From: Pyrinomonadaceae bacterium
GTDB lineage: Bacteria; Acidobacteriota; Blastocatellia; Pyrinomonadales; Pyrinomonadaceae
Direction of reading: 5' to 3'
DNA length: 33,610 nt
NCBI GenBank assembly: GCA_035275605.1
Contig: DATEMM010000461.1
Coordinates: 1-33,610, forward strand
Numbering within the stretch: the stretch's first letter is position 1; each line of letters opens with the position of its first letter. Shown piece by piece: positions 1 to 33,610 of this stretch. Made by a program: the position numbers and the translations under genes. The notes beneath the pieces are model-generated. The model worked only from the letters and a program-made list of their open reading frames with translations, ran no database searches and was not told where the DNA came from.

Positions 1-659
1 GTCGCCAGTTCCTTCAACCGCCTGTCCCCGCCGACGCCGGTCTTGTGTTCCCCGTGCATGCGGTAAAGCGAAAGATACTTCCCTTCCGGCTTGAACGTGA
101 CCCCGGCCTTTTTAGCCCGAATGAACCACTCCCAATCAAAACCGAAGACGAGCGATTCGTCGAGCGGCCCGGTCTTGAGCCAGGCATCTTTCGTCCAGAA
201 GGTGCTCGGCTGGATGATGTAGTCCGCCAGGAGGAGGTTCATCCTCTCGTGCAAGCTGCGCACGTCGCTGCCGTAAGCCCGCGCGCCGTCGTTGACGAAG
301 TGCAGGCAGTTGCCGAAGGTGAGTTCCGGTTGGCCCACATCGAGTTGTGCGGCGATGTGAGAGAGTGCGCCAGGCATGTACATGTCGTCCGAATTAAGCC
401 AGGCCAGGATGTCGCCCGTCGCGCGGGAGAACCCTTTGTTGATGGCCGCGCCCTGGCCGTCGTCCTTCTCGCTCACCCAGTGGGCCAGGTGTCGCTCGTA
501 TTTCCTGATAATCTCGACGCTCTGGTCCGTGCTCCCCCCGTCCATAATGATGTATTCCAGATTGGGGTAGTGCTGGCCGATGACGGACAGGATGGTCTCC
601 TCAAGAAACTGGCCCTGGTTGTAGGACGGGGTGACGACCGTGATTTTGGGAGAGCTCAT
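1..659 (-). CDS. Family 2 glycosyltransferase (GT-A fold); C-terminal part runs off the window start
   Basis: Absent from the ORF track because it has no in-window stop. My translation of the minus strand from the ATG (complement of 657-659) reads [99 protein letters not shown]... This is a classic GT2 N-terminus with a DxD-type SDD motif and a clear paralogue of the 14783..15658 product. The listed 45..917 + ORF is its antisense shadow. Confidence 0.85.
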
Positions 660-734
660 TTCAGCCTCGACGTTTTAATCCGATGGGGTTGCCCGCAGGA
701 ATTTGTCCTGCCTAAGGCCGCGCGCGCTCTACTC

Positions 735-1853
735 TCATCCGGCCCGCGCTACGGAGAAATTATCAAGCTCGCTCACCGAGCGGTAAACAGCAAGCGTCTC
801 TGCCACGGTCTTGTCCCAGCTAAAGACCTTCGCCCGCTCACGCCCTTTCGCTATCAGGCGCGCGCGCTCCCCTTCGTCGTCCAGGAGCCGCAGCATGATG
901 TCAGCCAAATCGTCTAGCGCGGCCGGGTCGAAGAGCACGCCCGCGTCACCGACGACTTCCGGCAAACTCGAACGATTCGACGCGATGACGGCGGCCCCGC
1001 ACGACATGGCTTCCAGCGGCGGGATGCCGAATCCCTCGTAGAATGACGGGTAGACGAAGGCTACGCTGCAACGGTAGAGCTTGGCCAGGTGTGCGTCGCT
1101 GACGTGTCCGTAGTGCCGCACGGCGTCGTTGATTTTCAACTCGGCCATGAGTTTTCGCTCCGCATCGTCAAAGGGGGCGCCCACCACGCAGAGCTCCGTC
1201 CCCGGACGGCTTGAATGCGCTTTACTGAACGCCTTGAGCAGCCCGTCAAAGTTCTTGTAGCTGTAGCGCAGTCCTATATACAGAAAGTAGGGCGCGGACG
1301 GGACGGGCTCTGGGCCGTGCGCGAGGCTCTCGTCTATCTCCGAGGCGAGGTACGTGACCTTGACCTTACTTTCGGGCAGCGAATAGCGCTCAAGCAAATC
1401 CTTCTTCGTGTTTTCGGAGATGCAGATGATGGCCTGCGCCGCCTCTATGGCCTTTCGCTTCACGCCCGCGTTCCACCCGGTCGGGTCCTGCTCCGGGAAA
1501 AGCTCGTGAATCATGTCCCAGACGGTGAGGACGACTGGACAGCGATACTGGCCGACCTCGCTCCGCGAGAGCAGCGTGTAGTAGGTCGGGTGCGCTAGGT
1601 CGAAGCGGCGCGAGGCGGCGACGTAATCGAAGAAATATTTTTCGAGCCGGTAGGAGACGCCCGCCGGGCGAAATCTTTTGTACCTGTAGACCTTCAAGTT
1701 AGGATGGGCCGGGTAATTGATCTGGCGCGACTGGCATGTCGTCAGGTAAGGGGTAACGTCGGCGGGAAGCCTGGAGATAAGGTTTGCGAAATACCGATTG
1801 ACGCCCCCCGCATTCTGTATGAGATAGATCATCCCGTCATATAGGACACGCAT
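735..1853 (-). CDS. GT4-family (GT-B fold) glycosyltransferase
   Basis: ORF 735..1886 contains the GT4 signature YPSFYEGFGIPPLEAMSCGAAVIASNRSSLPEVVGDAGVLFDP (E-x7-E region). I place the start at the internal ATG (complement of 1851-1853, MRVLYDGMIYL...) rather than the upstream GTG. Confidence 0.85.
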   Translation of the reverse strand: MRVLYDGMIYLIQNAGGVNRYFANLISRLPADVTPYLTTCQSRQINYPAHPNLKVYRYKRFRPAGVSYRLEKYFFDYVAASRRFDLAHPTYYTLLSRSEVGQYRCPVVLTVWDMIHELFPEQDPTGWNAGVKRKAIEAAQAIICISENTKKDLLERYSLPESKVKVTYLASEIDESLAHGPEPVPSAPYFLYIGLRYSYKNFDGLLKAFSKAHSSRPGTELCVVGAPFDDAERKLMAELKINDAVRHYGHVSDAHLAKLYRCSVAFVYPSFYEGFGIPPLEAMSCGAAVIASNRSSLPEVVGDAGVLFDPAALDDLADIMLRLLDDEGERARLIAKGRERAKVFSWDKTVAETLAVYRSVSELDNFSVARAG

Positions 1854-2018
1854 AGTTGGAATGTTATCAGCGAATTTCTCTCCCACGGTGCTGGAATCCG
1901 TCGCCGCTTCTGTTTATCAGGTGGTCGCGAACTGTCGTTGCATTTGCTCTCCGGTAGTTATACAGGATGCCCCGCACAACTCCAAAATCCTTGAACGTCA
2001 CTGGCAAGGGTGCCTTTC

Positions 2019-2048
2019 TTGACACCCATTAAGAGGCCAACCTATACT
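2019..2048 (+). promoter_or_regulatory. Sigma70-like promoter candidate upstream of rfbB
   Basis: TTGACA (2019-2024), 18 nt spacer, TATACT (2043-2048), about 45 nt upstream of the rfbB ATG at 2094. It lies in the divergent intergenic region between the minus-strand GT4 gene and rfbB. Consensus match only, with no experimental support. Confidence 0.35.
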
Positions 2049-2093
2049 CGGCTACTCATCCACAAGCTCCTGTTCTTCTACTTAAGAATATCC

Positions 2094-3116
2094 ATGCCTA
2101 AATTATTTATCACCGGCGGCGCGGGCTTCATCGGTTCGGCCTTCGTCCGCCTGGTGCTAGACGAACTGCCCTCGTGCGAGGTCGTCAACTTCGACGCACT
2201 GACCTACGCAGGCAACCTGGATAACCTGGCGGGCCTGGACGCCGGGCGACACACCTTCGTCCACAAAAATATTTGCGATCGCGAGGCGGTCATGGGCGCG
2301 CTCGCGGAAGGCACGGACGCCGTCATCAACTTCGCCGCCGAATCACACGTTGACCGCAGCATAGCCTCTGCCGACGAGTTCATTCACACGAACGTCCTTG
2401 GCACGCAAGTCCTGCTCGACGCGGCGCGAGCGCGCGGTGTCGGCCGCTTCGTCCACATCAGCACGGACGAGGTGATGGGCAGCCTCCCGGAAGACGAGGA
2501 AGCTTTCTTTAAGGAAGACTCGCCGTTTGCGCCCAACAGCCCTTACGCCGCGTCGAAGGCCGCGGCCGAGCACCTAGTGCGCGCGGCCCATCATACTTTC
2601 GGCCTGGACACGGTGATTACGCGGTGCGGCAACAACTACGGCCCGCGGCAGTTCCCCGAAAAGTTTCTCCCGCTTCTCTTATCCAACGCCTTGCGGGACG
2701 AGCCGATCCCGCTTTACGGCGACGGGCGCAACGTGCGCGACTGGATTTACGTCGAAGACCACTGCCGCGCCATCAAGCTCGCGTGGGAGAAGGGGCGCGC
2801 TGGCGAAACCTACAACATCGGCGCGCGCAACGAGAGGCGCAACATAGAGGTCGCCGAGTCCGTCCTGAACCTGCTCGGCAAGCCGCTCTCCTTGATTCGT
2901 CACGTCAAAGACCGGCTGGGCCATGACCGCCGTTACGCGATTGATCCGACGAAGACGGAGACGGAACTGGGCTGGAGCCCGCGCGAGACCTGGGAGAGCG
3001 GGCTGAGGAAGACAATCGATTGGTACGCGCAGAACGCCCCGTGGATCGAGCGAGCGCGCAGCGGCGCTTACCGCGAGTTCTACGCGCGCCAATACGGGGC
3101 CGAAGTTCTAAAGTAA
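2094..3116 (+). CDS. rfbB: dTDP-glucose 4,6-dehydratase
   Basis: MPKLFITGGAGFIGSAFVR..., ...AAESHVDRSI..., YAASKAAAEHLV (YxxxK), ...RCGNNYGPRQFPEKFLPL..., DGRNVRDWIYVEDH. Full-length match to the RmlB/RfbB pattern. The track start at 2010 adds 28 non-homologous residues and would swallow the promoter candidate, so I use ATG 2094. Confidence 0.93.
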   Translation: MPKLFITGGAGFIGSAFVRLVLDELPSCEVVNFDALTYAGNLDNLAGLDAGRHTFVHKNICDREAVMGALAEGTDAVINFAAESHVDRSIASADEFIHTNVLGTQVLLDAARARGVGRFVHISTDEVMGSLPEDEEAFFKEDSPFAPNSPYAASKAAAEHLVRAAHHTFGLDTVITRCGNNYGPRQFPEKFLPLLLSNALRDEPIPLYGDGRNVRDWIYVEDHCRAIKLAWEKGRAGETYNIGARNERRNIEVAESVLNLLGKPLSLIRHVKDRLGHDRRYAIDPTKTETELGWSPRETWESGLRKTIDWYAQNAPWIERARSGAYREFYARQYGAEVLK

Positions 3117-3208
3117 GTCCGGAGTCTCAAAGTCTGGAGTCTGAAGTCAAAAGAAAGAGCAGCTTTTGACCAGTTGACTTCAGATTCTAAGACTCCAGAC
3201 TCCAGACT
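3117..3208. repeat. Heptamer-repeat hairpin element E1 (AGTCTGG / CCAGACT family)
   Basis: Left arm 3117-3150 has AGTCT/AGTCA recurring at 3123, 3131, 3138 and 3145. The spacer is AAAAGAAAGAGCAGCTTTTGACCAG. Right arm 3174-3208 has GACT recurring at 3176, 3183 (GATT), 3191, 3198 and 3205. The arms are imperfectly complementary, with 11 of 11 bp matching next to the spacer. The element starts directly after the rfbB stop (3114-3116) and is followed by TATATATAT and the rfbD ATG (3218). Confidence 0.9.
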
Positions 3209-3217
3209 TATATATAT

Positions 3218-4066
3218 ATGCGAATTCTGGTGACAGGAGCCGGGGGAATGGTCGGGCGCGCCGTCGTCGAGCACTGCGCGGCGCGCGAGGACGAGGTCTT
3301 GGCACACGACCGCGCCGGGCTGGACATCGCGGACGCGGCGGCCGTGCGCGCAGTCTTCGAGAAGGAGCGCCCGCAGGCCGTCATCAACTGCGCCGCGTGG
3401 ACGGATGTTGACGCGTGCCAGAGTGACAGCGAACGCTCCTTCCGAATCCACGCGCGCGGGCCTGAGAATCTGGCTATCAGCGCCCGCCACGTCGGGGCGA
3501 CGCTCGTGACGATTTCGACCGACTACGTTTTCGACGGCGCGAAGGACGGATTTTACACGCAGCGCGACGACCCCTTCCCGACGAGCGTCTACGGATTGTC
3601 GAAGCTGGAGGGCGAGCGTAGGGCGCAAAGCGCCTCTGCGCGCACCGTCGTCGTGCGCACGGGTTGGATTTTCGGGGTCGGCGGGCGAAACTTTTTAAGC
3701 CGGATAATGGAGCTGGGCCAAACCGGCGAACGCCTGAAAGCCATCGGCGACGCGTGGGGCACGCCGACTTACGCCGCGGACCTGGCCCGCCGCCTGCGGC
3801 AACTGGCCGAACTCGATCTGCCGGGCGTCTACCACGTGACCAACGCGGGCGACGGCACGAGCTACGAAGAGTTTACGCGTGAGGCGCTCGCGGCGGCCGG
3901 CCTCGACGCGGTAGAGATGGAAAGCGTCTCGATGGATTCGCTCGAAAGGCCAGCCCCGCGCCCGCGCAACTCGCGCCTGCGCTGCCTGCTGTCTGCGGCA
4001 ATAGGTCTTGAGCCGCTCCCCGACTGGCGGCTCGCGCTCAAACGTTTCGCCGCGGCCCGGAGGTGA
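3218..4066 (+). CDS. rfbD: dTDP-4-dehydrorhamnose reductase
   Basis: MRILVTGAGGMVGRAV..., VINCAAWTDVDACQ, STDYVFDG, YGLSKLEGE, and GTPTYAADLA match the RmlD/RfbD pattern over the full length (282 aa). Confidence 0.9.
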   Translation: MRILVTGAGGMVGRAVVEHCAAREDEVLAHDRAGLDIADAAAVRAVFEKERPQAVINCAAWTDVDACQSDSERSFRIHARGPENLAISARHVGATLVTISTDYVFDGAKDGFYTQRDDPFPTSVYGLSKLEGERRAQSASARTVVVRTGWIFGVGGRNFLSRIMELGQTGERLKAIGDAWGTPTYAADLARRLRQLAELDLPGVYHVTNAGDGTSYEEFTREALAAAGLDAVEMESVSMDSLERPAPRPRNSRLRCLLSAAIGLEPLPDWRLALKRFAAARR

Positions 4067-4220
4067 CGGCCCCGGCCGGGCCTCACGGTTTGCGGCCTTT
4101 CGGGCTTGGCAGATAACCCGCTTCTGATGTTATGCTTTAGCGTCTCTGTGTTGATAGTCAGGAGATGGACGGTAAGTCTCCCACCGTTATCCATCATCCT
4201 TCATTCAGGTGTAGAAAGTT

Positions 4221-6641
4221 ATGGTTTCTGAAGATAATCGCTTGCTTTCCCTCTCCGCCGTGGAGCGCGGCCTCGACCGACCCTTGAGCGACATCGCGCA
4301 GCCGAAGCCCTACGGCATTTCGCCGTCGGACCCGACGCACTTGCGCGACTACCTGTTCGTCGTCCTCAAGCGTAAGTGGCTCATCCTGACGCTCGTGCTG
4401 GTCATCACCTCGCTGGTGACGATCCAGATGTATCGCCAGCCTTCGGTTTATCAGGCGACGACGCAGATTCTGATCGAGCCGAAGAAGCAGAACATTCTGC
4501 AAGCCGGACAGGGCGTCGTCATCAACACCGGCGGCGACAAAGACCCTGCCTACTGGAACACGCAGCTCAAGCTCCTGGAGAACCCTGCGCTGGCCCGCCA
4601 GGTGATTCTGACGCTCGGACTCCATCGCGACCCCACGTTTTTCGGCTCTTCCGGGCAGACCAGCATCGGGTCTTCGCTGCGCCGCCTGATTTACGGCGAG
4701 GACCAGGCGCAGACTGCGCCCGCCCCTGCCACCAAGGTCGAAGTCGTCGGGGCCGAAGAGGTGGCGAGCGGGCAGCTCTCGCAGCAGGAGCTGGCCAAGC
4801 TACAGCCTTACGAGGACACGATGGCGGCCAACCTCTCGGTTGACCCGGTCGTCGGAACCAACCTCATCTACCTGAGCTATAAACACACCAACCCGGAACT
4901 GGCACAGAGAATCGTCAACACCTACGCCGACGCCTTCGTCTACAACAACGCCGAGCGCCAGACCACCGGCAACGAGCGGGCGCTCAAGACCGTCGGAGAA
5001 AAGATCGCGGAGCTGCAAAACAAAATCAACGTTGACGAGCAGGAGAGGTTCGCTTACGTCACCAAGCACGAACTCCCCTTTAGCGCGGCGACGCCTGGAG
5101 CGCCCGCCGCTCCCGGCTCGAACCTCCCGGCCGAACGCCTGGCGAAACTAAGCTCGTCGCTGCTTGAAGCTGAAAGCAACAGGAAGAACCTCCAATCCCT
5201 CTATGAGACCGCGGCGAAATCTACGGACCCGAACGAAATCCCGGAGGTTTCCGACAACAAGCGCATCCAGACGCTGCGCGAGAAGCTGGACACGTTGAAG
5301 CAGAAGCGTGAAGAGCTGCTCGAAGTCTACACGCAGGAATGGCCGGACGTGAAAAAGGTTGACGCGCAGATCAAGATGCTCGAAGAGTCTTTGACCAAGG
5401 CCCCGCGCGAAGTGGTGGCGGCCATGCGCGCCCGCTACGAGGCGGCGGTCGCCACGGAGAACCGGCTGCGGCAATCCTACGATTCGCAGCGCGCAGACGT
5501 ATCGGGTAAGAACCGCGCGCAGTTGGAGCTAAGCGTCATCAACCAGCGGATCGCGACCAATACGCAGTACCTCAATACGCTGATGCAGCGCCAGCAGGAG
5601 TTGGAGAACACCTTGCCGGAGTCCATGAAGAGCAACAACGTCAGCGTCACGCAGTACAGCCGGTCGGGCGTGCCGATTGGCCCGGCCCGGATGCGTAACA
5701 TCGTCATCGCGTTCCTGCTCTCGCTCGGCGTCGGCATCGGCCTCGCCTTCCTGCTCGACTACCTGGACGACACGCTGAAGTCTATCGAGGACGTGGACCG
5801 CTACATACACCTCCCGGCGCTGGCGCTGATTCCGACCAACCGTGCGGAGCGCCCGCGGCTCAAAGGCAAAGGCCCACAGGCGGCCGAGGCGGACGAATCC
5901 ACCGCCCTGGCCCTGATAGACGACGTCCGCTCGCCCATCGCCGAAGCCTACAGGCACCTGCGCACGTCGCTCCTGCTCTCTTCCGCGGGCCAGCCGCCGA
6001 AGACGATTCTGGTGACGTCGAGCCAGCCTTCCGAGGGTAAGACGACGACGGCCGTCAACACCGCCGTCATGCTGGCACAGACCGGCGCGGACGTCCTGGT
6101 CATCGACTGCGATCTGCGCCGCCCGCGCATGCACACGCACTTTAACGTGTCCAACGCCGCCGGGCTGACCAACTTCCTGTCGGGCGATTCGGACCTGGAC
6201 GCCTTGTTGCAGCCCTACGAGAAGCTGCCGAACCTGAGGCTCCTGACCTCCGGGCCGGTGCCGCCGAACCCGGCGGAGCTTTTGGGCTCAGACGAGATGC
6301 GAAAGCTCCTGAACCTGGTCGGCGACCGCTTCACGCACATCGTCATCGACTCGCCGCCGGCCATCTCGTTCACGGACGCCTCGATTCTCTCGACGATGGT
6401 TGACGGCGTGGTGCTGGTCGTTCACGGCGGGCGCAGCTCGCGCGCCATCGTGCGGCGCGCCAAGCAGCAACTGCTCGACGTCGGCGCAAACATCTTCGGC
6501 ATTGTGCTCAACAACGTCAGGCTCGAAGCCACGAATTACTACTACTACGCGGGCTACTATTCGAGCTATTACACGGACGACGAGGGCGGCGGCGCGCCGG
6601 ATGCGGCGGCAGGCGAAGGCGCGCGCGGGGCGGGTCTGTGA
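4221..6641 (+). CDS. Polysaccharide co-polymerase fused to a BY tyrosine autokinase (Wzc/GumC/EpsG-like chain-length determinant)
   Basis: 806 aa. N-terminal LRDYLFVVLKRKWLILTLVLVITSL (Wzz-type TM1), a long coiled-coil-like region and a second TM (IVIAFLLSLGVGIGLAFLL). The cytoplasmic P-loop domain has Walker A SSQPSEGKTTTAVN and VIDCDLRRP (Walker A'). The C-terminal tyrosine cluster is NYYYYAGYYSSYYTDDE. Confidence 0.9.
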   Translation: MVSEDNRLLSLSAVERGLDRPLSDIAQPKPYGISPSDPTHLRDYLFVVLKRKWLILTLVLVITSLVTIQMYRQPSVYQATTQILIEPKKQNILQAGQGVVINTGGDKDPAYWNTQLKLLENPALARQVILTLGLHRDPTFFGSSGQTSIGSSLRRLIYGEDQAQTAPAPATKVEVVGAEEVASGQLSQQELAKLQPYEDTMAANLSVDPVVGTNLIYLSYKHTNPELAQRIVNTYADAFVYNNAERQTTGNERALKTVGEKIAELQNKINVDEQERFAYVTKHELPFSAATPGAPAAPGSNLPAERLAKLSSSLLEAESNRKNLQSLYETAAKSTDPNEIPEVSDNKRIQTLREKLDTLKQKREELLEVYTQEWPDVKKVDAQIKMLEESLTKAPREVVAAMRARYEAAVATENRLRQSYDSQRADVSGKNRAQLELSVINQRIATNTQYLNTLMQRQQELENTLPESMKSNNVSVTQYSRSGVPIGPARMRNIVIAFLLSLGVGIGLAFLLDYLDDTLKSIEDVDRYIHLPALALIPTNRAERPRLKGKGPQAAEADESTALALIDDVRSPIAEAYRHLRTSLLLSSAGQPPKTILVTSSQPSEGKTTTAVNTAVMLAQTGADVLVIDCDLRRPRMHTHFNVSNAAGLTNFLSGDSDLDALLQPYEKLPNLRLLTSGPVPPNPAELLGSDEMRKLLNLVGDRFTHIVIDSPPAISFTDASILSTMVDGVVLVVHGGRSSRAIVRRAKQQLLDVGANIFGIVLNNVRLEATNYYYYAGYYSSYYTDDEGGGAPDAAAGEGARGAGL

Positions 6642-7120
6642 AGGGTGAGTTCTGTCTCATCGCGCCCGACGTGCGGCTCGGGCGCGATGTCGCCATCTAC
6701 AACTTCGTCAACCTCTACGGCTGCGAGATAGGGGATTCAACCAAGATCGGCTCGTTCGTCGAGATTCAGAAGGGCGCGCGCGTCGGGCGCAACTGTAAAA
6801 TCTCCAGCCACACCTTCATCTGCGAAGGGGTCGAAATCGAGGACGAGGTCTTCGTCGGCCACGGCGTCAACTTTATCAACGACAAATATCCGCGCGCGAC
6901 CACTGACGCCGGCCAGCTCCAGACGGAGGCCGACTGGGTGGTTGAGCGCACCGTTGTGCGGCGCGGGGCCAGCATCGGCACGAACGCGACCATCCTTGGC
7001 GGCATCGAGATCGGCGAACGCTCAATCGTCGGCGCCGGCGCGGTCGTCACCCGCGACGTCCCCCCCGGCGCAACAGTCGCGGGCAACCCGGCGAGGGTTA
7101 TTAGAAAGGATGAAGGATGA
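6638..7120 (+). CDS. Left-handed beta-helix (hexapeptide) sugar N-acetyltransferase, WbpD/WlbB-like
   Basis: 160 aa with hexapeptide repeats, ending in IGTNATILGGIEIGERSIVGAGAVVTRDVPPGATVAGNPARVI. The GTG start overlaps the upstream TGA (GTGA). Genomic context is a Gfo/Idh/MocA oxidoreductase and DegT aminotransferases. The last codons and the stop are encoded by the left arm of repeat E2. Confidence 0.8.
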   Translation: MKGEFCLIAPDVRLGRDVAIYNFVNLYGCEIGDSTKIGSFVEIQKGARVGRNCKISSHTFICEGVEIEDEVFVGHGVNFINDKYPRATTDAGQLQTEADWVVERTVVRRGASIGTNATILGGIEIGERSIVGAGAVVTRDVPPGATVAGNPARVIRKDEG

Positions 7121-7214
7121 GGGCGGAGGGATGAAAGGGGATGAGAGAAGGCGTCAAGTGAATTAATCACTCAATCGCGCTTTTACTTCATCCCTCATCC
7201 CTCCGCCCTCATCC
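7108..7214. repeat. Heptamer-repeat hairpin element E2 (GGATGAG / CTCATCC family)
   Basis: Left arm: GGATGAA(7108) GGATGAG(7115) GGCGGAG(7122) GGATGAA(7129), plus GGATGAG at 7139. Right arm: TTCATCC(7187) CTCATCC(7194) CTCCGCC(7201) CTCATCC(7208). Left 7115-7135 matches the reverse complement of the right arm at 20 of 21 positions. The spacer contains a small AGTGA-ATTAA-TCACT hairpin. The right arm ends 6 nt before ATG 7221. Confidence 0.9.
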
Positions 7215-7220
7215 CTTACT

Positions 7221-8327
7221 ATGAACGTCCCTTTCGTTGATTTACAGGCGCAGTACAGGTCCATCAAGGCGGAGGTGGATGCGGGCATCGCGCGCGTGAT
7301 CGAGAGCGCAAGTTTCGTCCTGGGGCGCGAGGTCGAGGCGTTCGAGGCCGCTTTCGCCGAGTACGTCGGCGCGCGTTTCTGCGTCGGGGTCAATAACGGG
7401 ACGGCGGCGATTCAGTTGGCGGTGACGGCGTGCGGCCTCGGGCCGGGCGACGAGGTGATTGTGCCAGCCAACACCTTCTTCGCCAGTGCCGAAGCCGTCT
7501 CGACCGCAGGCGCGACGCCCGTCTTCGTAGACGCCGACCCGGTCTCCTACAACATCGACGTCTCGAAAATCGAAGCGGCCATCACAGGGCGCACGCGCGC
7601 CATCCTCCCAGTACATCTCTACGGCCAGCCTGCCGACCTAGACCCTATTTTCGAGCTTGCCCGGCGGCGCGGTCTCATCGTCATCGAAGACGCGGCGCAG
7701 GCGCACGGCGCGCGCTACAAGGGAAAGCGCGTCGGGGCGCTCGGGCGGGCAGGGTGTTTCAGTTTTTATCCAGGCAAGAACCTGGGCGCTTACGGCGAGG
7801 GTGGGGCCGTCGTGACCAACGACGAAGAGGTCGCGCGCCGCCTGCGCCTGCTGCGCGACCACGGGTCCGCGCGCAAGTATCATCACGAAATCATCGCCTA
7901 CAACTTCCGCCTTGAAGGAATTCAAGGGGCGGTCCTCAATGCGAAGCTGCCGCACCTGGACGAATGGAACAATCTGCGCCGCCAACATGCCGCGAGCTAC
8001 AACGAACTCCTGCGTGAGAGCGGCCTCGTCCTCCCGAAGGTGCCGCCGGATGTCGAGCCTGTCTATCACCTCTACGTGGTGCAGACCGAGGAGCGCGATC
8101 GGCTTCAGAAAACTTTGAGCGAGGCGGGCGTGCAGACAGGCATACACTATCCCATCCCGATTCACCTGCAACCGGCCTACGCGTCTCTCGACTACAAGGT
8201 GGGAGATTTCCCGGAGGCCGAAAGCCAGGCCACCCGCGTGCTCTCGCTCCCGATGTTCCCGGAATTGACGGAAAGTCAGATAATGCACGTCGCAAAGACC
8301 ATCCTGGAGGCGGAAGGGTCCAAATGA
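7221..8327 (+). CDS. DegT/DnrJ/EryC1/StrS-family PLP-dependent sugar aminotransferase (WbpE/WlbC-like)
   Basis: MNVPFVDLQAQYRSIKAEVD..., NGTAAIQLA, ILPVHLYGQPADLD, IEDAAQAHGA, and FSFYPGKNLGAYGEGGAVVTND (catalytic Lys). 368 aa, full length. Confidence 0.9.
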   Translation: MNVPFVDLQAQYRSIKAEVDAGIARVIESASFVLGREVEAFEAAFAEYVGARFCVGVNNGTAAIQLAVTACGLGPGDEVIVPANTFFASAEAVSTAGATPVFVDADPVSYNIDVSKIEAAITGRTRAILPVHLYGQPADLDPIFELARRRGLIVIEDAAQAHGARYKGKRVGALGRAGCFSFYPGKNLGAYGEGGAVVTNDEEVARRLRLLRDHGSARKYHHEIIAYNFRLEGIQGAVLNAKLPHLDEWNNLRRQHAASYNELLRESGLVLPKVPPDVEPVYHLYVVQTEERDRLQKTLSEAGVQTGIHYPIPIHLQPAYASLDYKVGDFPEAESQATRVLSLPMFPELTESQIMHVAKTILEAEGSK

Positions 8328-9352
8328 ATCCAGCGACGATCGGCGTCATCGGCTGCGGCTACTGGGGGCCGAACCTGCTCCGCAACTTCGCGGAGAACGA
8401 GGCGGCCACCCTGCGCTGGATGTGCGACCTGGACACGAAGCGCCTGGAGTCGCTCGGCCGCCGCTACCCTTCCGCCCAGACGACGATTGATTGCGGCCAG
8501 CTCTTCAACGACCCGCAACTGGACGCCGTCGTCATCGCCACGCCCGTCAGCACGCACTTCAACTTCGCCAGGGCGGCGCTGCAAGCTGGCAAGCACGTGC
8601 TCATCGAAAAGCCCTTCACGGCGACCGTGGCCGAGGCCGAAGAGTTGATCGAGCTGGCCGAGCGCAACCGCCTGACGCTGATGGTTGATCACACCTTCAT
8701 CTACACGGGGGCCATCAGGAAGATTAAAGAGATAGTCAAAAGCGGCGAGTTGGGCGAGCTGCTCTACTTCGATTCCGTGCGGATTAACCTCGGGCTCTTC
8801 CAGCGGGACATCAACGTCGTCTGGGACCTCGCGCCGCACGATTTGGCGATCATGGACTACATCATCGACCGCCGCCCTCTGACCGTCACGGCCACCGGCA
8901 GTTGCCACGTCGAGCGCGGCATCGAGAACATCGCCTACGTCATGCTGCGCTTCCCGGAAGAGTTCATCGCGCACTTTCATTTCAACTGGCTCTCGCCCGT
9001 CAAAATCCGCCGGACATTACTCGCCGGGAGCCGCAAGATGGTCGTCTACGACGACATCGAGCCGACCGAGAAGGTCCGCGTTTACGACAAGGGCGTGATG
9101 GTCACGCTGAGCGAAGAGGCGGCCGACAAAGAGGCTGCTTACCGGACGCTGGTCAGCTATCGCACGGGTGATGTGTGGGTTCCTAAGCTGGACTCGACGG
9201 AAGCCTTGCACTACGTCTGCCAGGAGTTTCTGGACGCCATGCGGGAACAGAGGCAGCCCCTGACGGACGGTCACTCAGGTCTTCGCGTGGTGCGCCTGCT
9301 CGAAGCGGCGCAGACCTCCATCAGCCAGCAGGGCCGACCCGTAGAGCTTTAG
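8324..9352 (+). CDS. Gfo/Idh/MocA-family NAD-dependent sugar oxidoreductase (WbpB/WlbA-like 3-dehydrogenase candidate)
   Basis: [17 protein letters not shown] Rossmann N-terminus, [10 protein letters not shown] motif, and a C-terminal alpha/beta domain. The ATGA overlap with the preceding aminotransferase indicates translational coupling. Confidence 0.85.
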
Positions 9353-9422
9353 TTTCATCACCAAGTGTAAGGAAAGCGAGCGAAAGACCTTGGCCGCACA
9401 GACGACCGATTCTCGAACCAAA

Positions 9423-10544
9423 ATGAAAGTGCCGCTGCTTGATTTGCAGGCGCAGTACGACTCGATCAAAGAGGAGCTGAACTCGGCCCTCCGGCGCGTG
9501 ATGGATTCGCAGCAGTTCATCATGGGGCCGGACGTCCGCGCGCTTGAAGACGAGGTCATCTCTTACACGCACGCGCGGCACGCCATCGCCTGCGCCTCCG
9601 GGTCGGACGCGCTGCTCCTGGCCCTGATGGCCCTCGACGTCAAGGCCGATGATGAAATCATCACCACTCCCTACAGCTTCTTCGCCACGGCTGCCGCAGT
9701 CGCGCGTTTGGGTGCGCGTCCCGTCTTCGTCGATATAGAGCCGGACACTTACAACCTAGATGTCTCGAAAATCGAGGCCGCAGTGACGGAGCGCACGCGA
9801 GCCATCATGCCCGTGCATCTCTACGGCCAGTGCGCCGAGATGAACGCCATGATGGGGATAGCCGAAAGCCTCAAGCTCCCTGTCATAGAAGACGCGGCGC
9901 AGGCCATCGGCGCGACCGACGGAGCGGGGCGTCAGGCCGGCACAATCGGCGCAATCGGCTGTTTCAGTTTCTACCCGTCGAAGAATTTGGGCGCTTCGGG
10001 CGACGGCGGGATGCTGACGGCAAACGACGATGCGCTTGCCGAGCGCCTGCGTATGCTGCGCGTTCACGGGAGCACGACGAAGTACTACCACAGCCTGATC
10101 GGCATCAACAGCAGGCTGGACTCCCTACAGGCTGCGATCCTGCGCGTCAAGCTGCCGTACCTGGACAAATGGTCTGACGCTCGGCGCGCGAACGCAGAGC
10201 GCTACGACCAGCTCTTCATAGACGCGGGCCTGACCGAAGTGATAGGGCTGCCAGCCGTCCGTGACAATGTCCGCCACATCTTCAACCAGTACGTCATACG
10301 CGTGCGCGACGGGCGGCGCGACCAGCTCAGAGAACATTTGAAAGAGGAGGGCGTTGGCACAGATATTTATTACCCGGTACCTTTACACCTCCAGGAATGT
10401 TTCGCTTATCTGGATCACCGTGAGGGGGATTTTCCAGAAGCCGAGCGCGCGGCGCGCGAGACCATCGCCCTGCCCATTTATCCGGAACTGACCGCCGAGC
10501 AGCAAGGTTACGTCGTCGAATCCATCCGCGGCTTTTACGGCTGA
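9423..10544 (+). CDS. Second DegT-family PLP-dependent sugar aminotransferase
   Basis: [20 protein letters not shown]..., [34 protein letters not shown], and [23 protein letters not shown] start it at ATG 9423, which aligns with the paralogue at 7221. The track start at 9390 is a TTG that adds 11 residues. Confidence 0.88.
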
Positions 10545-10589
10545 AGCGGACCTCTCATCAACACCATTCACGAACCACAAGCACCACGT

Positions 10590-11609
10590 TCAGGAACCAA
10601 GCATCAGGCTTAAGTTCTCCTTGAGCGCTTCCGCGTCCACCAGCAGGTTCGCGCTGTGCGGGTCTTCTTCCGAATTCTCCGGCTCGCAGGCCTGGTAGTA
10701 GTAGTTCAGGTTTAAGGCAGACGCCATCGTGAAGTAGCAGTTGTCAATCGCGTCCGTGCGGTTACGCAGTTCCATGACGCTGCGGCCGGGCGACATGAAG
10801 AGCATGTTGGTCAGCCCCGCGCCGTGACTGGAGACCAGGTGGCGGGCGTTGGCGGCTATCTTCACCTGCTCCTCGAAGGTGTAATCCTCGAAATGAAAGA
10901 CCTCAAAATCGAACTCGCGTAAGACCCGCAGGACTTCCTCTTCGTTCTTAACCCTGCGGATGGGAGCCTTGCCCCGGCTGATGTAGACGCGCTCGGGCGC
11001 GCCCGCCTCTTGTTTCCCGAAAGCCCGGACGAGTATGTCCCTGACTCCCCTCAGCACTTCGTCGTCGTGATTCCCGGTGTGCGCCGTGTGCGCTGGCACA
11101 ACTAGCTTTTGGCAGAGCACGACCTCACCCTGTTTGATGAACTCCAGTTTCTTGACGCCGAAAGCCTCCAGCGACCGGCGCGCGAACCCTAGCTTTTCGT
11201 AGCGATGTGGGAAGAGCAGGACCAGCTCCGGGATGCGGTCCCTGATCGTATAGAGCCTGGGCAGCGTGTCTGCGAACCAGTGATAATAGCCGCCGCTCCA
11301 ATCGTCAATGACCCACGCGGCGGGTGATGCTAAGCGCCTGCGCTTTCTCAAGAGGTAGTTGCTGGCCAGGAATTTGACGACGCTCCTCTTCTTCCACTGC
11401 TCCAGGTTGGCCGGGACGACGAAAGATTCCGGCAGGATTCGTCCGCCTTTGAAGAGCAGGCCGTCGGCGCTCGCCCGGACGTTCTCGATTTCGATTGGCC
11501 CGGCGGGCGGAGTCTCGTACTCGGGCGCGTATTCGAAGAGCCAGAGGTCTTCGGGCCGTAGATTGACGGGGAGCTTCCGCCGCAACGCGGCTTTAGGGCC
11601 GTGCGTCAT
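10590..11609 (-). CDS. DUF563 / GT61-like glycosyltransferase
   Basis: WSGGYYHWFADTLPRLY and VSSHGAGLTNMLFM are the characteristic DUF563 (GT61-type) motifs. The ATG at complement 11607-11609 shares its A with the upstream TGA (TGATG on the minus strand), indicating coupling to the FkbM gene. Confidence 0.75.
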   Translation of the reverse strand: MTHGPKAALRRKLPVNLRPEDLWLFEYAPEYETPPAGPIEIENVRASADGLLFKGGRILPESFVVPANLEQWKKRSVVKFLASNYLLRKRRRLASPAAWVIDDWSGGYYHWFADTLPRLYTIRDRIPELVLLFPHRYEKLGFARRSLEAFGVKKLEFIKQGEVVLCQKLVVPAHTAHTGNHDDEVLRGVRDILVRAFGKQEAGAPERVYISRGKAPIRRVKNEEEVLRVLREFDFEVFHFEDYTFEEQVKIAANARHLVSSHGAGLTNMLFMSPGRSVMELRNRTDAIDNCYFTMASALNLNYYYQACEPENSEEDPHSANLLVDAEALKENLSLMLGS

Positions 11610-12427
11610 CAACTTCTCTTCCGTGTGGCCAGGTAGTTAGTGGTCAGGAATATCTCCTGGTGCTCGCCGTAAAAACTTAAGGGGACGATCCCTTTGGGAA
11701 TGATCCGGCAGATGTCGTATCTCTCCGCGAGCAGCGACCAGAAGTCGTAAAAGTAGGTGCGCGAATAGATGTTGGCGGGGCCAAACTCGAACTGGATGAT
11801 CGAAATCGAGCCTTCGGCCAGCATCCGGCTCGCGCCGCGCAGGGCCGCCATCTCGTGACCCTCTATATCGAGCTTTAAAAAGTCTATGCGCTCGATTCCC
11901 TCCGCCGCGCAGAAGCCGTCAATGGTCTGCACCCGGATTTGTTCGGCGGACTCGACCTTCACGTCAACGACCTGCGTCGGGAGGCGCAGGTCTATGGAGG
12001 AGAGCAGCGAAGCCTCATGCCCGTCGGCCGTGTAGGAGTAGAGCTCTATCGCCTTTTCCTCGTCGGAAAAGCCGACGTTGACGGGCTTGATGGAATCGCC
12101 CGCGCCCGCCTCCGCGACGTTCTTGACCAACTGCTCGAAGGTGCGCCCGGAGGGCTCGAAGGCGTAAATCTGCGCGGCGGGGGCGAAACGCCTGACGAGC
12201 AGCGCGTAATCGCCGACGTTCGCGCCGACGTCGAAGACTACTGGCGCGTTCGCGTTTTCAAGGGCGGGCCTGATGACCTCTGAAAGAACCCACGTCTCGC
12301 CGCTGGTCTCGATGAGGCCGCCCCCGCCGTAGTTCATTCCGAAGATGGTCAGTGTGTGTAGCTGACTCCAGAGGCGTTGCAGGGCCGGGTGCTTCGTGCC
12401 CTGCCTGAAAAGAAGCCTCTTCAGCAT
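11609..12427 (-). CDS. FkbM-family SAM-dependent methyltransferase
   Basis: VFDVGANVGDYALL, AFEPSGRTFEQLVKN, and IDFLKLDIEGHEMAALRGA fit the FkbM-family pattern. 272 aa. Confidence 0.8.
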   Translation of the reverse strand: MLKRLLFRQGTKHPALQRLWSQLHTLTIFGMNYGGGGLIETSGETWVLSEVIRPALENANAPVVFDVGANVGDYALLVRRFAPAAQIYAFEPSGRTFEQLVKNVAEAGAGDSIKPVNVGFSDEEKAIELYSYTADGHEASLLSSIDLRLPTQVVDVKVESAEQIRVQTIDGFCAAEGIERIDFLKLDIEGHEMAALRGASRMLAEGSISIIQFEFGPANIYSRTYFYDFWSLLAERYDICRIIPKGIVPLSFYGEHQEIFLTTNYLATRKRS

Positions 12428-12509
12428 ACTCGGTTCCCTTCAAAGTACGAATCGGTCAACTGTGTGAGCAAGCGCTTTAATCTGAACGGCCGGGAGACGC
12501 CAGAGGATT

Positions 12510-13556
12510 TCAGGCAGCGCCCCAGCGCAGCTTGTTCGGTGTGGACGCGCCGCCGGCGGAGTGCGCCGCCTGCTCCTGGCGCGCCAGCTCCAGGTCGTGC
12601 TCGACCATCAGGCGGACGAGTTGCTTGAAGTCAACTTCGGGCTTCCAGCCCAACTGCTCGCGCGCCTTCGTCGCGTCACCGAGCAGCAAGTCAACTTCGG
12701 CCGGGCGGTAGTAGCGCGGGTCCTTCTCGACGTACTCCTTCCAGTCGAGGTCCAGCATCCCGAAGGCTTCGTCCAGAAACTCTCTGACCGAGTGCGTCTC
12801 GCCCGTCGCAATCACGTAATCGTCCGGCTCGTTCGCCTGCAACATCAGCCACATCGCGTAGACGTAGTCTTTGGCATAGCCCCAGTCGCGCCGCGCGTCC
12901 AGGTTCCCGAGGTAGAGCTTTTCCTGAAGCCCTAGCTTGATGCGCGTGGCCGCGCGCGTGATCTTGCGCGAGACGAAGGTCTCCCCGCGCCTTTCACTTT
13001 CGTGGTTAAAAAGTATGCCGTTGCAGGCGAACATGTCGTAGGACTCGCGGTAGTTGACCGTGATGTAGTAGGCGTAAGCCTTGGCACAGCCGTAGGGCGA
13101 GCGTGGGTAGAAGGGAGTGTTCTCGGTCTGCGGCGTCTCCAGCACCTTCCCGAAAAGCTCGGAGGATGAAGCCTGGTAAAATCTGGGCCGGATGCCCGCC
13201 TCGCGAATCGCTTCCAGAATTCGCACGGTCCCGACGCCCGTAACTTCGGCCGTGTATTCGGGGACGTCGAAGCTGACGCGGACGTGGCTCTGCGCGCCCA
13301 GGTTGTAAATCTCGTCGGGCTCGATCTGCCTGAGAATGGTGTTGAGCGACGAGGAGTCGTTGAGGTCGCCGTAGGCGAGGCGCAGGCGCGTCCCCTTCTC
13401 GTGCGGGTCCTGGTAGAGATGGTCTATCCGGTCAGTGTTAAAGGAGGACGAGCGGCGGATAATGCCGTAGACTTCGTAGCCTTTTTCGAGGAGCAGCTCG
13501 GTCAGAAAGGAGCCGTCCTGCCCCGTGATGCCAGTGATTAATGCGCGTTTACTCAT
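12510..13556 (-). CDS. gmd: GDP-mannose 4,6-dehydratase
   Basis: [48 protein letters not shown]..., [67 protein letters not shown]. Near-canonical Gmd over the full length. Confidence 0.95.
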
Positions 13557-13736
13557 TTTGGAAATAGTACCTTGTCCAGCGATTATTCGGCAGTAAGATA
13601 GAGGACCTTCGGTTGAACTTGCAAACTCGATACGATAACTAATGGGCGGCTTTTGAGCAAGCGGGGAGCGCGGGGCCGTTTCGCAGAATCCCTTTATTTT
13701 GATACCATGACGGTTCCGCTTAGGCCGGACAAATTC
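13557..13736. promoter_or_regulatory. Divergent intergenic region between gmd (-) and fcl (+); promoters expected but not resolved
   Basis: About 180 nt, relatively AT-rich, between divergently oriented genes. The best sigma70-like match (TTGAAC, 17 nt spacer, TAACTA) is weak. Confidence 0.3.
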
Positions 13737-14681
13737 ATGGACACAGCTAACAATAACTTCCCTTACAAGAAGGTCGTAGTCACGGGCGGCGCAGGCTTTC
13801 TCGGCGGCTTTCTAGTGCAGCGATTGCAGAGCTGCGAGGGCACGGAAGTCTTCGTGCCGCGCAGCCGCGACTACAACCTGGTCGAGAACGCGGATGTCAT
13901 CCGGCTGCTCGAAGAGACGCAGCCTGAGATGGTCATACACCTGGCCGCGGTCGTCGGCGGCATCGGCCACAACCAGAAAAACCCTGGGCGCTTCTTCTAC
14001 GACAACCTGATGATGGGCGCGCAGCTCATCGAGCAGTCGCGCCTGCACGGCGTCAAAAAGTTCGTCGCGCTTGGCACAGTCTGCGCGTACCCGAAGTTCA
14101 CGCCCGTGCCCTTCAAGGAAGACGACATCTGGAACGGCTACCCGGAAGAGACCAACGCGCCCTACGGCCTGGCCAAGAAGATGATGCTCGTGCAGTCGCA
14201 GAGCTATCGCGAGCAGTACGGCTTCAACTCCATCTTCCTGCTTCCCGCAAATCTCTTCGGGCCGAACGATAATTTCGACCTGGAGACCTCGCACGTCATC
14301 CCGGCCCTGATTCGCAAGTGCATCGAAGCCAGGCGTGCGGGCGCTCCCTACATAGAAGCCTGGGGCTCGGGCGGCGTTTCGCGCGAGTTCCTCTACGTGG
14401 AGGACTGCGCCGAAGGGATTCTGCGCGCGGCCGCCGGCTATGACGAGAGCGCGCCGGTCAATCTGGGCAACGGGCGCGAGGTGATGATTCGCGACTTGGT
14501 CGAGCTGATCGTGAAGCTGACCCGCTTCGAGGGCGAAATCCGTTGGCAGCCGAGCAGGCCGGACGGGCAGCCGCGTCGCCGCCTGGACGTCTCACGCGCC
14601 CAGGAGAAATTCGGCTTCACCGCCCGCACTTCCCTCGAAGACGGCCTGCGGCGAACCATTGACTGGTACGAAAGGCAGTAG
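13737..14681 (+). CDS. fcl: GDP-L-fucose synthase (GDP-4-keto-6-deoxymannose 3,5-epimerase/4-reductase)
   Basis: [81 protein letters not shown], and [26 protein letters not shown]. The start is uncertain between ATG 13707 and ATG 13737. The track start at 13653 is a non-ATG extension. Confidence 0.9.
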
Positions 14682-14778
14682 TCGGTGGTCAGTGGTCAGT
14701 GGTCAGTTAAAAGAAAGACCATCAACCGCGCCGCGCTTTTGTTTTCACTGACCACCGACCACCGACTACTGACCACTG
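14682..14778. repeat. Heptamer-repeat hairpin element E3 (GTGGTCA / TGACCAC family)
   Basis: Left arm: GTGGTCA at 14685, 14692 and 14699. Spacer: TTAAAAGAAAGACCATCAACCGCGCCGCGCTTTTGTTTTCAC. Right arm: TGACCAC(14749) CGACCAC(14756) CGACTAC(14763) TGACCAC(14770). It begins directly after the fcl stop (14679-14681) and ends 4 nt before ATG 14783. Confidence 0.92.
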
Positions 14779-14782
14779 CTTT

Positions 14783-15658
14783 ATGAAACTCAGCATCGTC
14801 ACCCCCTCCTTCAATCAGGGAAAGTTCCTGGAGCAGACCATCCAGTCCGTGCTCACGCAGGACTACCCGGACGTCGAGTACATCATTATTGACGGCGGAA
14901 GCACGGACGAGAGCATAGAGGTTATCAGGAAGTACGAAAAGCACCTGGCCTACTGGGTCAGCGAGAAGGACGCGGGTCAGGCGCACGCCATCAACAAGGG
15001 ATTGAAGAGGGCGACCGGCGACGTCTTCGCTTTCATCAACAGCGACGACCTCTACCTGCCGGGGGCGTTCCGCGCCGTCGTCGAGCACTTCCGCCGGAAT
15101 CCTTCCTGCGAATGGCTCTGCGGCGAGACGCTGCTCTTCGGCCCGGAGCGGCAGACTGAGCTGGCTCCGACGCGCGTGCCGAAGACGGCGGCGCACGCGC
15201 TCTCCTGGGCCTACGCGGCGGCGCAGCCGGGCATGTTCTGGAAGCGAGACATCCTGGGCGAAGGGTTGCAGGAGCGCTGGCGCTACTGCTTTGACAACGA
15301 GTTGTACGCGCGCCTGCTTGTTCGCGGGCACAAGTGCGAGCACCTGCCTGTGCCAGTCGCGGCCTACCGCTATCACGAGACGAGCAAGACGGTCGCCGAG
15401 GGCGAGCTGTTCGACCGCGAGTTCGACCAGATCACGGAGATGTACCAGAAGGAGTTGAAAGGCTCGCAGCGGCGCTGGACGCTCGGCACGCTTCTTTTAA
15501 GACGCTCTTACATGGCGAGCCAGACGGGCGATTCCAGGGCTTCCGCGAAGTATCTGCTGCGCTCGCTGATGGTTCACCCGGAGGGAATCGTCAGCCGTCC
15601 GTTCTGGGGCTGTTTTCGCAGGACGCTCAAGAGCGGTCTCGCTCCGCGCAGCAACTGA
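14783..15658 (+). CDS. Family 2 glycosyltransferase
   Basis: [44 protein letters not shown]..., [23 protein letters not shown]. Paralogue of the partial gene at 1..659. Confidence 0.88.
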
Positions 15659-15676
15659 AGGTAGTTCGCACACCCT

Positions 15677-16576
15677 ATGATCAGCGTCGTCATCCCCACC
15701 TACAACCAGGCACACGTCCTGCCGCGCGCGGTAGAGAGCGTCTGGGCGCAGGGTGTGCCAGATTTAGAGATCATCGTCGTCGATGATTGCTCGACGGACG
15801 AGACGCAGTCGGTCCTCGACTCTCTTTCACAAAAGGGAGAGCTTCGCCATCTCAGGCTGGAGCAAAACTCCGGCCCGGCTGCGGCGCGCAATCGCGGTAT
15901 ACGCGAGAGCAGGGGGGAATGGGTGGCGTTCCTGGACGCAGACGATTACTGGATGCCTGGAAAGCTCTGCGCGCAGTTGCGTGTGCTGGAGGAGGGCGCA
16001 CAAACGCCGCTTGACTTCGCGTATTGCGGCGTTGTAGCTGTGGACAAAGAGGGGAAGGTCGCGGCCATTTACCCTGCGCCCCCCGTCGAGGACTTCATGG
16101 ACGATTTGCTGTGGGGCAACCAGATTGCCACTCCGACGATGATTGTGCGCCGGTCCCTGCTGGAAAAGACGGGGCTCTTTGACGAGGCTCTGCTCGTCGG
16201 CGAAGATTGGGACCTCTGGCTGCGGATAGCCGCGCAGGCCAGGGGAGAGGCCGTGACGGAACCGCTGGTCACGGCCAACTACCGCGCCAATGGATATCCG
16301 CTCGGCAAATACGAGTCGGCGGTCCTGCGCATCCTGCCACGCATCCAGGAGGCGTTGAAGAGTCGGAAGAACCCGACCCCGTCCAGGAGCCAACAGCGCC
16401 AGGTCTTGAGCTGGCACTTTTCCGTTCTCGCCAAGTCTCATTTTCAGGAGCGGAACATACTGAAATCCCTCCGCTATGTCCTGCGCTGTTTGGCCCACTC
16501 CCCGCACGGGCTGCGATACCTGCTGCCGATGCGCGCCTCCAGGCCGCAGCTCAAGGGCTTGAAGCCTCATGCCTGA
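15677..16576 (+). CDS. Family 2 glycosyltransferase
   Basis: MISVVIPTYNQAHVLPRAVESVWAQGVPDLEIIVVDDCSTDET, NSGPAAARNRGIRESRGEWVAFLDADDYW, and VGEDWDLWLRI. Confidence 0.88.
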   Translation: MISVVIPTYNQAHVLPRAVESVWAQGVPDLEIIVVDDCSTDETQSVLDSLSQKGELRHLRLEQNSGPAAARNRGIRESRGEWVAFLDADDYWMPGKLCAQLRVLEEGAQTPLDFAYCGVVAVDKEGKVAAIYPAPPVEDFMDDLLWGNQIATPTMIVRRSLLEKTGLFDEALLVGEDWDLWLRIAAQARGEAVTEPLVTANYRANGYPLGKYESAVLRILPRIQEALKSRKNPTPSRSQQRQVLSWHFSVLAKSHFQERNILKSLRYVLRCLAHSPHGLRYLLPMRASRPQLKGLKPHA

Positions 16577-16609
16577 CACCCAAGCGACCCGGAGCTTAAA
16601 CGATCAATC

Positions 16610-17560
16610 ATGGCCATAACGCGCAGCCTTAGAAATCTTCGGCGCTGGTGGGACTTCCCGCGCCGGCACAACATTCCGCCGGACGCAGTGGTGCTGGACG
16701 TTGGCTGCGGCAACTGGCCCAACATGCGGGCCAACATCCTGGCGGACAAGTTCCTGGTGGACGATTCCGAGCGGGGCCAGCCGCTGGCGCTCGATCACCG
16801 CCCGCTCATCGTCTGCGACGCGCTCTACCTGCCGTTTAAAGACAAGAGTGTCGATTACGTCATCTGCTCTCACCTGGCCGAGCACGTGGAAGACCCCGAG
16901 GCGTTGTTCAGAGAGCTAAGCCGCGTGGCGGGGGCCGGGTACGTCGAGTGCCCAGGCCGCATCTGGGAGATGCTGCATGGCTGGGAGTATCACCGCTGGT
17001 ACGTGACAACGCAGGGAGGCGAGATGCTGTTCGAGGAGAAGCCACGCCCGCTGCACGACTCGGAGATGCACGCCTGGTACGACAACCTCTTCAAGAACGA
17101 CCGCGAGTTCGAGCAGTTCTTCATAGACAATATAGAGCGGCTGGGCATGGTCTCGATGTACGACTGGGTGGGTGAAGCCAGGTGCAGCGTGCGGCGTCTC
17201 CCGCAGAGCGTCTGGGAGCGGACGACCTCGCGCCTGGAATCCCGCGGGCCCGTCAGCCGGGAAGAATTGGCGACGCAGTTGGGACGCGTGCCCACTCCTC
17301 CTTTGTCTAGAAACGAGAGCATCAAGAAGCGCCTCGCAGCCCGAGCACGGCGCGCATCGGACGGGCGGGCGCTCGGTCGGCTGCGCTCCATGCTGTGTTG
17401 CCCGAGGTGCAAGGGCGAACTCACAGATGGCAAAGAAGGCTTATCCTGCGCCGCTTGCCGGGCGGACTTTCCGGTCGTCGGCAATATTTATTATTTAGTT
17501 CCGGAGCAAATCGCCGGCTGGCGGCCTGAAAGTTTGACCGATGTCGTCCACGCTCATTAG
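16610..17560 (+). CDS. Class I SAM-dependent methyltransferase with C-terminal Trm112-like zinc ribbon
   Basis: VLDVGCGNWP (motif I), ALYLPFKDKSVDYVICSHLAEHVEDPEALFRELSRV (Methyltransf_11-like), and the C-terminal CCPRCKGELTDGKEGLSCAACRADFPVVGNIYYL (CxxC...CxxC). Confidence 0.75.
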   Translation: MAITRSLRNLRRWWDFPRRHNIPPDAVVLDVGCGNWPNMRANILADKFLVDDSERGQPLALDHRPLIVCDALYLPFKDKSVDYVICSHLAEHVEDPEALFRELSRVAGAGYVECPGRIWEMLHGWEYHRWYVTTQGGEMLFEEKPRPLHDSEMHAWYDNLFKNDREFEQFFIDNIERLGMVSMYDWVGEARCSVRRLPQSVWERTTSRLESRGPVSREELATQLGRVPTPPLSRNESIKKRLAARARRASDGRALGRLRSMLCCPRCKGELTDGKEGLSCAACRADFPVVGNIYYLVPEQIAGWRPESLTDVVHAH

Positions 17561-18524
17561 CGTCATCATCCCGACCTACAATCGCTCTGACTACCTGCCG
17601 CAGGCGGTCGAGTCGGCGCTCGGCCAGACCGGCGTCGAAGTCGAAGTCATTGTGATAGACGACGGCTCGACGGACGACACGTCGGCCCTAATCGAGCGGA
17701 AAGCCGCGCACTGGGGCGAGCGCTTTCATTACGTGTGGCAGGAGAACGCCGAGCGGAGCGCGGCCCGCAATCACGGCTTACGGTACGCGCGTGGCGAGTT
17801 CGTGGCCTTTCTGGATTCCGACGACGTGTGGCGCGAGGGACACGCACAATCCTGCTTGGCCGCGTTGCAGGACGATTCGACGGCCGCCGCCGCTTACGCA
17901 GAGTACGGATTGATTGCCGCCGACGGGCGCGTCATCAACGACTATGTCGCGCGCCCACAGGGCGAAGGCCAAAGTTTCCTACGCGACCTCTGTTTGAAGC
18001 GCTTGATCCTGCACCCGACGGAAGTAATCGTCCGCCGCAGCGCGCTCGGCACAGGCGACGCGTTCGATCCCGAAATCTCCGTCGGCGAGGACTGGCTGCT
18101 GTGGGTGCGGCTCGCGCAGACTGCTGCCTTCCGGCGCACAGGCGAGCCGACTGTCTGGATGCGCATCCACCCGAAGGGGACGTTCGGCGACCCGCTGAAG
18201 TTCACGCGAAGCCTCCTGCTCGCGGCTGAGAAGGTGATCAGTACGGGCCTCCCAGCGGAGCTCGGCATCAACGGCAAACGAATCCTGGCGATCAACCGCA
18301 CGCACTGCGCCTACGCGCATTACCTTTCGGGCCACTCATCGGAGGCACGACGGCTGCTGATGTCAGCTCTCAGGGAGTACCCGGCGATATTGAAGGAGGC
18401 TGACGCGTGGCGCGTGCTGGGCAGGCTGCTCGCGGGCGACAAACTCTCCAGGCGTATCCGCGCCAGGCGTCAGCGCGGGCGCGGCGCTGTTGTCGGAGCC
18501 GACGGCGGGCAGCAGGCTGATTGA
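17541..18524 (+). CDS. Family 2 glycosyltransferase
   Basis: ISVIIPTYNRSDYLPQAVESALGQTGVEVEVIVIDDGSTDDT, ERSAARNHGLRYARGEFVAFLDSDDVW, and VGEDWLLWVRL. It overlaps the preceding gene by 20 nt. Confidence 0.88.
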   Translation: MSSTLISVIIPTYNRSDYLPQAVESALGQTGVEVEVIVIDDGSTDDTSALIERKAAHWGERFHYVWQENAERSAARNHGLRYARGEFVAFLDSDDVWREGHAQSCLAALQDDSTAAAAYAEYGLIAADGRVINDYVARPQGEGQSFLRDLCLKRLILHPTEVIVRRSALGTGDAFDPEISVGEDWLLWVRLAQTAAFRRTGEPTVWMRIHPKGTFGDPLKFTRSLLLAAEKVISTGLPAELGINGKRILAINRTHCAYAHYLSGHSSEARRLLMSALREYPAILKEADAWRVLGRLLAGDKLSRRIRARRQRGRGAVVGADGGQQAD

Positions 18525-19732
18525 TGAAGACTCTCTACATCTGCTATTTCGGACTGCGCGAGCCACTGGTGCAGACGCAGGTGCTTCCTTACCTGCGCGA
18601 GTTGAATAAAGGCGGGATCGAAGTTTACCTGCTCACTTTCGAGCCGAAGCAACCGAAAGGCTGGACGCCTGAAGAGATCGAAGAGTGGCGCGCGCGACTA
18701 CGCGACGAAGGGATACGCTGGTTCTCTCTCCCTTATCACAAGCGCCCGTCCGCGCCGGCCACACTCTACGACATTGCGGCCGGCGCGAGATTCGCGGCCA
18801 GGCTCGCGCGCCGCGAGCAAATTGATGTCCTGCACGCGAGGGCACACGTGCCGGTGGCGATGGCGATGCTGGCCCGTAGGCTGGGGGCGCGCTGCCGCCT
18901 CGTCTTCGACATCCGCGGGCTGATGGCCGAAGAGTATGCGGACGCCGGAATCTGGGCCGAGAATTCGCAGCCCTTTCGCGCCGTCAAGCGGGTCGAGAGC
19001 GCAGGGATTCGCAGCGCCGATCAACTGGTCGTGCTGACCCGCAAATTCCGCGACTGGCTCGTCGAGCAGAGACTCAAAGCGGCTGAACAGATCGAAGTGA
19101 TTCCCTGCTGCGTCGATTTCTCGCTCTTCGGAGAGACGAAGCCGGAAGGCGGGCCACCTCCCCACGCAGACCGTTTCGAGGTCATCTACGCAGGCTCCGT
19201 GACCGGACTCTATCTGCTTGAAGAGATGGCCCGCTTCTTCCTGGAAGTGCGGAAATGTCGCGCTGACGCGTACCTGCGTATTCTGACGACGTCTTCCCGC
19301 ACGGAAGCTGAGCGGTTGCTTGCGCGCGCCGGTTTAAGCGCGGAGGATTACGGGGTCGGGGCGGTCGGGCCCGCGGAGGTGCCGCATTATCTGGAGAGAG
19401 CGCGCCTCGGGCTCTCCTTTCGTAAACCCACCTTTTCACAGATCGCCGCCTCGCCGACCAAGATTCCCGAGTACCTGGCGGCGGGGCTACCCGTCGTGTG
19501 CAATGCCGGAATCGGAGACACGGACGAATTGCTGGCGGGGGAGAAGGTCGGCGTGGTGCTCAGCGCCTTCGACGATGAATCCTACCGCGAGGCCGCCCGC
19601 GCCGCGCTTCATCTGGCGGAGGATTTAAGGGTGCGCGACCGCTCAAGGCGCGTCGCGCGCGCCTCTTTTGATTTGGCCGAAGTCGGCGGAGTCGGGTATC
19701 GTAACGTTTACCGACGAATCGAGGAGGAGTAA
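18524..19732 (+). CDS. GT-B fold glycosyltransferase (GT4-like)
   Basis: MKTLYICYFGLREPLVQTQVLPYLRELNKGGIEVYLLTFEP N-terminus, and C-terminal ...ASPTKIPEYLAAGLPVVCNAGIGDTDELL. The ATG at 18524 shares its A with the upstream TGA (TGATG). Confidence 0.8.
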   Translation: MKTLYICYFGLREPLVQTQVLPYLRELNKGGIEVYLLTFEPKQPKGWTPEEIEEWRARLRDEGIRWFSLPYHKRPSAPATLYDIAAGARFAARLARREQIDVLHARAHVPVAMAMLARRLGARCRLVFDIRGLMAEEYADAGIWAENSQPFRAVKRVESAGIRSADQLVVLTRKFRDWLVEQRLKAAEQIEVIPCCVDFSLFGETKPEGGPPPHADRFEVIYAGSVTGLYLLEEMARFFLEVRKCRADAYLRILTTSSRTEAERLLARAGLSAEDYGVGAVGPAEVPHYLERARLGLSFRKPTFSQIAASPTKIPEYLAAGLPVVCNAGIGDTDELLAGEKVGVVLSAFDDESYREAARAALHLAEDLRVRDRSRRVARASFDLAEVGGVGYRNVYRRIEEE

Positions 19733-19795
19733 ACTCTGCTTTCCGTGTGACGCCTCAACAGAGCACGCGCGCGCCGCTCGTGCCGGAGTCGAGAG

Positions 19796-20134
19796 ATGAC
19801 AGCAGCCATCATCTTCATGATCTGCATGCTCCTGCCCGCCATCTGGTGGATTTGGAGGATCGGCCGCGACCTCAAGGTGGAGACCAGGGTTGCCAAGGTC
19901 AAACAGAGAGCCGCTCTGAGGCAGACCGGCATGGCGAACCTGACTCCGCACCAGGCCGCGAGTCGCCTGCGCGCGATTGCCCGCAGGGCGGACCCTTGGA
20001 AGAGCATGACCCCGATGCTCGTCAGCGACGCCTTCAAAAAATTCTACAGCGACCGCCCGGAGGCTAACTTTGACGCCTCACTGGTCAGCGCCGCCTTCGA
20101 ACAATTCACAGAGGAGATGAAAGCGAGGCACTGA
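19796..20134 (+). CDS. Small hypothetical protein with an N-terminal transmembrane helix
   Basis: 112 aa, MTAAIIFMICMLLPAIWWIWRIGRDL... then a charged soluble tail. Third codon positions are strongly G/C-biased in this frame, as in neighbouring genes. I recognise no family. Confidence 0.5.
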   Translation: MTAAIIFMICMLLPAIWWIWRIGRDLKVETRVAKVKQRAALRQTGMANLTPHQAASRLRAIARRADPWKSMTPMLVSDAFKKFYSDRPEANFDASLVSAAFEQFTEEMKARH

Positions 20135-20230
20135 AACTGAAGCGGCGCGAAGGGATGCTGAGGACCGGCGCGCGCGCTCTCCCTCGATTTGCTCGTCATT
20201 TGACCGCCGCACGCAGATGATTGTTACGGA

Positions 20231-21367
20231 ATGAAAGTTCTGGCCCTGGCTTCATACCCGGTCGAGGCCGCCGCGACCCGCTACCGCCTACAACAGTTCG
20301 TCGTCCCGCTGGCCGAGCGCGGAATCACTCTCGACGTGCGCCCGTTTCTGGACTCGCGCCTCTTCTCGTCTCTCTACCGGCGCGAGCAGTTGCCGCGCAC
20401 GGCCCTCGGGGTCGCAGCCTCTACCCTGCGCCGCTTCACGGATGTCGTCCACGCGCGGCAGGCGGACGTCGTCCTAGTCCAGCGCGAGGCCATGATGTTC
20501 GGGCCGCCCGTCATCGAGTGGCTGGCGAGCAGAGTAGGCAAGCGCCCGCTGGTTCTCGACTTGGACGATGCCACTTACGTCTCATATACTAGCCCAACGT
20601 ATGGACGACTGGGGAGTTCCTTGAAATGGTTCAGTAAGACTGATGACCTGATTCGCTGGGCCAGGGTTGTGACCTGCGGGAATCGCTTCATCGCCGAGTA
20701 CGTCAAGGGCAAAGGGGCCGAGGCGCGCATCATCCCGACCGTGGTGGATACGGAGCTCTTCCGGCCCGCGCTCCGCGCGACGGAGCGCGAGCCCCCGGTG
20801 CTCGGCTGGATTGGCACACATTCGACTTTTCAATACCTGGAGTCGGTTTTCCCTGCCTTGCAGGAGTTGGCGCGCTCAATCCGCTTCCGGCTCAAGGTGG
20901 TCGGCACCGGGCGACAACAGATTGAGTTGCCAGGGGTCGAGGTCGAGAGCCTGGACTGGAGCCTGGAGCGGGAGATAGAGGATTTTCAGTCCTTCGACAT
21001 CGGGCTCTACCCGATAGTCGCGGACGAGTGGGCAATCGGCAAATCCGGCTTCAAGGCCATCCAGTACATGGCCGTCGGCATTCCCTACGTGGTCTCACCC
21101 GTCGGAACCTGCGCCGAGATAGGCGAGGAAGGGCGCACGCACTTCGCTGCCAGGACGCAGGCCGAGTGGGTCGAGGCGCTCCAGCGTCTGCTGGCGGACA
21201 GAGAATTGAGAGAGCGGATGGGGGCGGCCGGACGCCGCCATGCAGAGGAGCACTACACCGTCCCGGTTCAGGCTGACAAGCTGGCCAGGGCGCTGCGAGA
21301 GGCCGCGGCGGGCGGGTCCGAACCGGCTGGGAGGCGTGAGCTGGATGGGGATAGAGGAGCGACATGA
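20231..21367 (+). CDS. GT-B fold glycosyltransferase (GT1/GT4-like)
   Basis: MKVLALASYPVEAAATRYRLQQF..., LGWIGTHSTFQYLE, and GKSGFKAIQYMAVGIPYVVSPVGTCAEIGEEG. 378 aa. Confidence 0.8.
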   Translation: MKVLALASYPVEAAATRYRLQQFVVPLAERGITLDVRPFLDSRLFSSLYRREQLPRTALGVAASTLRRFTDVVHARQADVVLVQREAMMFGPPVIEWLASRVGKRPLVLDLDDATYVSYTSPTYGRLGSSLKWFSKTDDLIRWARVVTCGNRFIAEYVKGKGAEARIIPTVVDTELFRPALRATEREPPVLGWIGTHSTFQYLESVFPALQELARSIRFRLKVVGTGRQQIELPGVEVESLDWSLEREIEDFQSFDIGLYPIVADEWAIGKSGFKAIQYMAVGIPYVVSPVGTCAEIGEEGRTHFAARTQAEWVEALQRLLADRELRERMGAAGRRHAEEHYTVPVQADKLARALREAAAGGSEPAGRRELDGDRGAT

Positions 21368-21446
21368 CGAGTTGCAGTCACTCGCAGCGTCCGCGCGCCC
21401 GGCTTACGTCGTCACGGAGCCGTCGGAGCGCGCACCGTCGCACCGG

Positions 21447-22163
21447 ATGAGCAAGCTGCGGCTGATAGATTTGGCGCTCATCGCCCTGCTCCCGTCCTTT
21501 CTCAAGCGCGCCTGCTATCGCCTCTTCTACCGCTACAAGATCGGCAAGGGCGTGCGCATCGGGCTGAGCATCATTGACGCGCGCGAGTGCGTCATCGAGG
21601 ACGACGTTCGGATAGGCCACCTGAACTTCTTCGTCGGCGTCGGGAAGCTGAGCATAGGGGATCACGCGCGCATCGGGCACCTGAACATTTTTCGCGGCGG
21701 CGATGAGATACGCCTCGGGCGCTACGTCGAGATTATACGGATGAACCAGATCAACTCGATTCCGGAGCCGGAGGTGGTCAACCCGGTCGAGCCGCGCTTT
21801 CTGCTCGGCGACGGGAGCGTGATTACGACCGGGCACAAGATAGATTTTACGGACAAGGTCGAGATCGGGCGGCGCACTATCTTAGGCGGGCGCAACTCCT
21901 CTTTGTGGACGCACAACCGGCAGCGGACGCTTCCCATCAGGATCGGGTCAATGGCCTACATCGGCTCTGAGATTCGCATCGCCCCCGGCGGCGCGATTCC
22001 TTCGCGCTCGATTGTCGGCATCGGGGCCGTGATTACTAAACCGCTGACCGAGGAGCTGCACTTAATCGGCGGCGTCCCGGCCAAACCGATTAAGCCGCTC
22101 AGCCAGGAGGACCGTTTCCTGATCGAGCACAGAACCCGGCCCGACCTGCCGGACGACATTTGA
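21447..22163 (+). CDS. Hexapeptide-repeat (LbH) acyltransferase, probable sugar O-acetyltransferase
   Basis: IGKGVRIGLSIIDARECVIEDDVRIGHLNFFVGVGKLSIGDHARIGHLNIFRGGDEIRLGRYVEI... and IGSEIRIAPGGAIPSRSIVGIGAVITKPL..LIGGVPAKPI. The start is uncertain. ATG 21447 (MSKLRLIDLALIALL) gives a typical size, ATG 21345 is possible, and track start 21240 overlaps the previous gene by 128 nt. Confidence 0.75.
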   Translation: MSKLRLIDLALIALLPSFLKRACYRLFYRYKIGKGVRIGLSIIDARECVIEDDVRIGHLNFFVGVGKLSIGDHARIGHLNIFRGGDEIRLGRYVEIIRMNQINSIPEPEVVNPVEPRFLLGDGSVITTGHKIDFTDKVEIGRRTILGGRNSSLWTHNRQRTLPIRIGSMAYIGSEIRIAPGGAIPSRSIVGIGAVITKPLTEELHLIGGVPAKPIKPLSQEDRFLIEHRTRPDLPDDI

Positions 22164-22167
22164 AAAG

Positions 22168-22270
22168 CAGGAGCCAGGAGCCAGGAGTCAGAAGTCAGAA
22201 TAAAAGGCGGAGAACCACTTTCACAGACTTTCTTTTATTCTGGCTCCTGAATTCTGACTTCTGAATTCTG
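22168..22270. repeat. Heptamer-repeat hairpin element E4 (CAGGAGC/CAGAAGT family)
   Basis: Left arm: CAGGAGC(22168) CAGGAGC(22175) CAGGAGT(22182) CAGAAGT(22189) CAGAATA(22196). Spacer: AAAGGCGGAGAACCACTTTCACAGACTTTCTTTT. Right arm: ATTCTGG(22237) CTCCTGA(22244) ATTCTGA(22251) CTTCTGA(22258) ATTCTG(22265). It begins 4 nt after the upstream stop (22161-22163) and ends 9 nt before ATG 22280. Confidence 0.9.
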
Positions 22271-22279
22271 CCGTTAAGT

Positions 22280-23659
22280 ATGAATGCTCTGTTAACAATT
22301 CTGGCGCTGACCTTGGGCGCGGCGGTCTTGCAGCTCTCGCCCGACGTCCCGTTCGGCGCATCGGCCCTCATCCTCTGCGGGGTGCTGGCGGGCGCGGCCG
22401 GGCTGATCGTTTCCCAGGTCAAAACGGATAAGACCTTTCTGGTGCGTATCTTCGTCGGCGGGCTGCTGGTCAGGATGTTCATCGGGCTCCTCATCTTCCA
22501 CTTTTCGTTGCAGGATTTTTTCGGCGGCGACGCCCTGACCTACGATGCTCTCGGCCTGGCCAAGCTACAAGCCTGGAACGGTGACAGGTACGCCCAGTCA
22601 TTCGTGGCCCTGTTCGGCGGCGAGGACGGGGGCGGCGGCGGCTGGGGAATGCTCTACCTGGTGGCATCCGTTTACGGAATGATTGGCCGCAACATGCTGG
22701 CGATTCAGTTTGTCAACGCGGTCGTCGGCGCAGCCACAGCGCCCGTCATCTTCCTCTGTGCCAGGCACATCTTCAGGAATCTGCGCGTCGCGCGCATCGC
22801 AGCAATTTTCGTGGCCTTCTATCCCTCGCTCGTGCTCTGGTCTTCGCAGGGTCTGAAGGATGGGCCGATTGTTTTTCTGCTCGCCGTCTCGATGCTGGCG
22901 ACGCTCAGGCTCGGAGAGCAGTTCAACGTCAAGTACCTGGCCATTCTTTCGTGCTCGCTGTTCGCGCTGCTCAGCCTGCGGTTTTACATCTTCTACATCG
23001 CGCTGGCGGCCATCGTGACCGCCTTCATCATCGGCATGCGCGCAGTGACGGCGCAGAGCCTCCTGCGCCAGGTCATCATCATCGTCACACTGGTGCTGGC
23101 GTTGACCTCGCTCGGGGTGACGCGGTTCGCTGGCTCGCAGCTTGGCCAGTACGCAGACCTCAGCCGCATCCAGCGCAGCCGCGCCGACGCTTCTACTTCG
23201 GCGCAATCCGGTTTCGCCAAAGACATAGACGTCTCGACAGCTTCCGGGGCGCTGACCGCCATCCCCATCGGGACAATCTATCTTCTTTTCGCGCCCTTCC
23301 CGTGGCAGTTGGCTTCGCTCAGGCAGAGCATCACGCTGCCGGAGATGCTCATCTGGTGGGCCTCTTTCCCGGCGATGGTGCTGGGCATCTGGTTCGCCAT
23401 CAAATATCGTTTCCGCCAGGTTCTGCCGATCCTGGTTTTCACCTTCATGCTGACCATCGCCTACTCACTCTTCCAGGGAAACGTCGGCACGGCTTATCGC
23501 CAGCGCGCGCAGTTGCTGGTCTTCTACTTTATCTTCGTCGCGGTCGGCTTCGTCCTGCTCAAAGAGAGAAGAGACATCAAGCGGCTACAGCAGCAGCGGC
23601 TGGCGGCCCGCCAGAGTAATGTTAGAGCGACCGCGCGCCCTTCATCATCGAATATCTAA
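22280..23659 (+). CDS. Polytopic inner-membrane protein; candidate Wzy-type polymerase or GT-C fold glycosyltransferase
   Basis: 459 aa with about 10 or more hydrophobic segments. An acidic loop, FGGDALTYDALGLAK, follows the early TM helices, and a large hydrophilic loop (...SRIQRSRADASTSAQSGFAKDIDVS...) lies late in the protein. The functional call rests on topology and context only. Confidence 0.55.
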   Translation: MNALLTILALTLGAAVLQLSPDVPFGASALILCGVLAGAAGLIVSQVKTDKTFLVRIFVGGLLVRMFIGLLIFHFSLQDFFGGDALTYDALGLAKLQAWNGDRYAQSFVALFGGEDGGGGGWGMLYLVASVYGMIGRNMLAIQFVNAVVGAATAPVIFLCARHIFRNLRVARIAAIFVAFYPSLVLWSSQGLKDGPIVFLLAVSMLATLRLGEQFNVKYLAILSCSLFALLSLRFYIFYIALAAIVTAFIIGMRAVTAQSLLRQVIIIVTLVLALTSLGVTRFAGSQLGQYADLSRIQRSRADASTSAQSGFAKDIDVSTASGALTAIPIGTIYLLFAPFPWQLASLRQSITLPEMLIWWASFPAMVLGIWFAIKYRFRQVLPILVFTFMLTIAYSLFQGNVGTAYRQRAQLLVFYFIFVAVGFVLLKERRDIKRLQQQRLAARQSNVRATARPSSSNI

Positions 23660-23660
23660 C

Positions 23661-25544
23661 GTGTGTGGAATCGTAGGAATTGTTCGCCCCAGTGAGTCGG
23701 CCCCGGTCGATCGGGCTTTGCTCACGCGCATGTGCGAGAGTATCCGGCACCGCGGGCCGGACGAGGACGGCTTCTATTTTAACGGCCCAGTGGGGCTCGC
23801 CATGCGCCGTCTCTCGATCATCGACCTGGCTGGCGGGCAGCAGCCGATTCACAATCAGGACCGCTCGGCCTGGATCGTCTTCAACGGCGAAATCTACAAC
23901 TACCCGGAGCTGCGCGCGAAGCTCGAAAAGCTGGGCCATCGCTTTTACACCAACTCCGACACGGAGGCGATCGTTCACGCCTACGACGAGTACGGGGCGG
24001 ACTGTCCGAAGCACTTGCGCGGGATGTTCGCCTTCGCCATCTGGGACGAAAAGCGTGAGGAGCTTTTCCTGGCCCGCGACCGCGTCGGCAAGAAGCCGCT
24101 TCTTTACGCAGAGGTGAATGGGCAACTCATCTTCGGCTCCGAATTCAGCGCCCTTCTCCTGCACCCGGACGTCAGCCGCGAGGTCGAGCCCGAAGCTATT
24201 CACTACTACCTCTCCTACGCCTGTGTGCCAGCGCCCTTGACGGCCTACCGCGCCATCAGAAAGCTGGAGCCCGGCCACACGTTGCGCTGGCGCGCCGGTG
24301 AAATCAAGTTGGAGCGCTACTGGCAACCGGACTTCAATAAGAAGATCAAGATCAGCGAGGAGGAGGCGGGCGAGCGCGCCGTGGCCGAGCTGCGCGAGGC
24401 CGTGCGCGTGCGCCTCATGTCGGAAGTCCCTTTGGGCGCTTTCCTCTCCGGCGGCATAGACTCTTCGGCGGTCGTCGCCCTGATGAGCGAGGAGATGTCG
24501 GAGCCAGTCAAGACCTTCTCCATCGGCTTTGAGGAGCAGGATTTCAGCGAGCTGCATCACGCGCGCCGCGTCGCCGAACACGTCGGCGCGGACCACCACG
24601 AATTCGTCGTCCGGCCGGACGCGATGGAAGTCCTGCCCACGCTCGTCGAACATTACGGCGAGCCATACGCTGACTCTTCCGCCATTCCGACTTACTACGT
24701 CGCCAGGGAGACGCGCAGGCACGTAACCGTGGCGCTCAACGGCGACGGCGGCGACGAGTGCTTCGCGGGTTACGAGCGCTATGCCGCGATGCAACTGGCG
24801 GAGAAGTATCACCGCTTGCCCGGCATCCTGCGCCGGGGCCTGGTCGAGCAGGCGGTCGAGCTGCTGCCAGGCTCCGAGAAGGAGCGCAATCGGCTGGCGC
24901 GCGTCAAGCGATTCATTCGCGCGGCATCCCTGCCGAAGGCCGAGCGTTACCTGCGCTGGGTGAGCGTCTTTTACGGCGACGCGAAGCGCGAGCTTTACTC
25001 GGAGAGTTTTCGCCGCGAGACGGAAGAGCTGAGGGCTGCAAGCTTTCTCGAAACCTGGTTCGCCAAGGCCAACGGCGCGGGCGTGGTCGATGCCACGCTC
25101 CTGACGGACACGATGACCTACCTGCCCAACGATCTGCTGGTCAAGGTGGACATCGCCAGCATGGCAGTCTCGCTGGAGGCGCGCTCGCCCTTCCTGGATC
25201 ATCACGTGATAGAGTTCGCGGCGAGCCTGCCCGAAAAGTACAAGCTGCGCGGGCTGACGACCAAGTACATCTTAAAGCGCGTGCTCAAACAGCTCCTGCC
25301 CGCCGAAAATTTAGAGCGCCCGAAGATGGGTTTCGGCGTTCCCATCGGCCACTGGTTCCGCAACGAGATGCAGGGCTTCCTGCGCGAGGTGCTGCTCTCG
25401 GAGCGAGCCACTGCGCGCGGGCTCTTCAACCCGCAGGTTGTACGCCATATGGTCGAGCAGCACACGGGCGGCCAGCAGGATTTCGCGTACCACCTCTGGA
25501 CGCTCCTGATGCTCGAACTCTGGTTCCAGAGGTTTATTGACTGA
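23661..25544 (+). CDS. Glutamine-hydrolysing asparagine synthase family amidotransferase (AsnB-like, polysaccharide-locus type)
   Basis: (M)CGIVGIVRP..., then GPDEDGFY, RRLSIIDL..GGQQP, and the PP-loop FLSGGIDSSAVVALM. I start it at GTG 23661, directly after the upstream TAA (23657-23659). This makes the nucleophilic Cys residue 2, as Ntn amidotransferases require. Track start 23619 adds 14 residues that would block it. Confidence 0.88.
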   Translation: MCGIVGIVRPSESAPVDRALLTRMCESIRHRGPDEDGFYFNGPVGLAMRRLSIIDLAGGQQPIHNQDRSAWIVFNGEIYNYPELRAKLEKLGHRFYTNSDTEAIVHAYDEYGADCPKHLRGMFAFAIWDEKREELFLARDRVGKKPLLYAEVNGQLIFGSEFSALLLHPDVSREVEPEAIHYYLSYACVPAPLTAYRAIRKLEPGHTLRWRAGEIKLERYWQPDFNKKIKISEEEAGERAVAELREAVRVRLMSEVPLGAFLSGGIDSSAVVALMSEEMSEPVKTFSIGFEEQDFSELHHARRVAEHVGADHHEFVVRPDAMEVLPTLVEHYGEPYADSSAIPTYYVARETRRHVTVALNGDGGDECFAGYERYAAMQLAEKYHRLPGILRRGLVEQAVELLPGSEKERNRLARVKRFIRAASLPKAERYLRWVSVFYGDAKRELYSESFRRETEELRAASFLETWFAKANGAGVVDATLLTDTMTYLPNDLLVKVDIASMAVSLEARSPFLDHHVIEFAASLPEKYKLRGLTTKYILKRVLKQLLPAENLERPKMGFGVPIGHWFRNEMQGFLREVLLSERATARGLFNPQVVRHMVEQHTGGQQDFAYHLWTLLMLELWFQRFID

Positions 25545-25628
25545 AGGCGCGGCCGTCAAAATAGTTTCTCGGGAATCTTCTTACTGCACCGGACGAAGGG
25601 CTGTCGGACAACTCGGCGAATCAATCAT

Positions 25629-26558
25629 ATGAGCTCTAACGGAAAGGCACTCGCAACGAACAAGCGCTCCTGCCCGGCCTGCGGGCGCTCTCAGGGGAAA
25701 GCGCGCGGGTCGAAATACGGGTTCGACTTGCTGACCTGTAACAATTGCGGGACGCTCTACACGCCTTTCATGCCGGAGGCGACGGGCGCGGAAGTCTATG
25801 ACAACTGGTATGACCCGGAGAGCTCGACCGTCTCTATGCCGGCCTTCATCCACAGCCGGTTGGACGAGATAGTGGGCAGTTTCTCTCCTTACCGGAAAAC
25901 GAACCTGTTGCTGGACGTGGGCTGCGGGGCGGGCGCGCTCTTGCAGGCGGCTGCGCGCGCCGGTTGGGACGCCGAAGGGCAGGAAATCTCACGCACAGGG
26001 TGCGAGTACATCAGGGGCTTGGGAATCCGCGCCTATCACGGGGACCTGCTCGAAGCGAAATACCCGTCAGACCGCTTCGACGTGGTCACGGCCAGCGAAG
26101 TGCTGGAGCACCTTCCGGACCCGGAGTTGTACGTCCGGGAGATTTTTCGCATCCTGCGACCGGGCGGTCTGTTCTGGGGAACCACCCCGCACGGCCGCGG
26201 GCTCTCCGCCAGCTTGCTTGGAATAGACTGGAGCGTGGTCGGCCCGCCAGACCATCTTCAGCTCTTCTCCACGAAGGGCATCAAAATCCTGTTCGCCAAG
26301 TCGGGCTTTCGCCGCACGCGCGTCTTAACGCAGGGGATGAACCCTTATGAAATCTTAGAGGCGTGGCGGAAACGGCGCGCGGCCAACAACGCGCCCGCCG
26401 ATGCCGAACCGGCGCAGCCGAATTTCATCAACGAGAGATATAATCTCAACGAGAGTTTTACCAAGAGCCCTTTGCGGAGGACGGTCAAAACGGCCGTCAA
26501 CAAGATGCTGAGCGTGAGCCGCCAGGGGGACACCCTGAAAATCTGGGCCGAAAAATGA
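25629..26558 (+). CDS. Class I SAM-dependent methyltransferase with N-terminal zinc ribbon
   Basis: N-terminal CPACGRS...LLTCNNCGTLY (CxxC...CxxC), LLDVGCGAGALLQAAARAG (motif I), and RFDVVTASEVLEHLPDPELYVREIFRILRPGGLF. Confidence 0.8.
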   Translation: MSSNGKALATNKRSCPACGRSQGKARGSKYGFDLLTCNNCGTLYTPFMPEATGAEVYDNWYDPESSTVSMPAFIHSRLDEIVGSFSPYRKTNLLLDVGCGAGALLQAAARAGWDAEGQEISRTGCEYIRGLGIRAYHGDLLEAKYPSDRFDVVTASEVLEHLPDPELYVREIFRILRPGGLFWGTTPHGRGLSASLLGIDWSVVGPPDHLQLFSTKGIKILFAKSGFRRTRVLTQGMNPYEILEAWRKRRAANNAPADAEPAQPNFINERYNLNESFTKSPLRRTVKTAVNKMLSVSRQGDTLKIWAEK

Positions 26559-26577
26559 GCGACGGAGGGACCTGTAA

Positions 26578-27342
26578 GTGAAAGGTATCGTACTGGCCGG
26601 GGGCCTGGGGACGAGACTCAGGCCGCTGACGATTGTGACGAACAAGCACCTGCTGCCCGTCTACAACCAGCCGATGATCTACTACCCGATTCAGACGCTG
26701 GTCAACGCGGGCATCACCGACATCATGATCGTCACAGGGGGAAACTCCGCCGGCGACTTTCTGAAACTGCTCGGCAACGGCAAGGCGTTCGGCCTCAAGC
26801 ACCTCAACTACACCTACCAGGAGGGCGAGGGCGGCATCGCCGACGCGCTCTCTCTGGTCGAGCATTTCGCAGCGGGCGAGCCCGTCTGCGTCGTGCTCGG
26901 CGACAACATCATCCAGGGCAACATCCAGCGGGCCGTGCGGGCCTATCGCCACCAGGGCGGCGGCGCGAAAATTCTTTTGAAGAAGGTGCCGGACCCGCAG
27001 CGCTTCGGCGTGCCGGAACTGGACGGCCGCCGCGTCGTGCGAATCGAGGAGAAGCCGACCGAGCCCAAGTCCGACTACGCGGTCATAGGCATCTACCTCT
27101 ACGACGCGGAGGTCTTCGACATCATCCGCACGCTCCAGCCTTCGGGGCGCAATGAGCTGGAGATTACGGACGTCAACAACGCTTACATCGAGCGCGACGA
27201 GATGACCTGGGACGAGCTGGAGGGTTGGTGGAGTGACGCAGGGACTTTCGAGAGCCTCCAGCACGCCTCGAACCTGGTGGCCGAAACCGGCGCGAACAAC
27301 ATGGAGATGCAACATGCAATCGAAGTCGGCGCCGTCCGCTAG
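26578..27342 (+). CDS. rfbA: Glucose-1-phosphate thymidylyltransferase-like sugar nucleotidyltransferase (short form)
   Basis: GTG start giving (M)KGIVLAGGLGTRLRPLTIVTNKHLLPVYNQPMIYYPIQTLVNAGITDIMIVTG, and ...YQEGEGGIADAL..VLGDNI... 254 aa. Specificity for dTTP and Glc-1-P is inferred from the adjacent rfbC-like gene and the rfbB/rfbD pair in the locus. Confidence 0.8.
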   Translation: MKGIVLAGGLGTRLRPLTIVTNKHLLPVYNQPMIYYPIQTLVNAGITDIMIVTGGNSAGDFLKLLGNGKAFGLKHLNYTYQEGEGGIADALSLVEHFAAGEPVCVVLGDNIIQGNIQRAVRAYRHQGGGAKILLKKVPDPQRFGVPELDGRRVVRIEEKPTEPKSDYAVIGIYLYDAEVFDIIRTLQPSGRNELEITDVNNAYIERDEMTWDELEGWWSDAGTFESLQHASNLVAETGANNMEMQHAIEVGAVR

Positions 27343-27820
27343 GGAGTTCAAAAAGGGGGCCATCACGGGCGTCCGCGTTAGCAGCTTGCGCAAGTTCGTG
27401 GACGAGCGCGGCTGGCTGGCAGAGCTTTTCCGCCACGACGAGATGGAGGAAGAGTTTTATCCGGTGATGTCCTACATCTCCCTGACCGAGCCTGGGCACC
27501 AGCGCGGCCCGCACGAGCATGAGGAACAGGCGGACGTGTTCTGCTTCATCGGCCCCTCGAACTTCAAGCTGCGGCTGTGGGACAACCGTGCGGATTCGGA
27601 GACCTATAACCACCTGATGACGCTCTTCGTCGGCGCGGACAACCCGCAATCGGTGCTTGTGCCCGCAGGCGTCGTCCACGCCTACCGCAACGTCGGGAGC
27701 ACGCCCGGCGTCGTCATCAACTGCCCGAACCGCCTCTACATGGGCCAGAACCGCCGCGAAGAGATTGACGAGATCAGGCACGAGGACGACCCGGAGACCG
27801 TGTTCAGGATAGACGATTAG
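27314..27820 (+). CDS. rfbC: dTDP-4-dehydrorhamnose 3,5-epimerase-like cupin
   Basis: From ATG 27314: MQSKSAPSAREFKKGAITGVRVSSLRKFVDERGWLAELFRHD..., RGPHEH, and VLVPAGVVHAYRNVG, an RmlC-type cupin pattern. It overlaps rfbA by 29 nt. Track start 27233 is an out-of-context extension inside rfbA. Confidence 0.7.
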   Translation: MQSKSAPSAREFKKGAITGVRVSSLRKFVDERGWLAELFRHDEMEEEFYPVMSYISLTEPGHQRGPHEHEEQADVFCFIGPSNFKLRLWDNRADSETYNHLMTLFVGADNPQSVLVPAGVVHAYRNVGSTPGVVINCPNRLYMGQNRREEIDEIRHEDDPETVFRIDD

Positions 27821-27900
27821 AAGTGGTCAGTGGTCAGTGGCCAGTGGTCAGTTAAAAGCTGATTTCTCACTGACCACTGACCACTGACCACCGACCACTG
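27821..27900. repeat. Heptamer-repeat hairpin element E5 (GTGGTCA / TGACCAC family, same as E3)
   Basis: Left arm: GTGGTCA(27823) GTGGTCA(27830) GTGGCCA(27837) GTGGTCA(27844). Spacer: GTTAAAAGCTGATTTCTCAC. Right arm: TGACCAC(27871) TGACCAC(27878) TGACCAC(27885) CGACCAC(27892). There are about 2 mismatches across a roughly 30 bp stem, the most perfect hairpin of the set. It starts directly after the TAG (27818-27820) and ends 3 nt before ATG 27904. Confidence 0.95.
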
Positions 27901-27903
27901 TTC

Positions 27904-29259
27904 ATGAAAGTTGTTCGCATCATCGCCCGGCTCAACGTCGGGGGGCCGGCGCGTCACGTCGTGTGGCTCACCAGCGGGCTCGAAGGCGCGGAGTTTCAGT
28001 CCGTGCTCGTCGCGGGCGTGGTGCCGCCCGGTGAAGACGACATGGGCTACTTCGCCGCCGAGCACGGCGTCACCCCGCACGTCATCCCCGAGATGAGCCG
28101 CGAGATTTCGCCCAAGGACGCCGTCACCGTCTGGAAGCTCTACCGGCTGCTCAAACGTGTGCGCCCGGACGTCGTCCACACACACACCGCGAAGGCCGGG
28201 ACCGTCGGCAGAGTCGCCGGGTTCTTCTATCGCTGGCTCACGCCCTCAACTCTCTGGGGACGCCCGCGCCGCTGCCGCTTCGTGCACACTTATCACGGCC
28301 ACATTTTTCACAGCTACTACGGGCCTTTGAAGACGCGCCTCTTTCTCCTGATCGAAAAAATCCTGGCCCGCCTCGCGACCGACCGGATAATCGTCATCAG
28401 CCCGCAGCAGCGCCGAGAGATTCACGAAGAGTTCGGGGTGGGGCGCGCGCGCCAGTTCCGCGTCATCCCGCTCGGACTGGACACGAGCGCGTTTGCGAAT
28501 GCCGAGAAGCGCCGGCATGTCCTGCGCGGCGAGTTGAATCTGGGCGAAGAAGATATACTGGTCGGCATCGTCGGACGGCTAACAGAGGTCAAGAACCACA
28601 TGCTCTTTATCGAGGCGGCCGCGCGCTACAAAGAAAGTTTCGGGACGGTGAGCAACGGGCGGCGCGTCCTCTTCGTCGTCATAGGGGACGGGCACCTGCG
28701 CACGAAGTTGGAGAAGCAGGCCCGCGAACTCGGAATCATCGGAGAAGTCAGATTCCTGGGGACGCGCGGCGACTCGGAGAACTTCTACCCGGCGCTCGAC
28801 GTGGTGGCCCTGACTTCGCTCAACGAGGGGACGCCGCTGACGCTGATCGAGGCGATGGCGAACGCGCGCCCTTTGATTGCCACAAAGGTCGGCGGCGTGG
28901 TTGACTTACTCGGTCAAAGAGAGCGCTTAGATTTAGGAGAGGGCGAGGGGCCTGCCGGTTTCGAGCTTTACGAGCACGGCGTAGGGGTTCGTCCGAACGA
29001 CGCCGCAGCTTTCAGCGAAGGGCTCGCGCACCTGGTCTTAGCCGCAGATGCCCGGCGCGCGATGGGCGAGCGCGGGCGAGGCTTCGTCGAAAGAAACTAC
29101 TCTAAAGACCGCCTGCTCGCGGATGTTAAGAATCTCTACCGCGAGCTGGCCAAAGAAAAGTCTGGAGAGTCTGAAGTCTGGAGTCTCGAGTCAAAAACGG
29201 AAACCAGTTCTTTATCTTCTGACTCCAGACTCCAGACTCCGGACTCCAGACTTCAATAA
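27904..29259 (+). CDS. GT4-family glycosyltransferase, with a C-terminal tail encoded by repeat E6
   Basis: MKVVRIIARLNVGGPARHVVWL..., GIVGRLTEVKNHMLFIEAA, and VVALTSLNEGTPLTLIEAMANARPLIATKVGGVVDLL (E-x7-E). The homology-like part ends near ...NLYRELAKEK. The last ~33 codons (SGESEVWSLESKTETSSLSSDSRLQTPDSRLQ) translate the heptamer element. Confidence 0.85.
   Translation: MKVVRIIARLNVGGPARHVVWLTSGLEGAEFQSVLVAGVVPPGEDDMGYFAAEHGVTPHVIPEMSREISPKDAVTVWKLYRLLKRVRPDVVHTHTAKAGTVGRVAGFFYRWLTPSTLWGRPRRCRFVHTYHGHIFHSYYGPLKTRLFLLIEKILARLATDRIIVISPQQRREIHEEFGVGRARQFRVIPLGLDTSAFANAEKRRHVLRGELNLGEEDILVGIVGRLTEVKNHMLFIEAAARYKESFGTVSNGRRVLFVVIGDGHLRTKLEKQARELGIIGEVRFLGTRGDSENFYPALDVVALTSLNEGTPLTLIEAMANARPLIATKVGGVVDLLGQRERLDLGEGEGPAGFELYEHGVGVRPNDAAAFSEGLAHLVLAADARRAMGERGRGFVERNYSKDRLLADVKNLYRELAKEKSGESEVWSLESKTETSSLSSDSRLQTPDSRLQ
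29158..29254. repeat. Heptamer-repeat hairpin element E6 (AGTCTGG / CCAGACT family, same as E1)
   Basis: Left arm has AGTCT at 29159, 29168, 29175 and 29182, and AGTCA at 29189. Spacer: AAAACGGAAACCAGTTCTTTATCTTCT. Right arm has GACT at 29221, 29228, 29235, 29242 and 29249 (TCTGACT CCAGACT CCAGACT CCGGACT CCAGACT). It lies inside the 3' end of the GT4 ORF, whose stop is at 29257-29259. Confidence 0.92.
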
Positions 29260-29275
29260 AAGGGGAGCTAACAAT

Positions 29276-30241
29276 TTGCGAGTTTTGATTACAGGCGGGG
29301 CGGGATTCATCGGGTCGCACCTGTCGGACGCCTACCTTAAACGCGGCGACGAGGTCTTCGTGATTGACGACCTCTCGACCGGCAGCATCGAGAACATCCA
29401 GCACCTGAAGAACGATCCGCGCTTTCATTACACGATTGATTCGGTCCACAACCAGCCGGTCGTGGCGGAACTGGTCGATACCTGCGATGTGATTTTTCAC
29501 CTGGCCGCGGCCGTCGGCGTCAAGCTGATTGTCGAGAGCCCCGTGCGCACCATCGAGACGAACGTGCGCGGCACAGAAGTCGTGCTGGGCCTGGCCAACA
29601 AGAAGAAGAAGAAGGTGCTGGTGGCCTCGACCTCGGAAGTTTACGGTCTGAGCGACCAGGTGCCTTTCCGCGAAGACGGCAACCTGGTGATGGGCGCGAC
29701 GACCAAGGGGCGCTGGTCTTACGCCTGCTCGAAGGCGATTGACGAGTTCCTGGCGCTGGCCTACTGGCGCGAGAAGAAACTGCCAACCGTCATCGTCCGG
29801 CTCTTCAACACGGTCGGCCCGCGCCAGACGGGGCAGTACGGCATGGTCATCCCGACCTTCGTCAAGCAGGCGCTCGCCGGAAGACCCATCACCGTCTATG
29901 GCGATGGGAAGCAGACGCGCTGCTTCGGCTACGTCGGCGACGTGGTCGGCGCGCTCATCAAGCTGATGGACCACGCGGGGGCTGTCGGGCAGGTCTTCAA
30001 CATCGGCTCGAACGAGGAGGTGACGATTCTGGAGCTGGCCGAGCGCGTGAAGGAGTTGACCGGCTCCGAGTCGGAGATTTCCTTTGTCCCTTACGACGAG
30101 GCCTACGAGGAGGGCTTCGAGGACATGCCGCGGCGCGTCCCCGACGTCTCGAAGATAAACTCGCTCGTCGGCTTTCGCCCCGAGATGACGCTCGACGGCA
30201 TTCTCAAGAGCGTCATCAACTTTCACAGCGGGCGGCCCTGA
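29276..30241 (+). CDS. Extended-SDR NAD-dependent sugar epimerase/dehydratase (UDP-glucuronate decarboxylase/ArnA-C-like)
   Basis: TTG start at 29276, preceded by AAGGGGAG, giving (M)RVLITGGAGFIGSHL..., HLAAAVGV, STSEVYG, and YACSKAIDE (YxxxK). Track start 29048 is an extension through the preceding gene and through E6. Confidence 0.85.
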   Translation: MRVLITGGAGFIGSHLSDAYLKRGDEVFVIDDLSTGSIENIQHLKNDPRFHYTIDSVHNQPVVAELVDTCDVIFHLAAAVGVKLIVESPVRTIETNVRGTEVVLGLANKKKKKVLVASTSEVYGLSDQVPFREDGNLVMGATTKGRWSYACSKAIDEFLALAYWREKKLPTVIVRLFNTVGPRQTGQYGMVIPTFVKQALAGRPITVYGDGKQTRCFGYVGDVVGALIKLMDHAGAVGQVFNIGSNEEVTILELAERVKELTGSESEISFVPYDEAYEEGFEDMPRRVPDVSKINSLVGFRPEMTLDGILKSVINFHSGRP

Positions 30242-30279
30242 GCTCAAAGGCCCCGCTTCCTTTTTATGGAGGTGAAGAG

Positions 30280-30696
30280 ATGGATAACGAAAGCCGGACG
30301 GTGCTGCAACGCTGGTTCGAAGAGGTCTGGAACAAGGGGCGCGAGAGCGCGATTGACGAGATGTTCGCCGACGAAGGCATCGCGCACGGCCTAGTGGACG
30401 AGCAGGGCGAAGAGTTACGCGGCCCAGCAGGCTACAAGCCCTTTTACCATAAACTTCGCGCAGCCTTTCCCGACATCCAGGTCGCAGTCGAGGACTGCAT
30501 CTGCGAGGGCGATAAGGCCGCGGCCCGCTGCCGCGTGACGGCCAGGCACACCGGCGAGGGATTCGGCATCGCCCCCACCGGGAACCCCGTCGAGTTCACC
30601 GGCATCGCCATCGTCCGCGTCAAGGACGGGAAGATCGTCGAGGCGTGGAACAACTTCGACTTCGCGAGCCTCAACCAGCAGATAGGCATCGGCTAG
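30280..30696 (+). CDS. SnoaL-like / NTF2-fold protein (predicted ester cyclase family)
   Basis: MDNESRTVLQRWFEEVWNKGRESAIDEMFADEG..., ...ARHTGEGFGIAPTGNPVEFTGIAIVRVKDGKIVEAWNNFD. GGAGGTG Shine-Dalgarno sequence 6 nt upstream. Confidence 0.75.
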   Translation: MDNESRTVLQRWFEEVWNKGRESAIDEMFADEGIAHGLVDEQGEELRGPAGYKPFYHKLRAAFPDIQVAVEDCICEGDKAAARCRVTARHTGEGFGIAPTGNPVEFTGIAIVRVKDGKIVEAWNNFDFASLNQQIGIG

Positions 30697-30805
30697 CTGA
30701 TTAATGGCTAGCCGCTGACAGGCGCTTTCATGTTTGCGTGGAACGTGGAGCCCACGACCTCATTAGCTGGTAGAGAAAGTGATCGAGGAGTAAACTATTG
30801 CCACT

Positions 30806-31048
30806 ATGAGCGCCTTGAGAGCTTACGAAGAAGTCATCGAATTCATTGCCGCCGGAACCAGCCCGCAGAATGTCGTGGCCTTCCGCCCGTCAGAAAGCGC
30901 GAAGGAGCGTGTGGCAGACCTGATTCAACGTGAAAAAACGGACTATCTTTCACCGGATGAGAAGTCCGAGTTGGAGCACTACCTGCAACTGGAGCACCTG
31001 ATGAGACTGGCGAAAGCACGCGCCCGTCTCTATATTGCTAATGAGTAG
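30806..31048 (+). CDS. Small helical protein of unknown function, partner of the downstream HNH nuclease (antitoxin/immunity-like candidate)
   Basis: 80 aa, MSALRAYEEVIEFIAAGTSPQNVVAFRPSESAKERVADLIQREKTDYLSPDEKSELEHYLQLEHLMRLAKARARLYIANE. Its stop (31046-31048) overlaps the HNH start (ATGAGTAG). It lies in a low-G+C island. From memory, the C-terminal YLQLEHLMRLAKARA-type motif recurs in small orphan proteins of cyanobacteria and other phyla. I could not verify this here. Confidence 0.6.
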   Translation: MSALRAYEEVIEFIAAGTSPQNVVAFRPSESAKERVADLIQREKTDYLSPDEKSELEHYLQLEHLMRLAKARARLYIANE

Positions 31049-31478
31049 GTATCTTAGCGCAGAGACTCGGCAGAAGGTTGCGGCCCGCGCAGATTTCCTT
31101 TGTGAATATTGCTTAATTGCCGAAGAAGACACGTTCTTTGGCTGTGAAGTTGAGCATATCATCAGCCTCAAACACAGTGGCTCCTCAGACCCGGACAATC
31201 TGGCATACGCTTGTGCTTTCTGTAACCGGCATAAGGGGAGTGATGTCGGGTCGGTTTCTGAATCCGGCGAGTTCAGCAGGTTTTTTAATCCGCGGGCGGA
31301 TAAGTGGGCAGACCATTTTCAATTGAATGGCGTGTTTATTCAGCCCTTGACGATTATCGGTGAAGTCACGTCGCGAATTCTACAATTTAATAATGGCGAT
31401 CAAATCCTGGAACGACAGGCATTGAAAGCAGTCGAAAGATATCCGAGCAAGGCAGCGTTAATGCGCATTGAAGGATAA
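31041..31478 (+). CDS. HNH endonuclease-family protein
   Basis: MSRYLSAETRQKVAARADFLCEYCLIAEEDTFFGCEVEHIISLKHSGSSDPDNLAYACAFCNRHKGSD contains CxxC...EH...N...CxxCNxHK, the zinc-finger HNH core. My hand count of its first 120 nt gives 57 G+C (47.5 percent), far below the surrounding genes. Confidence 0.8.
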   Translation: MSRYLSAETRQKVAARADFLCEYCLIAEEDTFFGCEVEHIISLKHSGSSDPDNLAYACAFCNRHKGSDVGSVSESGEFSRFFNPRADKWADHFQLNGVFIQPLTIIGEVTSRILQFNNGDQILERQALKAVERYPSKAALMRIEG

Positions 31479-31618
31479 CCACGCCACCTCGTGGCATCCG
31501 GGCTGCCCCCCCATGCCAGCACCGCTCACACTCCGCCGCTTGATTTGTCGTCTCTAATCGAATAGGGTTTTCCGGGTAAGCTAACAAATCCAATTGCTCT
31601 GCTGCCGTAAGTAGGGTC

Positions 31619-33457
31619 ATGCCTTTTAAGCCGATATACCTGATTCCGGTCGCCGCGTCGTTTGTCCTGGCGCTCGTCCTGACGCCGACGGTGCGCGCGC
31701 TGGCGCGGCGCTGGAAGATCGTCGCCAAGCCGAAGAGCGACCGCTGGCACAAGAAGCCGACGGCGATGCTCGGCGGCGTCGCCATTTTTCTCTCGGTCGC
31801 CACGGTCCTCGTTCTCTACCTCTTCGTCGTCCCGCCCAGGCCCGACGAAATTCTGAACCACGACCGCGACTACCTCTGGGTCGTTCTCGGCGCGAGCGCC
31901 TTTCTCTTCGCGGTCGGGCTGGCCGACGACCTCTATCATGCGAAGCCCTACCAGAAACTCATAGGGCAGATCATGGGCGCGGCCTTCGTCATCTACTACG
32001 GACTGACTTTGCCCTGGACCGGGTCGGCCCCCGTCAACATGGTGATTACCATCTTCTGGCTGATCGGAATCACCAACGCCATTAACCTGCTCGACAACAT
32101 GGACGGGCTCGCTTCCGGGATCGCGGCCATCTCTTCGATCTTCCTGGCTTTGAGCTTCCTGGCCAGCTCGCAGCCGACAGAGGCGCTGGCGCTCGCGGTC
32201 TTCGCCGCCGCGCTCGTTGGCTTCCTGGTCTACAACTCGAACCCGGCCTCAATCTTCATGGGCGACTGCGGCTCCATGTTCATAGGGTTCTTTCTGGCCA
32301 GCACGTCTTTGATGAGCGCGGCCCAGGGCGGGCGCTCGCGCAGCTTCCTGCCAGTGCTGGCCGTGCCGATTCTGATTCTCTTCATCCCGATCTTCGACAC
32401 GACGCTCGTGACAGTGCTCCGCAAACTTTCTGGGCGCTCGGTGCGCGTCGGAGGGCGTGACCACGCCTCGCACCGTCTGGTGGCATTGGGCATGTCGGAG
32501 CGGCGCGCGGTCTGGATGCTCTACGGCTTTGCCGGATTCTCTGGGCTGATCGCGCTGCTCGTGCGCGAGGCGAAACTTGACGTCAGCCTCGCGGCCATCG
32601 GCGGCTTCACAGTCCTGCTCACGCTGCTCGGGGTTTATCTGGCGGGCGTCAAAGTCTACGACGAGGATGAGGCGAAGGCGGCGCGCGAAAAACCGCTCTT
32701 CGCGTTCCTGGTCGATCTCTCATACAAGCGGCGCGTCTTCGAGGTGATGCTAGACGTCCTGCTGATTATTTTCGCTTACTACGGCTCCTACGTTTTAAGA
32801 TTCGGGCCGATGGAATCGAGCGGCGCGTGGCGCGTCTTTCTGCGCACGCTCCCCGTCCTGGTCTTCGTCAAGATGGCTGCGTTCCTGGCGGTCGGCGTTT
32901 ACCGCGGCATCTGGCGTTACACGAGCGTGGACGACCTAGTCGTCTTCGCAAAAGCCGTCGTGCTCGGGTCGGTCGCGAGCCTGCTGGCGATTCTCTTTGC
33001 GTTCCGCTTCGAGGGCGTCTCGCGCACGGTCTTCATCGTGGACGCGATTTTGCTGTTCATGCTGCTGGCCGGGAGCCGTATGGCCTTCCGGCTCTTCCGC
33101 AAGCTCCTTCCGACGCAGGCCCCGCGCGACGGCTGCCGCGTCCTGATTTACGGCGCGGGCGACGGCGGCGAACTGCTCCTGCGCGAGATGCAGAACAACA
33201 GGGACTTGCAGTACGCGCCCGTCGGCTTCGTGGACGACGACCCGAACAAGAAGGGCAAGGTCATACACGGCCTGCGCGTCTTCGGCGGCAACGGGTCCCT
33301 GCGCGCCATCTGCCGGGAGCAGCGCGTGGACGAGGTGCTCATCTCCAGCTCGCGCTTTCCCCCCGAGCGCGTCGCGGAAATCCTGAGCGACTGCCGCGAA
33401 GCGCAGGTCACGCTCAAGCGCATGTTGATTAGAATCGAAGACGTCAGCGACGAGTAA
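31619..33457 (+). CDS. Polyprenyl-phosphate HexNAc-1-phosphate transferase (WecA/MraY family) fused to a CapD/WbpM/WbaP-type TM plus Rossmann-like module
   Basis: N-terminal ~330 aa: LADDLYHAKPYQKL, NAINLLDNMDGLASG, IFMGDCGSMFIGFFLA, and IPIFDTTLVTVLRKL...GGRDHASHRL, the WecA/MraY motifs. C-terminal ~240 aa (from about nt 32700): RRVFEVMLDVLLIIFAYYGSYVLRF..., GVYRGIWRYTSVDDL, SRTVFIVDAILLFMLLAGSRMAFRL, and RVLIYGAGDGGELLLREMQNNRDLQYAPVGFVDDDPNKKGKVIHGLRVFG. This is the pattern normally found at the N-terminus of CapD/WbpM dehydratases and WbaP-type phosphoglycosyl transferases. Confidence 0.85.
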   Translation: MPFKPIYLIPVAASFVLALVLTPTVRALARRWKIVAKPKSDRWHKKPTAMLGGVAIFLSVATVLVLYLFVVPPRPDEILNHDRDYLWVVLGASAFLFAVGLADDLYHAKPYQKLIGQIMGAAFVIYYGLTLPWTGSAPVNMVITIFWLIGITNAINLLDNMDGLASGIAAISSIFLALSFLASSQPTEALALAVFAAALVGFLVYNSNPASIFMGDCGSMFIGFFLASTSLMSAAQGGRSRSFLPVLAVPILILFIPIFDTTLVTVLRKLSGRSVRVGGRDHASHRLVALGMSERRAVWMLYGFAGFSGLIALLVREAKLDVSLAAIGGFTVLLTLLGVYLAGVKVYDEDEAKAAREKPLFAFLVDLSYKRRVFEVMLDVLLIIFAYYGSYVLRFGPMESSGAWRVFLRTLPVLVFVKMAAFLAVGVYRGIWRYTSVDDLVVFAKAVVLGSVASLLAILFAFRFEGVSRTVFIVDAILLFMLLAGSRMAFRLFRKLLPTQAPRDGCRVLIYGAGDGGELLLREMQNNRDLQYAPVGFVDDDPNKKGKVIHGLRVFGGNGSLRAICREQRVDEVLISSSRFPPERVAEILSDCREAQVTLKRMLIRIEDVSDE

Positions 33458-33460
33458 GGC

Positions 33461-33571
33461 GGATTTTAGATTTTAGATTTTAGATTTGCGATTGGATAAG
33501 GATTAAAAATTTTTAGATTCAAGTTCTTGTCCTTGTCCAATCAAAAATCAAAAATCGCAAATCAAAAATTC
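33461..33571. repeat. Heptamer-repeat hairpin element E7 (GATTTTA / AAAAATC family, AT-rich)
   Basis: Left arm: GATTTTA at 33462, 33469 and 33476, GATTTGC(33483), GATTGGA(33490). Spacer: TAAGGATTAAAAATTTTTAGATTCAAGTTCTTGTCCTTG. Right arm: TCCAATC(33536) AAAAATC(33543) AAAAATC(33550) GCAAATC(33557) AAAAATT(33564). It starts 4 nt after the TAA at 33455-33457. Confidence 0.9.
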
Positions 33572-33610
33572 TTATCGTGTCTCAACCGACATCCGACCAA
33601 CTGAAGCTGG

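Follow-up and report, generated by a model that had tools for sequence, protein, structure and literature searches.

The window, by which we mean the whole stretch of 33,610 nucleotides analysed here, contains seven long imperfect hairpins (E1-E7), every one of which has both arms made of tandem heptamers and lies at a junction between protein-coding genes that both read on the + strand. On balance, we favour the view that these are ORF-less members, selfish or near-neutral, of a superfamily of tandem-heptamer palindromes whose full form is IVS-like and carries a PF05635 gene.

Seven heptamer hairpins in stop-to-start spacers

A sequence-only reading of this DNA had placed seven heptamer hairpins in it. 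All of them are present, within a few bases of where it put them, and it was also correct about their locus-specific units, low G+C, high density and resemblance to the STRR repeats of cyanobacteria. The elements, read on the + strand, are as follows (MFE, RNA folding energy in kcal/mol; z, against dinucleotide shuffles).

E1, 3114-3210: 5' arm at about 3114-3150 with AGTCCGG, AGTCTGG and AGTCTGA; inner AAAAG..CTTTT and loop between the arms; 3' arm at about 3174-3210 with CCAGACT; upstream stop TAA at 3114-3116 forming the first base pairs of the stem, next ATG at 3218; MFE -49.4 on +, z -8.6.
E2, 7105-7217: 5' arm at 7105-7135, GGATGAA GGATGAG GGCGGAG GGATGAA; loop of 51 nt; 3' arm at 7187-7217; TGA of the upstream ORF at 7118-7120, within the left arm, next ATG at 7221; MFE -69.4, z -9.5.
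E3, 14672-14782: 5' arm CAGTAGT CGGTGGT CAGTGGT CAGTGGT, followed by TTAAAAG...CTTTT and loop; 3' arm with ACTGACC ACCGACC; stop TAG at 14679-14681 inside the first unit, ATG at 14783 abutting the stem; MFE -59.5, z -8.2.
E4, 22167-22271: 5' arm units CAGGAGC and CAGAAGT; loop core AAGGCGGAGAACCACTTTCACAGACTTTCTTTT; 3' arm units CTCCTGA and ATTCTGA; stop TGA at 22161-22163, ATG at 22280; MFE -47.5, z -5.0.
E5, 27822-27899: 5' arm of four AGTGGTC; loop TTAAAAGCTGATTTCTCA; 3' arm of four CTGACCA; stop TAG at 27818-27820, ATG at 27904; MFE -54.0 on +, -64.7 on -.
E6, 29158-29255: 5' arm units AGTCTGG and AGTCTGA; loop AAAAACGGAAACCAGTTCTTTATCTTCT; 3' arm of repeated GACTCCA; within the 3' end of the ORF at 27904-29259, which reads through it, and followed by Shine-Dalgarno-like AAGGGGAG and a TTG start at 29276; MFE -50.7, z -5.7.
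E7, 33461-33571: 5' arm of repeated GATTTTA plus GCGATTGG; inner stem GGATAAGGA..TCCTTGTCC; 3' arm of repeated AATCAAA; stop TAA at 33455-33457, putative GTG start at about 33578; MFE -39.1, z -6.7.

The stems are 30-45 bp long, the loops 16-51 nt, and five unit types serve the seven junctions. Tandem Repeats Finder assigns period 7 to every arm of E1-E7, E2 being the most degenerate (73-81% matches). The + strand folds at -39 to -69 kcal/mol with z between -5.0 and -9.5, no shuffle folds as well as the real element, and the - strand gives similar values. It is clear that a fold is maintained. One detector, applied to periods 5 to 8, gave 10 arrays in the window, all of them of period 7. In a further comparison, 14 arrays and 6 pairs were observed in the window, against a mean of 0.99 arrays and no paired element in 200 first-order Markov simulations searched with the identical detector. 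The spacers have 44.5% G+C and the window 61.5%. The Rfam search that had been suggested gave no match at gathering threshold, and no rRNA was found in the window; the sub-threshold matches on elements concern E2 and E7 only, to models of eukaryotic microRNA precursors and snoRNAs.

The hairpins fill the stop-to-start spacers of neighbouring genes. In E1 and E3 the 5' foot of the stem contains the upstream stop codon, in E2 the left arm contains it, and in E1-E5 the downstream start codon follows the stem by 1-9 nt. Among 126 co-directional cases, pairing begins at a median of -5 nt relative to the end of the stop codon, and the start codon comes a median of 11 nt after pairing ends. By a noisy classifier, which mis-scores some known co-directional cases, 118 of 143 classifiable elements are co-directional; some hairpins are seen at convergent gene ends. 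The sequence-only reading rightly had all seven at +/+ junctions, but the absence of hairpins from the minus-strand block, which it also noted, carries no statistical weight, because that block has only two internal junctions.

Distribution and turnover in other loci

Hairpins with heptamer stems occur in more than 118 loci from Acidobacteriota, Planctomycetota, Chloroflexota, Gemmatimonadales (Gemmatimonadota), Binatia and other groups, and also on a plasmid of Deinococcus (Deinococcota). Paired elements of period 7 number 219 in these loci, while periods 5, 6 and 8-11 give 1-7. The period-7 elements draw on 49 units, among them those of E4 and E7 and one that differs from that of E2 by a single base. 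Families, defined by unit plus loop core, are scattered across genomes, and the same combination is seen at non-orthologous sites and in different genomes; the loop core of E4, for example, appears again in named Acidobacteriota loci, where it is joined to the same type of arm. Loops in a single genome differ widely and are not near-identical copies, so no recent burst from a master copy has taken place. In 87 out of 102 elements G exceeds C in the 5' arm, and this holds on either strand.

At orthologous junctions, hairpins have been gained, lost or exchanged for another family, some sites being empty and some holding degenerate remnants. Four families occupy the E5 site across relatives, and two loci whose flanks are about 95% identical (L048 and L118) differ by a clean family swap. 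Empty sites have spacers of 13-22 nt. Comparison of filled with empty sites places the insertion between the stop codon and the Shine-Dalgarno sequence or start, with no evident duplication, and repeat copy number differs between relatives. For the hairpins we identified neither a target-site duplication nor a mechanism of transposition, nor any enzyme that would mobilise them.

These comparisons bear on the argument, made in the sequence-only reading, that covariation of the two arms points to a selected fold. Different units at different loci do not amount to covariation at homologous positions. Variant units are mirrored between arms no more than in unit-shuffled controls, the sense strand is no better at folding than the antisense strand (49 against 66) and has no G-U advantage, and at orthologous junctions whole elements are replaced, not compensated. 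One case, the pair L018 and L066, shows a unit change on both arms (AGTGATG vs AGGGATG). The strand polarity then proposed is not supported either: in its AAAAG...CTTTT signature we see, for the most part, the stem continued as a palindrome, but GTGGTCA-class loops do have a mild sense-strand bias (TAAAA 21 vs TTTTA 6; ACTG 24 vs CAGT 8; counts uncorrected for multiple tests).

Could the hairpins be host-selected RNA elements in cis, neither selfish nor mobile, that protect upstream mRNA from 3' exonucleases or couple translation in the manner of REP/BIME? Their tight and reproducible placement between stop and start would suit such a role, as would the closeness of start codons to the stem (0-9 nt) in a genome where Shine-Dalgarno sites are few, the mild polarity of the GTGGTCA-class loops, the case of a both-arm change and the proposals of transcript stability or translational coupling made for STRR hairpins (PMC2670836). 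We nevertheless judge it unlikely. Close relatives have orthologous junctions that are empty, filled by unrelated families or reduced to remnants, which is the opposite of conservation; the folding and mirroring results above speak against it as well, and the same families recur at unrelated junctions and around PF05635 genes.

Rather improbable, in our estimate, is an origin in place at the DNA level, in which slippage favouring 7-nt units and intrastrand template switching build elements that act as cruciforms, nucleoid-protein sites or gyrase sites. That period 7 alone is favoured fits this idea, and the literature, citing Mrazek 2007, ascribes heptamer over-representation to slippage. The strand symmetry of the elements, their A+T-rich centres, which would favour cruciform extrusion, and the variation of copy number between relatives and between Coxiella strains are also in its favour. 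At first sight, the units at the E6 site appear to have been seeded from local E-L codons (GAATTG), but GAATTGC recurs at a second junction of the same contig and is a common unit in Nostoc, where GAATTGC arrays match 18 plasmids, and local seeding is thereby weakened. Formation in place is further at odds with the recurrence of the same unit and loop core at non-orthologous sites and in different genomes and with clean family swaps between identical flanks, and slippage alone predicts neither the G-rich-first chirality nor the association with PF05635.

Intrinsic terminators or attenuators are very improbable: the hairpins are stable, lie at gene ends (some of them convergent) and in some cases have short T-rich tails (CTTT) after the 3' arm or A-rich sequence before the 5' arm, but a terminator scan calls none of the seven because they lack a U-tract, the 30-45 bp stems are far longer than those of terminators, the large majority are co-directional by the count above, and downstream genes begin 0-25 nt past the stem, too near for a promoter to fit in between.

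Heptamer arms around PF05635 genes

PF05635 (TIGR02436) is a small four-helix-bundle protein, also called S23p or IVS protein. All 17 PF05635 genes that we examined, from 8 phyla and with their Pfam and NCBIfam assignments confirmed, are bordered on either side by heptamer arrays, which in most cases are inverted. The C-rich arm is the upstream one in three of the 17 cassettes, and another three have a complex layout, each side bearing several arrays or entire hairpins. Two Bacteroidota plasmids have a period-7 background of only 3-5 arrays per 50 kb, the strongest of which abut the PF05635 gene.

The arms of E2 align with those around the PF05635 genes of three loci (L220, L219 and L216) in the common order GATGAA-GGCGGAG-GGATGAA, and judging from this alignment the two sets of arms are homologous. 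E1 and E6 resemble the cassette arms of L203 (unit AGTCGGA), and E7 those of L210 (unit GATTTTA), at the level of the unit only. Further, one Pyrinomonadaceae contig carries an ORF-less hairpin and a PF05635 cassette at adjacent junctions, and PF05635 proteins about 70% identical are found in phyla that have the hairpins. A Pfam scan found no PF05635 among the ORFs of the window that it covered, and hmmsearch found none in 1.6 Mb of hairpin-rich loci, a set gathered before the PF05635 loci themselves. The link therefore consists of arm homology and shared taxonomy, not of adjacency in this genome, and as the loops of E1-E7 hold no PF05635 ORF, these elements could only be ORF-less derivatives. 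Alternatively, the PF05635 gene could be a cargo that inserts into pre-existing hairpins, and not their parent.

If the reading that we favour is right, heptamer arms would bracket a PF05635 gene in the full form, and the window would hold a form that lacks the gene, much like a miniature (MITE-like) derivative for which the PF05635 cassette is a candidate autonomous form. Elements would survive only where insertion is harmless, in the gaps of a few bases that separate a stop codon from the following start within co-directional clusters, and there they would be gained, lost, lengthened by slippage of 7-nt units and exchanged for other families. We propose that the neighbouring genes may be translated undisturbed, because the feet of the hairpin keep the stop codon near the start that follows. 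Transcribed within operon mRNA, each element would be expected to fold into a near-perfect double-stranded RNA stem of 30-45 bp, which, by analogy with IVS stems, RNase III probably cuts. Such a cut would split the polycistronic mRNA between cistrons, and the stem remnants may protect the new mRNA ends.

Comparison with known heptamer and palindromic repeats

The superfamily that we envisage would take in the STRR hairpins of cyanobacteria, the inverted GGGAATC pairs of Xanthomonas and the terminal stems of 23S rRNA IVS. More tentatively, these and the present hairpins may form one unrecognised class of mobile element, in which the PF05635 (S23p, Avd-like) protein acts on the stems, in mobility or processing, and operon mRNAs are punctuated via RNase III. 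If so, its full form would be a PF05635 gene within inverted tandem-heptamer arms and its abundant short form an ORF-less hairpin.

The sequence-only reading knew of no description of paired-arm heptamers, but STRR, the Xanthomonas GGGAATC pairs (PMC4692102) and the Coxiella IVS (PMC4990558) all precede this one. STRR repeats are tandem 7-nt units, intergenic and dispersed, with many unit types per genome, and they form hairpins between co-transcribed genes, as between hupS and hupL in cyanobacteria (PMC2670836). The intergenic repeats of Nostoc PCC 7120 include ccactgactactgac, attgcgaattg and ttgtcagttgtcag, which match the E3/E5 unit and the units of the relatives L129, L123 and L149; ccactgac/ctactgac, attgcgaattg and ttgtcag, listed for the same strain, are identical units. 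Accounts of STRR, however, deal chiefly with direct arrays and treat them as a peculiarity of cyanobacteria, the host being a heterocyst-forming one, whereas E1-E7 lie in the DNA of a probably acidobacterial soil organism with the high G+C given above and the same families occur in Acidobacteriota and other phyla. High G+C had been taken to set this genome apart from the STRR kind; heptamer hairpins turn out to occur in many G+C-rich phyla. In the searchable literature, the description of STRR does not include systematic paired arms, the stop/start geometry, the G-first chirality or the PF05635 link.

The IVS of 23S rRNA with an S23p/PF05635 ORF (Coxiella, Leptospira) likewise have terminal inverted repeats, with a stem of about 28 bp against 30-45 bp in E1-E7. 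In Coxiella, GACAGAT heptamers, which vary in copy number, lie on the 5' side of a 28-bp terminal stem, adjoining the start of the ORF; the loop encodes S23p, and cuts by RNase III have been mapped to the stem (PMC4990558). Unlike them, E1-E7 have no ORF and lie in mRNA spacers, not in helix 25/45 of 23S rRNA.

In Xanthomonas, GGGAATC heptamers form 70-75 convergent inverted pairs per genome, mostly conserved in position between two species but changed in length (Rehm et al. 2015, PMC4692102). Like ours, these arrays are strongly over-represented in intergenic DNA, can form stem-loops or cruciforms and have the G-rich arm first (PMC4692102); they differ in having a single dominant unit, read as G-quadruplex-forming, while most of the present units are unable to form G-quadruplexes. 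Xanthomonas has a PF05635 protein, Xcc0516 (PMC3936711).

The REP/BIME/REPIN elements of proteobacteria are also abundant extragenic palindromes within operons and at gene ends, with several families per genome; the termini of both kinds can supply stop codons, and mRNA stabilisation has been proposed for both. Their stems, however, are not tandem arrays, and they carry GTAG or CGTC tags, many with a RAYT transposase; in our hairpins GTAG arises solely from a TAG stop that runs into the unit (E3 and some relatives), and neither tag is general. Heptamer-stem hairpins were thus already known from cyanobacteria, Xanthomonas and rRNA intervening sequences, and what the present elements add is the wide range of phyla, the filling of stop-to-start spacers, the G-rich 5' arm, the turnover at orthologous junctions and the flanks of PF05635 genes.

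Seven heptamer hairpins in a polysaccharide biosynthesis cluster

Family assignments of its ORFs make the window a cluster for polysaccharide biosynthesis, encoding sugar-nucleotide dehydratases and epimerases, RmlD, DegT aminotransferases, a Wzz/tyrosine-kinase-like protein, many glycosyltransferases, an asparagine synthase and a priming transferase. We re-read each of the seven stretches in which a reading of the sequence alone had placed tandem-heptamer hairpins (E1-E7), and the architecture was present in all of them: three to five tandem heptamers form the 5' arm, an A+T-rich centre follows, and reverse-complement heptamers make up the 3' arm.

Heptamer hairpins of the window (+ strand coordinates), with arm unit and RNA MFE in kcal/mol on each strand
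E1, 3114-3210: AGTCTGG; + strand -49.4, - strand -46.5
E2, 7105-7217: GGATGAG; + strand -69.4, - strand -70.8
E3, 14672-14782: GTGGTCA; + strand -59.5, - strand -61.5
E4, 22167-22271: CAGGAGC/CAGAAGT; + strand -47.5, - strand -42.9
E5, 27822-27899: GTGGTCA; + strand -54.0, - strand -64.7
E6, 29158-29255: AGTCTGG; + strand -50.7, - strand -58.0
E7, 33461-33571: GATTTTA; + strand -39.1, - strand -30.3

These elements are the longest matches of an inverted-repeat finder, with arms of 30-45 nt that are 76-89% complementary, except for E7, where it recovered just a 17-nt core (94% complementary). Tandem Repeats Finder gave a period of 7 in both arms of all seven, and the RNA folds of the + strand had z-scores of -5.0 to -9.5. 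A period scan of the window detected 10 arrays of period 7 and none of period 5, 6 or 8; with the detector used on the simulations, the real window had 14 arrays and 6 pairs, compared with a mean of 0.99 arrays and no pairs in 200 Markov simulations. The spacers are poorer in G+C than the window (44.5% vs 61.5%); the sequence-only reading had noticed that the elements have less G+C than the coding DNA. Scanning the window against Rfam gave no match at or above the gathering threshold; the sub-threshold matches on the elements, all to microRNA-precursor and snoRNA models, were judged spurious. Since the identical sequence is present in two independent public assemblies, the elements are not an assembly artefact. 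Both contigs (L001, L002) end inside or just after E7, and heptamer hairpins do fragment short-read assemblies.

Each of the seven takes up nearly the entire gap between two + strand genes. The stop codon of the upstream gene lies inside the 5' foot of the stem in E1 and E3, within the left arm in E2 (ORF 6638-7120), and 1-5 nt ahead of the stem in E4, E5 and E7. The glycosyltransferase ORF 27904-29259 has no stop ahead of E6 and stays open across the entire hairpin, gaining ~34 residues (..KSGESEVWSLESKTETSSLSSDSRLQTPDSRLQ*); its orthologues stop shortly past a conserved LY.EL motif. On the other side, the next start codon is found 1-9 nt downstream of the stem in E1-E5. A recognisable Shine-Dalgarno sequence is absent at most gene starts of the window, being clear only at 26578, 29276 and 30280. 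Overlaps of 4 nt occur in several of the predicted gene pairs. An HNH endonuclease ORF (31035-31478) and an 80-aa ORF without family lie in a stretch with a G+C content of only 47-55% (30700-31600), flanked by a SnoaL-like gene and a priming glycosyltransferase; this stretch may be a separate insertion.

A class of hairpins in stop-to-start spacers

One genome per species was scanned for the exact pattern GTGGTCAGTGGTCAG, a gap of 10-40 nt and CTGACCACTGACCAC, which yielded at least 118 loci. Among the matches listed are Acidobacteriota (many Pyrinomonadaceae, Thermoanaerobaculia), Planctomycetota (Gemmataceae), Chloroflexota, Gemmatimonadales, Binatia, one deltaproteobacterium and one Oscillospiraceae MAG. 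An unannotated hairpin of GTGGTCA type is also carried by plasmid pDAETH-1 of Deinococcus aetherius, a cultured and annotated organism, between ABC-transporter substrate-binding and permease genes (L202, 1498-1567), and could provide an experimental handle. In 880 kb from the matches listed we counted 219 paired hairpins of period 7, and 1, 2, 7, 5, 2 and 2 of periods 5, 6, 8, 9, 10 and 11, respectively. Apart from the unit used as bait, these loci hold 86 elements with 48 other units, including GATTTTA (as in E7), CAGGAGT (E4) and GATGAGT, one base off the GGATGAG of E2. Heptamer hairpins are a large, multi-family class and not an oddity of the window, and E1-E7 belong to this widespread class of heptamer-stem palindromes in dispersed families. 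The element families that the window shares with other loci suggest an acidobacterial host; the named loci by themselves were uninformative about its taxonomy.

The class sits in stop-to-start spacers. In 126 co-directional cases, pairing began at a median of -5 nt relative to the end of the upstream stop (interquartile range -9 to +3), and the downstream start came a median of 11 nt after the last paired base (range 3-24); the median span was 93 nt and the median MFE -55 kcal/mol. Because the GC3-based classifier of flanks mislabels some known co-directional cases, our claim concerns the large co-directional majority and not a depletion at divergent junctions. Elements of the GTGGTCA class often have the stop merged with their first unit (TAGTGGTCAG or CAGTAGTCAG), and their last unit is 0-8 nt away from the ATG that comes next. 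Loops are family-specific: GTGGTCA arms enclose TTAAAA(A/G)CTGATT.. or ..GACGACTGGC.. loops, and CAGGAGY and CAGAATC arms, E4 included, a loop core of AAGGCGGA(G/A)AACC.CTTC..ACAGA.

A feature newly described here is the fixed G-first chirality of the class. Among the 102 non-bait elements, G exceeds C in the 5' arm of 87 (p = 2e-13), and the same holds for 50 of 60 distinct units. None of the units was found in both arrangements, and the G-rich arm comes first in each of the window elements. Since this arrangement reads alike on both DNA strands, it is independent of the direction of transcription. Overall loop composition showed no polarity across the class; GTGGTCA-class loops have a mild, uncorrected sense bias (TAAAA 21 vs TTTTA 6, ACTG 24 vs CAGT 8). 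Selection on the sense-strand RNA through G-U pairs was considered and rejected (sense better in 49, antisense in 66, p = 0.07), and register-specific mirroring of variant units between arms was not in excess over unit-shuffled controls. TGA/TCA is enriched in the units (32 of 60, with 15.9 expected); the idea of arrays as stop-codon cassettes in all frames was discarded, as stop codons taken together show no enrichment and both TAA and TAG occur less often than expected.

Orthologous junctions were compared as well. The epimerase encoded downstream of E6, used to scan metagenomes, gave 80 loci with orthologues 69-91% identical. At the junction orthologous to that of E6, the relatives' units are GAATTGC, AATTGAA, CCGAAGT (clearly related to E6), GCAAAGG, GCACAAA and GGGCGAG; elsewhere there are degenerate remnants or an unrelated REP-like palindrome, and in some relatives the junction is empty and the stop overlaps the Shine-Dalgarno sequence of the next gene. 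Rare hairpins of the same design at this junction (L154 ~9930-9990, L178, L190) have units of 8 nt (AGGAGGCC) or 9 nt (GACTTATAG), the 8-mer hairpin with its C-rich arm first. Two loci (L141 ~9890-9990, L123 ~4630-4730) hold there a pair of GACAAACTTTAGTTTGTC-type hairpins, a different palindromic repeat, so palindromic elements of more than one kind collect in this spacer. At the site of E5, the unit is GTGGTCA in the window and of GATTGCC type in three relatives; one further relative has GATTTTG and another GAATTGC. At a third junction four families occur among five relatives, with the hairpin in every case between stop and Shine-Dalgarno sequence, and other relatives have empty spacers of 13-22 nt. 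Two close Acidobacteriota whose flanks are ~95% identical carry at the same site CAGAAGT arms with a GGCGGAAACC core and CAGTGGT arms with a AAAACTGATT loop, respectively, and another pair differs by one identical base change in every unit of both arms (AGTGATG vs AGGGATG). The junctions thus turn over fast, by gain, loss, replacement and unit-level homogenisation, and do not conserve a site-specific structure. Local seeding of units from the flanking E-L codons GAATTG at the E6 site, suggested at first by their sequence, is weakened, because the contig concerned has GAATTGC at a second junction too and the unit is common in Nostoc.

PF05635 genes enclosed by heptamer arms

Similar arms, homologous in the case of E2, enclose genes of PF05635 (S23p / TIGR02436 / 23S rRNA intervening sequence, IVS, protein) in eight phyla. 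The starting case was a Nostoc plasmid match beside a "four helix bundle protein" gene with inverted GAATTGC arrays on both sides, and PF05635 loci were then gathered as homologues at decreasing identity.

PF05635 loci with heptamer arrays
Nostoc punctiforme pNPUN01: (GTCGGAG)n, PF05635 gene, (CGACTTC)n
Aulosira, Anabaena cylindrica, Pseudanabaena, Planktothrix: other cyanobacterial plasmid cassettes
Ca. Chlorohelix, plasmid locus one: (ATGAAGG)n, PF05635 gene, (TCATAAT)n
Ca. Chlorohelix, plasmid locus two: complete GATTTTA hairpins flanking the PF05635 gene on both sides
Treponema saccharophilum: plasmid cassette
Bernardetia plasmid: GATTAGT x15 upstream of the PF05635 gene, reverse complement downstream
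Chondrinema: plasmid cassette in an RND operon, with the adaptor gene on one side and the permease gene on the other
Three Acidobacteriota (one Pyrinomonadaceae), one Planctomycetota, Chlorobaculum, Desulforhopalus: genome or metagenome loci, retrieved with proteins ~70% identical to the Chlorohelix protein

Heptamer arrays lie on both flanks of all 17 PF05635 genes examined, with the G-rich arm upstream in 11, the opposite order in 3 and a complex arrangement in 3, and the upstream array usually includes the start codon, e.g. (GATGAAT)n ATG. All ten proteins tested were assigned to PF05635, and all four tested against NCBIfam to TIGR02436; PDB 2rld is a homologue. Avd, an accessory protein of diversity-generating retroelements, is a relative of the family. 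Within 50 kb around each Bacteroidota PF05635 gene there are just 3 and 5 period-7 arrays, the strongest adjoining the gene. The 1.6 Mb of hairpin-rich loci fetched before the PF05635 loci contained no PF05635 homologue. The contigs of two cassettes (L215, L217) end, like those of the window sequence, in heptamer arrays. The Bernardetia plasmid (L214) has, in addition to its GATTAGT-armed cassette, a direct (TAACTGA)n array at 2252-2285; this heptamer has been reported for Beggiatoaceae, cyanobacteria and a few Bacteroidetes.

Both arms of E2, in the order GATGAA-GGCGGAG-GGATGAA, match in alignment A2 the arms around the PF05635 genes of L220, L219 and L216, and L216 has an ORF-less hairpin in the junction neighbouring its cassette. 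The E2 loop (7136-7186) opens right after the left arm with ATGAGAGAAGGCGTCAAGTGA, that is, ATG, five further codons and TGA. The position of this ATG matches that of the start codon in PF05635 cassettes, and the mini-ORF may be the remnant of an internally deleted ORF.

PF05635 has been reported inside CRISPR-Cas operons, e.g. between cmr3 and cmr2. We found the gene between cas2 and cas1 (L205), upstream of cas1 (L211), and, in a restriction/defence-like setting, between a helicase and DUF4391 or a methylase (L206, L219, L220), in every case with heptamer arrays at its borders. The linkage with cas genes may reflect insertion into intercistronic spacers, not function.

Interpretation and relation to known repeats

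We infer that the window elements are ORF-less derivatives of PF05635 cassettes, which would have spread or been exchanged. Their chirality would be inherited from the cassette, whose upstream arm bears a purine-rich, ATG-containing translation-start sequence. The operon transcript would then hold double-stranded RNA stems of 30-45 bp, and RNase III, by analogy with IVS stems, would probably cut them and split the mRNA between cistrons. It is pure speculation that transcribing the G-rich arm first might keep the C-rich arm from ever being exposed as a Rho loading site.

A regulatory hairpin selected by the host would suit the precise stop-to-start placement; set beside the turnover at orthologous junctions, we regard it as unlikely, and a selfish element may have been co-opted by the host as well. 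We give slightly less credit to slippage in place with a role at the DNA level: among the long simple repeats of bacteria, heptamers stand out as the most over-represented, which has been explained by slippage, but here a given unit returns with its loop core at sites that are not orthologous, also in different genomes. A transcription terminator is very improbable, as a terminator scan found none of the seven elements to resemble an intrinsic terminator, with no U-tracts.

If STRR (the tandem heptamer repeats of cyanobacteria), 23S rRNA IVS and PF05635 are aspects of a single class of elements, three long-standing puzzles merge into one system that can be tested, operon mRNA maps of hard-to-study soil phyla need revision, and the presence of PF05635 in CRISPR-Cas/defence operons is simply explained by insertion into intercistronic spacers. 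Recognising heptamer hairpins would also aid metagenome assembly, which breaks at them, and their stems could be natural modular intercistronic processing sites. What makes the elements worth pursuing is PF05635 as a unifying lead, together with their chirality and their distribution across phyla.

STRR were described in 1990 and 23S rRNA intervening sequences in 1990-93; to our knowledge, neither these nor PF05635 / S23p / TIGR02436 have an accepted function or origin. Vioque reportedly placed STRR within helix P12 of cyanobacterial RNase P RNA in 1997. The sequence-only reading had likened the arrays to STRR and considered the paired-arm heptamer architecture undescribed. Its interpretation is borne out in part. 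The resemblance holds, down to shared units: the Nostoc PCC 7120 intergenic repeats ttgtcagttgtcagttgtca, ccactgactactgac and attgcgaattg are units of E3/E5 and of the window's relatives, and the GAATTGC arrays of metagenome locus L129 match 18 Nostoc and 2 Trichormus plasmids. The architecture, however, was already known, both from STRR heptamer hairpins of several cyanobacteria, notably in the hupS-hupL spacer, where transcript stability or translational coupling was suggested (PMC2670836), and from Xanthomonas, where each genome has GGGAATC arrays in 70-75 convergent inverted pairs (PMC4692102). In the literature we found no account of heptamer-arm hairpins outside cyanobacteria and Xanthomonas and no paper that generalises the heptamer-PF05635 association, and a string search with the GTGGTCA array returned irrelevant primer matches only. 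The S23p / IVS family PF05635 includes Xanthomonas Xcc0516 (PMC3936711). The Coxiella IVS has a 28-bp terminal stem and variable-copy GACAGAT heptamers beside the S23p start, with RNase III cleavage mapped in the stem (PMC4990558). The window hairpins are heptamer hairpins of the STRR / IVS type; neither such a host nor such a density had been described for them.
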